A stretch of DNA of 64,000 nucleotides from a virus (IMGVR_UViG_3300022937_000008:50292-114291), one strand, 5' to 3'; positions 1 through 64,000 are shown, counted from the first letter of the stretch. Numbers and translations: made by a program. Notes: generated by a model from the letters alone, not told the origin.

Positions 1-1094
1 CGTGGTTCGCTATCATCTACTTTCCATTCTGGAACAGATGTGTGTGCTGACTGTTGCAATGCTGGACCATAGTATGTTGCTTTTGCAATACCTAGTGCAT
101 CAAAGTCCATGTTTGGTAAAGTATTACCGTCACCAATAACAATTGCATTAGCAAGTGAACTATCACCTACTGCATCGTCTAATGTGCCATCGCTGTAAAG
201 ATAAAGTTTACCGCTAACGTTTCTAGCAACAACACCTTGTGTTGCTGTAATAGCACCGTTAATTGCTGTAACTAAGTCATCTAATGTACCTGTTACTTCA
301 AAGTCTGTTCCGTTAATTGTAAAGTGGCCTGATGTTGCTGTAAATGTTGAGCCTTGTACTGTTGGATTACTAGCAGTCCAATCGTTACTACCTACTAATA
401 CCCAACTTCCTGAAGTTACTGTTGAACCGTTACCAGATGATTTATAGTAAATTCTAGCTGTTTCTTTTGAAGCAGTAAATGATCCACTTCCGTCAACAGT
501 TTCAAAAACTACTGCATATTCGCCGATTGCACCAACTGACCCTTTTGGCACTCCGTTGTCAATTTTGGTTGTATCGTCATCTGTTAAAACTATTGGTGTT
601 TTTGCAGCAAACTTTTGTCCACCGCTTGTTGTTACTGCTGCACCGTTCCATTCTTGAATACCGAATGTAGTGCCTCTAGTATCAATCCACCAAGTTCCAT
701 TGTCAGGATCCGCTCCCGGAGCCTCTGATGTACCTGCTAGTTGTGATAAGTCTACATCGGCTCTAGTTACAAACGCTGCGTTAGAAACACCTAGCAAACT
801 ATATGCTGCTAGAAGTCCGTATTCATTTAATTCGCTACCGTGAATCGGTGTATTACTTGCTGTCTTTTCAAAGTTTGGTACTCCAAAAAGATCTACTAAT
901 TCTTTCTGTGAAGTTACTTTAAATGCTGATCCAGCATTTGCTTTAGTTGTTGCCGCTGCTGTGCCTGTGCCTGCGGCGTTTTGTTTATCTTGTGCAGTTG
1001 CTACAATAATAAGTGGAGTTGTCCCTGGTTCTGCCGGGGTATAAAAACTCTCATCAATTACCGTAACTTCTACTCCTGGTGATTGTAGTGCCAT
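1..1094 (-). CDS. gp18: Tail sheath protein (5' part; runs off window start)
   Basis: Not in ORF track. Manual translation from ATG at 1094: MALQSPGVEVTVIDESFYTPAEPGTTPLIIVATAQDK...LFGVPNF...ELNEYGLLAAYSLLG, a typical T4-like sheath N-terminus (SPGV motif). SD AGGAG and late promoter upstream. Confidence 0.92.
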   Translation of the reverse strand, partial: MALQSPGVEVTVIDESFYTPAEPGTTPLIIVATAQDKQNAAGTGTAAATTKANAGSAFKVTSQKELVDLFGVPNFEKTASNTPIHGSELNEYGLLAAYSLLGVSNAAFVTRADVDLSQLAGTSEAPGADPDNGTWWIDTRGTTFGIQEWNGAAVTTSGGQKFAAKTPIVLTDDDTTKIDNGVPKGSVGAIGEYAVVFETVDGSGSFTASKETARIYYKSSGNGSTVTSGSWVLVGSNDWTASNPTVQGSTFTATSGHFTINGTDFEVTGTLDDLVTAINGAITATQGVVARNVSGKLYLYSDGTLDDAVGDSSLANAIVIGDGNTLPNMDFDALGIAKATYYGPALQQSAHTSVPEWKVDDSEP

Positions 1095-1145
1095 TCTAAT
1101 CTCTCCTGGTAATGTTAAAAGTTCATTACGTAACTTATGCTAATG

Positions 1146-1151
1146 TATTTA
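1146..1151 (-). promoter_or_regulatory. Late promoter (TAAATA) for tail sheath
   Basis: TAAATA core of the T4 gp55 late promoter, upstream of gp18. Confidence 0.7.
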
Positions 1152-1208
1152 GCGTAATCTTTTAAAAATGGTGCTTTAAGGTGCATATATAAAGGGATTG
1201 AAAAGGTG

Positions 1209-1214
1209 TAAATA
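1209..1214 (+). promoter_or_regulatory. Late promoter (TAAATA), 5 nt before ATG 1220
   Basis: GTAAATAACATTATG. Confidence 0.65.
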
Positions 1215-1219
1215 ACATT

Positions 1220-1558
1220 ATGAGACCACTATGTAAAGGGTGCAATAAACGCCCACGTGCAGTTAATTATAAGAAAGGTACTAAAACGTACTATCGCAAA
1301 CTATGCGAAGGATGTTTAAAGTACGGCACTAACTATGGTATCACTATGTGGGAACAGTCAGGGTACAAGAAGAAGAAATCTTGCGACAAGTGCGGTTTTA
1401 AATCAACACACGATGACATATTCAAGGTATTCCATGTAGATGGAAACTTGAACAATTGTAGACCAACTAATTTAAAAACAGTGTGCTCGAACTGTGCTGT
1501 AATAATATCAAAAGAAAATGTTACTTGGAAGCAAGGGGATCTTGTAGCAGATTTTTAA
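1220..1558 (+). CDS. Zn-finger/HNH endonuclease-like protein
   Basis: Four CxxC pairs; HVDGNLNNCRPTNLKTVCSNC resembles an HNH core. Confidence 0.7.
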   Translation: MRPLCKGCNKRPRAVNYKKGTKTYYRKLCEGCLKYGTNYGITMWEQSGYKKKKSCDKCGFKSTHDDIFKVFHVDGNLNNCRPTNLKTVCSNCAVIISKENVTWKQGDLVADF

Positions 1559-2153
1559 CCTTATCGTACATCTCTTGAATAGTTCCGTCATTGTCTATTT
1601 CATGATCAAACTCAGTACCTACCCAAGCCCATTCTGAAGCATGGATTCCGAGTTGCTTCATAGCATTCATTGAAACATTAATACCAGCATTCGCTCTTTT
1701 AGCATCTTCGTACCAAGGAGGAAGATCACCTCTTTTAACCCAAATTATAGTGCCGCCGGCTTGTTTAATACTCTTAATTTCGTTAGGAAATCTACAGTCG
1801 GAGATTACAATGTTATCTTCGCTTTTTCGTAATTTGTTTTCTAAACTAGCAATCCAAATATCATCATGAAAGTTTTTACGTGCTACTTCTGTACCCCAAT
1901 ACTGCAATACCCATCTCGGTGTAAGTGTAGGCATATGTAATCTATCTGCCCACCATTTGTCTACCTTTTCACGCCAAGCTCTTGCTTCTTTTGAACGTCC
2001 TTCTAATAGATCTCTATCCCAACCAAATACAGCCGCCACTGCATCTTTAAGAGTATTGGCATAGCTCTCTCGTCTAAACTCGTGGAAATTAACAAGATAG
2101 TCCGCAACTGTATCTTTGCCAGAACCGATAAATCCACAAACACCGATAATCAT
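1521..2153 (-). CDS. gp1: Deoxynucleoside monophosphate kinase
   Basis: P-loop GFIGSGKDT, TPRWVLQYWGTE, SDCRFPNE and HASE motifs of T4 gp1-like dNMP kinases. Confidence 0.92.
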   Translation of the reverse strand: MIIGVCGFIGSGKDTVADYLVNFHEFRRESYANTLKDAVAAVFGWDRDLLEGRSKEARAWREKVDKWWADRLHMPTLTPRWVLQYWGTEVARKNFHDDIWIASLENKLRKSEDNIVISDCRFPNEIKSIKQAGGTIIWVKRGDLPPWYEDAKRANAGINVSMNAMKQLGIHASEWAWVGTEFDHEIDNDGTIQEMYDKVKNLLQDPLASK

Positions 2154-2180
2154 AATAAAACTCTCCTTAGTATGAGTATT

Positions 2181-2209
2181 ATTATAACTGCTTATTTGCT
2201 AAATGTCAA
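2181..2209 (-). promoter_or_regulatory. Consensus sigma70 (early) promoter for dNMP kinase
   Basis: TTGACA (2209-2204), 17-nt spacer, TATAAT (2186-2181); SD AAGGAG downstream. Confidence 0.85.
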
Positions 2210-2212
2210 GTG

Positions 2213-2551
2213 TTAATAATAAGGTTTTGGCTGACCAGCTTTGCCCGTATTGAGTTTACGAGCCAATACACTTGCTGTATTGATTGCTTTTGTACGCTGT
2301 TGACGTCTTGCTTGTGTAGGTGCTGTTCTAGCACGAGTACGCTTCATACGTTGTGCTTTAGCAACATCGTATTGCTGTACACATTTGGAAGGATGACTTA
2401 CTTGTCTACCTGCTCTTGGTCCTGTTGAACAACGAAAACGCAGTTTGGTTTGTCCGCCACGCTGATTGTGTTTACCAACACCCCAAACCATTTTAGCGAC
2501 TTCGGTGTACATTTGTTCATGTTCTTCTGTGATGAAATCTGATGCTTTCAT
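2213..2551 (-). CDS. Small basic hypothetical protein, possible internal head protein
   Basis: Start reassigned to ATG 2551 (TAATG overlap with gp13 stop); MKASDFITE N-terminus resembles a capsid-targeting sequence; R/K-rich. Confidence 0.7.
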   Translation of the reverse strand: MKASDFITEEHEQMYTEVAKMVWGVGKHNQRGGQTKLRFRCSTGPRAGRQVSHPSKCVQQYDVAKAQRMKRTRARTAPTQARRQQRTKAINTASVLARKLNTGKAGQPKPYY

Positions 2552-3309
2552 TATCCAATAATCCAACTGTATCCTTGGCCGCCTGGAACTTGTGTTACCA
2601 ATTCGGCTGTTAATCTATCAATATCTGCAAATCCTTCTTGTTTCATAGAAGCACCATTAAGAGCTGTGCCTCCTTGTGGACCTGCAATACTTGCAAACTT
2701 TTCTCTTGCTTGTCCTAACATAACTTTACAGTTTGCAAGAGTATAATCTCTAACCCACTGACTTGCATATACATCTTGTAAAATAACAAAGTCGGGTTTA
2801 TTGTTGTAGCACCAAAGCAATACATTTTCATCTGCTCTCGGTCTCTGCATAATTGTTAATTTTTTGCTTTGCGGATGCCATGTAAAGTTGATAAATGAAC
2901 CAAACATCTTTCCAACAAGTTCTTGATATTGTGCAAACAATTCATATGTTGCTAGTCCGCCCATATTAGTGGAACTTAACAAATAGGTATTTGTGTAAGC
3001 GAGGTTAAATGGTTCAAACACTGTACCACCGGTTCCGCCGCCTGTGCGTGACCCTACAGATCTTCTATAAATCTGTCTAACTTGCTGTATTTCGTCTGGT
3101 AAGATATATTCGTTTTTGTCTACTTCTAATGCAAGAGTAATATAACTTTCTTCGACAGCATTGTCGGATCTTTGCTTAAAAACTCCAAGTGCTTTAGATA
3201 ATGCAGTTTCGTAGTGTATAGGATCGAGCTCAACGTCGATCATGCCATCGCCGAGAAACGCTTTACAATAATCAAAAACTTTCTGTTTTTCTTGTTCAAT
3301 TTGGCTCAT
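2551..3309 (-). CDS. gp13: Neck protein
   Basis: LGDGMIDVELDP, LGQAREKFASIAGPQGG..LNG motifs; divergent from gp14/gp15. Confidence 0.85.
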   Translation of the reverse strand: MSQIEQEKQKVFDYCKAFLGDGMIDVELDPIHYETALSKALGVFKQRSDNAVEESYITLALEVDKNEYILPDEIQQVRQIYRRSVGSRTGGGTGGTVFEPFNLAYTNTYLLSSTNMGGLATYELFAQYQELVGKMFGSFINFTWHPQSKKLTIMQRPRADENVLLWCYNNKPDFVILQDVYASQWVRDYTLANCKVMLGQAREKFASIAGPQGGTALNGASMKQEGFADIDRLTAELVTQVPGGQGYSWIIG

Positions 3310-3314
3310 ATAAC

Positions 3315-3345
3315 TATTTATGCCTTAAGCTAGAAACGGTAAATA
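3315..3345. promoter_or_regulatory. Divergent late promoters for gp13 (-, 3315-3320) and gp14 (+, 3340-3345)
   Basis: Back-to-back TAAATA motifs in a 44-nt intergenic gap. Confidence 0.7.
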
Positions 3346-3353
3346 AGTATACT

Positions 3354-4673
3354 ATGCCAAGATTAAGTTTATATCGTCCAGAAAAGGGCAAAGATTACAG
3401 TTTCATTGACAAAACTATTTGGGAAATGTTCCAGGTGGGTGGTACTGATATCTACCTACACAAATACCTAGGGTCAGGTGCTGCAATACAGGGTGATACA
3501 CCTAGTACACCTGCATATTCTACTTTAGATCCTACGAATATACAAGATATGCTATTTCTGGAAAACAGAGACAGAAAATATGACTCTGATGTCCATGTTA
3601 TGCGTGGTGTTTACAATGTTCAAGATATAGATTTCAATCTTAGTCAATTTGGTTTATTTCTACAAAACGATGTATTGTTTATTACCTTTCATATTAACGA
3701 TACTATTGAGCGTTTAGGAAGAAGAATTATATCAGGCGATGTTATAGAATTGCCTCACTTAAAAGATTACAATGCAACAAACAATTTACAATTTGCTTTA
3801 AAAAGATTTTATGTTGTAGAAGATGTTAACAGAGCAGCAGAAGGTTTTTCAGTAACTTGGTATCCTCATTTATATCGTGCAAAATGTAAACCACTAGTTG
3901 ATTCACAAGAATTCAAAGATATACTTGATCAAATTGCTAATCAAGAAGGTTTCAAAGGCGAGTTCAATCAAGGCAACACATACTATCCGGGAGATGTTGT
4001 TTCATATAACAATGAGAAGTACGAAGCAACTTGCGAGACAACAGATGCTCCTCCAGGAGAATGTTGGAAACTTGCTGACACACTTAAAGACATCATGTCT
4101 ACATACGAAAAAGAAATGCAAATTACACAGGCAGTTCTTGATCAAGCAGAAGCCGATACACCTCAAAGTGGATATGATACAACTAAACTGTTTACGCTAC
4201 AAAGAACAGAAGATGGCAAACCTGAATTAGTATCAGCAGATGATACTATTAATGATGCAGATATTGATACAATCACTGCTGATACGGTATATGCTAATGC
4301 TGAAGCTAATGGATATGCAGGTTACATACTAGGCGACGGACTTCCACCTAATGGTGCTCCGTTTACACAAGGCATAGCGTTCCCATTGGGAGCATCAGAA
4401 GGGCAGTATCATCTTAGAACTGATTATAAACCAACAAGATTGTTTATCTATAGAAAAAATAGATGGGCTAAAGTAGAGGATGATGTGAGAACAAATATTA
4501 CAAATCTAAGTGACAACGATGTTGCAGTAGGTGCTGACTTCGCAGGAAAAGTTACTAGAGAAACACAAAAAACTTCGTTTATTAATAACAACAACGAACA
4601 GGTCATCGACGGACAAACTGTTAAAGAAAAACAAAGTCTATCTAAAGCACTTAGACCGGAGGCAGATAATTAA
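3354..4673 (+). CDS. gp14: Neck/head-closure protein with inserted CBM5/12-like repeat
   Basis: LSQFGLFL, GDVIELPHL motifs of gp14-like proteins; lies between gp13 and gp15. Confidence 0.75.
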   Translation: MPRLSLYRPEKGKDYSFIDKTIWEMFQVGGTDIYLHKYLGSGAAIQGDTPSTPAYSTLDPTNIQDMLFLENRDRKYDSDVHVMRGVYNVQDIDFNLSQFGLFLQNDVLFITFHINDTIERLGRRIISGDVIELPHLKDYNATNNLQFALKRFYVVEDVNRAAEGFSVTWYPHLYRAKCKPLVDSQEFKDILDQIANQEGFKGEFNQGNTYYPGDVVSYNNEKYEATCETTDAPPGECWKLADTLKDIMSTYEKEMQITQAVLDQAEADTPQSGYDTTKLFTLQRTEDGKPELVSADDTINDADIDTITADTVYANAEANGYAGYILGDGLPPNGAPFTQGIAFPLGASEGQYHLRTDYKPTRLFIYRKNRWAKVEDDVRTNITNLSDNDVAVGADFAGKVTRETQKTSFINNNNEQVIDGQTVKEKQSLSKALRPEADN

Positions 4674-4852
4674 TGCGTATTGAAGAAATATTTGGTTTTA
4701 CAACTAGTCGTCCAAAAAAAGTTTCGATAAAAAGACGTCCACAAAAAGACGATGACGAACCTCTTGCAATTAAATTACAGCAAAGAAGAGCCGCTGCGGC
4801 AAAAGGTGATAAAACAGCGTTTACACACGATTTCAAAAAGGCAAGTAAGTAA
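4673..4852 (+). CDS. Hypothetical 59-aa basic protein (missed by ORF track)
   Basis: MRIEEIFGFTTSRPKKVSIKRRPQKDDDEPLAIKLQQRRAAAAKGDKTAFTHDFKKASK; TAATG overlaps with gp14 stop and gp15 start. Confidence 0.75.
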   Translation: MRIEEIFGFTTSRPKKVSIKRRPQKDDDEPLAIKLQQRRAAAAKGDKTAFTHDFKKASK

Positions 4853-6315
4853 TGGATTTTTTCTACGACGGACAGCTTAGAAGATACGTAACACAGTTTA
4901 TGAGAATATTCATAGGCTTTAAGTATCAAGCCGGTAATGGTGATCAACAGACTATTCCTGTTATGTATGGTGATCTAACAAGACAGGTAGCAAATATTAT
5001 CCGTGAAAATTCAGAAAACAAAATGCCTACAGTTCCAAGAATGGCTTGTTATATTACAGGCCTAACTATGGACACAACAAGATTAACTGATCCCACTTTT
5101 GTTAGTAAGGTAAACATACGTGAAAGAAAATATACAGTAGACGAAAGTGGAAATAGAACTTATACAGGTGCACCAGGTAAAAACGTAACAGTTGAAAGAT
5201 TGATGCCAACACCATATAAGCTCACAGTAAGAGCTGATTTATGGACATCTAATACAGATCAAAAATTACAAATACTAGAACAAATTATGGTGTTGTTTAA
5301 TCCTGCCTTTGAAATACAAACAAATGACAACTATATAGACTGGACTAGTTTGAGTGTTGTTTACCTAACAGGAACAAACTTTACATCTAGATCTATTCCA
5401 GCAGGAGCAGATTCAGATATTGATATTTGTAGTTTAGACTTTGAAATACCAGTATGGATTTCGCCTCCAGCTAAAGTTAAAAAATTAGGAATTGTAAGAA
5501 GTATTATTGCTAATATCTTTACTGAAGAAGGCAATGTAAAAGATCTTTCGCAATTAGTATTCAACAGTTCAAATCCAAATGCTGTTGCATACGTAAATGC
5601 AAGATATCCTGTGTTATTGTTCAAAGCAAATAATGGTCAAGATTATGATTATGAATTAACAATATTAGATCAAACTGCTGCTATACAATCATTAGGATTA
5701 GATGTTAAAGAATTTTCAGACGGTAAAAAACTTGACTGGAACGGTGTAACAGCTATGCTTGGCGGATTTACAACAGGCACAAGTATGGTACATTTCAGAC
5801 AACCTAACGGAAATGAAATTTCAGGAACGTGTGCAATACACCCAACAGATCCTTTCATAATGTTAGTAAGTATGGACCAAGATTCATTACCTGCAAACAC
5901 AGCAATAGCTTCATCGAATAGATCAGCAAGTAGTCTAACTACAATAGATGCTGTTATTGATCCTACTACATTTAATCCTATCGAAGCATGGGGAGGTTTA
6001 AGTAGTATTCCATTAGGAACTCGTTATCTATTACTAGAAGAAATTGGATACGAAGGAAATGTTGACGGAGCGGAAGCATGGAAGGGCAGTGATGGTTCTA
6101 GTCAAACATCTTATAAATTAAAACAAAACAGCATTGTTGAATGGGACGGATCTTCGTGGGAAACTGTAATGGATCCTGATACTTCTGTTTCGATCATCTA
6201 CATAACCAATCTTAAAACTGGCATCCAATATAAATGGGATGGCATCCAATGGCTCAAATCATTCGAAGGAGAGTATGCCCCAGGTTTTTGGAGATTTGAT
6301 CCAGAAGGCGCATAA
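4852..6315 (+). CDS. gp15: Tail sheath stabiliser/terminator with C-terminal extension
   Basis: FFYDGQLRRY, MPTPY, QKLQILEQI..FNP, WISPP motifs typical of T4 gp15. Confidence 0.85.
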   Translation: MDFFYDGQLRRYVTQFMRIFIGFKYQAGNGDQQTIPVMYGDLTRQVANIIRENSENKMPTVPRMACYITGLTMDTTRLTDPTFVSKVNIRERKYTVDESGNRTYTGAPGKNVTVERLMPTPYKLTVRADLWTSNTDQKLQILEQIMVLFNPAFEIQTNDNYIDWTSLSVVYLTGTNFTSRSIPAGADSDIDICSLDFEIPVWISPPAKVKKLGIVRSIIANIFTEEGNVKDLSQLVFNSSNPNAVAYVNARYPVLLFKANNGQDYDYELTILDQTAAIQSLGLDVKEFSDGKKLDWNGVTAMLGGFTTGTSMVHFRQPNGNEISGTCAIHPTDPFIMLVSMDQDSLPANTAIASSNRSASSLTTIDAVIDPTTFNPIEAWGGLSSIPLGTRYLLLEEIGYEGNVDGAEAWKGSDGSSQTSYKLKQNSIVEWDGSSWETVMDPDTSVSIIYITNLKTGIQYKWDGIQWLKSFEGEYAPGFWRFDPEGA

Positions 6316-6323
6316 GTAGTTTT

Positions 6324-6710
6324 ATGCAAAAACGTGCAGGTTTGTTATATCTATCAGCTGATACTCGACGAGTCCTTCTTATTTTAGAAAATGAGAAATG
6401 GACTGTTCCTACATTTGTCAGATCAGAAAATGTATTAGAAGATTCAAAAAATTTACAAGAATCTTTTGCAAAAGGTAAAATTCTTCCTATTGAATTATAT
6501 CTATCCAAAGATCAAGGATTTGAATATAGCACCTATATTTGCTTAGTACACGAAGAATTTCTACCTACAGATGTTTATACATTTTGTTGGGCTACATTAG
6601 AATATCTACCCAAGAATATTCATGTAGGTTTAAAGAACACATTAAATAATAATCTAATAAGAACAAAGATAGAAACAGTTTTGGAGTTAGAAAATGCATC
6701 GTTTACTTGA
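6324..6710 (+). CDS. Degenerate NUDIX-fold-like protein
   Basis: AGLLYLS..TRRVLLI and FEYSTYICLV..EF segments are NUDIX-like, but the Nudix box (GX5EX7REUXEE) is absent; TAAGTA 5 nt upstream. Confidence 0.5.
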   Translation: MQKRAGLLYLSADTRRVLLILENEKWTVPTFVRSENVLEDSKNLQESFAKGKILPIELYLSKDQGFEYSTYICLVHEEFLPTDVYTFCWATLEYLPKNIHVGLKNTLNNNLIRTKIETVLELENASFT

Positions 6711-6972
6711 TCAACCAAGAGTTAAAGAAGAACTTGCTAGTTTTAGAGAAAGAATCGAAAACGTTAAGAGCGAGTCGTTAAAACAAGAATGTGGATCTTT
6801 ATTAACACAATTAGTCGGCGAGATTAAAAACCTCGATATGTATCATGATCAACTATTTGTAAATCCACAAAAAAAATTATCAGGAATGTCTAACGACAGT
6901 AGAGAAAACGTTTCTATTTTACGTAGAAAATTAGAAAGTAAACTTAAAGATATTAAAAGAGCTAAACTATAA
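6694..6972 (+). CDS. Hypothetical helical protein
   Basis: 92-aa ORF overlapping the previous gene; GGAG upstream. Confidence 0.65.
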   Translation: MHRLLDQPRVKEELASFRERIENVKSESLKQECGSLLTQLVGEIKNLDMYHDQLFVNPQKKLSGMSNDSRENVSILRRKLESKLKDIKRAKL

Positions 6973-7848
6973 AGTTTGGAAACTTTTTACAGTTATACTG
7001 CCAACCATTGCGGCATGACTTGAACATTGATATCTGTAACCGCCTGATATAGACTCAGGAACCTTCCAGTATAAAACACCACCATAAGCAGCATTAGCAG
7101 AAGCACCTGTTGTTACAGTACCATTATCTAATACATGATACAAACCTTCATCATAGTTCGAACCTGCTGCTGTTTGTATCTGGAAAGGATGCGAAGCACT
7201 GACTCCAGATAAATCAAAGGCTATAGTTGTTCCTGAAATACAGTAAACTGTAGGATTGTCATTTGCTGCACCATATTGATCGAATCTATATGCTACTGTT
7301 CCATTTACACTAACGCTTAACATTGTAATTGCAGGTAGATAAACTTTGTCAATGGTTAAAGATGCATTGCCAGCATCTTGTAGTGTAGAAAAGTTTGCTG
7401 CGCCGCCGCTTTGTGTATTAGTGATTGTAACGGTATCAGTTCCAGGAGTAGTTGTAATTTGTATTCCTGTTCCTGCTGCAAGAGTTAAAGTATCAGTTGC
7501 AGAATCAGCAGTAACATCAGTTTGTCCGCTTACCGCTATAGTAGAAAAAGCATTCTGATTTGCTTCGCCACCACCTGCACCTACAGAGCTAATTGTAACT
7601 GTATCTGTTGTTGCATCTGTAGTGAGTGTTACATTAGAACCAGCAACTAATGTTAATGTGCCAGTTGGACTATCTGCAACTACATTGTCTTGTGTTGCTA
7701 CAGCAATTACTCCAAAACTACTAGCTTGTCCAGCACCTCCGCTGGTAAGAACGTTCCACACTCCGGCAGTGGCATCATATTGCCATGTGGTTCCGCTCTG
7801 TGAAAACTGTTGTCCGTTTGTTGGACTGTCTGGATAATTAATTGCCAT
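6967..7848 (-). CDS. Virion structural/fibre protein with C-terminal cupredoxin (type-1 copper) domain
   Basis: N-terminal YPDSPTNGQ..W.Y....W fibre motif; two internal ADS.TDTLTL.AG repeats; C-terminal SHPF...YQCSSHAAM (His, Cys, His, Met ligand set). Confidence 0.75.
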   Translation of the reverse strand: MAINYPDSPTNGQQFSQSGTTWQYDATAGVWNVLTSGGAGQASSFGVIAVATQDNVVADSPTGTLTLVAGSNVTLTTDATTDTVTISSVGAGGGEANQNAFSTIAVSGQTDVTADSATDTLTLAAGTGIQITTTPGTDTVTITNTQSGGAANFSTLQDAGNASLTIDKVYLPAITMLSVSVNGTVAYRFDQYGAANDNPTVYCISGTTIAFDLSGVSASHPFQIQTAAGSNYDEGLYHVLDNGTVTTGASANAAYGGVLYWKVPESISGGYRYQCSSHAAMVGSITVKSFQTL

Positions 7849-7867
7849 TTATGTACCTCAGTAGTAT

Positions 7868-9940
7868 TTAGTATTTCTTAACTCTTATATTTAAACCGTT
7901 TCTAGTGTTTAAATTTGACATAACTTTTCTAGGCCCGATCTTAAATCTCGCATCAACAGCACCCTGATATAGAACTCTTGGAGATCCACCTTCTAAACTT
8001 CGATAGTCAGTCCAATTCGCATCGTTAGGAGTGGTTGATTCAGTACCATAATAAAAGTCCGAACTGTCTTGGGCTGTAAGTCCAAGGCACCATTCTTTTA
8101 ATTCTTTCCATGTCCAGTCTCTGTTGTGTTCCATAATTGTTGCTAAAAATCCACAAGCAACAGGACAAGCAGCACTTGTTCCACTGAAAGCACAATCATA
8201 TGCAGTTCCACCGTTATATGTAAATCCACTGTATGTAGCAGGATACTGTCCTTGATTGGTATAAGCCTTGTTTGCTGCTAGTGTGCCATCAGCAGCAGCA
8301 TACACATCTATACCTTCACCTCTATCGCTATAACTTACTTTAGTTTCAAGACTACCATTATAATCATCATCTAATGCTCCGATGTTTATAGTTTTATAGT
8401 CAGTGGTTCCATCTTCTTTAATGTATCTTCCACCTTGTTGTGGAAATCCTGTTCTATTTGTTGTTCCGTATACAGCAACACCAAATTCAAACATTACTGA
8501 ACCTTCTAAACTTCCGCCGTCGGTTGTTGTAATGTAATTGTTGTAATCAGGATGACCTTCTTTAACTACCTTTTGGTTAGAATTTCCAGCTGCACCTATG
8601 AATATCACACCTTCTTCTATCATCTCGTCCTCAGCAGTAGTCAGTGAATTATCAATCATTTGACTTTTCCAACGTCCGCCGTCCCCCTGTGTTCCCATAT
8701 GACTTAACCAAGCAATTCCAGTTTCTGTTGTATAGGATACATTGGCAGTTGCACGGTGAGTATAATATAAGGTTGATGCATTAGAAACATTGGCATTGGA
8801 TCCGCTTGGAGCCTTGTTTGATCGAAACCCCCAACTGTTAGAACTTAGTGTTGGATCTTTTGCACCAAAGAGAGGATTAACAGGTTTTAGTCTATGAAAT
8901 AGTTTTTGTATATCAAATCCTTCTTCAATACCTGAACCATAAGCTCCATAAAGATCAAGCATCCATTTATTAGCATTGTACGCCCAGCCCTGTGTTCTTC
9001 CGAATGTTAATGCACCACAAGGTGTGCCGTGTTCTCCATCAGTGCCTGATGGTCTAATAGTATTATCGCCACTTGTATTTAATCTGGTATAAGTTGCGCT
9101 AACTGTTACTGTTCCTTCGTTCGCAAACTTTGCGCTTCGCGCACCGGCATTCCCCCACCAATCTCTTGCCACACTCTCCACAGGAACAGTTGTACCGTCC
9201 CAGCGTGTGGTTAATCTTGTACCTGGATCAGCATCAAACCATTCTGGATCAATATAATAAGGTGCATCAAGAACAAGATCCAATACATCACAAGTACCGT
9301 TTCCTGGAAGTAAATTTCCGCCTGTATATCCTGTTGGCTTTTCAACTTCTGTTACTCCATCTGAAAGTAATACACAATTGTTTTGGAATTCGGGATGTCC
9401 TATCCACATTCCTTCGTCACATACAATAACATCAATATTTTTTCCTGTTCCGTACTGAGTAGGATTTATTTCAGGGATAGCATTATCTGCTAGTGAATTA
9501 TCTACCCAAGGATCTAAAAACTGTTGATGTCTATAAAGTGAATAACTTGCACGATTAGAATCTGCTGCTGTAGGTATTCCACCTGGCAATGTATTAGAAA
9601 CTGAAAACTCTCTATAGTTTTTAATTGTTCCGGAATAACGAGCTACTAATTCTGGACGGACTGCTTGTAGTTCATCCTGTGGTGGTTTAAATTCTTCTGG
9701 ATATTTAGAATAATCGATATTAATAAATCTTATTCTAGGATCATTTTTAAGTTGATCTGCTTCTTCTTGTGTAAGTAGGTATGTACCGCGAGTTGAACTA
9801 TGTAATTTATCATCATCACATTCAATACAACGTTCCGGTACTTCGTCACAATTATGGCCATCGTGTACAAGTTCGTGATGTAGTTCGTCCCATTGTTCTT
9901 CGGTATACGTACCAAGTTGGTAATATTTTTCCTCAGCCAT
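7868..9940 (-). CDS. Subtilisin-like S8 serine peptidase
   Basis: Catalytic motifs DVIVCDEG (Asp), HGTPCG (His), AAGN (oxyanion Asn), FSGTSAACP (Ser); possible N-terminal prodomain. Confidence 0.88.
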   Translation of the reverse strand: MAEEKYYQLGTYTEEQWDELHHELVHDGHNCDEVPERCIECDDDKLHSSTRGTYLLTQEEADQLKNDPRIRFINIDYSKYPEEFKPPQDELQAVRPELVARYSGTIKNYREFSVSNTLPGGIPTAADSNRASYSLYRHQQFLDPWVDNSLADNAIPEINPTQYGTGKNIDVIVCDEGMWIGHPEFQNNCVLLSDGVTEVEKPTGYTGGNLLPGNGTCDVLDLVLDAPYYIDPEWFDADPGTRLTTRWDGTTVPVESVARDWWGNAGARSAKFANEGTVTVSATYTRLNTSGDNTIRPSGTDGEHGTPCGALTFGRTQGWAYNANKWMLDLYGAYGSGIEEGFDIQKLFHRLKPVNPLFGAKDPTLSSNSWGFRSNKAPSGSNANVSNASTLYYTHRATANVSYTTETGIAWLSHMGTQGDGGRWKSQMIDNSLTTAEDEMIEEGVIFIGAAGNSNQKVVKEGHPDYNNYITTTDGGSLEGSVMFEFGVAVYGTTNRTGFPQQGGRYIKEDGTTDYKTINIGALDDDYNGSLETKVSYSDRGEGIDVYAAADGTLAANKAYTNQGQYPATYSGFTYNGGTAYDCAFSGTSAACPVACGFLATIMEHNRDWTWKELKEWCLGLTAQDSSDFYYGTESTTPNDANWTDYRSLEGGSPRVLYQGAVDARFKIGPRKVMSNLNTRNGLNIRVKKY

Positions 9941-9948
9941 AGATCACC

Positions 9949-11487
9949 TTATACTAAGTTTACCCAAGAACCGTTTTCATAACCTTGAAATTTATTAGTT
10001 GTTGTATTGTAAATTAAATCACCGTTTTGTGCAGTTAATAGATCTCGTTGAGCGGTTGTAAATGAAGCCATCTTAATAGGAGATGATGTTACTTCTACTC
10101 TGGTTCCTGCTGTTAATTGTATTTCATTATCTGAAAATAGTTCAGGTACACCCGAACCTTGTGATATAACACTTCCTTGAACAGTAAGGTTATTGCTTAC
10201 TGTTAAATCGTTGTTAACTGTTACATTGTTTTCAACAGTTAAATCACTGTTCATTATTACTGCTGGAGTAAAGGATATTGCCGAACTATCACCTGTATCG
10301 ATTATGTTTCCTGTAAATGTAAAGTTACCTACAGAAGCAGCGGATGCTCCGCCAGTAAATACACCACCAGTTGTAAATGCAGTAAAGCCTGTTCCGTTTA
10401 CAGGTGTAGTTAATGTTGAATCTGAATAAAGTGCAAATGTTCCACTTGTTAAAACATCTGCAAAATAATCATTACCGTTAAGTTCTGTCATACCACCGAC
10501 AGATGAAAATGTTACCGGTTGTCCTTCATATAATCCATGATCACCAAAGGAAGTAATTACTACCGGGTTGGCCTGTGTTGCACCATTGACCACTCCTGAT
10601 ACGCCTGCTACTGAATCGTCTCCTGCAGACCATTGTGATCCATTCCATTTTAAAACTTGATTAAGTGCCGGCGACATTGCTGAATCAACATCTGATAAAC
10701 TCTTAATGCTTTGAGAAGTTATAGCAGTTAAGTATCCTGACAACGCATGATTACCCCAACTGTATGCTGAATCCCATTGAGAAGAATTTGCTGTTGCAGT
10801 TGTTAGTGCTGTTGTTGTTGCGTAATCTGCTAGTGTAGTTGTTAGTGCTGTTGATGTAACGCCATCAGTAATTCCATATCCGCCTAGTGTTGTTGGTGTT
10901 CCTGTTAGTGATGAAAATGCACCATCAAATGTACTTGCATCAGTAATTCCATAACCTGCTAGTGTAGTCGGAGTGTTTGATAATGAACTCCATTCGCCAT
11001 CAAATCCTTGTGGTGCGTCTTCAAATGTAAATGTTCCAGAACCGTTTGTAGTGAGTATCTGCCCATTTGTGCCATCACTGATACCTAAATCTAAAATCGA
11101 AGTAACTAAAGATTCTAATCCACTTACTGGCTGAACCCATTGATTAGAACTTCCATCACTAGTATAAACATACAGTCTGGCGTTAGATGTGTTAAACCAA
11201 ATTGTACCTGTTTCAGGAGCACTTGGTGATGTATCACCTAATTCTATACTACCACTGCCGCCACCAACTCCTGCTAATTCTGCTTTTGCAAGAAATGCAG
11301 CATTTGAAACGTTCGATAAATCCACTTTAACAAGCGGCATTCCTCCAACATCTTCGGCGTTAAAAACTCTTAGTGTATTATTTGTTTGATCGTAAAAAAT
11401 CTCGCCTTTGGCGCCGGTTTTTCTGTCAAGAAAATCAGCATCTCTAGGCGATATTCGTAAGTTATTAATAATCGGTAATCTAGCCAT
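9949..11487 (-). CDS. Virion structural/tail-fibre-like protein
   Basis: Two PTTLxGYGITD repeats, GQILTTNGSG, ATQANPVVIT..HGL..G module, C-terminal GDLIYNTTTNKFQGY. Confidence 0.75.
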   Translation of the reverse strand: MARLPIINNLRISPRDADFLDRKTGAKGEIFYDQTNNTLRVFNAEDVGGMPLVKVDLSNVSNAAFLAKAELAGVGGGSGSIELGDTSPSAPETGTIWFNTSNARLYVYTSDGSSNQWVQPVSGLESLVTSILDLGISDGTNGQILTTNGSGTFTFEDAPQGFDGEWSSLSNTPTTLAGYGITDASTFDGAFSSLTGTPTTLGGYGITDGVTSTALTTTLADYATTTALTTATANSSQWDSAYSWGNHALSGYLTAITSQSIKSLSDVDSAMSPALNQVLKWNGSQWSAGDDSVAGVSGVVNGATQANPVVITSFGDHGLYEGQPVTFSSVGGMTELNGNDYFADVLTSGTFALYSDSTLTTPVNGTGFTAFTTGGVFTGGASAASVGNFTFTGNIIDTGDSSAISFTPAVIMNSDLTVENNVTVNNDLTVSNNLTVQGSVISQGSGVPELFSDNEIQLTAGTRVEVTSSPIKMASFTTAQRDLLTAQNGDLIYNTTTNKFQGYENGSWVNLV

Positions 11488-11516
11488 TCTGTATTTGCAC
11501 CATATTTGTTACATAG

Positions 11517-11568
11517 TATTTATCTAATGCCATATCTTTCACTATCACGCTTACAGCGCCTATAAATA
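11517..11568. promoter_or_regulatory. Divergent late promoters: TAAATA (-, 11517-11522) and TATAAATA (+, 11561-11568)
   Basis: Full T4 late consensus TATAAATA precedes the oxygenase/halogenase operon. Confidence 0.75.
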
Positions 11569-11573
11569 TGCAT

Positions 11574-12152
11574 ATGAAACTCTTAAAAGACATTGGAATA
11601 TTCGAGAGCGCAGTAACTGACGAAACCTGTGATAAATTGATTGAATATTATGATCAACTAACAGATTTAGGTATGTCACATACTAGAATTAGCACTAACG
11701 ATTCTCCCGGGCACCTAAAAAAGGACTCTGCTGCATTTTTATTCGAACCTCCAGCACTTAATCTTTCCACAGAAAACCCTGCGGTTAGGGACAGTGTCCA
11801 GCAAATTATTTATTGTTGGGAACAATATATAGATCATTACAGTGTATTATCATCTGTCGATCCACACAGAATTTACTATATGAAACTGCAAAAAACCCTA
11901 CCAGGAGAAGGTTATCATGTATGGCATTACGAATCTGATAACCGAGAACGTTCAGGTAGAGTTGCTGCGTGGGGGTTATATCTTAACACTGTCGATGAGG
12001 GAGGAGAAACCGAATGGCTTTATCAGTCTGTAAGGGTTCCTGCTACAAAAGGTACATTAGCAATTTGGCCAGCCGGTTATACTCATACACATAGAGGTAA
12101 TCCACCTCTAAGTGGTGAAAAGTATTTGTTAACAGGTTGGATCGAATACTAA
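11574..12152 (+). CDS. 2OG-Fe(II) oxygenase (prolyl-hydroxylase-like)
   Basis: YHVWHYE, LYLN..EGGET, THTHRGNPP..KY; start moved to ATG 11574 because 11568 overlaps the promoter. Confidence 0.88.
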   Translation: MKLLKDIGIFESAVTDETCDKLIEYYDQLTDLGMSHTRISTNDSPGHLKKDSAAFLFEPPALNLSTENPAVRDSVQQIIYCWEQYIDHYSVLSSVDPHRIYYMKLQKTLPGEGYHVWHYESDNRERSGRVAAWGLYLNTVDEGGETEWLYQSVRVPATKGTLAIWPAGYTHTHRGNPPLSGEKYLLTGWIEY

Positions 12153-12778
12153 TGAACAAAATTAAACTTTTTCCTATAGAATTATTCGAATTTAAAAAAG
12201 AATTTGATTTTGATCAAATTATAGTAGACTGCGAAAAATATGCTGATTTGATTAAACATTCTGATGTTATTTCATCAATGAGAAATCTACACGATAAGCC
12301 TGAATTGAAAGAATTATTTGATTGGTTTAGACAGTGTTTAGATGAAATTAGATTGAAGCAAAAATATGACTGCGATAGTTTTGAAATAACAAGTAGTTGG
12401 TTTAACAGATCATTACCTCAATCTCAAATGTCATTGAATTTGCATAGACATAGTATGAGTTTCTTTAGTGCAGTTTTTTATCTTACTGAAGGATCTCCTA
12501 CAGTGTTTGAAGATCCGGTAATACATCGTACACAAGCACAACTTGAAGTTTTAAGAGAACTAGATAAAGATTCAAGCCCGCATCAAAGTATAGAAGCAGA
12601 ACCAGGAAAGTTAATTATTTTTCCTAGTTGGCTTTTTCACTTTAGTGCTCCACACATAGGCGATAAAGATCGTTACGTTATTAGTTTTAATACTATGCCG
12701 CAGGGGCTTGTAAATTATAAATTAGCAACAGATAGCGTTGCCTCTATTAAAATATTGAATAAGGATAAAGGATGGTAA
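12152..12778 (+). CDS. 2OG-Fe(II) oxygenase (HxH type, TIGR02466-like)
   Basis: SWFN, HRH, FSAVFY, GKLIIFPSWLFH, RYVISFN; TAATG coupling at 12150-12154. Confidence 0.85.
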   Translation: MNKIKLFPIELFEFKKEFDFDQIIVDCEKYADLIKHSDVISSMRNLHDKPELKELFDWFRQCLDEIRLKQKYDCDSFEITSSWFNRSLPQSQMSLNLHRHSMSFFSAVFYLTEGSPTVFEDPVIHRTQAQLEVLRELDKDSSPHQSIEAEPGKLIIFPSWLFHFSAPHIGDKDRYVISFNTMPQGLVNYKLATDSVASIKILNKDKGW

Positions 12779-14256
12779 AAGACCTAATTGTGTTAGGCGG
12801 CGGCAATGCTGGTCTTATGACAGCATTATACCTTAAAGAAAGTATTCCTAATCTTAACCTAACTGTAATTAAATCATCCAAGATTGGAACTATCGGTGTT
12901 GGCGAAGGATCTACTGAACATTGGAAAATGTTTGCTTCTGCAACTAGAATTTCAATCGTAGATATGATAAGAGAGTGCGGTGCTACATTTAAGATAGGAA
13001 TTAAGTTTGAAAATTGGCATGGTGATGGAACTAGTTACTATCATAGTTTGCCTGAAGCTCTAGTAGACACAGATAGTTATACAGGTATTCCGTATGCTAT
13101 GCTTAAACTTATTGCAGATGGTACAGGCACAGAAAATCTGCACTGGCAATTGCCTATGGACGGATATATTAGAGAACCGTTAGATCAATACTATCAGTTT
13201 CATTTTGACAGCGAAAAATTAAACACGTATCTTCTAAAAAAGTGTGATGAAAGAGATATTAAAGTTGTTGATGCTGAGATCAATAATTGTGTATTAGATA
13301 ACGAAGGGTTTATTTCCTCTATAGTCGATGACAATGGGCTATCATATTCAGCAGATTTCTTTATAGACAGCAGTGGATTTAAAAGAGTACTTGCATCAAG
13401 ACTTGGAGCAGAATGGGTTGATTGGTCAGAGTACTTACCTACAAACAGTGCGTTGGCTTTTCAAACACCATACGAAGAAAATATTCCTCCATATACACTA
13501 TCTCGTTCTATGAATGCTGGATGGATGTGGAGAGCTCCTGTACAGGATAGATTCGGTAACGGATATGTTTATGATGATAGATTTATTTCAGAAGAAAATG
13601 CATTAAAAGAAGTACAACAATACTTTGATTTTCCTTTAAACATAGGACGTAGAATCAAATACACTTCAGGAAAAGTAAACAAAGCATGGATTAAAAATTG
13701 TGTTTGTATTGGATTAAGCAGTAACTTTGTTGAACCGTTAGAAGCAAGTAGCATATCAACTACTATACAACAGAGTAGACTACTAGCAAGTTCTCTTTGG
13801 AATTGGAATAGATCAGATCAAGGAACAATTAACAAATATAATGAAATTGTTGATGACATGATGTTTAATATTTTAGACTTTATACAATTACATTATTATA
13901 CTCAAAGACAAGACACTAAGTTTTGGAAATGGTGTAAGAATGAAATGAAGATTACAGATTTTAATAAAGAGAATTTATCAAACTTTAAAAATAATTTTAT
14001 TAGTCAAACATTATTACCAGAAGACGGAACGTTCGGAACCTATAGAATTTATGATTGTTTAAATTGGATTCAAGTAATGCACGGGTTGCGTATGTTTAAT
14101 ATAGAAAATATCAAGAAGATATATAATAGTCATACCCATTTAAAAAATATAGAATTAGAATTTTTGCAATTGCCAAGTCAACCAGATGAAACATGGATTA
14201 CTTGTCGTGATGCTGTAAATTTAGTCAAGAACAGTGTAACGGAAATTAAGTTATGA
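12772..14256 (+). CDS. Flavin-dependent (tryptophan) halogenase family, copy 1
   Basis: GGGNAG, GVGEGS, ATFKIGIKF (catalytic Lys position), DSSGF, WMWRAP, FVEPLEAS. Confidence 0.9.
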   Translation: MVKDLIVLGGGNAGLMTALYLKESIPNLNLTVIKSSKIGTIGVGEGSTEHWKMFASATRISIVDMIRECGATFKIGIKFENWHGDGTSYYHSLPEALVDTDSYTGIPYAMLKLIADGTGTENLHWQLPMDGYIREPLDQYYQFHFDSEKLNTYLLKKCDERDIKVVDAEINNCVLDNEGFISSIVDDNGLSYSADFFIDSSGFKRVLASRLGAEWVDWSEYLPTNSALAFQTPYEENIPPYTLSRSMNAGWMWRAPVQDRFGNGYVYDDRFISEENALKEVQQYFDFPLNIGRRIKYTSGKVNKAWIKNCVCIGLSSNFVEPLEASSISTTIQQSRLLASSLWNWNRSDQGTINKYNEIVDDMMFNILDFIQLHYYTQRQDTKFWKWCKNEMKITDFNKENLSNFKNNFISQTLLPEDGTFGTYRIYDCLNWIQVMHGLRMFNIENIKKIYNSHTHLKNIELEFLQLPSQPDETWITCRDAVNLVKNSVTEIKL

Positions 14257-15761
14257 TTAGATCATTATGTGTACTAGGTGGAGGAACTGCTGGATTAATT
14301 TCTGCATTAATGATGCGTAAAGCATATCCTACTTTAAAAATTACAATATTAGAATCGTCTAAGATAGGTATTATTGGTGTAGGTGAAGGCAGTACAGAAC
14401 ACTGGAAACCTTTTATGGAATATATCGATGTTGATGTTCCTACAATTGTAAGAGAGTGCGGAAGTACATTTAAAATAGGTATTAAATTTACAAACTGGAA
14501 CGGCGACGGAAAATCTTATTGGCATAGTTTAACAGAACAGTATAACACTTTACATCAAGATAACGATGCCCCATTAAGTTGGTTTAGATACACAGGCGAG
14601 AATTGGGATCCTGAAGAAACTGCTTGGGATTTATCAAGAAATAGCAAACATCCTGAGCCTTTCCATGAAATTATTTCTCAATATCATTTTGATACATTTA
14701 AATTAAACAAATTTTTTCATAAGTTATGTGCAGAAAGAAACATAGAAGTTATTGACACAGATATATCTGATGTAATCGTTGATAAAGATGGCTATGCTGA
14801 TTACTTAATAGATGAACACGGTAAACAATATAAAGCAGACTTTTACATTGATAGTAGCGGCTTCAGAAGAATTATAAGCAGTAAATTAGGTGCTAAATGG
14901 GTTGATAAACAAAAACAATTACCAATGAATAGTGCTATTGCATTTCCAACAGGTTACACTGAAAACATTCCTTCCTATACTGAAGCAACAGCATTAAGTA
15001 GTGGATGGGTATGGAGAATTCCAACACAAGAACGATATGGAAATGGTTATGTTTTTTGTGACAACTTTATCAATGAAACACAAGCATACGATGAAGTTTC
15101 AAAGCATTATAAAGAAAATTTAAAAATTACTCAAGAATTAGAAATAGGTAGAAAAGTAAAATTTAGTGCAGGATATTTAGATAAATTCTGGATTAAAAAC
15201 TGTTTAACAGTTGGGCTATCAGGTATGTTTGTTGAACCATTAGAAGCAAGTAGTATAGGTTCTACAATACAAGAAATTAGATTAGCTATTCCTAGTTTCC
15301 ATTACTGGACTCGAGGAGAAACAATAACAGAAAATGTTTTTAATGATAGAATGATTAGAATAGCTGAAAATATTGTAGACTTTATTCAATTACACTATAT
15401 TACTAAACGCAATGATACTGAATTCTGGAAATGGGTCAACAAAGAAATTGTTTATACAGATTTTATTAGAGAAAATTTAGAATACTTTAAAAAGAATGGT
15501 GTTAATTCACAAATGTTCGGAATAGAACCATTGTATATGTTTTCTTATCTAAATTGGAGTCAAGTAATGCACGGTCTATCATTATTTGATTATGATGCTC
15601 GCAAGAAGTATTGGGAAGAATTTTGGAGTAAAGAACATTCAGAAAATTTGGATAATTTATTTAAACACGGCAATGCAGTAGATATGAGTACTGTTCGAAC
15701 ACATAGAGAAGCATTAAATATTTTAAAAGAAAGATATTTGGAAGTACGTTATGAATTATAA
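14253..15761 (+). CDS. Flavin-dependent (tryptophan) halogenase family, copy 2
   Basis: GGGTAG, GVGEGS, STFKIGIKF, WVWRIP, FVEPLEAS. Confidence 0.9.
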   Translation: MIRSLCVLGGGTAGLISALMMRKAYPTLKITILESSKIGIIGVGEGSTEHWKPFMEYIDVDVPTIVRECGSTFKIGIKFTNWNGDGKSYWHSLTEQYNTLHQDNDAPLSWFRYTGENWDPEETAWDLSRNSKHPEPFHEIISQYHFDTFKLNKFFHKLCAERNIEVIDTDISDVIVDKDGYADYLIDEHGKQYKADFYIDSSGFRRIISSKLGAKWVDKQKQLPMNSAIAFPTGYTENIPSYTEATALSSGWVWRIPTQERYGNGYVFCDNFINETQAYDEVSKHYKENLKITQELEIGRKVKFSAGYLDKFWIKNCLTVGLSGMFVEPLEASSIGSTIQEIRLAIPSFHYWTRGETITENVFNDRMIRIAENIVDFIQLHYITKRNDTEFWKWVNKEIVYTDFIRENLEYFKKNGVNSQMFGIEPLYMFSYLNWSQVMHGLSLFDYDARKKYWEEFWSKEHSENLDNLFKHGNAVDMSTVRTHREALNILKERYLEVRYEL

Positions 15762-17289
15762 TGCAGTGATTTTAGGTGGCGGTTCCGCTGGCTGGTTAAC
15801 AGCACTATGGGTTAAGAAATTTTGGCCTAATCTCAAAATTGCTATCGTTGAAAATCCTAAGAAACCTCCTATTATTGCAGGAGAAAGTGGAACGACTACG
15901 TTTGTAGATCTATTAAGAAAGATTGACATAGACAAAGATGATTTTGTTACAAAGGTGTTTGCTACACCTAAGTTAGGTGGAAAATTTACAGACTGGAACG
16001 GTGTAGGGACAGAGTTCATACATTGTTTACAAACAGATTATGCACCTTGGTTAGATGGATGGAGCGATTATTACGATACTCCGGAGTCTCAGCCTTTACT
16101 GTTTGGTAATATGCTAAACATCATGCAACGAGAAAGAGAAAAAGATACATATCTAAAAACATTAATAGCAAATAATGTTCCTTTGTCAGATGCATTCTAT
16201 GCAAATCAATTTATAAAAAATAATAAAGTTCCTTTCGGTTCTAGTACACACAACCTGCCTGTTATTCCTATGTGGCATTTTGAAAGTAGATCAGCTGCTG
16301 CTTATTTTAAAGAAATAGGACTATCAAGAGGAATAGAACTTATCGAAGGAGAGTTTCAAAGTGCAAAATTAAAAACTGACGGAAACTGTGAATCAATCTT
16401 ACTAGATGAAAATAGAGAAATAACAGCAGATTGGTTTTTTGATTGTAGTGGTTTTGCTAGATTACTTTTAGAAAAAACCATGAAGGAACCTATTTTAGAT
16501 TATACAGATTACTTTCCAGCTAGAGCAGTAGTTGCCTGGTGGGACGATCCTTGTTACTGTGTTACAACAAATGCTATTGCAATGAAGTATGGCTGGAGTT
16601 GGAACATTAATCTAAGACATAGAAGCGGAAACGGTTATCTATATGATCCAGATCATTTAACATTAGATCAAGCAATACAAGAAGCGGAAAAACGATTTGA
16701 TAAAAAAATAGAACCTATAGCAAACTTTAGTTTTCAACCTGGAATGATGAGAAACACTTGGAAAAACAACGTCATAGCTATTGGTTTGAGCAACGGATTT
16801 TTAGAGCCGTTAGAAGCAAACGGGGTTGCTGTTATTATAGAAAGCCTATATGCACTACAAGATCATTGGCACCCTGAAAGAAAAGGATATGTATCTAACA
16901 GATTTAATGACAGAGTTTGGTCAGTGAGTGAAGATATTAAAGATTTCTTAGCGTTACATTATAGAGGAAAACGCAAAGACACTGAGTTTTGGCAAAGTCA
17001 TCAAAACGATGAATTTAGAATTCCGGAAACTTTAAGATTAAAATTAGAGGACTGGAAACAATGGTATTTGCACGGAGGTGCAGAACCACTTTATAACGGG
17101 TATAGTCCAACAGCATGGCTGATGGTATTACAAGCACTACAGGTATATGATCATAGCATACTTTCAGCTAGATACGAAAAACTGCTAACAATATCCTCAA
17201 ATGTGCTAAATAATAATATACAACGTTACAAACAGCTTGTTGCTCCATTTTTAACCATTGAGCAATGGGTGGATAATTATGCTAAATAG
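15751..17289 (+). CDS. Flavin-dependent (tryptophan) halogenase family, copy 3
   Basis: GGGSAGW, AGESGT, ATPKLGGKF, DCSGF, WSWNIN, FLEPLEANG. Confidence 0.88.
   Translation: MNYNAVILGGGSAGWLTALWVKKFWPNLKIAIVENPKKPPIIAGESGTTTFVDLLRKIDIDKDDFVTKVFATPKLGGKFTDWNGVGTEFIHCLQTDYAPWLDGWSDYYDTPESQPLLFGNMLNIMQREREKDTYLKTLIANNVPLSDAFYANQFIKNNKVPFGSSTHNLPVIPMWHFESRSAAAYFKEIGLSRGIELIEGEFQSAKLKTDGNCESILLDENREITADWFFDCSGFARLLLEKTMKEPILDYTDYFPARAVVAWWDDPCYCVTTNAIAMKYGWSWNINLRHRSGNGYLYDPDHLTLDQAIQEAEKRFDKKIEPIANFSFQPGMMRNTWKNNVIAIGLSNGFLEPLEANGVAVIIESLYALQDHWHPERKGYVSNRFNDRVWSVSEDIKDFLALHYRGKRKDTEFWQSHQNDEFRIPETLRLKLEDWKQWYLHGGAEPLYNGYSPTAWLMVLQALQVYDHSILSARYEKLLTISSNVLNNNIQRYKQLVAPFLTIEQWVDNYAK
17283..17288 (+). 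promoter_or_regulatory. Late promoter (TAAATA)
   Basis: Overlaps the halogenase 3 stop; followed by SD AAGGAG and ATG 17310. Confidence 0.6.
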
Positions 17290-17309
17290 TATGCAAGGAG
17301 TTAATTGTA

Positions 17310-17468
17310 ATGAAAACTTATAAGATTATTTTAAGAGTGGCACACGGAGTACTCGAAGTTAGAGAAGACACTTGTCAGGCAAGAAACGCTGAAGAAGCAC
17401 AAAAAATCTTCGAAGAAAGACACGGTGTAGAACTAATTGTTGCTGGTCCTTTGCCAGTTAGCAATTAA
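17310..17468 (+). CDS. Hypothetical 52-aa protein (missed by ORF track)
   Basis: MKTYKIILRVAHGVLEVREDTCQARNAEEAQKIFEERHGVELIVAGPLPVSN; strong SD and own late promoter; stop overlaps the convergent gene stop. Confidence 0.75.
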   Translation: MKTYKIILRVAHGVLEVREDTCQARNAEEAQKIFEERHGVELIVAGPLPVSN

Positions 17469-18091
17469 CGATCAAACCCCATTTCTTTTCTAGCAGATTC
17501 AAGCTCGTCTTTAATAGCTTGATTAACAAATTCCGAAGGTAAACCTAAACAAGGCCTAGTATCCCATTTTAAATGTGCATACGGGCCTTTTTCATCTACA
17601 TACTGTAAAAATGCCTGTATTACTTTTTGTCCAGTATACGGCTCTCTCCAATGTTCGTGTCTACGACCACTGTAGATAACTATGTCTCCAACATCTAAGA
17701 TTATTTCGTGAATGTTGCCTTCTTCATTTTTAATGTATAACGGCCAGTCTTGATCTTCTTTTGTAATAGAAACACTTACAGATATTTCAGAACTGCTACG
17801 ATCAAAGTGCTTTCCTAGTTCAGATCCGTTGTAATATATGCGAGCATAACTGTAAACAGGTACTAATTTCTTTCCTACTTTTTCACTTACTAATGGTGTA
17901 AGTTTTAGCATTAATGCTTCAAACATTAAAGGAGCATATCTTGCAAATGTATTTTCACACATATCTGATAAGTTTGCACCAGGATATAATACTTGACATA
18001 CATCGTTTTGCATTTCATATTCTAATGCCATAAACTCGCAAAGCTCTTTGCTTACGGCATTTTTAACAATAATATAATCTTCTTTCATCAT
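17465..18091 (-). CDS. 2OG-Fe(II) oxygenase (PKHD-type-like)
   Basis: YSYARIY, KHFDR..EISVS, GDIVIYSG..HEHWREP, QAFLQYV. Confidence 0.85.
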   Translation of the reverse strand: MMKEDYIIVKNAVSKELCEFMALEYEMQNDVCQVLYPGANLSDMCENTFARYAPLMFEALMLKLTPLVSEKVGKKLVPVYSYARIYYNGSELGKHFDRSSSEISVSVSITKEDQDWPLYIKNEEGNIHEIILDVGDIVIYSGRRHEHWREPYTGQKVIQAFLQYVDEKGPYAHLKWDTRPCLGLPSEFVNQAIKDELESARKEMGFDR

Positions 18092-18639
18092 ACTAACGGA
18101 ATCATACTCATGTTACCAAAAGGTCTTTCTACATAGTTTCTAATAAACTCATTATTAGGAATAGTATGTATATCAAAACCTAGTGTAGTTCTATAACCTT
18201 CGTAAGGTTCTAGTACTTCTACTTTGTGTTTTACAAATCCAGGACCAAAATATATTTGTCCGGGTTTATTTTCAATAGTCCAATTTTCAAACACTGTGTT
18301 TGTTTTTTTAGGATCTATTGATATATAGCCATGATAATCAAACTCATGTCCGTGCCAATCTAATACTTCATCGTGTTTATGATAGTTGATCCAAGATTGC
18401 AACCATAAAGGTCGATCATCGCCAAGTTCTTTTCTTACAAACTCTCTTAATTCAACATATAAAGAATACCATGCTGTACTAGGAGCAGTTAGTGTAAACA
18501 CATTATACTTGTTATAGGACCATGTACTATCTTTGTCAGGAAAGACAGTTTCAAATACCTTATGTGCTTCATTAAGGCTGTGAACTATTTCGTCGTAGTT
18601 TTCTAAAATAGTTTTAGATGTTATGAGTTTGTATTCCAT
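18088..18639 (-). CDS. 2OG-Fe(II) oxygenase-like (HxH type)
   Basis: QSWIN, WHGH, HGYISI, HKV, RTTLGFD. Confidence 0.7.
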   Translation of the reverse strand: MEYKLITSKTILENYDEIVHSLNEAHKVFETVFPDKDSTWSYNKYNVFTLTAPSTAWYSLYVELREFVRKELGDDRPLWLQSWINYHKHDEVLDWHGHEFDYHGYISIDPKKTNTVFENWTIENKPGQIYFGPGFVKHKVEVLEPYEGYRTTLGFDIHTIPNNEFIRNYVERPFGNMSMIPLV

Positions 18640-19241
18640 ATGTTTCTCAAATTCATGTTAATCACCATTCTAAATTTAGAATTTCTTGCCCATGAAGAAC
18701 TATGATAATACTTTCCAGGAAATATTAGTATTCTTCCTTTTTTAGGTGTTACTCTTTGCTTAACTGTAAAATTATTTTCTTTTATTCTAATAATATCATC
18801 TTGACCGCTACTGTATGTGTCGTTGGTTTCGTTAAAAATAACAGTGTCGCCATCGCTATCATTGACATAATATATTGCATTCCAGTGTTCAAAAAAACTA
18901 TCTATATGCGGCATATGCCAGTCTAATTTACTTACTTTGTTAGGTAATGTTAAGTTTGCTCGCATTCTAATTAACTGATTAAAAGAAACATTGGCTTGAC
19001 TTGTGATACTTAACACTAAAGGATACATTACATTGAAATGCATACTTTTAGGTTCATTATGTTCATAGAAAAAATGATTAAACCCTGCATGATTGTCTTC
19101 TTGTGTTTGAAAATCTTCATCGCCTGATACCATTGATTGATTGAATACCCAACCAAAATCCCAACCAGTCATTAAATTTAAAATGTGGTCTTGATAGTCT
19201 TTAGGTATAATATTATCAATTACAATTATATCATTAGTCAT
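18621..19241 (-). CDS. 2OG-Fe(II) oxygenase
   Basis: RMRANL, PHID, IYYVNDSDGDT, PKKGRILIF...YHSS, RMVINMN. Confidence 0.85.
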   Translation of the reverse strand: MTNDIIVIDNIIPKDYQDHILNLMTGWDFGWVFNQSMVSGDEDFQTQEDNHAGFNHFFYEHNEPKSMHFNVMYPLVLSITSQANVSFNQLIRMRANLTLPNKVSKLDWHMPHIDSFFEHWNAIYYVNDSDGDTVIFNETNDTYSSGQDDIIRIKENNFTVKQRVTPKKGRILIFPGKYYHSSSWARNSKFRMVINMNLRNIWNTNS

Positions 19242-19755
19242 GTACTGCTACTCCATAGAAGTTTATAAACAAACTACTATCTTCTTTAGTTTCTCCGTAA
19301 AATTTTTCAATCTTATGAGGTTTTTCAGGTTCAAATATAACACATCTATTAAACACATTTTCTACTTTAATAGAAGGAACAATAGCATTTGATACTTTAC
19401 TATAGAATGTTATTCCTGAATTTTCAGGAGGATTAGGATTTAAAAATATTGTTCCTGCTATATTGTACATTCCATTTAATTCAACTATTTCTGATGTATG
19501 TTTACTATCAACTAAATTAAAATCACAATGCACAAAATTAAATCTATATTTGTTAGGCACATGAACTATTAGTTTTGCAAGAATTGTATCAAACAAATTA
19601 AAGTTTATTTCGTCAAGAGTTTTTGAACGCAATCCGTAATACGCATCATTATCTTGTTCTAAATAATCTAATTTTAAAGCACTGTGTCTAACAAGTGTAG
19701 GTGCTTCAAAAAAATCATCTATAACTTTTACAGGTTGTTTAACGTCTTTGATCAT
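19234..19755 (-). CDS. 2OG-Fe(II) oxygenase-like (DUF6445-like), HxD motif missing
   Basis: VIDDFF..P, GLRS, AGTIFLNP, ENVFNRCVIF..PH; paralogue of the next gene. Confidence 0.7.
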   Translation of the reverse strand: MIKDVKQPVKVIDDFFEAPTLVRHSALKLDYLEQDNDAYYGLRSKTLDEINFNLFDTILAKLIVHVPNKYRFNFVHCDFNLVDSKHTSEIVELNGMYNIAGTIFLNPNPPENSGITFYSKVSNAIVPSIKVENVFNRCVIFEPEKPHKIEKFYGETKEDSSLFINFYGVAVHD

Positions 19756-20459
19756 ATTGCTTTAACAAAAAACACTTGTGTTAATCGGTTAGTGTCTTTA
19801 CTGTTCCCAAAAAATTCTTCTGCACTGTGCCATGCTCGTGTGTCAAACATTATACATCTATTGTAGACACTCTCCATAGTTACTGTTTTTTTAAAAAGTT
19901 TTGTTTGTTCTTCTCTGTATTTTTGATATGGTTTTCTTTCTTCTTCAGTATCAGATAATACATCTTTCATAAACTTGTCTGCATATTCATCTAAATTTAG
20001 ATTATCTTTATCTTCATACACAACAGTTCCACTTCCTAGTGGAGCTTCTTTGTTAAGATAAATTACTCCTGCAATATTAAGTTTTGGATCATCGTCGTGT
20101 ACCCAACCTCTTCCATATGTTTCATCTACCATGTGGAATGCTGTTTGAAATTCAGAGAAAGATCTATAACCATAATCTCTAATCCAGAAAAGTAATTTTT
20201 TTCCGAACATTTCAAACAACGGTAAATTATTTTCATGAAATAACTTAGTTCTAAGACCCGGCCAACTACCTCGCTTTCCTTTAAAAAATTCTTGATCTAG
20301 TGCAAATTCTCTCCATAGATCTGGCTCGTCGTAGAAGTTATCTATAATAGTTGTTGGAAAGTAAGGATACAGATTTCTATCTTTAATTTGATTATTAGAG
20401 ATATACTGACTAGAAGCCTTATCGCTTTCTATCAAACTATTAATATAATCGTTATCCAT
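19752..20459 (-). CDS. 2OG-Fe(II) oxygenase (DUF6445-like)
   Basis: IIDNFY, WPGLRT, GWVHDD, AGVIYLN, YNRCIMF..WHSA, RLTQVFF. Confidence 0.85.
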   Translation of the reverse strand: MDNDYINSLIESDKASSQYISNNQIKDRNLYPYFPTTIIDNFYDEPDLWREFALDQEFFKGKRGSWPGLRTKLFHENNLPLFEMFGKKLLFWIRDYGYRSFSEFQTAFHMVDETYGRGWVHDDDPKLNIAGVIYLNKEAPLGSGTVVYEDKDNLNLDEYADKFMKDVLSDTEEERKPYQKYREEQTKLFKKTVTMESVYNRCIMFDTRAWHSAEEFFGNSKDTNRLTQVFFVKAI

Positions 20460-21057
20460 TCTTTTGACCTGCTGTAAAATTCATAGTAAGTACAATTCTT
20501 TGGTTATGCATCTTAGGACAAGTACTTGCATGAAAGTGCCAACCATTGAATACAAGAACTTTTCCTTGAAGAGGCTCGCTTTTAAATTTACGATGATACT
20601 TTTGTCCTGTTAATAAAGGTTGATCTTTCTCGTGAAAAATTACAGTATCACCATCGCTTGAATTAACATAATAACACGCTGTAAAATGTTCCTGTTCATA
20701 ATCTCTATGCGGAGTATTATATTCATAAGGTAAATGAGGGAAACTATACTTTGTGTTTAACAAAAATCCTAATCTCATTCTAAGTAATGTATGTAATTCT
20801 AATCCTGCTTTTTCACAAGTTGCATTTAACAATGGCATAAAAAAATCTAAGTGAGGATTATGTTGATTATTAGGATGATATATTAAATGAGCAAAACTAG
20901 GTGTTGAATGTCTTGGATCTTGATCTAAACGATCTTCATATGTAGTATCGTTCATAAAATGCCAGTCAAACTCAATATTAGTAACTTTATTTAAAATTTC
21001 CATAGAGTAATTGTAATCAATTACATCATATATTTCAATTGGTTCAAAATCAGTCAT
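20452..21057 (-). CDS. 2OG-Fe(II) oxygenase
   Basis: PHRD, YYVNSSDGDT, FNGWHFHAS, RIVLTMNF; start moved to ATG 21057; paralogue of 18621-19241. Confidence 0.85.
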   Translation of the reverse strand: MTDFEPIEIYDVIDYNYSMEILNKVTNIEFDWHFMNDTTYEDRLDQDPRHSTPSFAHLIYHPNNQHNPHLDFFMPLLNATCEKAGLELHTLLRMRLGFLLNTKYSFPHLPYEYNTPHRDYEQEHFTACYYVNSSDGDTVIFHEKDQPLLTGQKYHRKFKSEPLQGKVLVFNGWHFHASTCPKMHNQRIVLTMNFTAGQKNG

Positions 21058-21769
21058 GTTGTATCCTATAAAAATTTCTATCAATACTTCCTGTTGCATC
21101 TTCAGTTGGAAGTTTCTGCCAACAAGGAATACTCATAGACAATCGCTTTCCTTTAGGATATGCACAATGATACATTCTTGAAGGAATATATAAAACGTCT
21201 CCTGGTTTAAGTGTAACGTCTATTGCTAGTTCTAAATCATCTTCTTTAAGTTTATTGTTTAGCAAACCAGTTCTATGCATATAAGTTATTCTATTATTAA
21301 AAATTTTCCAGTGTGTTTCGCCTTCAACTTGAATAATAAAATTAGCAGGATAGTCTTCATGTATATTAAAACTTTTTGCATCTTGTAAACCAAAGTAAAC
21401 ATGAATAGCTGAATTTACACTGTACATACTTTCAAACATTGCAAGAAGTTCCATAGTTTTTTTACTATAGAATGCATAATCTAAATTAATTAAACCGCAA
21501 CCTTCGTGTAGTTTGTCAAATAAAAATTGTTTATCTTGAACAGGCCTATTCCATATCCACGATTTATTGTATGCTGGTACTTCTATTTTAGTACCTGTAG
21601 GATCAATAACTTCAAAATTATACTGTGCTGAATTATTCATAGTCCATTCAACATCGTCCCACGTACAATATATACTAGGATCAGAAATAAGATTTTCCCA
21701 ATAATGCGGAGCATCATTGATCATTAAATCTGTTTCTTTAAGAATTCTTTGGGAAATATCTGTCATCAT
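21050..21769 (-). CDS. JmjC/cupin-4 oxygenase (YcfD/RoxA-like)
   Basis: SFNIHED, FIIQVEGETHW, LKPGDVLYIPSRMYH, RLSMSI; start moved to 21769. Confidence 0.85.
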   Translation of the reverse strand: MMTDISQRILKETDLMINDAPHYWENLISDPSIYCTWDDVEWTMNNSAQYNFEVIDPTGTKIEVPAYNKSWIWNRPVQDKQFLFDKLHEGCGLINLDYAFYSKKTMELLAMFESMYSVNSAIHVYFGLQDAKSFNIHEDYPANFIIQVEGETHWKIFNNRITYMHRTGLLNNKLKEDDLELAIDVTLKPGDVLYIPSRMYHCAYPKGKRLSMSIPCWQKLPTEDATGSIDRNFYRIQHD

Positions 21770-22364
21770 CTGTCCTAAAATATTTAACATTCCAAGAAAT
21801 AGAAATTCTATCTTCGTCGGTACTATTTCTTTCTACACCGTGCGGTAAGTTTCCAGGGAATATTAAAATTTTTCCTGTTTCTGCTTCATATCTTATTGCA
21901 CTTGCACTTATTGCTGTGTGTTGCTCAATCGGTGCTCTCGAAGCAACTATAAAATCTGCATTGTAATCTTTATAAAAAATTATTCCACCTTGGTCTGGAG
22001 TTGCTTTAACATAAAAGGCTCCACTAATAAAAGAATTATCGTGGATATGAACACTATTTGTATCGCCTTTTTTATTAATATTGGCCCAAAGATTTTCAAT
22101 TACAATAAATCCTGCATCTTGATTATAACCATAATCAATTATGCATCGTTGCGCTTGTTCTAATATTAAATCTTCTAAAGGTTTCATTTCAGGATAAGTT
22201 CCTGGACGGAAATCCATTGACTGCCAGCCGCCTTGATTACTTAAATATCTACCTTTTGTATCTTGTTCGTATAATTTATAAACAAGTTTTTCAATACTAT
22301 CAGTATCAATATTAGTTGTTGTCCACCATACTGGAGTAGGAAAGAAATGATCAAAGTGCCACAT
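21738..22364 (-). CDS. 2OG-Fe(II) oxygenase (TIGR02466-like)
   Basis: FPTPV, SNQGGWQS, WANIN, HIH, ISGAFYV, IFPGNLPHGV, RISISWN. Confidence 0.88.
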   Translation of the reverse strand: MWHFDHFFPTPVWWTTTNIDTDSIEKLVYKLYEQDTKGRYLSNQGGWQSMDFRPGTYPEMKPLEDLILEQAQRCIIDYGYNQDAGFIVIENLWANINKKGDTNSVHIHDNSFISGAFYVKATPDQGGIIFYKDYNADFIVASRAPIEQHTAISASAIRYEAETGKILIFPGNLPHGVERNSTDEDRISISWNVKYFRTDDDRYFPKNS

Positions 22365-23164
22365 TATCTAATAACCTCCCCAAACGTTTTAGGTGGAGAT
22401 AAATGTGAAAATGCAAATGCATGACTCCATCTAAAGTCTACGTTTTCAGAAATCACTGCACTGTGACAAATATTAGCATGATACATAGTCATTTTACCTT
22501 TAATACTTGGTGCTTGTCCTTTATATTCAAACCCCCATTCTGCTAATTCTTCGTCTTTCATATTAAACCAGCTCGGTGCTCTAAAAGGTTTTTCAGCCAT
22601 TGCTCTCCATTTTTCAAACATAGGATGTGTTTGATCTGTTTGAAAATCATATACACTATCCTTTAATACTCCATTATACTTATAAAGTTTTGTACTGCTA
22701 TCTTTAATATCGTGATCTGTAAACCAAAGGTTAGCAACTAATCCTTCAGGGTAATCAACGTGAGGTATTCTCCAACATGAAATAGGTCGTGCTCTATCTT
22801 TGTAATAAACATTCCCCCATTCATGTATCTGTGGTTCAAATATATCAGGATTAGAATGCTGAATATAGAAATCTCTAATTAACACACATATATCTTGATA
22901 AACCCAATTAGGAAGATGTACAGTGTCAAAAGGATTAGGATCAAAATTATCAGGATGATTATTATCTTTTACAATAGGAAAACATTTAATTAACTCTTGA
23001 AAAGTTTCAAAACCTTCTTCTGTTTTAAAAGGATGATCAGCAATCCAAAACCCTATTCCGTCACCTAGGTCTGTGTATTCAGCATTTAATTCGTAAGGTT
23101 TTTTAAATTTAAAAACTTTATGAAAGTTATTTGCGTCAGGATTACAAACTTTAAAATCTATCAT
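22364..23164 (-). CDS. 2OG-Fe(II) oxygenase-like
   Basis: IPHVD, LVANLW, TKLY, MTMY..ICHSA. Confidence 0.7.
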   Translation of the reverse strand: MIDFKVCNPDANNFHKVFKFKKPYELNAEYTDLGDGIGFWIADHPFKTEEGFETFQELIKCFPIVKDNNHPDNFDPNPFDTVHLPNWVYQDICVLIRDFYIQHSNPDIFEPQIHEWGNVYYKDRARPISCWRIPHVDYPEGLVANLWFTDHDIKDSSTKLYKYNGVLKDSVYDFQTDQTHPMFEKWRAMAEKPFRAPSWFNMKDEELAEWGFEYKGQAPSIKGKMTMYHANICHSAVISENVDFRWSHAFAFSHLSPPKTFGEVIR

Positions 23165-23742
23165 TTTATATTAAACGTCATTACTATTCTTTCTTCGTTG
23201 GTATTATTAGGCTGTACTCTATGCTTTAACCAACCAGGAAATATTAATACATCATTAGTTTCAACAGGCAATTCGGTATAGTTCCTTTCTCCGATAATAG
23301 GAAAAGAGGTTTTATGATATTCCAGAGGATCTCTAAATTCGATATTACCGGAGTTAGGAGGACATTTAACATAACAACTTGCTACCCAAGTAGCAAAGTT
23401 ATGTTGATGTTCTAGTGTATAACCTGTTTTAAAGTGTCTATTAAACCAAGAACCTTGCACCATAGACTGTCTTTCATAGAAGTTATGGTCGTCTTTTATT
23501 TGTGTTAACCTATCCCCGAGCCAGGCTTGAAAGTCGGAGAGTTCCATCCAAGTGTGAGGTTGCAACATTTCATCATTAGAAACAGTAGATATTGCATCTC
23601 CTGCTTCTAAACTAGAATTCTGATCAACGTGTGATATTGCTTCTTCTATTCTTGGACGTAGTGATTCGTAATTAAACTCGTAACTATACTTGTAAATGAA
23701 TGGCAAGAATAAATGAACACCGCCATTATTCACTGCTTCCAT
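23161..23742 (-). CDS. 2OG-Fe(II) oxygenase (HxH type, TIGR02466-like)
   Basis: SWFN, HQH, SGNIEFRDP, LIFPGWLKHRV, RIVMTFN; start moved to 23742. Confidence 0.85.
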   Translation of the reverse strand: MEAVNNGGVHLFLPFIYKYSYEFNYESLRPRIEEAISHVDQNSSLEAGDAISTVSNDEMLQPHTWMELSDFQAWLGDRLTQIKDDHNFYERQSMVQGSWFNRHFKTGYTLEHQHNFATWVASCYVKCPPNSGNIEFRDPLEYHKTSFPIIGERNYTELPVETNDVLIFPGWLKHRVQPNNTNEERIVMTFNIK

Positions 23743-23986
23743 CGTTTTGACCCTGTTCCTCAAGCAAATCGACAGCTAATTGTATACCCATCATTGTACC
23801 TTCCATCTTTAGTACATCTTGAGACAGTTCTTGTCTTTTGCTAAAGTCAATTGATGTAATGCCGTATGGATTCAATTTAACGTTTGCAAAATCTTCTTCT
23901 AGTTTTGCGAGTTCTGCTTCTGCTGCTGTTTTTTGAATTTTTACATTCTCAATAGCACCTAACAGTTTTCCTTTTACTTTTTCCAT
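23726..23986 (-). CDS. Hypothetical coiled-coil protein
   Basis: 86 aa with heptad-like pattern; SD AGGA. Confidence 0.7.
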   Translation of the reverse strand: MEKVKGKLLGAIENVKIQKTAAEAELAKLEEDFANVKLNPYGITSIDFSKRQELSQDVLKMEGTMMGIQLAVDLLEEQGQNDGSSE

Positions 23987-23991
23987 TGTTA

Positions 23992-24774
23992 TTATCCTCT
24001 GTGTTTATACTTAGTTAGAATTTTAGAAGCTCTTTGCAGTCTTGAAGACAGTTGGTCCGTTTCTAAAAATATAGAATTGGCTGCAAAGTTATATGCTCTT
24101 TCTTTTTGGTAATCTAACTCATCTGCATTTTCAATACTAACATCAAACGAATTATATTGCAAGTCTTTTCTTTTGATTGGTATGTATTGGCAAAGTGGAG
24201 TTCCTGCTCGAATTAACGTTTCTCCATTTAGTTGTTTCCAAAATAATTGCACGTTAACAACGTGTGAATATCTTGGATCTAATATTCCAATAGCTGCTTG
24301 GAATCTGCTTTCATTGTTATATGTTACAGGTAATTGCATAAAAACAATGTCATCACTACATTCAACTCTCCACGGAGTTTCAACTTTAATTACTGTTCTT
24401 AGTGTATCTTCTGCACTGTCTAAAATAGGATCAGTTTGTGACGAATCGTGTGAAGCAATATAAGATTCAGTTCCAGGCATTCCTTTGTCAAATTGAATTG
24501 GTTCTCTCCAACTAAAACTTGCTCCGTCACCAGTAGTTTGAATTACAAAATCTGCTGGAGCCGTAATAATCCATCCTGTTGAAGCAATTTTTAAAATGCC
24601 CGGGCATTGCTTAACTGGTCTTACATTTGGCGGAGTTTCTGATTTGGTAAAAGGTCTCTTTAATTCTACACTTCTAATAGGAGGATATAAATCCATAACA
24701 CCTGGAAATGTAGAATAAAATCTTATATAAGGCTTCTTATCAAAATTAAACCAATTTTTAATCTTGTTAAGCAT
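23992..24774 (-). CDS. Hypothetical protein (DUF6065-like), a type often found beside phage oxygenases
   Basis: KQCPGI...GWII, PW, GILD, IRAGTPLCQYIPIKR; start probably 24774. Confidence 0.6.
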   Translation of the reverse strand: MLNKIKNWFNFDKKPYIRFYSTFPGVMDLYPPIRSVELKRPFTKSETPPNVRPVKQCPGILKIASTGWIITAPADFVIQTTGDGASFSWREPIQFDKGMPGTESYIASHDSSQTDPILDSAEDTLRTVIKVETPWRVECSDDIVFMQLPVTYNNESRFQAAIGILDPRYSHVVNVQLFWKQLNGETLIRAGTPLCQYIPIKRKDLQYNSFDVSIENADELDYQKERAYNFAANSIFLETDQLSSRLQRASKILTKYKHRG

Positions 24775-24775
24775 A

Positions 24776-26398
24776 CTACTCACTATCGTATTCGTCTTTT
24801 CCGCCATATATATTTTCTTTTAGGTACTCATAATGTGTTGGTAACTGAGCAATATAATCTGTTATGAATTGTTTATATTCTTCATGTCTGCGTCTAGTAT
24901 AACCAATTTGTTCTTCGCGAAGTTCTTGGTCCATTCTATCGCCTGTATTATAAACTAGTTCTGGAGTTCCCATTGGTCTAATTCCCATACCTGCGGCAAT
25001 AAACATATTACCGGTATAATCTAATACATAAGAACTATTACCCATAATTGCATCCATCATATGAGAATACTGTGTGTGTCGAAGTAAATACTCTCCTTGC
25101 ATCTCAGGATCATAATCATTTATTTCTGTACACCAATTCCAGTAAGGTGTATCTTGACGCATACTCCATGCATAGTGTTGTGACACAAAATCTCTAAACT
25201 TAGTAACATCGTAATCACAAGCCATATTAAAGCCTTCTCTTTCCATACGTGTTACATAACCTTCTCTTCTGTTTAATGCTTCAACTAGTTTAACAATGTT
25301 TTCGTGTGTTGTCAATAACCCAGTAGACTCAAGAGGTTCTACAAAGCCATAACTTAATCCAACACCAACAACATTTCCTTTCCATGCTCTATGACGTTTA
25401 CCGTGTTTAATTTTAATCATAAAAGGTTCAGCATTTTCAGCAACTTCAGGACTATGATATTTTGCAAGGTAATCTATAAATTCTTTTTTAGCATCTTCTT
25501 CTGTTGTGAATCTAGTAGAGAAAACATAACCAGTTCCTATTCTATTCCACAATGGTATTGTCCAAACCCAGCCATTATCTAATGCATGACAATCAGTAAC
25601 ATTATGCATTTGTGTTTTTCTGTCCGTATAAGGAATTCTAACTGCCCATGCTCTATCGTTTGCTAGATGTTTGTTGAAAGGAATAAAGTGAGATCCCATC
25701 CAATTTTCTAACATTATAGATCTAAATCCAGTACAGTCAATCCATAGATCTGATTCTAATATAGTTCCATCTTCGCAAAACACTTGTTGAATATATGTAT
25801 GTGTGTTATCTTTTTTGTGAGAATGAATATCTGCTTTAATGTGTTTAACGCCATTTGGCAAAGCAATATTATCTCTTAGATATTGACCAAACAAACTAGC
25901 ATCCATATGATATGCTGTGTCGTACTTAAAATCAAAATGTCTAATAATTTTATCTTCATTTCTAGTTTGTTTATTATACTTTGCTAGTAGTGTATTACCA
26001 GTAGCAAAGAATTCAGCGAAAGATTCAGGACCAAATTCTTTAGGATAAAGTGCAGAAAGATAAATCCAATCACTGATTCCATTAGGTTTATCTGTAAAGT
26101 CTAAGCCGTTACTAAAAGGATATTCAAAAAATGTACCGTCTTTTTCTCTAAAGTTTGTAAATCTAATAGAATTTTTGTATGTAGCATTACAAGCTGCCAT
26201 CCAATCTTCATCTTTTAAATCTAATAAGCGTAAAAATTTATTAATGTGTCCAAGTGTGCTTTCTCCGACACCTACTGGCCCTACGAACGGAGATTCTACC
26301 AGTGTTATATCTAGATGTGGGCAAAGTTTTGAAAGTGCTGCCGCTGTCATCCAACCACTAGATCCGCCGCCTACAATGGTAACTGTTTTATATTTCAT
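24776..26398 (-). CDS. Flavin-dependent (tryptophan) halogenase family, copy 4
   Basis: GGGSSGW, GVGEST, NATYKNSIRF, YHMDA, DCTGF, WVWTIP, FVEPLESTG (canonical PrnA-type motifs). Confidence 0.92.
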   Translation of the reverse strand: MKYKTVTIVGGGSSGWMTAAALSKLCPHLDITLVESPFVGPVGVGESTLGHINKFLRLLDLKDEDWMAACNATYKNSIRFTNFREKDGTFFEYPFSNGLDFTDKPNGISDWIYLSALYPKEFGPESFAEFFATGNTLLAKYNKQTRNEDKIIRHFDFKYDTAYHMDASLFGQYLRDNIALPNGVKHIKADIHSHKKDNTHTYIQQVFCEDGTILESDLWIDCTGFRSIMLENWMGSHFIPFNKHLANDRAWAVRIPYTDRKTQMHNVTDCHALDNGWVWTIPLWNRIGTGYVFSTRFTTEEDAKKEFIDYLAKYHSPEVAENAEPFMIKIKHGKRHRAWKGNVVGVGLSYGFVEPLESTGLLTTHENIVKLVEALNRREGYVTRMEREGFNMACDYDVTKFRDFVSQHYAWSMRQDTPYWNWCTEINDYDPEMQGEYLLRHTQYSHMMDAIMGNSSYVLDYTGNMFIAAGMGIRPMGTPELVYNTGDRMDQELREEQIGYTRRRHEEYKQFITDYIAQLPTHYEYLKENIYGGKDEYDSE

Positions 26399-26425
26399 AT
26401 TATATCCTTTATTAAGTACGTATAT

Positions 26426-26431
26426 TATTTA
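26426..26431 (-). promoter_or_regulatory. Late promoter (TAAATA) for the minus-strand halogenase/oxygenase operon
   Basis: CTAAATAATA just downstream of the terminator; SD AAGGA before ATG 26398. Confidence 0.65.
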
Positions 26432-26456
26432 GCTGAAGTTTTATGGTGTGATCAGT

Positions 26457-26486
26457 AAAAAAGGCACTTAAAGAAAGTGCCTTTTT
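26457..26486. terminator. Intrinsic (bidirectional-looking) terminator
   Basis: AAAAAAGGCACTT-AAAGA-AAGTGCCTTTTT. Confidence 0.85.
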
Positions 26487-26507
26487 ACCGTAATAGGGAG
26501 TGAGTAA

Positions 26508-27008
26508 TTACTGTTGGTTGCCCCACCAACCTCTGTAGCGTCTCCATGCTGGAATTTCCGGAGTACCTGGCATATTTGCTTTATCTACACTAGGTTCTTC
26601 GACAGCAGCTTTCGCTTGTAATTCTTCAAGTGTCATTGGTGGTTCTGGTGGTAGTGGTTTATCAATTAGAGCTTTTACATTTGTAATGTGTGTAGCCCAA
26701 GGACCATTAATCGAAATGGTTCCTGTTGCTTTTAGCTCGTCATAAATCATACCTAATTGAGCGCCAACTTCACCGTATGCAACTTTTCTTGCTACTTCGT
26801 TAGCATTTGGTGAATAAGGCATATCTCTTTCAACCCAAATCATCTCTTGTCTAGACGGAGACCATTCTAATGTCCAATCTAGTGTGATTTCATCAGGTGC
26901 ATCAACCCATTGCATATTCGCATCTGGGCCGTTGTAAATCTCATACTCTTCGCCGGGGTTTCTAATTTCGGATACCCAGCCTTGATAACCGATAAGTGCT
27001 TTTTTCAT
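26508..27008 (-). CDS. Putative tail-fibre assembly chaperone
   Basis: Follows three fibre genes; RKVAY...QLGMIY.E...W..HI..VK...KP pattern seen in fibre-associated chaperones. Confidence 0.55.
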   Translation of the reverse strand: MKKALIGYQGWVSEIRNPGEEYEIYNGPDANMQWVDAPDEITLDWTLEWSPSRQEMIWVERDMPYSPNANEVARKVAYGEVGAQLGMIYDELKATGTISINGPWATHITNVKALIDKPLPPEPPMTLEELQAKAAVEEPSVDKANMPGTPEIPAWRRYRGWWGNQQ

Positions 27009-27012
27009 AATG

Positions 27013-27867
27013 TTATTTATACTCCTCTATTACGCAAAGTCCTGGTCTTCCATTTGAACCGCGGTGTCCATGGAAGTATCCACCTGTTCCTCCTGTACCT
27101 GGAGCAGAGTGTCCTTGATGGTTGTGAGCAAAGTGTCCTCCCTGTGGGTGACCGGAAGGTGCTGCACCTCCAAAATATGTTGTTCCGCCTGGTCCAAAAC
27201 TATCGTGATGGGCGCCGCCACCACCTTGGTGAATATTTAAATTTCCTCCACCGGCACTGCCGCTTACGCCGCCCGAGTGGTTGTTCTGTCTATTAGCACC
27301 GTGGCCGCCTTGAGCGGACATATATGGTCCAAAACTAGAACCGCCGCCATTGCCAGCTCTACCGTTATAGTAAGTTCCGCTGGATTCTCCTGAAATACTT
27401 ACTGATACTGAACCGATGCTTGTTACATCCATAATTCTTTCTGAGTATCCACCAGCACCACCTGATTCTCCGTGACCTGATCCGCCACCTCCACCAGCAA
27501 CTAGTTTAACTCTAATATATCTTACACCAGATGGTCTATTCCAAGTGCCACTACCTGTAAACACTTGCATTCCACTAAAACCAACTTGTGCATATTCTAG
27601 TGCATTGTTAGCAGAGTTAGTTCTTAAAACTGTGTTATTTCCGCCAACACTTGTAAGTCCTGTACCACCTTTTGTTACCGGAATAGTACCTGTTACAACA
27701 GATGAGCCTAAATTTACTGCATTATTTGCTAGTTTACCAGCTGTAACTGCTGTGCCTGCAACATCGTCAGCAACAATACTAGTATTTGCAATTTTTCCTG
27801 TCTGAATAGTACCGTCGACAAACGATACCCCAGTTAGTTGTTTTAGTGTTTGATAATTAAATGCCAT
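27013..27867 (-). CDS. Gly-rich, His-rich fibre/adhesin-like protein, paralogue C
   Basis: MAFNYQTLK start, GGTG linker, FTGSGTW..P.GV..GGGGG Gly-rich domain; 13 His. Confidence 0.8.
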   Translation of the reverse strand: MAFNYQTLKQLTGVSFVDGTIQTGKIANTSIVADDVAGTAVTAGKLANNAVNLGSSVVTGTIPVTKGGTGLTSVGGNNTVLRTNSANNALEYAQVGFSGMQVFTGSGTWNRPSGVRYIRVKLVAGGGGGSGHGESGGAGGYSERIMDVTSIGSVSVSISGESSGTYYNGRAGNGGGSSFGPYMSAQGGHGANRQNNHSGGVSGSAGGGNLNIHQGGGGAHHDSFGPGGTTYFGGAAPSGHPQGGHFAHNHQGHSAPGTGGTGGYFHGHRGSNGRPGLCVIEEYK

Positions 27868-27889
27868 CTTTATTTCCTACTCATATTTA

Positions 27890-28747
27890 TTAATAGAACT
27901 CGGTAATAACTACCAAACCAGGACGTCCATTTGAACCTCTATGTCCACTAAAGTATCCTGATGTTCCACCAGTTCCTGGTGCTGAATGTCCTTGGTGATT
28001 GTGAGCAAAGTGTCCACCTTGTGGGTGTCCTGCTGGTGCTGGGCCTCCCCAAAAACTCGATCCGCCCATTCCTGACGAACGTTGTTCGTGACTACCACCT
28101 GCACCACAGTAAATATTTAAATTTCCACCTGATCCTACGCCAGGTAATCCACCATTATGCTGGTTGTGTCTATTGGCACCATGACCGCCACTTGCAGAGC
28201 AGTAAGGTCCAAAACTAGAACCTCCGCCATTTCCGCCTGCGTTAGAATAATATGTTCCGCCACTTTCTCCTGATACACCAACTGATACTGAACTTACACC
28301 AGTTACATCAACAATTTCTTCTGAGTATCCTCCAGCAGCGCCTGACTCTCCGTGGCCTGAACCACCTCCGCCACCGCCTTGTACTTGTACATAAACATAA
28401 CGTACACCTGCTGGTTTGTTCCAAGTGCCGCTACCTGTAAAAACTGTCATTCCTCTAATACCAATTGGTTGGAATGTTAATCCGTTATTTGAACTGTTTA
28501 CTGTTAAACCTCTATAAGCACCTGCAAAACTTGTAATTCCAGTACCACCTTTAGTTGTTCCTAGTGATCCTGATGTTGTTGAACTTCCTAGGTTAACAGC
28601 ACCTGTTCCTAATTCTGTTCCTGTGATTGTATTATCAGCAAGTTGAGCAGTATCAATAGCACCAGTAGCAAAGTCACCGCTATTAACAGTTAAGTCTAAT
28701 AACGATTCGTTTGTTAATTTTTTAAGTGTTTGATAATTAAATGCCAT
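27890..28747 (-). CDS. Gly-rich, His-rich fibre/adhesin-like protein, paralogue B
   Basis: Same architecture; HPQGGHFAHNHQGH; 11 His. Confidence 0.8.
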   Translation of the reverse strand: MAFNYQTLKKLTNESLLDLTVNSGDFATGAIDTAQLADNTITGTELGTGAVNLGSSTTSGSLGTTKGGTGITSFAGAYRGLTVNSSNNGLTFQPIGIRGMTVFTGSGTWNKPAGVRYVYVQVQGGGGGGSGHGESGAAGGYSEEIVDVTGVSSVSVGVSGESGGTYYSNAGGNGGGSSFGPYCSASGGHGANRHNQHNGGLPGVGSGGNLNIYCGAGGSHEQRSSGMGGSSFWGGPAPAGHPQGGHFAHNHQGHSAPGTGGTSGYFSGHRGSNGRPGLVVITEFY

Positions 28748-28760
28748 CTATTTCTTGCTC

Positions 28761-29612
28761 CTAATAATAATTTGTTACTACAACCATACCTGGTCTTCCG
28801 TCTGAACCTCTATGTCCGTGGAAGTGTGCGCCTGCACCACCTGTACCTTGTGTACAATGGTTTTGGTGATTGTGAGCAAAGTGTCCACCTTGTGGGTGAT
28901 TTCCAGGTGCGCCTCCACCAAAGAACGTATTAGCACAACTCTGAGCACTTCTTGCGTGATGACTAAATCCGCCGCCTTGGTGAATATTTAAGTTACCGCC
29001 GCCTGCGCCACCACTAACACCACCTGAGTGTTGATTTTGTCTATTAGCACCATGTCCTCCTTGTGCAGAAAGATATGGTCCAAATGATGATGTATTACCA
29101 TTACCGCCTCGGTTAGCGTAGTATGTTCCGCCACCTCCGCCGCCAATGCTAATACCTACTGAACTAATTCCAGTAACGTCTAAGAATCTTTCACCGTAGC
29201 CACCGGCTCCGCCACCTTCTCCGTGACCTGATCCACCACCACCGCCACCTTGTACTTGTACCTTAATGTATCGTACACCGGATGGTCTGCTCCATGTACC
29301 GTTACCTGTCCAAACTTGTATACTAGCAACACCATGATTATCTGTTGTTAAGCCACTTCCAGTACTTCTTACAATTCTGTAAGCACCGCTAGTACTAGTT
29401 AAACCAGTACCACCTTGTGCAACACCAGCTGTGCCTGTAACTTTTGCTCCGCCTAAATCAACAGAGCTAGGAGCCATCTTTGCAGCTGAAATTTCACCTG
29501 CACCGATTTTTCCTGCTGTAACTTGCAAGTTACCAATATCTTGAGAAGCTATTGTACCGTCAACAATTGCCTGGTTAGATATCTTCTTAAGTGACTGATA
29601 ATCAAATGCCAT
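28761..29612 (-). CDS. Gly-rich, His-rich fibre/adhesin-like protein, paralogue A
   Basis: Same architecture; HPQGGHFAHNHQNH, AHFHGH; 15 His. Confidence 0.8.
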   Translation of the reverse strand: MAFDYQSLKKISNQAIVDGTIASQDIGNLQVTAGKIGAGEISAAKMAPSSVDLGGAKVTGTAGVAQGGTGLTSTSGAYRIVRSTGSGLTTDNHGVASIQVWTGNGTWSRPSGVRYIKVQVQGGGGGGSGHGEGGGAGGYGERFLDVTGISSVGISIGGGGGGTYYANRGGNGNTSSFGPYLSAQGGHGANRQNQHSGGVSGGAGGGNLNIHQGGGFSHHARSAQSCANTFFGGGAPGNHPQGGHFAHNHQNHCTQGTGGAGAHFHGHRGSDGRPGMVVVTNYY

Positions 29613-29623
29613 CTAATAACTCC

Positions 29624-30076
29624 TTAAATGTTCTCTATTAACCAACCTTCTGTAGCAGTTGAATACACTAATTTAAATGCTGCGCCTTCTGTAGTAACTG
29701 TCATTGCATCAGAGGTTCTCATAATAGGATTACCATTGTTTGCAATTGTCAATGTATTTGTATCAAATGTTCCTTTTAAGTCAAAAATCTGAATAATTTC
29801 ACCAGTTGAAGGAGAAGCAGGTAATGTTAATGTAATTGGACCACCACTGGTATCTACCCAATAAGCAGTTCCAGATACTGCTGCTGTACTGGAGGTAATA
29901 GCTACTCTATTCAATCCGCCGACTGGTAACCAAGCAGTTCCGTTATAGAACTCTAAATGATTACTATCGGTGTTATAATATTGAACACCAGCGTTAACTG
30001 TAGCGGGCCTTTCTGCTGTCGAGCCCATCAACATTCTTGGCTGTATTTCAATACCGTTATTAACTACTCTTCCCAT
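29624..30076 (-). CDS. Virion structural protein
   Basis: GSTAERP..G..YNT..LEFYNG and VDTSGG.ITLTLPASP..G fibre modules. Confidence 0.75.
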   Translation of the reverse strand: MGRVVNNGIEIQPRMLMGSTAERPATVNAGVQYYNTDSNHLEFYNGTAWLPVGGLNRVAITSSTAAVSGTAYWVDTSGGPITLTLPASPSTGEIIQIFDLKGTFDTNTLTIANNGNPIMRTSDAMTVTTEGAAFKLVYSTATEGWLIENI

Positions 30077-30090
30077 AGTATTATCTCCCG

Positions 30091-30411
30091 TTACGCTGTA
30101 GCAGTTTCAATACCAAACACTACCGCTGAAACGTTAATCGCATTTGATCTGACCACAATTTTCTTACCAGCATCTAACACGATACCTGTTCTTTCTAGAA
30201 CACCGTTTGCTGAAATCAGTGAATCATATTCAATGTATTCTGCATCAGTTGGTGTGTCCGCAGCCGCAGCAGCTACTCTAATTTCACTTGCCGTTCCGCC
30301 TCTGTTACACACCGATACTGTTACTACAGCAAATGTATCAGCAGGGACGGTATATAGAGTAGTGAGTGTGGCTGCACTTAAATCACCTGACCCTAATATT
30401 CCTGTTGCCAT
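30091..30411 (-). CDS. Small beta-rich virion structural protein
   Basis: LYTVPA..VSVCN motif; similar to 43993-44325 and 47449-47826. Confidence 0.7.
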   Translation of the reverse strand: MATGILGSGDLSAATLTTLYTVPADTFAVVTVSVCNRGGTASEIRVAAAAADTPTDAEYIEYDSLISANGVLERTGIVLDAGKKIVVRSNAINVSAVVFGIETATA

Positions 30412-30430
30412 TTTATTATATCTCCATTTA

Positions 30431-33400
30431 TTAGTTTAAGAAGTAACTCCAAGCCAACGGATAACCATCCACTGAGCCTTTGAAGTTCATATTAGCATTA
30501 ATACTTATCGCCGCGCCTGTCGTTGTTGTAATTTGTGTTCCAGCAATGTAAATGAAACCTGCTGTAACACTGTTAACGTTCAACGATGCACCACCGCCAC
30601 CAATTTGTGAACTAATGTATGCTTTAATAGCACGTTGAGTAGGTACAACGCTATCGCTATCCGCTGTAAAGAATGGGTCTGTACTAAACTCTTCAATACT
30701 TGCAGATCCTCCACCTAGTGTAACTTCACCAAGTGTAAGTTCTTGTAGTCCTGCAATGTTAAATGCATCAGCATTCAATGTTGCAACACCAGTACTCTGT
30801 TCAACGTTAAACAATCCGCCAACTCTAAAGTTACCGTCTTGGTCTGTTGAAGTAAAGAATACTCTACCACCGTTTCTTTCTCTAGTTTCTTGTGCAGGAA
30901 TCGGATCTTGTGTTGGTGCATTAGGATAGTTTGTTTCTGCAAAACTACCTGTACCAATATCTAAGAAGTCATGTCCTGTCAATCTAACCTGTGAGTATCT
31001 AATTCTAGTTGTTACAGTTGTTCCGTGAGTTGGAACATTGTACAACTTCATTTCAGGTGAAACTTGGAAGAAACAAGTGTAAGATCCATTGTCATTACCT
31101 AGCAATGTGTAGATGTTAACTAGTTTGAATGTTTCGCCTGGTAGGTGTCCAAACACAACGTTTGATCCTGCTACCGGAACTTCTGTTAGTCTTCTAACAG
31201 CAATAAACGAACCACTCTGATAGTAATCTGCATAACCATCCCCTGTACCATTAATTAGATCAGCGGATGCAGAAACATATCCAGTTCCTCTACTTGTAAA
31301 TGTTGGTGTAGCAAGTGTTCCTGCCGAAGCAATTCTAACATCTGCTGGTACAGCGTAGATTTCGCTTGGATCAGTAATTGTCATTGTTGGAGCACTTGTG
31401 TAACCACTGCCTGGTTCAACAATAGTAATCTTAAAGATCTTATTCTCTGCAACGTATGCTCTACCTTTAGCAGTAGCACCTGTGTAAATTGCAATTTGCT
31501 GATCACTACCTGCATCGCCAACAATTACACTAAACACACCGCGTCTAGTTTTGTTAACACCAAATGCAATTGCAATACCACCACTACTTGAGCTTATTTC
31601 ACCGTCACCGTATCCTGTCCATGTCCAGTTAATACCGTCTTGTGAATGTGCAACATAGTCATATCCGTTAACAGCAGCGTTGTATGCTGTTGCCATAAAC
31701 AGACCTTGACCATATTCAACTTTTTGTATGCCTGCAGGTGTAGTTGAGTCAGGTGAACCAATTGTCATTGCTGACCATGTAGCACCGTCTAAACTAAATG
31801 CTGCGTTATCGCTGTCTGTAGCTGTTGCAACAAACTTACCATTACCCCAAGCAACACTGCTCCAGTTTGAACTTGCTGGAAGTGAAACGTCTGTCCAATT
31901 TTCGCCACCATCAGATGACCATGCAGCAGTTGTACTACCGGCTTTAACAGCTACAAGTCTGCCACGTCTTGCTGTGATTGCAGTAAATCCTGTGCTGTTT
32001 AATGTACCTGTAACGTCCCAAACTATACCATCTAGTGAAATAGCAACTGTTGTGCTGTTACTTGCAATAGCAATAAAGCGTCCGTTGTCATAAGTAACTC
32101 CGCACCAATCAGCACTTGCTGGTAATGCTGAAGCTACCCAAGTAACACCGTTATCTGAGTATGCAGCACTTGTTCCACTGTCTGCAACTGCAACAAATCT
32201 TCCTTGTTTTGCAAGTGTTGATCCGTCTTCAATTAAGCCGTGTGCAACAGCAGTCCAGTTAGATGTTGAAGGCATTGTGTTTGCTACCCAGTTAGTGCCG
32301 TCCATTGAGTAAGCACCTGCATTTGCAGCGGTTTTAACTGCTACAAATACACCTGGTTGTCCGTAACCCTCTTCGTCATATACTAATACTGCACCATTAC
32401 TATCTACTGATGTAATTGTTATTGTTAAATCGTGTGTTCCGTCAGTACCACCAAGTGCAGAACCTAGTACCGTAACGTTTTCAAGTCTTGCATAATTTGC
32501 ACCGCCACTTACTAGTGTAGTTTTATATTTCCAACCATTCTTGGTTACAGTAATACTTAAACCACTTCCTGATCCGCCTGATGGACTTACAACATAAACT
32601 CCTGTTGTTTCACCAAATGCTGAATCTTTCCAAGTACCTGTAGTTGGAAGTGTTTGTAGTGAACTTCCAAAGCCTGGGCTTGTAAATTGAACTCTTGGTT
32701 GAACAACATATGTTGATGAAGCATCAGGTGAAGCAATAGTAGTTCCTGCAACTACGTGATCCCATCCTGACCCACCTGTTGATTCTTTTGTAACTGTAGC
32801 AATCTTAGTACCTGCGTTGTATGTTGCAATAACACCGTATTGTCCAACACCTGTACCACCGGTTACATAAACTACCATGCCTACATATGCTGAACTTGTT
32901 TCAGCATCAGTAGCTGCAAGTGTAATACTTGTTGAAGTACCACCCTGTGCAGTGTTAGCGTTTGAAACATAACCAAAGCCACCGAAGTTTCCTGCTGCTT
33001 CTGGAGCATCAGTACTATCGTCAACTAGATCTTTTAAGAATACTTGATGTACAGCACCGTTTCTAAATTCATCATTGTATGATGATGCACCAGTACCTGC
33101 GCCTGAAATTAATGTATCAACTTCAGTGTATTCTTGACCTGCGTTTTCATATTCAAAGTTGTAAACTTGTTGAGCACCGTCGGTGTTTACTTCGGAGATA
33201 ATAGCTTCGAACTGGAACTTATTATCAACAATCGCAGTGTTTGGAGTTTCAGTTGAATCAAATCCTTCTGCTACTGAACCAAAGTCACCGTATGAGTTGT
33301 TACCGTTTGTACCTCTAATTCTACCACCGTCTGTTGACAAGTAACCAATGTGTGAGTAGTAAGTAAACACAGAAACAAGTTCTGCTCTACCATTGTTTGC

Positions 33401-36400
33401 TACCCAAGCACCGATACCGTCTGATATAACCTGTGTAAAGTCGTTACTAACAATCGAATCGTTACCACCTGCGTGTAATGCACCGTCAATTTTCTGACCA
33501 ATTGCAGCATAACCAAATGTTGTAACACCTTGTACATATGGTGAACGTGAAGTGATCCATACTCTGTAATCTTCTGGACCCCAACCTGGATCAAGTGAAC
33601 AATATGCTCCTGCTGTAACTCTTGAAGTTCCATATGAGTTTGGAGGAGTTAAATCACCACTTAGTCCATCAAGTGTTTGGTTTCTAATACCTGTTCCGTT
33701 TCTTAGATAGTACATATCTTCTTCTAAGGAACCTTTTACTGAGTTACCATACCATCTTGCTGCTAATAGTGTTTTGTAATTTCCTTTGTAGTCAATGTCA
33801 TATTTTAGAGCATTGATAACTTCACCCACATCACGTAAGCAGAATGTTTTATCGTATGCAAGTTCAACTCCCATCGAACCTGTGTCTGTATCTAATGACA
33901 TTGCGTCTGCTACATTACGCATTTTTGCAACTGTAAATGTTGTGCTACTTAAAATTGAATGTACATAATAAGTATTGCCTGCAACAATTCCGTCTCCGCC
34001 TGTTGTTACTGGTGGACTTAAAACAGTTCCATTAAATTTAATTGCTAAGCCGCGTTGTAACCAGCTAGTATCACTAATTGTAATTGCATCTGTACCAGCA
34101 TCTGTTGCTGTTGCAGTGTCGTTCCATGTGTTAGCAATATAAGCTTCAGCTTCAGCAACAATAAATGCTCTGTTTCTTTCTAGTTGCTCTCTTGCATGAT
34201 GTGCGTTTCTGTATTCTGTAGAACATCTTGAACCTTCAGTTGTTCCACTGTAAATAATTGTATCAATATTATCAAACAATGTTGCAAATCTTGATGCTGC
34301 TGTTGTGTCACCGTTTAAGTAGGTAGCAGTATCGCCAGCAACTGTTTCTGCAACAAATTGATATGCTGCTCTAGTTGCTGCTTTCTGTCCTAAATCATAA
34401 ACATCACTAGCAGTAGATCTTAGATATGCGTAAGCATTTTTAATTGTTTGCCAGTTGCTGTTAAACATAAAGTCAAACATTGCACCTTCTAACAACAATC
34501 TCATATCTCTCTTACATTTGTCTGCATTGTAAGTTAAGTTTGGATAATTGTCTGCTAGATAGTTAGACATTGCGCTTACAAGGGCCTCTTGCTGCGCATC
34601 TAAGGTCTCTGCAGCGGTGATCAATGCGGTTGTACTAGTTACACCATTCGTTGCAATAGGATAGTCAATTTTATCAACTACAAGTCCTAAACCAGTACCG
34701 TTTGATAATGACAGTGTTGAACCGCCGTATGTTTGTGAAACAGTAAATGTATTAGAAGCTGCTGTATTATTAACCCAGAATGTAGTATCAGCAGTTAAGC
34801 CATTACCGCTTGTTCTCGGAATAATTTTATCACCAACTTGTAAACCGTGTGCTCCACTTGTTGTAATAACATTTGAAGAAATACTATCAATTGTTAAATT
34901 AGGTCTAGTACTTACATCAGTGATTGTATTAATGATAACATCTAGTGCTGCTTCAATATGTGCAATAGCAGCAGCAGAACCAGCTGTAGCTGATCTATAC
35001 TGAAGTGTGTTTCCTAATTTAGTTAATACTGAATTGCCTGCAATTGCTGAAAGTTGAGTTTTCATCTCTCCGTATGCAGCAATTGTTGCTGTTTTTTCTG
35101 TACTATCAATAGCAAGTGAGCCAGCAATACCATCATAGTATGCTGTAGCAGCATCAACAGTTGCTTTATAACCGCCATATGTTAAATCATATGCAATAGC
35201 ATCTACAATGTAACCAATGTCTTGTTTACATTTTGTTTTGCTGTACTTGATATTAGGATAGTTAACACCAATCCAAAGAGTAATTTCTTCTTGTAAGAAC
35301 GCTTTGTTTTCTTCGATTAAATGTCTAGCATCGCCATAACCAACTAGATATGATGAATTATATCCTGTTGGATCAGTACGTGTCATAAGATCTAAACCTC
35401 CAACACGGAAGTCGATGTTATGAATCATTGTTTCAATTAATTTATCTACTTCTGCAGATTCAACTGTGTCTGCAAAAGGAACTGCAATATCTTGTACTTC
35501 TGTATTTCCTGTTGTAGCTGTTACAGTAGCACCTGTGATTACATCTTTAATAACACCTTTCAAATGCTGATAAGTGTTTAAAGTGTAATATGTATCTGTA
35601 TGGTGAGTTGTGCCAACAGCAGGACCTGCATTAGTTGCACGAATTTCATCACCGATTACACAAGTATGTTCTGGTACTAAGATCGGAAGTACTTCTCTAT
35701 AACGTCCAGTTTTAACTTTAATAATGTTGTTTGGCTGTACACGCTCAGGAATTCTAGTTGTGTCGCCATCTTCAAGTGCGTTGTTAATGATTGTAACTAA
35801 ACTAGATACAACAGCATCAACTCCTGATTCAGCAATAATATCACTATCTTTCCATTGTGCAACAACAGCAGTTGAAAGGTCACCGTTTGTTGTTTGATAG
35901 TTAACTGTAGGATCTGTTTGTGCTAATACATTGCTTACAACTGTTAACATATAGTTGTTTGCAGCAATATCGTTTGCAGATTCTGTAGAAAGTCTTGTGT
36001 ATTCTTTAACACCTGCGTTTTCACTTTCTTCAAGACCGCCGACATATGCATTAGCAGCACCTCTAACTTTAACGTTACCGCCGTGTCTTAAGTCAAAGAT
36101 AACAGCATCGACAATCCAACCAATGTCTCTGTAACATTTGTTGTCGTCATATGTAAAGTTATACCAAATACTTGTAGCATCTGGTACTGTAACTGTGTTG
36201 TATTCAATTTGATAATTAATCCATTCAGTTACTTCTTTCTGAATGAATGTTCTGTTTAATTCAAGAAGTTTTGTTGCATTAGGAAGTCTTGGTCCGTGTT
36301 CAACTTGTTGACAAGCATATCTAATGCTGCTCCAAGGTTTATCTAATGTTCCACCAAATACTGGGTACGGATTGTTTGTACCGTGTGGTGCAACAAAGTA

Positions 36401-37978
36401 AACGTGATCTGAGGAACCTAATGATCTCCATTGAGGATACTCAGCACCTGCCATAAGTACTTGACCTTCTACACCGATTGGTAATCTAGTTACACCAGCA
36501 CCGCCATAGTAAACAAGGTCACCTTTAGTAGTTAGAATATCTGTTTCTGAACCTGTAATTAACTGGTTCCAATAAGTACCTGTTAAGTCTTGATCTGGAC
36601 GAGAGTTATCTGCTCCGCCACCTTCGGCTCCAATTGTTGAACCGTCATCGCCTTCTGATCTGTGTCTTGATACACAAACATATGCGTTTGCACCAAATTT
36701 AACAACATCGCCAATTTCATAATCTGTATCGTCAGTCCAGTCACCTTGCCAACTAAATCCTTCGTTTAGTCTTCCCCAGTAGTTAGGTTCTGTAGGATGA
36801 GCAGCAACTCTTGCTGTCATCGAACCTGTAGCTGTGTCAGGTTCAAATACTGTTCCACCGTGTACTGTTGAAATTGTAAATTGTGTACCGCTGTCTACAG
36901 TTTTAACAAAGTAAAGTGCATCTGAATTAACATTACCAAATGTTGTTCCACTAAATTGTACTGACTGACCAACAGTCATTCCAGTTGTGTCAGCAGTTGT
37001 GAAAAGATTTGTTCCGTTAGTAGATGCTGTTACTGTAAAGTCATTACTTGGTGAATCAGCAATTGCAACATAGCTGTAACCGTTGTTTCTTACAACCTGA
37101 CCAACTTTATAGTCTGTTGTGTTGACCCAAGCACTTTGGAAATCAAATCCTTCGCTGAATAATCCCCAGTCTGAACCGTTGTCTGGTGGAGTTTTTGCAG
37201 TGTTGTGTGTTTTTGCAACGTAACTGTTACCACCGTACTTAACAACATCACCAATTTTATAGTTTGCACTGTTGTTCCAATCGTTGGAAAATTCAAAACC
37301 TTCAACAAAGGAAGCCCAGTTAGCAGTGTCGTTGGTAAACGATGTAACATCTGATGTGTGGTATGTTGTACAAATATAAAGATTTGCACCATACTTAACA
37401 ATATCGTTAATTTTATATCTTGTTGCGGCTACCCATGAGCCTTTGTACTCGATGCCTTGGTTAAAATAATCCCACTTGGCTTGATCATTTTCAAGACCTA
37501 GTGCATTTGTTGCAGCTGATGTGTGTCCAGTGTTACAAACATATGTTACACCACCATACTTAATTAAATCATTAAGTTTATATCTAGTCGCTGCGACCCA
37601 AGCGCCTTTCCAATCAAATCCTTCAGCATATACATCCCACTTGGCAGTATCTAACTCTAACCCATCGGAAGTAGTAGCGGCAGAAGTGTGGGCAGTGTTA
37701 CAGATGTATAAGTTGCCACCGTATTTGACAACATCGTTTAATACATAATAAGTTGCTGTTGACCAATCACCTTTCCATGATTGACCATCAGTCATTGTGT
37801 TCCATTTACTAGGAACATCGTTGAAATTTACATAAAAATCTGGGTCTGAAGTATGTCCTACAGCACATATAAATGTTTTACCGCCGTATCGGACAACGTC
37901 ATCTTTATAGTATGTCGTGGAACCTGCCCAGTCCCCTTTCCATACAAATCTAATTCTACCAAGTTTAAATTCTGCCAT
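30431..37978 (-). CDS. Giant virion structural/fibre protein (2515 aa)
   Basis: Seven N-terminal WxGxW..Y..DVV.YGG..Y.C..HTS repeats, helical CxRD repeats, RSPY.Q/NDFTQ central domain, S.DG..W propeller-like repeats, RLTGHDFLDIG C-terminal domain. Confidence 0.85.
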   Translation of the reverse strand: MAEFKLGRIRFVWKGDWAGSTTYYKDDVVRYGGKTFICAVGHTSDPDFYVNFNDVPSKWNTMTDGQSWKGDWSTATYYVLNDVVKYGGNLYICNTAHTSAATTSDGLELDTAKWDVYAEGFDWKGAWVAATRYKLNDLIKYGGVTYVCNTGHTSAATNALGLENDQAKWDYFNQGIEYKGSWVAATRYKINDIVKYGANLYICTTYHTSDVTSFTNDTANWASFVEGFEFSNDWNNSANYKIGDVVKYGGNSYVAKTHNTAKTPPDNGSDWGLFSEGFDFQSAWVNTTDYKVGQVVRNNGYSYVAIADSPSNDFTVTASTNGTNLFTTADTTGMTVGQSVQFSGTTFGNVNSDALYFVKTVDSGTQFTISTVHGGTVFEPDTATGSMTARVAAHPTEPNYWGRLNEGFSWQGDWTDDTDYEIGDVVKFGANAYVCVSRHRSEGDDGSTIGAEGGGADNSRPDQDLTGTYWNQLITGSETDILTTKGDLVYYGGAGVTRLPIGVEGQVLMAGAEYPQWRSLGSSDHVYFVAPHGTNNPYPVFGGTLDKPWSSIRYACQQVEHGPRLPNATKLLELNRTFIQKEVTEWINYQIEYNTVTVPDATSIWYNFTYDDNKCYRDIGWIVDAVIFDLRHGGNVKVRGAANAYVGGLEESENAGVKEYTRLSTESANDIAANNYMLTVVSNVLAQTDPTVNYQTTNGDLSTAVVAQWKDSDIIAESGVDAVVSSLVTIINNALEDGDTTRIPERVQPNNIIKVKTGRYREVLPILVPEHTCVIGDEIRATNAGPAVGTTHHTDTYYTLNTYQHLKGVIKDVITGATVTATTGNTEVQDIAVPFADTVESAEVDKLIETMIHNIDFRVGGLDLMTRTDPTGYNSSYLVGYGDARHLIEENKAFLQEEITLWIGVNYPNIKYSKTKCKQDIGYIVDAIAYDLTYGGYKATVDAATAYYDGIAGSLAIDSTEKTATIAAYGEMKTQLSAIAGNSVLTKLGNTLQYRSATAGSAAAIAHIEAALDVIINTITDVSTRPNLTIDSISSNVITTSGAHGLQVGDKIIPRTSGNGLTADTTFWVNNTAASNTFTVSQTYGGSTLSLSNGTGLGLVVDKIDYPIATNGVTSTTALITAAETLDAQQEALVSAMSNYLADNYPNLTYNADKCKRDMRLLLEGAMFDFMFNSNWQTIKNAYAYLRSTASDVYDLGQKAATRAAYQFVAETVAGDTATYLNGDTTAASRFATLFDNIDTIIYSGTTEGSRCSTEYRNAHHAREQLERNRAFIVAEAEAYIANTWNDTATATDAGTDAITISDTSWLQRGLAIKFNGTVLSPPVTTGGDGIVAGNTYYVHSILSSTTFTVAKMRNVADAMSLDTDTGSMGVELAYDKTFCLRDVGEVINALKYDIDYKGNYKTLLAARWYGNSVKGSLEEDMYYLRNGTGIRNQTLDGLSGDLTPPNSYGTSRVTAGAYCSLDPGWGPEDYRVWITSRSPYVQGVTTFGYAAIGQKIDGALHAGGNDSIVSNDFTQVISDGIGAWVANNGRAELVSVFTYYSHIGYLSTDGGRIRGTNGNNSYGDFGSVAEGFDSTETPNTAIVDNKFQFEAIISEVNTDGAQQVYNFEYENAGQEYTEVDTLISGAGTGASSYNDEFRNGAVHQVFLKDLVDDSTDAPEAAGNFGGFGYVSNANTAQGGTSTSITLAATDAETSSAYVGMVVYVTGGTGVGQYGVIATYNAGTKIATVTKESTGGSGWDHVVAGTTIASPDASSTYVVQPRVQFTSPGFGSSLQTLPTTGTWKDSAFGETTGVYVVSPSGGSGSGLSITVTKNGWKYKTTLVSGGANYARLENVTVLGSALGGTDGTHDLTITITSVDSNGAVLVYDEEGYGQPGVFVAVKTAANAGAYSMDGTNWVANTMPSTSNWTAVAHGLIEDGSTLAKQGRFVAVADSGTSAAYSDNGVTWVASALPASADWCGVTYDNGRFIAIASNSTTVAISLDGIVWDVTGTLNSTGFTAITARRGRLVAVKAGSTTAAWSSDGGENWTDVSLPASSNWSSVAWGNGKFVATATDSDNAAFSLDGATWSAMTIGSPDSTTPAGIQKVEYGQGLFMATAYNAAVNGYDYVAHSQDGINWTWTGYGDGEISSSSGGIAIAFGVNKTRRGVFSVIVGDAGSDQQIAIYTGATAKGRAYVAENKIFKITIVEPGSGYTSAPTMTITDPSEIYAVPADVRIASAGTLATPTFTSRGTGYVSASADLINGTGDGYADYYQSGSFIAVRRLTEVPVAGSNVVFGHLPGETFKLVNIYTLLGNDNGSYTCFFQVSPEMKLYNVPTHGTTVTTRIRYSQVRLTGHDFLDIGTGSFAETNYPNAPTQDPIPAQETRERNGGRVFFTSTDQDGNFRVGGLFNVEQSTGVATLNADAFNIAGLQELTLGEVTLGGGSASIEEFSTDPFFTADSDSVVPTQRAIKAYISSQIGGGGASLNVNSVTAGFIYIAGTQITTTTGAAISINANMNFKGSVDGYPLAWSYFLN

Positions 37979-38010
37979 TTAATTAACTCCGTTGTACTTA
38001 TTTACCTTAA

Positions 38011-41000
38011 TTACCTCGAATTGTTTTTATCGAAGGATCTGTGGAACATTGCTTGTGCCAATATAGATCCTTGGACACCTGCTTCGTCACCAACAAATTT
38101 TGTTTTAACAGGAATTGTAACTCTAAGTCCTGCTGAGTTTCCAATTTCTCCTGGTCCTACTTTAACAGTACCAGCAATAAAGCTGGCTGTAAGCAAGTCA
38201 GCACCACCAACGTTCAATCTATTTTGTAGGTATGCTTTAATTGCTCTCTGTGTAGGAACAATATTATTTGAGTCTGCTGTGAATAGTGGGTCTGTCGAGA
38301 ATTCTCTAATAACAGTTCCAGTACCACCAACTCTAATACCACCTAGTGCAAGTTCTGTCAGTCCGTTTAGATCGAAGAAGTCTGCACTAATTGTAACAAT
38401 ACCAGTGGCCTGTTCAACAGCAAACAACTCACCAACTCTAAAGTTTCCTGATTGGTCAGTTGATGTATAGAACACTCTACCACCGTTCTGTTCAATAACT
38501 TCGTTTTCTGGATAACTTACATAGTTTCCTGAATATAATTCAGGATAGTTACTTTGTAAGAAGTTTCCAGTTCCAACATCTAAGAAATCGTGTCCTGTAA
38601 TTCTACAGTTTGAATATCTTAATCTAATTTCTACTGCGTTACCGTGGAAGTTACTTGGATCGTCCTCAATTTTTAACTCAGGTGTGACTCTAAGTCTAAG
38701 TGTAAACGTTCCGTTGGACTCTTCACTTTCTTTTTCAATTAACACAACTGTGTATAATTCAGGATTACCACTTAATCTTAACTGGGCACCTGGACCAATA
38801 ACTGTATTAATGTCACTAATTGTTAAGAATTTACCAACAGCAACAATATCAGCAAAACCATCACCTGTTACAGTAACTTGGGTGGTACTTGTTTTGTAAG
38901 CATTTCCTCTGTTTATCCAGCTAGGTTGTGCTAACACTCTATCACCCATTCTATTTAAATCTAATTCTAAATCACCTGTGTTGTTAGGATCAACAATTGT
39001 AAATGTCGGAGGTGCAGCATAACCACTACCTGGCTCCCACAATCTTACTTCACTAATTCTACCACCACCAACTACAACTCTACCTAATGCTCTAGCACCT
39101 GTGTAGAAACGTTTGTGTGTAAATGTGATATCTCTACTAATTAATATCCATTGACCTTTTCTGTTATCGCCGCCATCGTCTGTTGTAACATCTGGATTAC
39201 CAAATGCAACTGGTCCCCAGTAGCCGTTGTCAACAACAGATTTAAGTTCCCAATTAATTCCATCATATGATTGATAGATATAATTTACAGGTCCTGCTGT
39301 TGGATCATCTCCTGAAATATCAACGCCGCCTGTATCCATAGTAGCTATAAACATACCGCCACCAAATTTTAGATCACGCCATGTCATTCTAGTTGATCCA
39401 TCCGGTGTAGGCATTGTGCCTGGATACCAAAAATCTCCATCAAAGCTGTAAGCAATATCACCAAATTCTGAAATAGCAACAAATCTATTGTTACCATATG
39501 CGATCTTAATCCAGTCTTTCTGTGAACTGTCTGCAATAACATCCATGATCACAGGAGTTTCCCATGTAAATGTATCTGTTACTGAATCATATGCACCTGA
39601 AACTGCAAAGTTATTACTTTGAGCAACTGCAACAAATTTTCCTTTACCATAAGCAACTGATTTCCATTGGTTAATTGTAGAATCACCAAATGCTGGAATG
39701 TTTGCAGCGGTATAATTAATACCGTCTGTACTGTAACAAGCATTGTTTCCATCACTTGCTACAGCAACATAAACTCCGCCGCCACTAGTGATTGATTCCC
39801 AATTAGCACTTGCTGGTAATGCTTTGATTCCCCATGTATTTCCGTCTAATGTATATGCAAGATTATTACTTCCATATTTTACAGTAGCAAGTACATAGTT
39901 TCCGCTTAATGCGTGACCGCCTGTTATACTAATCCAATTACCTGTTGAAGGTAAATTATTTGTTGTCCAAGTAGTACCGTCTTTAGATATGTTAGCGGTA
40001 TTACCAATTGCCGACACTACACAGAATATTCCGCTTGTAGCAGTTCCTGCATATTCAAATGTTACAATTTCGTTGATACTATCGTCACTTGTTGATAATA
40101 CAGTAATTACAAGATCGTTATCAGGTGAAACACCTCCTAGATCTGTACCAGGAATAGTAATTGTATCGCCTGTTGTATAACCTGCGCCTCTTCCTCTAAT
40201 GGTTACAGTATAGTATTTTCCGCTTCTCTTAACATCCCAAGATGCAGTTGCAGGTAAAACATCAATTGTTGAACCATTTTGATCACCTGTTCCTGTAATA
40301 CTTGTGTATGTAAATGTAGTTTCGTTATATGCTATTGAAGACCATTGTGTACCAGCGTCAAGTGTAATATTTTCCTGTGAAAATTCTGGTGCTGAAAATG
40401 TAAGTCTTGGTTCAATCAAGTATCTAGCACTAGTGGTTAAACTAGTTTTAATAGGATAACCTGGAATTACATGATCCCATCCTGGTTCACCTGTTGATTC
40501 TTTTACAACATTTAATACTTTAGTTGTTGTATTGTAAGAAGCAACTTTTCCGTACTGTCCTGTACCGTCACCTGATGTAATAATAATTCTACAACCTAAC
40601 AAATATGCTTCTTCATTATCATCGTTAGTTGCAAGAGTTATTGATGTTTCATCGCCAGACTGTGCTTGGTTACCAACTTGAATATAACCGCCACCGCCAG
40701 CTGCTCCTGAACTTGCGCCTGTTACAATTCTTGCTTCGAATAATGAATCATCTCTAAATTCTTCTTGAATGACTTCAGCGTTTGTACCAGAACCAATTAC
40801 AGTATACTCAGCAGTTGTATAATTTTGTCCACAGTTTGTATATTCGAATAATAAAATTTCATCATTTACTTCACCTGCAAATGCTGAAGCAATTTTAGCG
40901 TGTTCTGTTCTTCCGTTAACTGTTGCAGTAAGTGGTGTTTCTGAAGGATCATTACCATCAGCTAATGCACCAATATAACCATAAGAGTTGTTACCGTTTG

Positions 41001-43611
41001 TTGCACGAATTGTTCCACCAGTTTCTGCTAGATATCCAACCTGTGAGTAATATGTAAACACAGAAACAAGTTCTGCTCTACCATTATTTAAAACATGGGC
41101 ACCAATACCGTCACTGATAACCTGTGTAAAGTCGTTGGACACCATTGACTTGTAGCCACCGTTGTGTAATGAACCGTCAATTTTTTGACCTGTACAGTTA
41201 TCGCCAAACGTTGTTACGTTTTGAATATATGGTGAGCGTGTTGCAATCCAACATTTTTCATCAGCTGGTCCCCAGCCTGGATCAAGTGAACAATATGCAG
41301 GCCCTGTTGGTCTTTGATATAAATCAAATACGTTAGGTGGATTTAGTGTACCTGTTAAATTTTTAACTGTTAAATTTCTAACGCCTGTTGCATCTCTGCA
41401 ATAGAACATATCTTCTCTTTGAGATCCATTAATTTGATTAGCATAGTATCTTGATTCAAGAATAGTTCTATAATTTCCTGTATATCTTAAATCATAAACA
41501 AAAGCATCTACATAACGTTGTACGTCTTCAACATAAAGTGCTTCTGGATATCCAGTATAATCTGGATAATTTACCTTCATGTATGCGTTAACTTCGTGTG
41601 CCAAGAACTTAGCATTTGCACCAATTGCTCTAGCACCATTAATTCTAGCACTATCGCTACTTAGATCATTAGTTCCTGTTACGTCTACATCTGTTCCTAC
41701 AGAATTAATATGGAAGTTAACGTAATCAATAAAGTCTGTTACTCTATTATCTATTTGATTTGCTGTTGCATCATCGCCATAGATCGGAACATCATCATAA
41801 ATTGGTTGTCCAGGCTGAATAATTTCTCCGCCTTCGCCAACAACTGCTGCTGTGTATTCTCCTGAAAATACAGAGTCGATAACATACACTTGTTCTTCTT
41901 CGTTGCCTGCTGTTCTTGTAACTGAATTGTTTAGAATAATTGTTCTGGCGACGTTCTTCAAATGATTTAATGCTGCAAATCTATATACTGTATCACCTGA
42001 TAAAGCAGTATTAGCTTCATTTGGTCTAACAGTAGTTGAACGTAATTCGTCACCTAACAATGAAGTTTTTGCTGGAATAATAAGTGGAAGAATTTCTGTA
42101 TAATCACCAGTGCTTAATTTAACTGTAGTAGTTCCAGTGTATTCATCATTTGCACGTTCTAGTGCATATCTAATAGTTTTTAAAGGTTTAAATGGATCAA
42201 TACCTGCATTTGGATTGTCTCTATCGTCAACACCATTATAAGGATCTACATAGAAAAATCTAGACGATAAACCAAATTTATCATATCCAAGTGTTTGTTC
42301 TGATTGTACTGTTAATAATTCGTCTTGGTTACCAATTGGCACGTTTGCTGCACCAAGTGTACTTTGGTCACCGGCTAATGTTCTTGTTAAACCATAAGTT
42401 AACAAGTCTCCAGGGTTGATCATACCAATTTGATCATCACCTAAGAGTAATACATCCCAATATACAAATCCTGACCCGTTGTCTCCAGGAAAATTTTCGG
42501 CTGTAGCTTCGTGTTCATAGTTACATGAATATGCAGTACCTCTGTAAATAATAACATCATTTACAGCATAAACTGTACCTTGTACCCAAGAACCTTTCCA
42601 TGCCTGGCTTTCTACAACAACTTCCCAGTTACCTGCATCTAAATAATCTAAACTCGAACCGTCATCTGTTGAATCAAGTAACGCAATATAAAGATTGCCG
42701 CCTCGTTGCACAACATCACCTGTTTTATAATTACCAGATGCTGCCCAAGGGCCTCTTAAATTAAATCCTTTTTCAATAATAGCCCAGTAAGTACCACCAT
42801 CTGGTTGATAAATTGAGTCACCTGGTGTTCTACCATAGCTATTTGCCGACGCTCTATAAACATATCCGCCGTGCTGTACAACATCACCAATTGCATAGTA
42901 AGTTGTTGAATCCCATGTTCCTTTAAGTTTATGTCCAGCGATATAAACTGTAAAGTTTGAATCTGTAATTGACGATCCAGAGACGTGTCCAATCAACACT
43001 CTCATTAAAGTGCCGCCGTATTCTACGATATCGTTGGCTTTATATTTTGTATCTGAAGCCCATTCGCCTGCATAGTGAATATTTGTGTATGCAGTACCCC
43101 ATTTTACTTGATCTAATTCTAAACCTTCTGCTGTTGTAGCAGCTGATGTATGACCTGTAATACATCTATAAACAATACCATTGTATCTAACTTGATCGCC
43201 AACACCGTATCTTGTTGATGTAGCCCAATCACCTTTCCACCCTACTGCCTGAGCAATAACTGTCCAGTCAGAAAGGTTATCGTCAAAATAAGTTCCGCTA
43301 GTATGTGCAGTTCCGACAAGCCAAACGTTACCACCATAGGATACTACTTCGCCTGGGAAGTAATCGGTAGCTGTTGCCCAACTTCCTCTATAATAAACAC
43401 CGTCGGTGTGCTTTTTCCATGCTGGTTGTGATACAGTGTCACCTGGTGGAACAAATGTAAAATCTGCATTGAAATTACTTGAAGTATGCTGTCTAATACA
43501 AATCCAAGAACTACCTGCGTATAATACAACATCATCTTTGTTATATGATGTAGAGGTAGCCCAGTTGCTTCTCCAGGTATACCTAATTCTGCTTATCTTA
43601 AACTCTGCCAT
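38011..43611 (-). CDS. Giant virion structural/fibre protein (1866 aa), paralogue of 30431-37978
   Basis: MAEFKISRIR start, seven CBM-like repeats, near-identical VSNDFTQVISDGIGA..NNGRAELVSVFTYY and GGRVFYTSTDQ.GNFRVG blocks. Confidence 0.85.
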   Translation of the reverse strand: MAEFKISRIRYTWRSNWATSTSYNKDDVVLYAGSSWICIRQHTSSNFNADFTFVPPGDTVSQPAWKKHTDGVYYRGSWATATDYFPGEVVSYGGNVWLVGTAHTSGTYFDDNLSDWTVIAQAVGWKGDWATSTRYGVGDQVRYNGIVYRCITGHTSAATTAEGLELDQVKWGTAYTNIHYAGEWASDTKYKANDIVEYGGTLMRVLIGHVSGSSITDSNFTVYIAGHKLKGTWDSTTYYAIGDVVQHGGYVYRASANSYGRTPGDSIYQPDGGTYWAIIEKGFNLRGPWAASGNYKTGDVVQRGGNLYIALLDSTDDGSSLDYLDAGNWEVVVESQAWKGSWVQGTVYAVNDVIIYRGTAYSCNYEHEATAENFPGDNGSGFVYWDVLLLGDDQIGMINPGDLLTYGLTRTLAGDQSTLGAANVPIGNQDELLTVQSEQTLGYDKFGLSSRFFYVDPYNGVDDRDNPNAGIDPFKPLKTIRYALERANDEYTGTTTVKLSTGDYTEILPLIIPAKTSLLGDELRSTTVRPNEANTALSGDTVYRFAALNHLKNVARTIILNNSVTRTAGNEEEQVYVIDSVFSGEYTAAVVGEGGEIIQPGQPIYDDVPIYGDDATANQIDNRVTDFIDYVNFHINSVGTDVDVTGTNDLSSDSARINGARAIGANAKFLAHEVNAYMKVNYPDYTGYPEALYVEDVQRYVDAFVYDLRYTGNYRTILESRYYANQINGSQREDMFYCRDATGVRNLTVKNLTGTLNPPNVFDLYQRPTGPAYCSLDPGWGPADEKCWIATRSPYIQNVTTFGDNCTGQKIDGSLHNGGYKSMVSNDFTQVISDGIGAHVLNNGRAELVSVFTYYSQVGYLAETGGTIRATNGNNSYGYIGALADGNDPSETPLTATVNGRTEHAKIASAFAGEVNDEILLFEYTNCGQNYTTAEYTVIGSGTNAEVIQEEFRDDSLFEARIVTGASSGAAGGGGYIQVGNQAQSGDETSITLATNDDNEEAYLLGCRIIITSGDGTGQYGKVASYNTTTKVLNVVKESTGEPGWDHVIPGYPIKTSLTTSARYLIEPRLTFSAPEFSQENITLDAGTQWSSIAYNETTFTYTSITGTGDQNGSTIDVLPATASWDVKRSGKYYTVTIRGRGAGYTTGDTITIPGTDLGGVSPDNDLVITVLSTSDDSINEIVTFEYAGTATSGIFCVVSAIGNTANISKDGTTWTTNNLPSTGNWISITGGHALSGNYVLATVKYGSNNLAYTLDGNTWGIKALPASANWESITSGGGVYVAVASDGNNACYSTDGINYTAANIPAFGDSTINQWKSVAYGKGKFVAVAQSNNFAVSGAYDSVTDTFTWETPVIMDVIADSSQKDWIKIAYGNNRFVAISEFGDIAYSFDGDFWYPGTMPTPDGSTRMTWRDLKFGGGMFIATMDTGGVDISGDDPTAGPVNYIYQSYDGINWELKSVVDNGYWGPVAFGNPDVTTDDGGDNRKGQWILISRDITFTHKRFYTGARALGRVVVGGGRISEVRLWEPGSGYAAPPTFTIVDPNNTGDLELDLNRMGDRVLAQPSWINRGNAYKTSTTQVTVTGDGFADIVAVGKFLTISDINTVIGPGAQLRLSGNPELYTVVLIEKESEESNGTFTLRLRVTPELKIEDDPSNFHGNAVEIRLRYSNCRITGHDFLDVGTGNFLQSNYPELYSGNYVSYPENEVIEQNGGRVFYTSTDQSGNFRVGELFAVEQATGIVTISADFFDLNGLTELALGGIRVGGTGTVIREFSTDPLFTADSNNIVPTQRAIKAYLQNRLNVGGADLLTASFIAGTVKVGPGEIGNSAGLRVTIPVKTKFVGDEAGVQGSILAQAMFHRSFDKNNSR

Positions 43612-43621
43612 ATCTTATATC

Positions 43622-43993
43622 CTAACCGTTTGATGAATGTCCTGTTGGATATTCATAGTTTTGATTAATTCTTTGTACTAACATACCTTCGTTGTCTACA
43701 TAATAAAGTATACTTCTTTCATCCCAACGATATTGTGTATAATACATATTTGTATAATTTTGTTCATGATCTGCTGCAATTCCGTCAAAGAAATCAACAC
43801 CTGGTTCAAAATCTTCAAATGTGTCTTCTGGTGCTCCTGGAAGGTTAATATCAATAGTATCTTTGTCTTTTAAATTATCAACACGTCTTAGATATAATTC
43901 ACCATCTGCATTTCTGCGAATAGCATAGAAATATCTAGGACTGTCTCCTAATCCTCTTTCAGGATCTTGACCAAAGTAATAAGGACTCGCCAT
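43622..43993 (-). CDS. Hypothetical virion-module protein
   Basis: TAATG-coupled within the structural operon. Confidence 0.7.
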   Translation of the reverse strand: MASPYYFGQDPERGLGDSPRYFYAIRRNADGELYLRRVDNLKDKDTIDINLPGAPEDTFEDFEPGVDFFDGIAADHEQNYTNMYYTQYRWDERSILYYVDNEGMLVQRINQNYEYPTGHSSNG

Positions 43994-44325
43994 TATGAAA
44001 TCTCCACGTAACTGACAGTAGCATCAACACTGTCGTCTGTATCAGATGCAATTCTTAAACCGGCAGTAGCAGGCAAAACTAATCTTTCACCTTGTGTAAT
44101 AACCTTAGCACTCGACCCCGGAGGAATCGGTACCTGTCTAACATAATTTCCTTGAGTAGAGTTTTCATCAACTACATAAACATCTACAAGAACTGTGTCA
44201 TAATCTGACGTGTTAGCAAGGTTACAACCAATTATTGTAGCTCTAACACCTTCTGGAATCTGTACGATATCAACCGGTGTTGTTCCTACTTGTGTTACCA
44301 CTGACTGTTTAAATACTGTTGGCAT
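43993..44325 (-). CDS. Small beta-rich virion structural protein
   Basis: ATIIGCNLAN, IPPGSS, VSYVEIS. Confidence 0.7.
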   Translation of the reverse strand: MPTVFKQSVVTQVGTTPVDIVQIPEGVRATIIGCNLANTSDYDTVLVDVYVVDENSTQGNYVRQVPIPPGSSAKVITQGERLVLPATAGLRIASDTDDSVDATVSYVEIS

Positions 44326-44331
44326 CTTTCT

Positions 44332-45396
44332 TTATCCTAACATTAATGCAAATGATGCTGCAATGTCATTTGCTGTAATTTCAGAAACAGCACCTGAAGC
44401 ACCTGCTGGTGAACTCCATGCAGCGCCGTCCCAAGTTTCCAACGCCTTAGACGTTGTGTTATATCTTGTCATACCTAATACTGCATAAGCAGTAGGTCTT
44501 TCTGCATCAGTTCCTCTTGGAGGAACAAATCCGTTGTTTGTATCAATTCTAAAATAACCAGTACCTGTTTGTGCAATTTGTGTAATTGCATTATTAGAAA
44601 CGTTAGTAATTGTGTTGTCAACAATTTCAAAGTTTCCTAATCTAACACCGCCTGCGCCTGCGCCGTCAATGTATAAATCTAATCCTGGTTGAGTTGTTAT
44701 TTCGTTATTTCTAAATATTAAATTTCCGATATCAAGTGTCGGAACATTCAATGTGTCTGCATATAAATCGCCAACGTGTACTGTTAACCATCTTTGTGTT
44801 GCTGAGCCTAAACTGTAAGTTAAGTTTGTTTCTGGAATTAAATCAGAAGCAATACTTGCATTAAAAATAATTTCGTCTGTTAGTGCATCACCAATGGTGA
44901 TGTTTCCGCCTAGTGTGATGTTTCCGTCTGCATTGATGCTTCCTGTAACATATAAGTTACCGTCAATATTGGTGCTTGAAAATACTTCTAGTGTTCCTGA
45001 AGCGTTAGGGCGAATTTCTAAATTAACATTACTGTTAATGGTTGAAATTACATTGTTATGAATTTCAATATCATCAACTTGTAATTTAGAATTGTAAACT
45101 ACTGGGTCTGATCCTGAAGGTGCAAAAGATAACGTAGTATCACTTGAAATAGTGTTACCGGTAAAATGAAGATTACCAACGTCAAGTTGATTATCTACTG
45201 TTAGTGTTGTTGATCTTGTTGTTCCTGAAACGTGTAAATCAGTCGATGGCGAAGAAGTGTTTACACCTACACGAGCGTTGTTTACATCTAGGTATAATAT
45301 GTCAGGGTCTGTTGCTCCATTTCTAAAGGTTAAATCCACACCATCACGTATGAGATTTGCCTTTAAGAGCGGCCCACTGATACGTCCAACTGCCAT
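44332..45396 (-). CDS. Virion structural protein (baseplate/fibre-like)
   Basis: True start ATG 45396 (MAVGRISGPLLK) with SD AAGGAG; repeated N.I.T modules; PRGTDAERP..GMTRYNT. Confidence 0.8.
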   Translation of the reverse strand: MAVGRISGPLLKANLIRDGVDLTFRNGATDPDILYLDVNNARVGVNTSSPSTDLHVSGTTRSTTLTVDNQLDVGNLHFTGNTISSDTTLSFAPSGSDPVVYNSKLQVDDIEIHNNVISTINSNVNLEIRPNASGTLEVFSSTNIDGNLYVTGSINADGNITLGGNITIGDALTDEIIFNASIASDLIPETNLTYSLGSATQRWLTVHVGDLYADTLNVPTLDIGNLIFRNNEITTQPGLDLYIDGAGAGGVRLGNFEIVDNTITNVSNNAITQIAQTGTGYFRIDTNNGFVPPRGTDAERPTAYAVLGMTRYNTTSKALETWDGAAWSSPAGASGAVSEITANDIAASFALMLG

Positions 45397-45492
45397 TTGC
45401 TCTCCTTTACACGGGGATCCTGTCCCTCCAACTACCTTACATTGCGAGTTGACCACAGTAATAGATCAACGCATGGACTACGTTGACAATTG
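45397..45492 (-). ncRNA. Candidate structured cis-regulatory RNA (late 5' UTR)
   Basis: Between TAAATA 45493-45498 and the SD; 8-bp hairpin UCAACGUA/UGCGUUGA whose loop GUCC can pair with downstream GGAC; alternative helices. Confidence 0.5.
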
Positions 45493-45512
45493 TATTTATG
45501 CCAAAAGGAGAA

Positions 45513-46883
45513 TTACCCTAACATTAGGTCATATACGACAGCTAATTGTTCCATTAATGGTTCGTTTACTTCTTCACCACCACCTGTTGAACGTCTATAT
45601 CCGTCGCCAGTTTGAGACCCTACTGTGATAGTAATATCGTTGAGTGGACTAGCACCACCTACAAACACAGTTCCTGGTATTAGTAGAGTATCGCCTACGT
45701 TGTAGCCAACACCTTTAGTTGTTATTTCTATAGATAATACTCCGCTTACTAGAGTAAATCTAAAATCTGCACCTGTACCAATACCTGATGTGCTTATTTG
45801 TGATACTGGGTATTGAATCTGATCTGCAAGTCCTGATAATCCACCAGTAAATGATACATTATCAATTTCACCAGCAAATGCTTCTAAATATTGTCTATCT
45901 GTGTTCCAACGTAGATCAGCAAGTTCAGGTTTACTAGGTCTTGATGCGTCACCGCCTCCTGGTATCCTAACTGCATTTGTACCCATAAATCTAAGATAGC
46001 CTGCACCTGTACTTCCAAATTTAAGTGGAGTAGTTCCGTTTAAATTTGTAATGTCGTTTGCTTGCCATTTAGTGTCTTCAATAAATGTAATACCTGTATC
46101 TGGATTTAATTCTACAAAGTCATCAGATTGTGCTCCAAATATTTCATTTGTTACACCATTAATATATAACTGATCACTTACCAATGAAGAGTAAGGTCTA
46201 TTAGTAACTACGTTTGTTAAATCTGGGGTGTGTAGTGATAGCCATTTTCTTGCTGTACTATCATTCGCTTGTTGTCCTAGCTCGTGTGTTAGATCTTTTC
46301 CAGGAAGAATATCTTGTGTTAGGTCTGGGTTGATAACAATAACATCAATTTCTTCATCTCCAAGTATAACTGTTCCTGCTGTTGTTAAATCGCCATCAAT
46401 GGTGATGTTTCCTGTAACAGCAAGATCACCATAGATATTTGTATTAGCAGTAACATCAACAGTTCCTGTTCCACTAGCTTGTAAGGTAACTGAAGAATTT
46501 GAATCTAAAGTTCCTATAATGTTATCAGTAAAATATAATTCGTCCGACTCTAGTCTATCAAAGTAATATGTTCCTGTATCAGAAATATTAAGTTGATTAA
46601 TATATAAAGGACCTACAATAGTAGAAATAGTTCCGTTAGATCTAATAATGATATTATCTAATTTAGAATAATCATCAACTGATACATCAGTTGAACGAAT
46701 ATCTGTCGAAATGTCTAAATCAAAATATGGAGCGTCATTCCTAATACCAACTTTGCCGTCGGTAACACTTAGGTATAATAGAGAGGTAGAGTCAAATGTT
46801 GTGTTAGAGAATTTAAGATCAACGTTGTCTCTTTTTAGGTTTTGCTCTAATAAGTGGCCGCCAATTCGCCCTAATTGTGCCAT
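45513..46883 (-). CDS. Virion structural protein, paralogue of 44332-45396
   Basis: MAQLGRIGGHLLEQNL.R versus MAVGRISGPLLKANL.R; both end (L/D)LMLG-like. Confidence 0.8.
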   Translation of the reverse strand: MAQLGRIGGHLLEQNLKRDNVDLKFSNTTFDSTSLLYLSVTDGKVGIRNDAPYFDLDISTDIRSTDVSVDDYSKLDNIIIRSNGTISTIVGPLYINQLNISDTGTYYFDRLESDELYFTDNIIGTLDSNSSVTLQASGTGTVDVTANTNIYGDLAVTGNITIDGDLTTAGTVILGDEEIDVIVINPDLTQDILPGKDLTHELGQQANDSTARKWLSLHTPDLTNVVTNRPYSSLVSDQLYINGVTNEIFGAQSDDFVELNPDTGITFIEDTKWQANDITNLNGTTPLKFGSTGAGYLRFMGTNAVRIPGGGDASRPSKPELADLRWNTDRQYLEAFAGEIDNVSFTGGLSGLADQIQYPVSQISTSGIGTGADFRFTLVSGVLSIEITTKGVGYNVGDTLLIPGTVFVGGASPLNDITITVGSQTGDGYRRSTGGGEEVNEPLMEQLAVVYDLMLG

Positions 46884-46893
46884 TTAAAACTCC

Positions 46894-47439
46894 TTAGTTT
46901 GCAAATCCAAAGAACATTGTTACATATTTGCTGTAAGGTATTGGACTTGTAAACTTTAAATACCATCCATCTGCATATGGTGCGCCTGGACCGGTTAAAC
47001 TTCCGCTTGTGCTTTGTTCTAGTGTAAAGTTTGTTGTAGGAATTTGCATGACATTTTCTACTAAAACAATTATGTTATTAGCACTAGAAGGAATGTTTGC
47101 TAAAGGACCAAAGACTGTTTCTGTAGCATCTCCTGGTCCAAATGATTCGATGGAAATTGCTGATGCTCCTGGAGCTCTAATAGTTTCCCAAGTGCCATTA
47201 ATGTAGCCTTCAAACGAATCTGTATCTGTATTAAATCTTAAATAACCATTTCCAGGATAAGTTGAATTACCATCTGCTGGTTGTCTTACCGCAGTTACGT
47301 CAGGACGCTGTGCTTGTGATCCTTTAGGAACCATTACTGCTCCATTAAAATCCATCACAGCACGACCGTGTGCGTTTACCTGAAAGGTATTATCACTAGG
47401 ACTATACTTCGATGTATTCTGTGACTTTAAAAATTTCAT
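46894..47439 (-). CDS. Virion structural protein
   Basis: VPKGSQAQRP, GYLRFNT..FEGY, IIVLVENVMQIP. Confidence 0.75.
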   Translation of the reverse strand: MKFLKSQNTSKYSPSDNTFQVNAHGRAVMDFNGAVMVPKGSQAQRPDVTAVRQPADGNSTYPGNGYLRFNTDTDSFEGYINGTWETIRAPGASAISIESFGPGDATETVFGPLANIPSSANNIIVLVENVMQIPTTNFTLEQSTSGSLTGPGAPYADGWYLKFTSPIPYSKYVTMFFGFAN

Positions 47440-47448
47440 AGTCCTTCC

Positions 47449-47826
47449 TTAAACTGCAAGTGAACTAATTGTAGCAGTAACTAAACTTGCTGCACTAGTT
47501 CCAATCCAAATTTCATCACCGCTATCTAAAATAATTTTTTCATCGCTGAAAAATACAGTTTCGCCTGCAGGTATTGTAAGATTACTTACAATTAAATTAT
47601 CAGCTGCTGCGGTGTCACCACTTCTTACTAGATAGATATTAACAGCACAAGTATCTACTGACTCATCTGTAATATCAGGTGTTCCTGTATTACATAAAAT
47701 CATAGTTGTTATAGCTGTTGTTTGCCCTGTTACAGCACCCCCAATAGGAGCTCCTGTAGTTGACGCAGTGAAAACTTTGCTTGGTACAGTTATTGAAGAT
47801 CCAGTTAATTGTGTACTTGTTATCAT
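47449..47826 (-). CDS. Small beta-rich virion structural protein
   Basis: AITTMILCN, IPAGET..EKIIL..GD. Confidence 0.7.
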   Translation of the reverse strand: MITSTQLTGSSITVPSKVFTASTTGAPIGGAVTGQTTAITTMILCNTGTPDITDESVDTCAVNIYLVRSGDTAAADNLIVSNLTIPAGETVFFSDEKIILDSGDEIWIGTSAASLVTATISSLAV

Positions 47827-47835
47827 CGTTTTCCC

Positions 47836-48801
47836 TTAAAAAAGCATACTAAAGAGCAATGCTCTATTCTTACTTATTAATTCTCCAGTATCTGTTGAGT
47901 TAGTAAAGAACATACCTGTTTTTCCGACAGCAGGTTCGTTGCTATAAACAATAGTACTATCTACTACATACGCTGGAGTAACTGCAATTTTTTCTAGTTC
48001 AATACCGTAGTTTACTTGTAATTTACCAGTACCTTGAGTACGAACAAAAATATTTGCGTTTGTATCGTTATTAGTAATTTCGTTTCCCGAAAACTCTAAA
48101 CTTTGTATTGTAGTTCTGTTAGAATAAAATTGCGAGTTTAATACTCCGTCGACTAATACAGATACTGCACTTTCACCGAAAGAACTGTAACCAGTATTGT
48201 CAGTCAAATATGCTAAACTTCCTGACACATCTTTATCTGTAATAATAACTCTTGTGTTATCATCAATAATTTGGAAGGTCGGATTATCTCTAATTGAATC
48301 GTCTACATACTTTTTATTAGGTATGTCGTCATCATCAGTGATTTGCAATTCATAATTTAATGTTCCTAAAACTTTTACTACACCTGTACCTGTACCAATA
48401 AGTGTTAAGTCACCATCATCTGTTTCAGAATTAGTTAAAACTTTTCTAACACGAATTGCACTGTTGGCATAGTTAAATGTAGTTTCAGGTGAACCAAATG
48501 CAAAGTTAAAAGTATCATCGCTTTCGTTATAAACGATAGTTGCAGGAGTTTCGGTTCCTCTATCAATTTGAATACCTGAGTAACCTAGTGTTACTCCTGC
48601 ACCTGTTTCGCCATAGTTTAAAACTATGATGTTATCGTTTACATTTAGGTTTTCTGCTGATACAGTTAGTGTGTCACCTTCAACGACAAGGTTACCTGTA
48701 ACCTTTACTTCACCAATACCCGGACCTGTGTCGAATAAAATTTTATTCCCTTCACCGGTCTTGATTGTGTAATCGCCGTTAGTTTGTACGAACTGTGCCA
48801 T
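47836..48801 (-). CDS. Virion structural protein
   Basis: GNLVVEG, DNIIVLN.GETG.G, GIQIDRG, NKKYVD. Confidence 0.75.
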   Translation of the reverse strand: MAQFVQTNGDYTIKTGEGNKILFDTGPGIGEVKVTGNLVVEGDTLTVSAENLNVNDNIIVLNYGETGAGVTLGYSGIQIDRGTETPATIVYNESDDTFNFAFGSPETTFNYANSAIRVRKVLTNSETDDGDLTLIGTGTGVVKVLGTLNYELQITDDDDIPNKKYVDDSIRDNPTFQIIDDNTRVIITDKDVSGSLAYLTDNTGYSSFGESAVSVLVDGVLNSQFYSNRTTIQSLEFSGNEITNNDTNANIFVRTQGTGKLQVNYGIELEKIAVTPAYVVDSTIVYSNEPAVGKTGMFFTNSTDTGELISKNRALLFSMLF

Positions 48802-48814
48802 TATTCAGTACCTA

Positions 48815-49210
48815 TTAAGAAATTGCTGTTAATACGATGTAGTCTGCTGATGAATCGTTTTCTAGATACCAAGTATACTTGTTACCAGAAAAGTCAGTAG
48901 CAACACGCTTAGTAATTTTAGCAATGTTTACTAGATCAGCGTCAAGGTTACCTGTTGTAGAACCTTGTAACTGCATTTCACCTTGTGCAGCTGGTGTACC
49001 ATTTTTCAACTTACAAGTTAGATAATTTGCAGTTGTTCCAATGTCGCCAACTCTTACTACTGTGAATGAAGTTGCTCCACGTTGTTTAATAATAACACCG
49101 TCTGTTCTATTTGATGTGCCATCGTGGAAATTAACAGTGATACCTGTATCTGAAACTGGTGATTTGATTACATCTACACCATTTACATCTTTTCTAAGTG
49201 GTCTTCCCAT
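48815..49210 (-). CDS. Virion-module protein (possible head decoration)
   Basis: MGRPL start, IIKQRG motif; near gp23; SD AGGAG. Confidence 0.7.
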   Translation of the reverse strand: MGRPLRKDVNGVDVIKSPVSDTGITVNFHDGTSNRTDGVIIKQRGATSFTVVRVGDIGTTANYLTCKLKNGTPAAQGEMQLQGSTTGNLDADLVNIAKITKRVATDFSGNKYTWYLENDSSADYIVLTAIS

Positions 49211-49221
49211 TTGTTTTCTCC

Positions 49222-49312
49222 TATGTTTAGAAGTCCGATGCGGGTTCTAGCCGCTACGAGGTTTGGTTTCCCCATAAGTCCACCACCTTGGTGGCACACT
49301 ATCTGACACAAG
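49222..49312 (-). ncRNA. Candidate structured cis-regulatory RNA with H-type pseudoknot next to the SD
   Basis: GCGG-CUAGAAC-CCGC hairpin; loop UAGAA complementary to downstream UUCUA; upstream GCCAC/GUGGU hairpin; TAAATA at 49313-49318. Confidence 0.55.
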
Positions 49313-49315
49313 TAT

Positions 49316-49588
49316 TTATCTTTTGCTCAACAAAGCCATAAGTTCTACCTTACTTATAGTATTCATTAGTGCATTGATTTTGTCTATTTCGTCTTGTGCT
49401 TTTGCAATAGCGTGAGTGCTTTTTGTTTGTTTATAGCGTATTAGATGCTCCATATAGTTTTTCATATGGCCTTCTACTGCTGTTTGGATTGTTCTTACAT
49501 CATGTGAGAACATAGGAAAACGCTTCTTCCACTTATCGAATTGATCTCTAAGTTTATTGAAATCTTCGTGACTTGTAATATCTTCCAT
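49316..49588 (-). CDS. Hypothetical helical protein
   Basis: Start moved to ATG 49588, 5 nt after TAAATA (49594-49599). Confidence 0.7.
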   Translation of the reverse strand: MEDITSHEDFNKLRDQFDKWKKRFPMFSHDVRTIQTAVEGHMKNYMEHLIRYKQTKSTHAIAKAQDEIDKINALMNTISKVELMALLSKR

Positions 49589-49628
49589 AACAATATTTAA
49601 CACTCTTTTTGGCAGATTGTCAAGCCAT

Positions 49629-49659
49629 AAAAAAAGGGCGGTATAAAACCGCCCTTTTT
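49629..49659. terminator. Intrinsic terminator after gp23
   Basis: AAAAAAAGGGCGGT-ATAAA-ACCGCCCTTTTT. Confidence 0.9.
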
Positions 49660-49680
49660 CGTAACACTTAAAAGTGTAAA

Positions 49681-50871
49681 TTAAGCAAAACGTAAGTTAG
49701 CTGAAGTTACAGCAACTTTGCCTAAGTAGTCAGCAGCATTACCAAGAGATGAAGCTGTGTTGTTTAATTCAACGTAGCCATATCTTGTCATGAAGCTAAC
49801 AACTGGTTCGAATGTACCTGGATCAAGTACAACACCGCTTGACATTAATGGAATGTATGGGCAGTAGAACGCAGCAGCGTCAGATTCTGAAGAACCTTTG
49901 TAACCAACTAGTACATCGTCAGATGTAGCATAGCCGTTTACATACACACGCATTGCACTGTTTAAAGTACCTACAAACTTAGTGTTTGTCGGAGCTTCAA
50001 AAGTACCTTCTGTTGTTCTTGCGAACGCAGAAGTTGTAGCAGACTGAAGAAGTGTTAACACTGTTGGTGAAACCACTGCCCAGTTACCTGCGCCACGACG
50101 TGTACGTTGTGCAATCAAGTTTGCAACACGGTTGATTTGAACAGCCAATGCAGCGTGTTCGTCACCAACGAATGTAGCAGTACCTGATACAGCAGCTTGA
50201 TCGTATGTCAATGCAGCAGTACCTGCTAGTGAGCTAAGAGATCCGATGATCTCCTGGTCGATCTCAGCAGTAATCTCTTGTGCAAGAGCTGCCATGATCT
50301 CAGCTTCAACGTCAATGCCCTGTTGAGCTTGAGCGTCTTGAGCTGCTTCAAAAGTCCAGCGAGCTGACAATTTACGTGTCTTCGCTTCGACTGTTTGTTT
50401 CAAGATTTGAATGCTTAGTCTTGTACCAGCTTCACCTTCTAAAGTTGCTGTAGCAGCAGCTCTGTTAGATGAAATTGTAGACCCTGCTGTAGTAGCAGAA
50501 TAGCCTTCAGCAATCTTGAATGGGCTTAATGCCTCTTCACCAGCTGTTGTTCCAGTTACACCAGAACCTGTTACAGCATCAGCGTAACGAACTCTTAATG
50601 TATGGATTTGACCAACTGGTCCAGTCATTGGTTGTACACCAACTAGTTCATTAGCAATGACTGTTGGCATAACACGTCTGATCACTGGAAGGATGACGCG
50701 ATTTAGGGTTGCAACGTTACCGGCGGAAGTAGCACCAGCTGTAGCGGACTCTGAAAGATACTTGCGAGTGTTCTCAAGAGTGGCAGCCATAACTGAACGC
50801 TTGTTACCTTGAAGGCCTTCTAATAATGCCTCTTTGGTTTCCGACCAGCGTGACTCTAATAGTTGTGACAT
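49681..50871 (-). CDS. gp23: Major capsid protein (396 aa)
   Basis: True start ATG 50871 with SD AAGGAG; LVGVQPMTGPVG, EAKTRKLSARWT.EAAQD, FYCPYIPL, FMTRYG. Confidence 0.97.
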   Translation of the reverse strand: MSQLLESRWSETKEALLEGLQGNKRSVMAATLENTRKYLSESATAGATSAGNVATLNRVILPVIRRVMPTVIANELVGVQPMTGPVGQIHTLRVRYADAVTGSGVTGTTAGEEALSPFKIAEGYSATTAGSTISSNRAAATATLEGEAGTRLSIQILKQTVEAKTRKLSARWTFEAAQDAQAQQGIDVEAEIMAALAQEITAEIDQEIIGSLSSLAGTAALTYDQAAVSGTATFVGDEHAALAVQINRVANLIAQRTRRGAGNWAVVSPTVLTLLQSATTSAFARTTEGTFEAPTNTKFVGTLNSAMRVYVNGYATSDDVLVGYKGSSESDAAAFYCPYIPLMSSGVVLDPGTFEPVVSFMTRYGYVELNNTASSLGNAADYLGKVAVTSANLRFA

Positions 50872-50884
50872 TTGTATGTTCTCC

Positions 50885-51976
50885 TTAAACTTTAAGTCCC
50901 GCAAGTCTGCGGATATCAAAAATCTCAGCAGTTTTTTCTCCACTGCTTTCTTGTGCCTGTGCTTTATCGCCTGTAACTTCTTTGCCTTCAGTAAGCGCCT
51001 TCTTCGCTGGTACATTGCCATCCATCACGGCGCCAATGTACTTGTCAAAAGTAGCGTGTAATTTGTTAGTCTGAACAGATTCTAGTAGTTCACTCATAAC
51101 TTCGCGCTTGTCTGTACTTAAAGGTGATAAAAGTTCATTCATCACTTCTTTTCTAGCTGCGCTATCTTTCATACGAGCAATCTCTGATTCACGACTTTCA
51201 ACTAGTTTTTCTGCTTCTGCAATTTTTGCTTCAGCTTCTTTAACTGCATCTTCTTTCTGTTTTACAACTTTAAGAAGTTTTGCTGTCTCAGATTTTTCAT
51301 TTAGATAACTAGCCGCGTATTCACTTGAAAAACTTTCAAAAATTCTGCGACCAAAATCATTTTTACGTGCTGCATCAATATCTTCTTTAAGTTGTGACAT
51401 CTCAGAACGTAGTCCTTTAGAGACTGTTTCTTTGACTGCATCAGAAGCTTTTGCAATAAATTCTTTCTTGACAGATTCAAATTTTGCTTTGCTATCGCGA
51501 ATTAACTTCACTTTAGTTTCAGCTAGATCTTTTTTGTCAGTGTGGAATTCGGCAATTTCTTTTGCTAATGCGTTAACTATGAAAGATTCTAATTTAGCAA
51601 CGTTATTTGCTACACTCTTACGATCTTCATGTAGTTCAGCTAGTTCTTTTTTCAAGTTGTTAAGAACAAATGATTCCATTGCTTTGGAATCATCTTTCAT
51701 TTTCTTAGCGTACTTGGCTCTAGCTTCAATAAGTCCTTGACGATCTTCAGCAAACTCAGATAGTTCAGCTTGAATTCTATCAGCTAACATCTTTTCTACT
51801 GCTTCTGCCATTGCAGACTTATCATGCTCATATTTTTGAGCGAACTCTTCACGTAATTGTGCAGAGACTGTGTCGCGGTTTTCTTGAATAGCAGTTTCCC
51901 AAGCGGTCTCAATCTCCGACTTGACATCTTCGGAAATCACGTTATTTTCAAATAACTGTTTTACGAAATCTAACAT
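50885..51976 (-). CDS. gp22: Prohead core scaffold protein
   Basis: E/K-rich coiled coil between gp21 and gp23; many LxE sites. Confidence 0.85.
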   Translation of the reverse strand: MLDFVKQLFENNVISEDVKSEIETAWETAIQENRDTVSAQLREEFAQKYEHDKSAMAEAVEKMLADRIQAELSEFAEDRQGLIEARAKYAKKMKDDSKAMESFVLNNLKKELAELHEDRKSVANNVAKLESFIVNALAKEIAEFHTDKKDLAETKVKLIRDSKAKFESVKKEFIAKASDAVKETVSKGLRSEMSQLKEDIDAARKNDFGRRIFESFSSEYAASYLNEKSETAKLLKVVKQKEDAVKEAEAKIAEAEKLVESRESEIARMKDSAARKEVMNELLSPLSTDKREVMSELLESVQTNKLHATFDKYIGAVMDGNVPAKKALTEGKEVTGDKAQAQESSGEKTAEIFDIRRLAGLKV

Positions 51977-51989
51977 TTTGTGATTCTCC

Positions 51990-52616
51990 TTAAGATTTTA
52001 GACCTTGAATTATTTTCTTCAAGCTCTCTGCTATATATCGTTGTGCCTGTGCGTCGCCTTTTACTTCTTGTGCAACTTTATATGCCTGAAATCCACCATT
52101 TGTATTCATTAGGTGTTCATAAACTGGTGTAGGATAAGCTCCCGGAGCACTTGGTTGGGCTACAATGTCCACTGTAACAATTTCAAATCCTTGAACGTTA
52201 CCGCTCGGGTCTACCTCTCCTGAACCTCTACTGCTTACACCTAATTTAACTCCTGATGTCAACATAGTTTCAATCAGTTGTCCCATAGGTGTAGGCAACA
52301 TTTTAAGTTTTCCGTAGCCGTTAGGACCGTCCATCCACATTTTAGTAATCATGTGTGATACACGGTCGAGGTTTATTTTTAAATCTTGAGGATGATCAAC
52401 TTCGCCTAGCACTGAATACCCCCCAGAAATCTGTTCGTTGAGCGTCTTGACAGCCCTATCAATTTCCTTAGAAGAATAAACACGTTGGTTAGCATTACGA
52501 ATGTCACCCTGAATACAGATGCCACTCAAGTGTAATGACTTACCTTCGCCTTCATCACGCTCAAGTACGATTTTAGCCTGATCGAAGCTCAGATGTTCTG
52601 TTAAGCTAGTTTTCAA
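51990..52616 (-). CDS. gp21: Prohead protease
   Basis: NANQRVY, LGEVDHP, RVSH, PTPMG, LGVSSRGSG, DIVAQPSAPGA. Confidence 0.95.
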   Translation of the reverse strand: MKTSLTEHLSFDQAKIVLERDEGEGKSLHLSGICIQGDIRNANQRVYSSKEIDRAVKTLNEQISGGYSVLGEVDHPQDLKINLDRVSHMITKMWMDGPNGYGKLKMLPTPMGQLIETMLTSGVKLGVSSRGSGEVDPSGNVQGFEIVTVDIVAQPSAPGAYPTPVYEHLMNTNGGFQAYKVAQEVKGDAQAQRYIAESLKKIIQGLKS

Positions 52617-52631
52617 CCTTATTATCCCCTA

Positions 52632-53510
52632 TTATCTACGACCACGGAAAATTGAATCGGTGTTGCCAGCGCCGCTTTCTTTGTTTGCTGCACCACTTTC
52701 TTTGCTCATTTTAGTAGCGTTTTTAGAACCTGGTGTGTTTACATTACCAAAGTCATCAACTTTAGGTGCTTTTGCGCCAGTTCCACCTTTCTCTTCGCCT
52801 TTGCTTCCGAGAATGTTTGCTGCTGTACCACCCATATCATTTTTACCTGCTACTGGTGATTTTGTGTCAGCGCCTGATTCTGTGCTTTTTACACCCGCTA
52901 CTTTTTCAACGTACTCACGCATTGTTGCAAGTTCGTCTACTTCTGGAGCAATTTCGTCAGCAACTGGCTCTAAAGATTCTTCTTCAGCTTCTTCATCGCC
53001 TGCTTCGCCTTCGTCGCCTTCGTCTCCACCTTTAATTTCATCAAATTTAGCTTGTAGTTCGTCAACAATAGAGTCTAGATCTTGGAATAACTCTTCTGGC
53101 TCTTTGTCGCCTTCTTCGTCATCACCTGTGATATCAGCTTCTAGATCGTCTGTTGCGTCTCCGCCCATATCCATGTCGTCAGCTGGATCTTCTTCGTCAT
53201 CAGCTTCTACAGCTACTTCTTCAAATTCTTCGTCAACTTTGTCTTCGTCATCATCTTCTGATGCTTCGTCAACTTTGTCTTCTTCTGCATCGTCGTCTTT
53301 TGATGCTTCATCAACTTCTTTGTCTTCAGCATCTTCGTCTTTTGCAGCTTCGTCTACTTCCTCATCGTCAGTCATTTCTTCCTGGATAAGGTTTTCATAA
53401 ATTTCTCTTGATTTTCCTACAACGTACTCATGAAAAAGCTCTTCGGCTTTTGCTTGATCGTCGTTAACTAGATGCTCAAGCATCTGTTCTAATTGTGATT
53501 TATCTGCCAT
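52632..53510 (-). CDS. Highly acidic prohead core protein (gp67/gp68-like position)
   Basis: D/E-rich with (K/E)VDE repeats; between portal and protease; late promoter at 53549-53554. Confidence 0.75.
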   Translation of the reverse strand: MADKSQLEQMLEHLVNDDQAKAEELFHEYVVGKSREIYENLIQEEMTDDEEVDEAAKDEDAEDKEVDEASKDDDAEEDKVDEASEDDDEDKVDEEFEEVAVEADDEEDPADDMDMGGDATDDLEADITGDDEEGDKEPEELFQDLDSIVDELQAKFDEIKGGDEGDEGEAGDEEAEEESLEPVADEIAPEVDELATMREYVEKVAGVKSTESGADTKSPVAGKNDMGGTAANILGSKGEEKGGTGAKAPKVDDFGNVNTPGSKNATKMSKESGAANKESGAGNTDSIFRGRR

Positions 53511-53576
53511 TTTGTTCTCCTATAGATTGGTAAGGCTGTTTTGTTATGTATTTACATAACATTTATAAAAAGCTGG

Positions 53577-54236
53577 TTAAATGTGCATATTTTGAGCCGT
53601 TTGAAGATGATATATAGTCCCTCCGAAGGTATTTTCGAAGTCTTCATGCGAAATATGCCTTAAATTGGTATATTGCGGCCCTAATTTGTCAGGTATAAAT
53701 CCTCCTGGTTCAATAACTCTATAAAATTTAATAGACTTAAATTCTTTTATTACCTTTTCTGTTTGCGACAACCAATTACCAAAAAACGTAGCTGAGTCTA
53801 CACTTTTTTTATAATTGAATGTATTTGCATACACATTATTAAATTTTCCGTCAAGTCCTTTGTAATCGAACCCATGAATATATATCTCTTTATGCCCATT
53901 TTGTGCGGCAAACCATAGTGCAGTAGGTCCACTTGACCATCCTTTATGTGGGCTAAAAAAGTTAATTCTTGACTTTGTTTTAATGCCTTTGTTAGGGTTT
54001 GTCCATAATGTACCCTTGTGATGATAGCCTGAATCAATGATTTCATTAACCATTTTAACATCTACTGCTACTAAAAAGTTAGGATCAAATTCTCTATATT
54101 GTGCATTACATCCGTACACAATTCCGTACTCAAGTAACTTTTTCATATCGACTTTTTGTCGACTTTTACCATTACCTAGTACAAATGCGGGACGCTTATA
54201 GATTTTCTTATTCTGCTGGTTCTGCTGGGGTTGCAT
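53577..54236 (-). CDS. Maf/DUF115 (glycosyltransferase-like) protein
   Basis: AFVLGNGKSR, YGCNA, LVAVD, SSGPTA, IYIHGFD motifs. Confidence 0.6.
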   Translation of the reverse strand: MQPQQNQQNKKIYKRPAFVLGNGKSRQKVDMKKLLEYGIVYGCNAQYREFDPNFLVAVDVKMVNEIIDSGYHHKGTLWTNPNKGIKTKSRINFFSPHKGWSSGPTALWFAAQNGHKEIYIHGFDYKGLDGKFNNVYANTFNYKKSVDSATFFGNWLSQTEKVIKEFKSIKFYRVIEPGGFIPDKLGPQYTNLRHISHEDFENTFGGTIYHLQTAQNMHI

Positions 54237-54447
54237 ACATTTGCCTTATAAATTCTAGTTCAGATTGTTTTTCTGCTGTATGTGCTTCAGCAGCCATTCT
54301 GATTTCGTTTATTTGGCGAAGTGTAAGCCTGATTTTTCTAGTATCTGACGCTTTAAGAACAGACGTGTCTTTGCTGTTGTCGTATCTTTTGTCGACAGCA
54401 AAGTCATTGATTGAATCGTTGAAGTATAAAAATTCTCTTAAAAGCAT
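54208..54447 (-). CDS. Small head-module protein
   Basis: MLLREF.., TRKIRLTLRQIN; TAAATA 5 nt upstream. Confidence 0.75.
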   Translation of the reverse strand: MLLREFLYFNDSINDFAVDKRYDNSKDTSVLKASDTRKIRLTLRQINEIRMAAEAHTAEKQSELEFIRQMYATPAEPAE

Positions 54448-54458
54448 ACTACTATTTA

Positions 54459-56168
54459 TTACTGCGAGACAGTTTCACTACCTGCCGCAGCTCCCTCTCC
54501 GCCTGCAGGTTCAGCAGCAGCCGCTTGATCTGGTGTTGCTTCAGCATCAGTTTGCGCTCCTGCTTCTGCTTCCATACCCGCTGGTGTAATACCAGCAGTT
54601 CTTAGCTCTCCTCCAGCATCAGCCGGTGGTTGAAGCATTAGTGAATTTTCTTCTTTCCACAGTCTTTCATTTTCTTTGATTTCTTCTTCAGTTAAACCTA
54701 AGTAACGTTTCATAGCAAAACGTTTTGATAAGTGTGGAACTTGTTGTAATGTACCAAATAGATTTGCTCTTGTAGTATCAAGCTCAGCTTGTCTGTATGC
54801 AGCAAAGTTTTGTGGTGTTTGGAATTTCAAATCAAACAGTGTAGGATCAATGTTATAACCTTGATTGCTTAACCAAAATTTAAATTCTACATCAAATGCT
54901 TCTACAATACTGCTTTGTAGTCTTTCACAATATTTGTTAAAACGAAGCTCTTGAATATATGCTGTTCCTACTTTACCGTCTGCTACTGTGTTAGGTTGTT
55001 CGTCAATTGAAGTTGGCAAATAAGAAGCCGGAATTCTCAATGCACGGAACAATTTATTAGTAAAGTATTTTAAATCTGTAATTTCACCTAGGTTAGTACC
55101 ACCTGGTAATGTTTCAACTTTAGATCCACGTCCTTCTGCTGTTTGTGGAAAGAAGTAATCTTCGTTGGTTGATAGTGGATTATAACTTGCATCAATAACA
55201 TTTGTGCTACCGCCTGTTTGTGACGGAATACGTCTTTGTTGGATTTCATTCTTAACTTTTTCAACAAAGCTCATTGCCATGTGTGAAGGCATATTACCAA
55301 CGTCTACATAAAAAATTCTTCTTTCTGGAGCACGTTGAATACGATAGATAATAATCGCATCTTCAAGTAATTCTTTTTGTTTGTAAACTTTGAACACACT
55401 TTCTAATAGTGAATTACCAAAAGGATAATTGTTATCCAATCCTTCTGATAGTGAAATGTGCATCACGTGTTCAGCGTCTACTGTAATTTCATTTTGTGCA
55501 TTATGGAAACGTGTGCCTGGTGTTTGTGCTGCTGATCCTACAAAGCCACGACCAAACCCTCCTCCAGTTGTGTATGAGCTGGTTCCACTTGGAGAAGTGT
55601 TTGACGTACCGTGTGGTGTGGTAGCAACTAGATTTTTAAAATTAAAATTAATGTCTTTTATAACATACTGCTCGGGAATCTTTCCTTCGGATTCGTTAAC
55701 AATAATTTTGGAGACTTTTGCTTGATCCACATATAACAATTTCTTAGTTTCTGGATCACGAATGAAAAAACAATCGCCATATTTAAATGTGTTCCTTACT
55801 ACTCTAAAAATTCTAGTTTCAAACTGTTGTTGCTTAGACCATTTTTGTAATGCGTCTTTTAATAATTTTGTTTCAACACCTGTAGGTTGTTTTCTAAATT
55901 TAAAATTAAATGGTGTTGAATTTTCTTTGTCTTTACCTGTACAAAATTCAGCAAGAATATCAAGAGCAGCATTAACTTCTGAATCCATATCCATGGTATC
56001 ATACTGCATATATCTTTCAATTCTATTTGGCGCACCTGCATAAACATCGGGCAAGAAAGATGAGTAGTTAGCACGAGCAGGACCAGCGCGGCCGCCGCCA
56101 CTAATTGGGCTATAACTACCACTCTTGTTATCAATGTTTACAGGTGTAAAATATTTTTTCCAGCTCAT
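54459..56168 (-). CDS. gp20: Portal vertex protein
   Basis: EVNAALDI, LLEDAIIIYRIQRAPERRIFYVDVGNMP, EDYFFP...GRGSKVETLPGG. Confidence 0.97.
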   Translation of the reverse strand: MSWKKYFTPVNIDNKSGSYSPISGGGRAGPARANYSSFLPDVYAGAPNRIERYMQYDTMDMDSEVNAALDILAEFCTGKDKENSTPFNFKFRKQPTGVETKLLKDALQKWSKQQQFETRIFRVVRNTFKYGDCFFIRDPETKKLLYVDQAKVSKIIVNESEGKIPEQYVIKDINFNFKNLVATTPHGTSNTSPSGTSSYTTGGGFGRGFVGSAAQTPGTRFHNAQNEITVDAEHVMHISLSEGLDNNYPFGNSLLESVFKVYKQKELLEDAIIIYRIQRAPERRIFYVDVGNMPSHMAMSFVEKVKNEIQQRRIPSQTGGSTNVIDASYNPLSTNEDYFFPQTAEGRGSKVETLPGGTNLGEITDLKYFTNKLFRALRIPASYLPTSIDEQPNTVADGKVGTAYIQELRFNKYCERLQSSIVEAFDVEFKFWLSNQGYNIDPTLFDLKFQTPQNFAAYRQAELDTTRANLFGTLQQVPHLSKRFAMKRYLGLTEEEIKENERLWKEENSLMLQPPADAGGELRTAGITPAGMEAEAGAQTDAEATPDQAAAAEPAGGEGAAAGSETVSQ

Positions 56169-56180
56169 TCTTTTTCCTAA

Positions 56181-58802
56181 TTAAACAACAAATGCGTCTT
56201 GACTTAATCCGCCAGTTACATTAATATGTTGCTGTTGTAGTTTATTATTCATTCTTGCCAAAGCTACTAATTCTTGTATGCTACTATTTAATTCTAGAAT
56301 AGGATCTTTCTCTACATTTGTGGCTGCTGCCATTTGGGCTTCTTCTGTCATTGGAACACCAGTTGCCAATTCTTCTTCAGTTTTGGCAGCGTCTGGAAGC
56401 GTATTGGACGCAGTGGTTATATTACCTTGGCTGTAACCTCCTCCGCCGTTAACTTCTGCTACTTTGGTTTGGAAATCCTGTACTTCTTGTTCTGTTACTG
56501 TTCCGTCAGCAATCATTTGCTGAGAAGCCTGTTGTCTAGCAGCCATGAGCTGTTGTTGTATTTGGGCTAGTTCTTGTTTTTCATCTTCTGCTGACCAACC
56601 AACCGAAGAAAAACTATTATCTGCAATTGCCTGTTGTAGTTTCTCTGCTTTGGCTTCTAGATCTCTAATAGTATCAGGACCTGAAAGTTTTTCTCCAATT
56701 ACTTCACCTACAGCATCACCAGCTTTTGAGCCGGCCCACCAACCAATTGCACCACCTATGAGACCACCAATCGCTGTTCCAACAATTGGAACAGCAGAAC
56801 CAATTGCGGCTCCTGCCATTGCGCCAGTTGCCATACCGGTTAATCCGCCGGTAGTGCTTGTTACTGCTTTTGTTTTTTCGACAGTAGCTTGATTTTGAGT
56901 TATTTCACCCGATGCTAGTTTTTCATCAGCATCACTGTATCTCGAATATCCGTCATATAAAGACATACCTACTGCTACTGGTGCTGCTGCTTTTCCGGCA
57001 ACTCTTAATAGTTTTCCACCCCAAGATGATAGTTTGCCCATCATTCCAGGCTTTGCGCCTGATGGTGTCTTTTGGTTGGTCCAAGAACCGTTGCCGCCTG
57101 GTCCTCCTCTATTCGAACCTGTAAATGCGCCTAGGCCGCTTTTTGCCAAAGTTAAGGCAGTCATTAAAGCGCCTAGTGCTGTAGTTACTCCACCTATAGC
57201 AGCTATAGCTAGTCCCATTTCAGTAGCATATTCGCCTGCCTTTTGCTGCATAGGAAGTGAAAACTCTTTTGCAGCCTTCATTACTAGATCAAATGCATCA
57301 TTGACTGGAGTAATATCAATCTTATTCAACTCAGATGTCATAAATGCAGCAGCTTCGTTGAATTTGTTTCTTACTGCTTCTACTGTCGCTGCATCTACAA
57401 ATTCAGTGCCAGCGGTGCCTGCGGCGATATTATCTTTGATTGTTTTAAGATTAGTTTCAAGCTCTTCGTAGATTTGACCAATTGATTTTTCTCGTTCAGC
57501 AACATCATAAACACCTGTAACCAAATCATTAAATTCAGGAACAAACTTACCTAGTGTTTTAAATAGTGGACTGTCTGCAACTGCTTTGGCTTCGTTTTGA
57601 TATACTTCATTAAACTTAAACACTTGATCTTTGGTAAGTGTTCCTGTTGCTGACATCTGTTGATGCAACTGTTGAGCACTCATTCCTGATTTCTGTAGGA
57701 AAGCCATAGCCTTCATACCTTCTTCAGAAGTTGCAGTACCTGTTGCTAGAATTTCTTTAAGACCTTGTTGGTGCTGTTTTGGAATGGTCTGCATCAACAG
57801 TTCTAGCTGTTTCTGACCATCAGCATCTAGGCTTCTCAACATCGTACGATATTGAGCATCTGCCATTCTTGCGTCTTGTTCTGCTTGAAGTGCTTCTTTG
57901 GTTTTACCTGTTAACTTAGATACAGCATCTAAGTTCTTTAAGTATTCGTATGTGCCTGCACGTAGTTGTGCATCTGTTTGTCCTTGTAGTCTACCACCTT
58001 TAGCAAGTAGTTGTGAGTATTTTAAGAAACCTTCGTTGATCTGCTGTGTTCCATAACCTAATCTGTTTAGATCCTCAAACGCAGAAGTCTTTCTAAATTC
58101 TTTACCAAATTCCTGTAATCGTTTAGCACCAGCATCTGTGCTGCCGCCCAAGAACATTAATGCTTCGCCGTTGCCCTTCATTATTCCTGTGAGCTCACTC
58201 ATTTGTAAGCCCATAGATCCAGCAGCCTGGACAACTCCATTCATGTTGCCGCCGAAGTTAGCACCAACTTGTGCAGCTTCTTGGAATGCTGTTCTTGTTT
58301 TATCTAATGAAGCAAGTGTAGGACCAAATGCCGCAGCAACTACTTGTAGTCCTTTTCCAATACCAGGGATTTGCGCTCCGACTGTATCTAGTGCAGTTCC
58401 GGCACCGGCTAGCGAACCATCTAAACCTGCTAAGGTGCTGTTAACAGTAGAAATACGTTTAACAACATTGATAGCACCGTCGGCTAGACCACCTAATACG
58501 CCAATGGTTTTTGTAATAGCGCCTGCAAAACCGCCATTCAAATTCTTGGCAGTTTTACTAGCTGCGGAACCTAAATTAGCTACATCTGCACCAGATCTTT
58601 TGGTTGTTTTACCAAATTGTTGATTTGATTTAGTAGCAGCAATTGAAGCAGCGCCTAGACCGGTCACTGCTGCCGCAGTAGCTGGATCTATACCGCCTTG
58701 TTTCGCTGATAAAGCCGATAAAATCTTTTGCAGCGTAATTTCAGTCGCGGCATTATTAAGCAGAATCTCTTGATCGCCCAGTTGTCCTGTTACTTCAGCC
58801 AT
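56181..58802 (-). CDS. Tape-measure-like protein
   Basis: 873-aa Ala/Gly-rich helical protein with hydrophobic GxxxG segments; divergent from the hub chaperone gene. Confidence 0.7.
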   Translation of the reverse strand: MAEVTGQLGDQEILLNNAATEITLQKILSALSAKQGGIDPATAAAVTGLGAASIAATKSNQQFGKTTKRSGADVANLGSAASKTAKNLNGGFAGAITKTIGVLGGLADGAINVVKRISTVNSTLAGLDGSLAGAGTALDTVGAQIPGIGKGLQVVAAAFGPTLASLDKTRTAFQEAAQVGANFGGNMNGVVQAAGSMGLQMSELTGIMKGNGEALMFLGGSTDAGAKRLQEFGKEFRKTSAFEDLNRLGYGTQQINEGFLKYSQLLAKGGRLQGQTDAQLRAGTYEYLKNLDAVSKLTGKTKEALQAEQDARMADAQYRTMLRSLDADGQKQLELLMQTIPKQHQQGLKEILATGTATSEEGMKAMAFLQKSGMSAQQLHQQMSATGTLTKDQVFKFNEVYQNEAKAVADSPLFKTLGKFVPEFNDLVTGVYDVAEREKSIGQIYEELETNLKTIKDNIAAGTAGTEFVDAATVEAVRNKFNEAAAFMTSELNKIDITPVNDAFDLVMKAAKEFSLPMQQKAGEYATEMGLAIAAIGGVTTALGALMTALTLAKSGLGAFTGSNRGGPGGNGSWTNQKTPSGAKPGMMGKLSSWGGKLLRVAGKAAAPVAVGMSLYDGYSRYSDADEKLASGEITQNQATVEKTKAVTSTTGGLTGMATGAMAGAAIGSAVPIVGTAIGGLIGGAIGWWAGSKAGDAVGEVIGEKLSGPDTIRDLEAKAEKLQQAIADNSFSSVGWSAEDEKQELAQIQQQLMAARQQASQQMIADGTVTEQEVQDFQTKVAEVNGGGGYSQGNITTASNTLPDAAKTEEELATGVPMTEEAQMAAATNVEKDPILELNSSIQELVALARMNNKLQQQHINVTGGLSQDAFVV

Positions 58803-58831
58803 TTATTTTAAATCCCAGAAATATACGCACA

Positions 58832-58869
58832 TAAATACTCATAGCAATTGCTTTTATAATTATTATTTA
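58832..58869. promoter_or_regulatory. Face-to-face late promoters (+ 58832-58837; - 58864-58869)
   Basis: Two TAAATA motifs pointing at each other around the palindrome AGCAATTGCT (58843-58852). Confidence 0.55.
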
Positions 58870-58881
58870 TCGGAGATAAAA

Positions 58882-59787
58882 ATGGAAGAAAATTTGGAAC
58901 TACCAAAGGTTGAAATAGCTGGAAACACACAGCCTATGGCAAATACTCAGCCTAAAGCTAGTCCGCTTTCCAATTATTATAGACAGCCTAAGATTTATGT
59001 TTCATTGCCTAGCAACGGTGAATTCTATCCAGAAGGTAGTCTTGATAAAAGTGAAGATGGAAAATATGCTGTGTATTCAATGACAGCAAAAGACGAATTA
59101 ATGCTAAAGACGCCAGACGCATTAATGAATGGACAATCAACTGTTGATGTTATTCAAAGTTGTATTCCTGCAATTAAAAATGCATGGAATTTACCATCAC
59201 TCGATCTTGATGCTTGTCTTGTTGCTATTAGAGTAGCAACATATGGCGAAAAGATGGATATTGATACTAATTGTCCAAAATGTAACGAAGAACTACGTTT
59301 TGAAAAAGATCTAGCAGACTGGTTAGGAACAGTAGCCAACTATCGCTATCCAACAGTTATTCAACACGGTGAATTGGTTTTTCATATTGAACCACTGAGT
59401 TACAGACAAGTAACAAAAGCGGGACTAATGAAAATAGAACAAGAAAAGATCTGGAATATTGTAAACAGTACAGAACTTACTGATGAAGAAAAGTTAGATC
59501 AATTCGGAGTATCGTTTACAAAGTTAACAAAATTTACAGTAGATGGTATTGTAAAATTGGTTAGAAAAATTGATACACCACATGGATCTGAAGAGAATAG
59601 AGATGAAATTGAAAAATTTATTACTCAAGGTCCAAAAGAAATGTTTGATGCACTTAATGAAAAATTAACTTCGGTGAAAGATGATCTTGCACTGACGTTA
59701 AAAGGCGCAAAGTGTTCAAATTGTGAAAACGTATTTGACGTTGGTATCACAATGGATCAAGCGGATTTTTTCGTCGCAAGATCTTAA
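58882..59787 (+). CDS. gp26: Baseplate hub assembly/tail chaperone protein (gp26-like)
   Basis: LPS.G.FY, MTAKDE..L, L.AIR.ATYG, CPKC and CSNC, C-terminal DFF. Confidence 0.75.
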   Translation: MEENLELPKVEIAGNTQPMANTQPKASPLSNYYRQPKIYVSLPSNGEFYPEGSLDKSEDGKYAVYSMTAKDELMLKTPDALMNGQSTVDVIQSCIPAIKNAWNLPSLDLDACLVAIRVATYGEKMDIDTNCPKCNEELRFEKDLADWLGTVANYRYPTVIQHGELVFHIEPLSYRQVTKAGLMKIEQEKIWNIVNSTELTDEEKLDQFGVSFTKLTKFTVDGIVKLVRKIDTPHGSEENRDEIEKFITQGPKEMFDALNEKLTSVKDDLALTLKGAKCSNCENVFDVGITMDQADFFVARS

Positions 59788-59811
59788 CCAAACCTTTGCC
59801 GGAGATCTTGC
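59766..59811 (+). other. Predicted -1 ribosomal frameshift signal
   Basis: In-frame slippery heptamer T TTT TTC (59766-59772) followed by inverted repeat GCAAGATCT...AGATCTTGC; the -1 frame is open into ORF 59796-59999. Confidence 0.7.
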
Positions 59812-59999
59812 AAGAAGTCAAGAAGATAGACAAACAGGCAAGGGACATGAAAAAAGACCTACTTCGTATCTGTTGGTACATGAGAGGTATGTCTTATACT
59901 GATGCTGTGATGTTGGGTCACGAAGAACGTGAACTTATCGGTGAGTTAATTAAAGATAATCTTGAAACAACTAAAAGAACCGGGCTGCCTTTCTTCTAG
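59772..59999 (+). CDS. Small hub/chaperone ORF (gp51-like position), probably translated as a frameshift extension of the gp26-like protein
   Basis: Track start is a TTG with no SD; reading frame stays open back to the slippery site; WYMRG...ERE.I...IKDNLE. Confidence 0.65.
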   Translation, partial: RRKILTKPLPEILQEVKKIDKQARDMKKDLLRICWYMRGMSYTDAVMLGHEERELIGELIKDNLETTKRTGLPFF

Positions 60000-62755
60000 G
60001 CAGCTAACAATTTCTTAGCACTTTCAATTCCTTCAGGTCCTAGTTTTTTAATTTGATCAGCAATCTTTTGTAAATCTACAGCGCCAACAGCAGCACCTGC
60101 GGCAGCGGTTGCTGCATTCGATCCACCTTGCTGTGCATTATCTGGTGCGCCTACTGGATTACCTGTTGCGGCTATATTTTTTTCTGCTGATTGATCTGGG
60201 CTTCCTGATCGTGTACTAGGAACAGGTTTGCCGTCAGGTGTAGTCATGTTTGCTACCTGAGCAGGGAAATTACCACCTGGTCCATCTGGATCAACTTCTA
60301 CATATTTGTCAGCATCGTATTTTCCAATACTGCCTGATGTAGTTGTTGCAGGAATTTCTTTTCCTTTTCGTGTTTTAACAACAACTTTAGTTCCTGGTTT
60401 AACTGCTGGGTTTGGATTTCCTTCTGCACCTGCTGTTGCTTTTTCAGGATCAGCAACATTGTCATCTTGATTAGCTGCTGCATCTGTTCCGGTTGCTGTG
60501 TTATCCTGTGCAGGTTCATCTGCACCTGGTACTGCGGCATCGCCGCCTGCATCACCTGCGGTAGCATCTGTTGGAGCACCTGCTGTGGTATCTGTTTTTT
60601 CAGCATCTGAGTCAGCGTCAGCATCTGGTGCGTCTACTTTAGGTGGTTCAATTTTCATTGAGTCGTATGTGCCTTTGATAACATCGTCATTAACACCTAG
60701 ACTTTTAATTACATCATAAACTTCATCTGAATCTGTAGGCGATCCTGCTTTTTTCCAAGCAGACAATAGTTTTTCTGCTGTTACTTTATTTGTAAGTTGC
60801 TTGCCTGCACCTTTCAACGCACCGCCTACTGCTGCTGCACCTTTGGCTACTCCTCTGCCTAAACCCTGTAATGCACCTTTAACTCCGCCTGTGAGTTCGT
60901 CTAGTTGTTGATGTCTTACAGCATCAAATACACTTTCATACATTAATTTGTTTTCAAGCATATGATCATTTACTGTTGCAATCTTGTTGAACAACAAGTA
61001 GACCTGTCCTTCAGAAAGTTTACGTCCTGTGTAAACACGGCTTGCCATTTGAGGTTCACCTGCTTTTGCAGGTGCTTCTCCAGCACCAACGACCTTTTTA
61101 TCTTGCATTGCTGCACTCATCGCAACTGCTGTTGCTGCTGCACCGATTGATTTAGCAAGGTCCTGTTTGAATGTATCAACTACTACACTAATGCCCGCTT
61201 TGGAATCAGCAGATACTCCAGTATATTCATTCATAAACTGAAATAATTTTTCAGTGTCTTCGTCTGATAAGTTTGCTTTATCGATGGCATCCCATACTGG
61301 ATGAGTTGGTTGAGTAGTGACTTCTTGTACTGCAAATACTGGATCACCATTAGCATCAACACCTTCAACTGTAACTGAACTTGTAAACGAAATTGGCGGT
61401 TCAATGCCTCCTACGCTTGTGCTAACTGTTGATTTAAATTGATCGCCTACTTTTATTTCTGCACCATCTGGTAGTGTTGTTGTTCCTAGTTCAGGAGCGT
61501 CACCTGTCCAGGCCGAAGCACTTGAAGTATTTGCTGAAATGTTTTGCCCCATAAATTGTGCATCAGCCATTCCTTTTTCCATCTGGAACATCTTTTGCAA
61601 CTGGTCAGAATCAATACCTTTTGATTCTGCCCACTCTTTTACTTCTGGGGAAATATCTGGTTCTGTGTCAAAGTTAATGCCTGCTTTTTTAAGTTGATCT
61701 GCACTTACAGGTTCTGCTTTAACCGTTTCAACCGTTGAAGCATCTGTAGCACCACCGTCGGGCGTGCCTGCATCTTGATCACCGTAATCACCATCATCGC
61801 CTGGTAATTCTGTTTTGTCAACTCCAACGTCAGTTGTAGTTGTTGTGTCTCTTGCTAGATCCGAACCTTCAAGGCCAGCGTGATCTGCTAGTGCATCTCT
61901 ACCGCCTAGATCATTAATTTTTGCACTTATTTCTTCAAATTCTGCTTGGAATACTTCTAGTTCTTCACCTGAAACATTTTTAAGTGCTGTTTCTAGTGCA
62001 TTCTGTGTTTTAAGTAGATCTTCTGCTGCTTCAGGTGCAAGGTTTTCAATGCTCGTGGCTTTCATTCCTTCCAACGCACCTACATCAATTGACTGTCCGT
62101 CACTGGCAATAAGTGTTTGTGCAACATCTGGATCAACTAGATCACCAATCAGTTCAATACCACCACCAGCAAGAGCACCAACTGCACCTGTTGTTGCTGA
62201 CTTACCAATTGCTGTAGAAAGGTCCTTGCCTTGTAGAATATCTTTTGTAGCACGACCAAGGAAACCACCTACTAAACCGCCTAGTGGTCCTGCTGCTAGT
62301 GCGGCCGCTGCTGTTAGAATTGCAACCGCAACACTTGCTTTGCCTGGATTTGCTTTTGCCCAGTCGCTGACTACTTTTACGGCACTTACTACTTTTGAAT
62401 CCTTTTCGCCAATTTTTGCTTTTAATTCTTTAAACTTGGCATCCATATTTTGAACTGGACCTGCACTCTTAATTGCAGCACCTAGTTTGTCAATTTCTGC
62501 TTTAATTGCACCTGCTGTATTCTTAACAGCATCTGTGCCTTTACCTATTGCTGTTCTATTTCCGCCTGCGGCAGTTGCACCTTGTTCAACACTAGTAAAT
62601 ACCTGTTTGATTTGATCTGGAGATAGCATTGCTTCTAGAACAATACGTTCAACGTTGCTTACAAAAGGATCAATTACCTTTTGTTCTAGCAATAGCATAT
62701 CAGGATCATTCCATCCTTCTGTAATATATCTTTTTTGTATCTGTGATAATCTCAT
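59996..62755 (-). CDS. Large low-complexity protein, putative internal head/ejection protein
   Basis: N-terminal ...YITE; repeated (L/I)xE sites; hydrophobic Gly-zipper segment; A/D/P-rich linkers. Confidence 0.6.
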   Translation of the reverse strand: MRLSQIQKRYITEGWNDPDMLLLEQKVIDPFVSNVERIVLEAMLSPDQIKQVFTSVEQGATAAGGNRTAIGKGTDAVKNTAGAIKAEIDKLGAAIKSAGPVQNMDAKFKELKAKIGEKDSKVVSAVKVVSDWAKANPGKASVAVAILTAAAALAAGPLGGLVGGFLGRATKDILQGKDLSTAIGKSATTGAVGALAGGGIELIGDLVDPDVAQTLIASDGQSIDVGALEGMKATSIENLAPEAAEDLLKTQNALETALKNVSGEELEVFQAEFEEISAKINDLGGRDALADHAGLEGSDLARDTTTTTDVGVDKTELPGDDGDYGDQDAGTPDGGATDASTVETVKAEPVSADQLKKAGINFDTEPDISPEVKEWAESKGIDSDQLQKMFQMEKGMADAQFMGQNISANTSSASAWTGDAPELGTTTLPDGAEIKVGDQFKSTVSTSVGGIEPPISFTSSVTVEGVDANGDPVFAVQEVTTQPTHPVWDAIDKANLSDEDTEKLFQFMNEYTGVSADSKAGISVVVDTFKQDLAKSIGAAATAVAMSAAMQDKKVVGAGEAPAKAGEPQMASRVYTGRKLSEGQVYLLFNKIATVNDHMLENKLMYESVFDAVRHQQLDELTGGVKGALQGLGRGVAKGAAAVGGALKGAGKQLTNKVTAEKLLSAWKKAGSPTDSDEVYDVIKSLGVNDDVIKGTYDSMKIEPPKVDAPDADADSDAEKTDTTAGAPTDATAGDAGGDAAVPGADEPAQDNTATGTDAAANQDDNVADPEKATAGAEGNPNPAVKPGTKVVVKTRKGKEIPATTTSGSIGKYDADKYVEVDPDGPGGNFPAQVANMTTPDGKPVPSTRSGSPDQSAEKNIAATGNPVGAPDNAQQGGSNAATAAAGAAVGAVDLQKIADQIKKLGPEGIESAKKLLAA
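60121..60148. repeat. 28-nt exact direct repeat, copy 1 (copy 2 at 62897-62924)
   Basis: ATCCACCTTGCTGTGCATTATCTGGTGC, encoding APDNAQQGG in both genes. Confidence 0.9.
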
Positions 62756-62756
62756 G

Positions 62757-63692
62757 TTATAGCATCTTCAATAGTTGTTGTTTGTCTCTACCTGGCAGTG
62801 CTTCAAGTTGTTTTCTAAGTTCTGGTGGTAATGCTGCACCTGGTTCAGCAAATGCTCTACCTACTGCTGAGCCTGCTGCCTGAGCTGCACCTTTGAATCC
62901 ACCTTGCTGTGCATTATCTGGTGCAACACCTGTGCCGTCATCAGTGCCACCACCTTCATCACGTTCAATGCCCTGTTGAACTGCTGCCATAAAAATTCTA
63001 TCTAGTTGTCCGCCGGACAGTACTGCGTTGGCATCTTCAAAAATCCAAGTTGCTTCACTCCAATCAATTGATTGATTTACCACTTGTTTGTTTGCTGGTT
63101 GTGCTACTTTTTTATTTTTAGCACCTTTGATAGCAATGTTTGAATTATCTGTTGCAGTATTCTGCGCATCAGGTTGAGGTTTTTGCTGTGCTTGTGCATT
63201 ACCTTGCGCATTTGGATCTGCTGCGGGTTGCTGTTGTGCTTTTGCCGCTGCTACACCTGCTTGAGCTCCTGCTACAGCACCTTTTGCAACATTGCTAACA
63301 CCTTTTGCCACAGCACCTACGCCCTTAGCAACACCTTTGCCAACTGCGGCAACGCCTTTTGCCGCGCCAGCGGCTGCGGTTCCGACCGCGGCGCCCATTT
63401 TTTGACCGGTAGTAACCTTGGTCATTTCTTGTTCTGCTGCGCCTGTGGGATATCTTTCTTGTTTTAGGAAATTTATAACTACTTGTGGAGTAGGCTCTTT
63501 GCCAATTTTACCGAGATATGTGTCAAACTTCTTCTTAAGCCAGTTGGCTTCTGCACCAGCATCAAGTTTTCCCTGTGCTTTTCTACCTGTAGCACCCGGA
63601 ACAAATGTTTTCATCTTAGTTCCTAGACGTGATAGCATTCCTGAAGGTGCTTCGTCTAGATTATGATTTGAAGATATCTCATTAAAACGCAT
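62757..63692 (-). CDS. Ala/Gln-rich protein, putative internal head protein
   Basis: Start ATG 63692 (MRFNEISSNHNLDEA); AKGV repeats; late promoter at 63720-63725. Confidence 0.65.
   Translation of the reverse strand: MRFNEISSNHNLDEAPSGMLSRLGTKMKTFVPGATGRKAQGKLDAGAEANWLKKKFDTYLGKIGKEPTPQVVINFLKQERYPTGAAEQEMTKVTTGQKMGAAVGTAAAGAAKGVAAVGKGVAKGVGAVAKGVSNVAKGAVAGAQAGVAAAKAQQQPAADPNAQGNAQAQQKPQPDAQNTATDNSNIAIKGAKNKKVAQPANKQVVNQSIDWSEATWIFEDANAVLSGGQLDRIFMAAVQQGIERDEGGGTDDGTGVAPDNAQQGGFKGAAQAAGSAVGRAFAEPGAALPPELRKQLEALPGRDKQQLLKML
62897..62924. repeat. 28-nt exact direct repeat, copy 2
   Basis: Identical to 60121-60148. Confidence 0.9.
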
Positions 63693-63743
63693 TTTCAATC
63701 CTATTAATTTTTATAATGTTATTTATTTTCGTTTACTCGGAAT

Positions 63744-64000
63744 AAGTGATCTAACGATCACTTGCGTTTTCGCTAACGCTCAACGCCTTTTTCCATCTAA
63801 CAATTGCGAAGCAATTTTAGCATCATCTAGATTGTATGGTCACAATTAGCCCGTTGCCGGGCCAAAGTGTGAATTTTGAACATCATCTGAGTTCGCACAG
63901 TCACAATAGCATTAGAACTACAAGATTGTATAATTTACAATATTTTACACAAAATTCTAATATATTTTGTATATTGTACAACCTAGCGCAGGCGGTTATC
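63744..64000. other. Non-coding structured element (origin-like or ncRNA), truncated by window end
   Basis: Four adjacent hairpins, two imperfect direct repeats 60 nt apart, then an AT-rich stretch; no ORF in the track. Confidence 0.6.

Follow-up and report, generated by a model that had tools for sequence, protein, structure and literature searches.

Gene content of the island

The window, a 64,000-nt stretch of DNA, is a fragment of a T4-like marine cyanomyovirus. Its structural-gene region harbours an island of two convergent operons, whose genes overlap by 1-53 nt and whose stop codons overlap at 17465-17468. The flanks consist of fibre or structural genes, and the entire neighbourhood is structural; this layout agrees with the first-pass annotation, which had described two convergent, overlapping operons between fibre genes. 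The plus-strand operon is composed of a prolyl-hydroxylase-like Fe(II)/2OG oxygenase (11568-12152; PF13640, E 9.5e-9, 36.5 bits with the cut-off at 27), a PF13759/TIGR02466-type Fe(II)/2OG oxygenase identified by profile match (12137-12778), three tandem halogenases (12772-17289) and a 52-aa ORF (17310-17468), which has an AGGAG ribosome-binding site and, 22 nt upstream, a CTAAATA motif. The stop of this ORF is the one overlapping that of the opposing operon, and a weak positional homologue occurs in one relative (L094). The minus-strand operon begins with a halogenase (24776-26398), followed by a gp43-family gene (23992-24807), an 86-aa homologue of Syn9 gp44 (23726-23986), which always lies between gp43 and the first oxygenase, and a series of oxygenases.

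All four halogenases counted in the first-pass annotation proved to be intact Trp_halogenase (PF04820) genes, with E-values of 4e-84 to 3e-103 and scores of 283-347 bits (cut-off 21). When aligned with Syn9 gp41 and gp42, all four keep the GxGxxG FAD motif, the catalytic Lys (K79 equivalent) and the EPLE Glu. The WxWxIP motif is intact in 24776-26398 and 14253-15761, and reads WMWRAP in 12772-14256 and WSWNIN in 15751-17289. The minus-strand halogenase aligns with PDB 6qgm from end to end (E 2.4e-191, residues 2-533 with 3-529) and occupies the position of Syn9 gp42; on the basis of this match and conserved position it is assigned as the orthologue of VirX1 (PDB 6QGM), a flavin-dependent iodinase from cyanophage Syn10. 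It is about 53% identical to the Syn9/Syn10 gene, with GxGxxG, WxWxIP, Lys and Glu intact as in VirX1. The three plus-strand halogenases are Trp-halogenase-like rather than VirX1-type: they match VirX1 distantly (E about 1e-45), lie nearer to bacterial Trp-halogenase-like enzymes and most closely resemble free-substrate Trp halogenases.

Twelve 2OG/JmjC oxygenases had also been proposed. Nine have Pfam matches (2OG-FeII_Oxy_3/_5, JmjC_2 or DUF6445), while the other three (17465-18091, 18088-18639 and 22364-23164) have no Pfam match at E<=0.01 and are probable 2OG-type oxygenases on motif evidence, so that a total of twelve is plausible. Besides the two plus-strand members, the Pfam-supported set includes four minus-strand paralogues within 18621-21099, namely 18621-19241 (2OG_5/_3), 19234-19755 (a short DUF6445 copy), 19752-20459 (DUF6445) and 20452-21099 (2OG_3; 26.0 bits, just below the 27-bit cut-off). 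They are joined on the same strand by a JmjC-type enzyme (21050-21790; PF08007/Cupin_8), a TIGR02466/PF13759 oxygenase (21738-22364; profile match) and a PF13759 oxygenase with an HxH...H motif (23161-23763). In the three families checked for the HxD...H triad (18621, 19752 and 20452), it is invariant or near-invariant across 54-63 orthologues, the 19752 type keeping it in 53/54; H144, D146 and H208 of the JmjC-type protein are invariant in 44. Overall, the metal triad is invariant in 44-63 orthologues of the 18621, 20452, JmjC and 22364 types and in 10 of the 17465 type.

The three probable members all lie on the minus strand. The 'ferrochelatase'-labelled protein at 17465-18091 (phrog_2954; T4-GC615) has PF13532 as its best Pfam match (E 0.11), and its H95, D97, H147 and R149, forming an HxD...H triad with an Arg, are invariant in 10 orthologues. 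The phrog_2696 protein at 18088-18639, in which the metal triad is not clear-cut, is probably a cupin/2OG-like paralogue (hhalign 82-89% to the PF13759 group). The gp46-family protein at 22364-23164 keeps HxD...H and an Arg in all 46 orthologues and is linked in ESM-Atlas to DUF6445/2OG_3 clusters at 0.95.

Conservation of the module and late-promoter motifs

The minus-strand operon is collinear gene-for-gene with Syn9 gp40-gp54 (the region of VirX1 in Syn10) and S-CREM1 ORF68-80, ending likewise in the 'ferrochelatase'-type protein, and collinearity extends to S-RIM44, P-TIM40 and S-WAM1. Amino-acid identity to the Syn9 and S-CREM1 genes is 40-60%. The core module is a single operon comprising a VirX1-type halogenase, gp43, the 86-aa protein and about ten Fe(II)/2OG oxygenases. 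These oxygenases, drawn from the PF13759/TIGR02466, PF13640, DUF6445, JmjC, gp46-type and 'ferrochelatase'-type families, are mutually divergent, and each has its own orthologue in other phages with invariant metal-binding residues. In Syn9-like phages the position of the module is fixed, immediately after a tail-fibre block that is made up of the giant fibre, the Gly/His-rich adhesins and the gp40-like gene, and the window, like Syn9 and S-CREM1, has it after fibre and Gly-rich adhesin genes. The same order of giant fibre, Gly-rich adhesins, gp40-like gene, halogenase, gp43 and oxygenase series was found in 80/80 fetched related IMG/VR loci. The island is a conserved module of Syn9-like T4-type cyanomyoviruses, present in the window as an enlarged copy, and not a one-off. 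Such fixed synteny can be explained as plain vertical inheritance of one block.

In contrast to Syn9 and S-CREM1, the window has a convergent operon and an additional, short copy of DUF6445, and its 18088-type gene is placed elsewhere. The plus-strand operon adds two oxygenases, three halogenases and the 52-aa ORF to the core module; its three extra halogenases, present in only a few relatives (L093-L095), make it the unusual part of the island.

A late promoter had been proposed at the head of each operon, and a motif was found at both places. The plus-strand operon is headed by an exact T4-type late-promoter motif, TATAAATA, at 11561-11568 (+). A gap of 5 nt separates its end from the ATG at 11574, implying a leaderless or very short-leader mRNA. 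The minus-strand operon has the variant CTAAATA at 26426-26432 (−), 27 nt before the halogenase ATG. About 45 diverged relatives carry [TCG]ATAAATA, CTAAATA or GGTAAATA at the same place before the halogenase, although the flanks have diverged. The late-promoter consensus of cyanomyoviruses is NATAAATA (PMC2984593). Across the window ATAAATA is depleted, with 12 copies observed against 26 expected by chance, and 11/12 copies stand directly upstream of genes in the correct orientation. The gp40-like gene, which precedes the halogenase, has its own TATAAATA at 27014-27021 and is followed by an intrinsic terminator-like hairpin (GGCACTT...AAGTGCC plus a T-run; 26455-26490, −) that is conserved in relatives.

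Between gp40 and the halogenase the window carries a terminator and an independent late promoter; in Syn9 and S-CREM1 the two genes are instead separated by a short gap. In the cultured relatives this gap is only 10-42 nt, and the operon continues from the fibre genes in Syn9, S-CREM1, S-RIM44, P-TIM40 and S-WAM1, with GATAAATA before gp40 in Syn9. Motif depletion and placement, the conserved motif in front of the halogenase and the fibre-to-operon continuity of cultured relatives together support the late timing proposed earlier; the island would be expressed late via T4-type late motifs or by read-through from the fibre genes.

The gp43-family and gp40-like proteins

Two parts of the island were missed in the first-pass annotation, the dUTPase-fold gp43 and the Trp-rich gp40-like protein. 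The gp43-family protein (DUF6065-like; 23992-24807, −) is encoded by a gene overlapping that of the VirX1 orthologue by 32 nt, which suggests translational coupling of the two. Its AF2 model (pLDDT 86.5) retrieved only dUTPases among the top 50 Foldseek matches (best E 5e-5), covering a near-whole dUTPase chain. VIA-align gave Z 8.1-9.7 for 10 dUTPases with 108-142 residues aligned, and Z of about 6 for dCTP deaminases; pp71 and ORF10 were in the same match list. The predicted core of gp43 is accordingly a dUTPase jelly-roll fold. Neither the sequence nor the family profile has a dUTPase match in Pfam or among PDB sequences. The family has conserved segments APADF, G-I-L-D-x-x-Y and A-G-T-P-L-x-Q, which we take to recall dUTPase motifs 1, 3 and 4, while the P-loop-like motif 5 is not evident. 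In phage records gp43 was found solely beside the halogenase, except for two weak haloarchaeal-virus matches. The earlier statement that the island has no DNA-modification partner overlooks this gene.

The gp40-like protein (phrog_1787; 26508-27008, −) has 9 Trp in 166 aa (5.4%), of which W45, W58, W104, W155 and W161 are invariant in 34 homologues. Its conserved C-terminal tail reads P-x-W...G-W, and the P-x-W motif is kept even at about 37% orthologue identity. It occurs in only 20/50,697 phage records; a VirX1-type halogenase is present in 20/20 of these, with the gp40-like gene just upstream of the halogenase gene(s) in every case checked. This co-occurrence is explicable by one-block inheritance in a single lineage and does not represent independent events. 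Its model matched 'tail fiber assembly' proteins in BFVD at weak E-values of 0.017-0.05, its best PDB structural match is the cyanophage Pam3 fiber (7ypx_a, Z 4.2), and its position after an adhesin gene fits Tfa. Its GC content of 0.42 groups it with the fibre module, against 0.33 for the enzyme operons. The gp40-like protein is probably an assembly-chaperone-like member of the fibre module, and is a candidate substrate or partner of the halogenase; given its grouping by GC and its weak resemblance to tail-fibre assembly proteins, its Trp residues may be purely structural. The adjoining genes at 27013-29612 (−) encode three Gly-rich, His-rich adhesin-type paralogues (Gly_rich_2; phrog_863) with 24-25% Gly and only 1-2 Trp each.

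Candidate substrates of the module

We tentatively favour, as the leading reading, modification of late (fibre-module) proteins by the conserved halogenase-oxygenase module. As stated in the first-pass annotation, the window genes scanned include no scaffold-building enzyme, flavin reductase or transporter; ligase and methyltransferase genes are likewise absent among them, and the 114-kb record yielded no Flavin_Reduct domain. FADH2 for the halogenases is presumed to come from a host reductase. The missing scaffold, ligase, methyltransferase, transporter and reductase genes argue for a protein over a small-molecule substrate, as does the conservation of ten distinct paralogues with intact triads. 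Enzymes of the JmjC_2 and prolyl-hydroxylase-like families mostly hydroxylate proteins, which points the same way. The PBCV-1 prolyl 4-hydroxylase and the YcfD/RoxA-type JmjC ribosomal oxygenases belong to the same Pfam families (PF13640, PF08007) and carry HxD...H triads; they are single enzymes with known targets, whereas the island has a battery of about 12 paralogues. A protein substrate is further favoured by the description of VirX1 as an enzyme with a large, open active site that lacks an associated biosynthetic cluster (PMC8407142).

Action of flavin-dependent halogenases on Trp in peptides and proteins, including C-terminal Trp, is established (PMC10286304, PMC10858898, bioRxiv 10.1101/2025.01.12.632611). 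SrpI, MibH and ChlH of RiPP pathways halogenate Trp in ribosomally made peptides or proteins, and SrpI, which acts on a C-terminal Trp, provides a precedent for the mechanism suggested for gp40 and its C-terminal Trp tail. In the PDB comparison MibH (5uao; E 2e-45) matched less well than the free-Trp halogenases. Unlike those pathways, the island has no leader/core precursor: the only small ORFs, those of the 86-aa gp44 homologue and the 52-aa protein, have no Trp and no recognisable leader/core layout. Neither a leader peptidase nor an exporter was seen among the window genes scanned, and the presumed substrate would be a folded structural protein rather than a secreted peptide. The 'RiPP-like' label of the first-pass annotation therefore holds as an analogy only.

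Several observations count against fibre-module proteins as substrates or are neutral. Halogenase/2OG genes also occur away from fibres, among replication genes in S-B64, between terS and terL in HTVC008M, and beside psbA in S-MbCM6, at least this one case lying behind an early-type (sigma-70-like) promoter. The Gly-rich adhesins offer 1-2 Trp each, gp43 with its dUTPase fold suggests a nucleotide ligand, and the weak NCBIfam matches of PF13759-type paralogues are to carbohydrate and flagellin-modification clusters. VirX1 iodinates or brominates many free aromatics and heteroaromatics in vitro (PMC8407142). Virion proteomes summarised in Sullivan 2010 did not flag oxygenases or halogenases as virion proteins, which is neutral for enzymes.

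The in vitro range of VirX1 and the resemblance of the three extra halogenases to free-substrate enzymes would suit tailoring of free host metabolites (indoles, Trp-derived compounds, other aromatics), halogenated and oxidised into a product that aids infection or acts in the lysate, e.g., as an antibiotic or signal. Such tailoring corresponds to the classical 'prnA' view of an auxiliary metabolic gene or secondary metabolite, and we hold it possible though rather doubtful. Antibiotic protection was proposed in genome papers (PMC2984593, PMC9964418), and a halogenated secondary metabolite was proposed for a different cyanophage cluster, that of S-SSM6a/S-SSM7 (Iyer et al. 2021; PMC7824862), in which a halogenase is likewise grouped with 2OG and cupin oxygenases. 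However, the carbamoyltransferases, HemK-like methylase and HAD phosphatases that point to a metabolite there are all absent from the island, and the halogenase of that cluster is only 28% identical. No scaffold-forming, activating, carrier or export gene was found in or near the module among the genes scanned, about ten distinct conserved oxygenases would be unusual in a metabolite pathway that lacks a core biosynthetic enzyme, and a metabolite made through late expression would have little time to take effect. It is unlikely that the targets are host proteins (ribosome or translation factors, which JmjC/YcfD-type and PHD-type enzymes modify) or envelope glycan/receptor precursors, modified for takeover or for late receptor masking against trapping of progeny on debris or superinfection. 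Linkage to receptor-binding genes would suit masking, JmjC_2 (PF08007) is the ribosomal-oxygenase family, and PF13759-type paralogues weakly match the models of FlmC (flagellin modification) and of oxygenases from a 'sporadic carbohydrate cluster'; marine Synechococcus probably also has TIGR02466 paralogues. Takeover functions are normally early, whereas the module genes carry late motifs; those NCBIfam matches fall far under the cut-offs; and the module has no glycosyltransferase or sugar-nucleotide enzyme.

The fold of gp43, its motif-like segments and its overlap and association with the halogenase raise the prospect that it binds a pyrimidine nucleotide, and that the coupled halogenase and oxygenases modify nucleotides or the bases of DNA or RNA, such as by electrophilic halogenation at C5 or by hydroxylation, so that either the phage genome is modified or a product is made from nucleotides. 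The 2OG superfamily does include AlkB and TET/JBP enzymes. We rate this as quite improbable: gp43 has neither a dUTPase sequence match nor an evident motif 5, and viruses commonly carry non-enzymatic dUTPase-fold proteins, pp71 and ORF10 being in its match list. None of the island oxygenases is an AlkB or TET/JBP member (best PF13532, E 0.11), late timing and structural-gene context are atypical for DNA-precursor pathways, and we know of no halogenated phage DNA. Very improbable is the absence of any specific substrate, the genes being a sink from 2-oxoglutarate to succinate (Sullivan 2010) or transient non-functional acquisitions (Sullivan 2005), as proposed in PMC3037559 and PMC1079782. Order, frames and catalytic residues are kept in 80/80 fetched loci and across several genera at 30-60% identity, and neither halogenases nor ten divergent paralogues, each conserved in its own right, would be required for a sink.

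Under the favoured reading, modification of late proteins, the enzymes would be made late in the cytoplasm and would draw on host FADH2, halide, O2, Fe(II) and 2-oxoglutarate. Macromolecules made at the same time would be decorated by halogenation of aromatic side chains and hydroxylation of side chains, each oxygenase paralogue possibly addressing its own site or residue type. The prime candidate substrates would be the fibre-module proteins, foremost the Trp-rich gp40-like protein with its conserved and exposed P-x-W/G-W tail at the C-terminus, and after it the adhesins and giant fibres.

Genomic setting and conservation of the island

The window forms the final 64 kb of a linear 114-kb IMG/VR virus record and was placed by protein searches among the T4-like cyanomyoviruses (Kyanoviridae), with the top halogenase matches in S-CREM1 (59.6%) and Syn9/Syn10 (53%). 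The two convergent, overlapping enzyme operons proposed by the first-pass annotation, one on the plus strand from 11561 and one on the minus strand (17465–26398), were borne out: their stop codons overlap at 17465–17468, and gene overlaps range from 1 to 53 nt. Since the remaining window genes encode neck, sheath-stabiliser, baseplate, portal, protease, major capsid and giant fibre proteins, the island lies within the late structural region. The GC content of both enzyme operons (11568–26398) is 0.33, against 0.39–0.42 in the flanking fibre genes, and 18 relatives display the same drop, from 0.43 to 0.35, at the boundary where the gp40-like gene gives way to the halogenase. Low GC was rejected as a weak sign of foreign origin, because the composition of the Gly-rich fibre proteins raises GC across the boundary and explains part of the drop.

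The minus-strand operon is collinear, gene by gene, with Syn9 gp42–gp54 and S-CREM1 ORF69–80 at 40–60% identity, and is partially matched in S-RIM44, P-TIM40 and S-WAM1. A comparison of 80 IMG/VR loci, fetched via the gp40-like protein, revealed a single order in all 80: giant fibre, p106, p150, three Gly-rich adhesins and gp40, followed by one or two VirX1-type halogenases, gp43, an 86-aa protein and the oxygenases, in the order of the window genes starting at 23161, 22364 and 21738, a JmjC gene, 20452, 19752 and onward. Each of the oxygenase paralogues thus belongs to an orthologue lineage of its own, within which the metal ligands are invariant; this argues against the island genes being merely "transient" (PMC1079782) and against the oxygenases being a mere 2OG sink (PMC3037559). 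As to the suggested co-variation of enzyme repertoire with fibre type, all 80 relatives have both fibre module and enzyme core in one order, and the features that vary (a single or double VirX1-type halogenase, an extra 74-aa ORF, an inserted oxygenase) had no clear association with adhesin type. A tblastn search with a Gly-rich adhesin query returned only four records, likely owing to the low-complexity filter. Megablast with the island gave no hit in a phage collection from which the window's own record and its nearest relatives were excluded.

The additional conserved ORF of 73–74 aa (MPTLTAVSPV...) lies between gp40 and the halogenase in contigs L019, L075, L084, L088 and L092, mostly at loci with two VirX1-type halogenases; the window lacks it. 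What is unusual about the island is its plus-strand operon: close relatives of that operon's halogenases were found in only three fetched contigs (L093–L095), at the same convergent end, and there neck and sheath genes rather than fibre genes lie to the left. Complete cyanophage fibre–halogenase–oxygenase modules were also present in an Acidimicrobiaceae MAG (L109, CAYVOK010000041.1) and in a 188-kb, P-TIM40-like contig of Nonlabens xiamenensis (L110, NZ_RMVE01000006.1), which is as large as a whole cyanomyovirus genome; both appear to be assemblies that were contaminated with phage or mis-binned.

Promoters and timing of the enzyme operons

Late promoter motifs lie where claimed for the two operons: TATAAATA at 11561 and CTAAATA at 26426. 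The window holds 12 copies of ATAAATA where 26 would be expected by chance, and 11 of the 12 lie directly upstream of a gene in the correct orientation; this count and placement fit NATAAATA, the late promoter described for cyanomyoviruses (PMC2984593). The spacers that separate the halogenase from the gp40-like gene were gathered from about 45 distinct relatives with diverged flanks, and nearly all contain a terminator hairpin, after which comes [TCG]ATAAATA, CTAAATA or GGTAAATA, 26–49 nt upstream of the halogenase ATG. In cultured relatives this spacer measures just 10–42 nt; there, the halogenase operon simply continues the fibre operon, and GATAAATA precedes gp40 in Syn9. The motif statistics, the conserved spacer motif and the fibre-operon continuation in cultured relatives make late expression of the enzyme operon well supported at the sequence level. 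Literature text searches for cyanophage prnA or 2OG gene expression yielded nothing usable.

Late motifs at 3315–3321 (minus), 11562–11568 (plus) and 27014–27020 (minus) stop just 5 nt short of the start codon of the gene they serve, a distance that implies leaderless or near-leaderless late mRNAs. The same geometry, with TAAATA starting at −11, precedes gp40 in contigs L013–L015, L076, L081 and L082.

Enzyme complement and companion families

The expected four halogenases were recovered as four apparently intact PF04820 genes; in alignment with Syn9 gp41 and gp42, the GxGxxG motif, the catalytic Lys and the EPLE Glu are kept in all of them, and WxWxIP is altered in two. Twelve 2OG/JmjC proteins had been counted, nine of which stand on matches to 2OG-oxygenase, JmjC or DUF6445 models, and the other three (17465–18091, 18088–18639 and 22364–23164), with no Pfam match at E ≤ 0.01, on conserved motifs or hhalign. 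An HxD...H motif plus Arg is invariant across 10 orthologues of 17465–18091 and across 46 of the gp46-type 22364–23164, which also has language-model features in common with DUF6445/2OG clusters; 18088–18639 aligns to the PF13759 group with an hhalign probability of 82–89%. PDB-sequence profile searches with the gp46-type and "ferrochelatase"-type families gave no matches. In the PF13759/TIGR02466-type genes 12137–12778 and 23161–23763 the first metal motif is H-x-H, not H-x-D/E, and H119, H121 and H181 of the latter are invariant in 45 orthologues; in 21738–22364 the motif reads H-I-H-D, and an acidic residue may be retained. The H-x-H paralogues, annotated as 2OG oxygenases, possibly carry a variant metal site.

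Two parts of the island, the gp40-like and gp43-like genes, had escaped the first-pass annotation. The gp40-like gene (26508–27008, minus strand; Syn9 gp40, phrog_1787) precedes the halogenase and is served by a TATAAATA of its own, 5 nt ahead of the start codon, and by a separate terminator. Its product contains 5.4% Trp, with five Trp invariant among 34 homologues and a C-terminal P-x-W motif retained in orthologues down to about 37% identity. The family was detected in just 20 phage records, all 20 of which encode a VirX1-type halogenase, and gp40 was directly upstream of the halogenase gene(s) in every case checked. The structural model of gp40 resembles tail-fibre assembly proteins and the cyanophage Pam3 fibre only weakly, and a Foldseek search with it against the PDB gave nothing significant. 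Complex prediction pairing gp40 with the VirX1-type halogenase gave scores of 0.00 and 0.01, the mark being 0.32, which is uninformative either way.

The gp43-like gene (23992–24807, minus strand; Syn9 gp43 family) is next after the VirX1 orthologue (24776–26398), with a 32-nt overlap. In phage records the family occurs only beside VirX1-type halogenases, bar two weak haloarchaeal-virus matches. The AF2 model (pLDDT 86.5) has a dUTPase-fold core: all matches listed by Foldseek were dUTPases (best E 5e-5), and with an independent aligner ten dUTPases reached Z-scores of 8.1–9.7, dCTP deaminases about 6. Sequence profiles provided no support for enzymatic membership, and a PDB-sequence profile search was also empty. 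A bacterial-genome scan retrieved only four contigs, three clearly carrying this phage module and the fourth probably phage, so an independent bacterial context was not obtained and the family appears essentially viral. A Lishizhenia MAG contig (L112, 1533–3624) holds three tandem gp43-like paralogues, adjoined on the opposite strand by a "ferrochelatase"-type oxygenase.

Candidate substrates and meaning of the module

Cyanophage "prnA" halogenases and 2OG oxygenase swarms have been catalogued since 2005–2010 without a function, first dismissed as transient genes and later treated as auxiliary metabolic genes. Late timing, the protein-hydroxylase families present (JmjC_2, prolyl-hydroxylase-like) and the fact that no gene for scaffold building, a carrier or export was found with the island favour macromolecular, late-made substrates. 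VirX1, the iodinase of cyanophage Syn10, reportedly has an active site that is unusually open and lacks an associated biosynthetic cluster (PMC8407142), and peptide- and protein-Trp halogenases are established, one acting on a C-terminal Trp. On these grounds we rank modification of late proteins first, albeit tentatively and at somewhat less than even odds, the foremost candidates being the proteins of the fibre module and especially gp40. In its fullest form, a dedicated late multi-enzyme post-translational system would halogenate Trp or other aromatic residues and hydroxylate side chains of the phage's own fibre-module proteins (the gp40 C-terminal Trp tail, the Gly/His-rich adhesins at 27013–29612 on the minus strand, the giant fibres), with the dUTPase-fold protein as an accessory subunit; we consider this complete scheme unlikely. 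Virion modification is a testable and attractive hypothesis, not a finding.

Among the caveats, the adhesins are almost devoid of Trp, the base composition of gp40 places it with the fibre module, and all the synteny may reflect one inherited block. Halogenase/2OG pairs also occur away from fibres: S-B64 has one within its replication genes, pelagiphage HTVC008M one that separates terS from terL, and S-MbCM6 (L011, 7305–7407) one beside psbA. The last is preceded by a near-consensus sigma-70-type promoter (TTGACA-17-TATAAT), so cyanophage halogenases are not all late genes. Nucleotide substrates are kept alive by the dUTPase-fold partner, and glycan substrates by weak FlmC and carbohydrate-cluster matches among the island oxygenases. 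The S-MbCM6 halogenase is distant and has a T4-GC942 gene upstream. Small clusters of the same oxygenase types ("ferrochelatase"-type, PF13759-type), with or without a halogenase, were seen in contigs L096–L107, of which L098 resembles podovirus pelagiphages, and phage 023Pt_psg01 (L108, MW574966.1, 42697–46376) has an oxygenase cluster between structural genes and a tail-fibre-like gene.

VirX1 itself and the regions annotated in Syn9, Syn10 and S-CREM1 are the nearest known counterparts. Next to these the window is an expanded member: it has a second operon and totals four halogenases and about twelve oxygenases. Cyanophages that carry 10 to 24 genes for 2OG oxygenases have already been reported (PMC9964418); the module is thus of a known, though functionally unexplained, kind, to which the window adds another member. 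Within one widespread lineage the enzymes form a rigid operon, late by sequence and fixed to the receptor-binding module, with two previously unremarked fixed companions, the Trp-rich gp40 and the dUTPase-fold gp43. A vague annotation now yields concrete experiments on the cultured phages Syn9, Syn10 and S-CREM1, and the four-halogenase version is a source of diverse biocatalysts. Nucleotide or metabolite substrates would also be new biology. If virion proteins are the substrates, the module would represent a new kind of phage-surface chemistry and a natural role for VirX1; modification of the fibre module, if true, would make this virion the first to be halogenated and would represent a new means of tuning adsorption or stability in halide-rich seawater.
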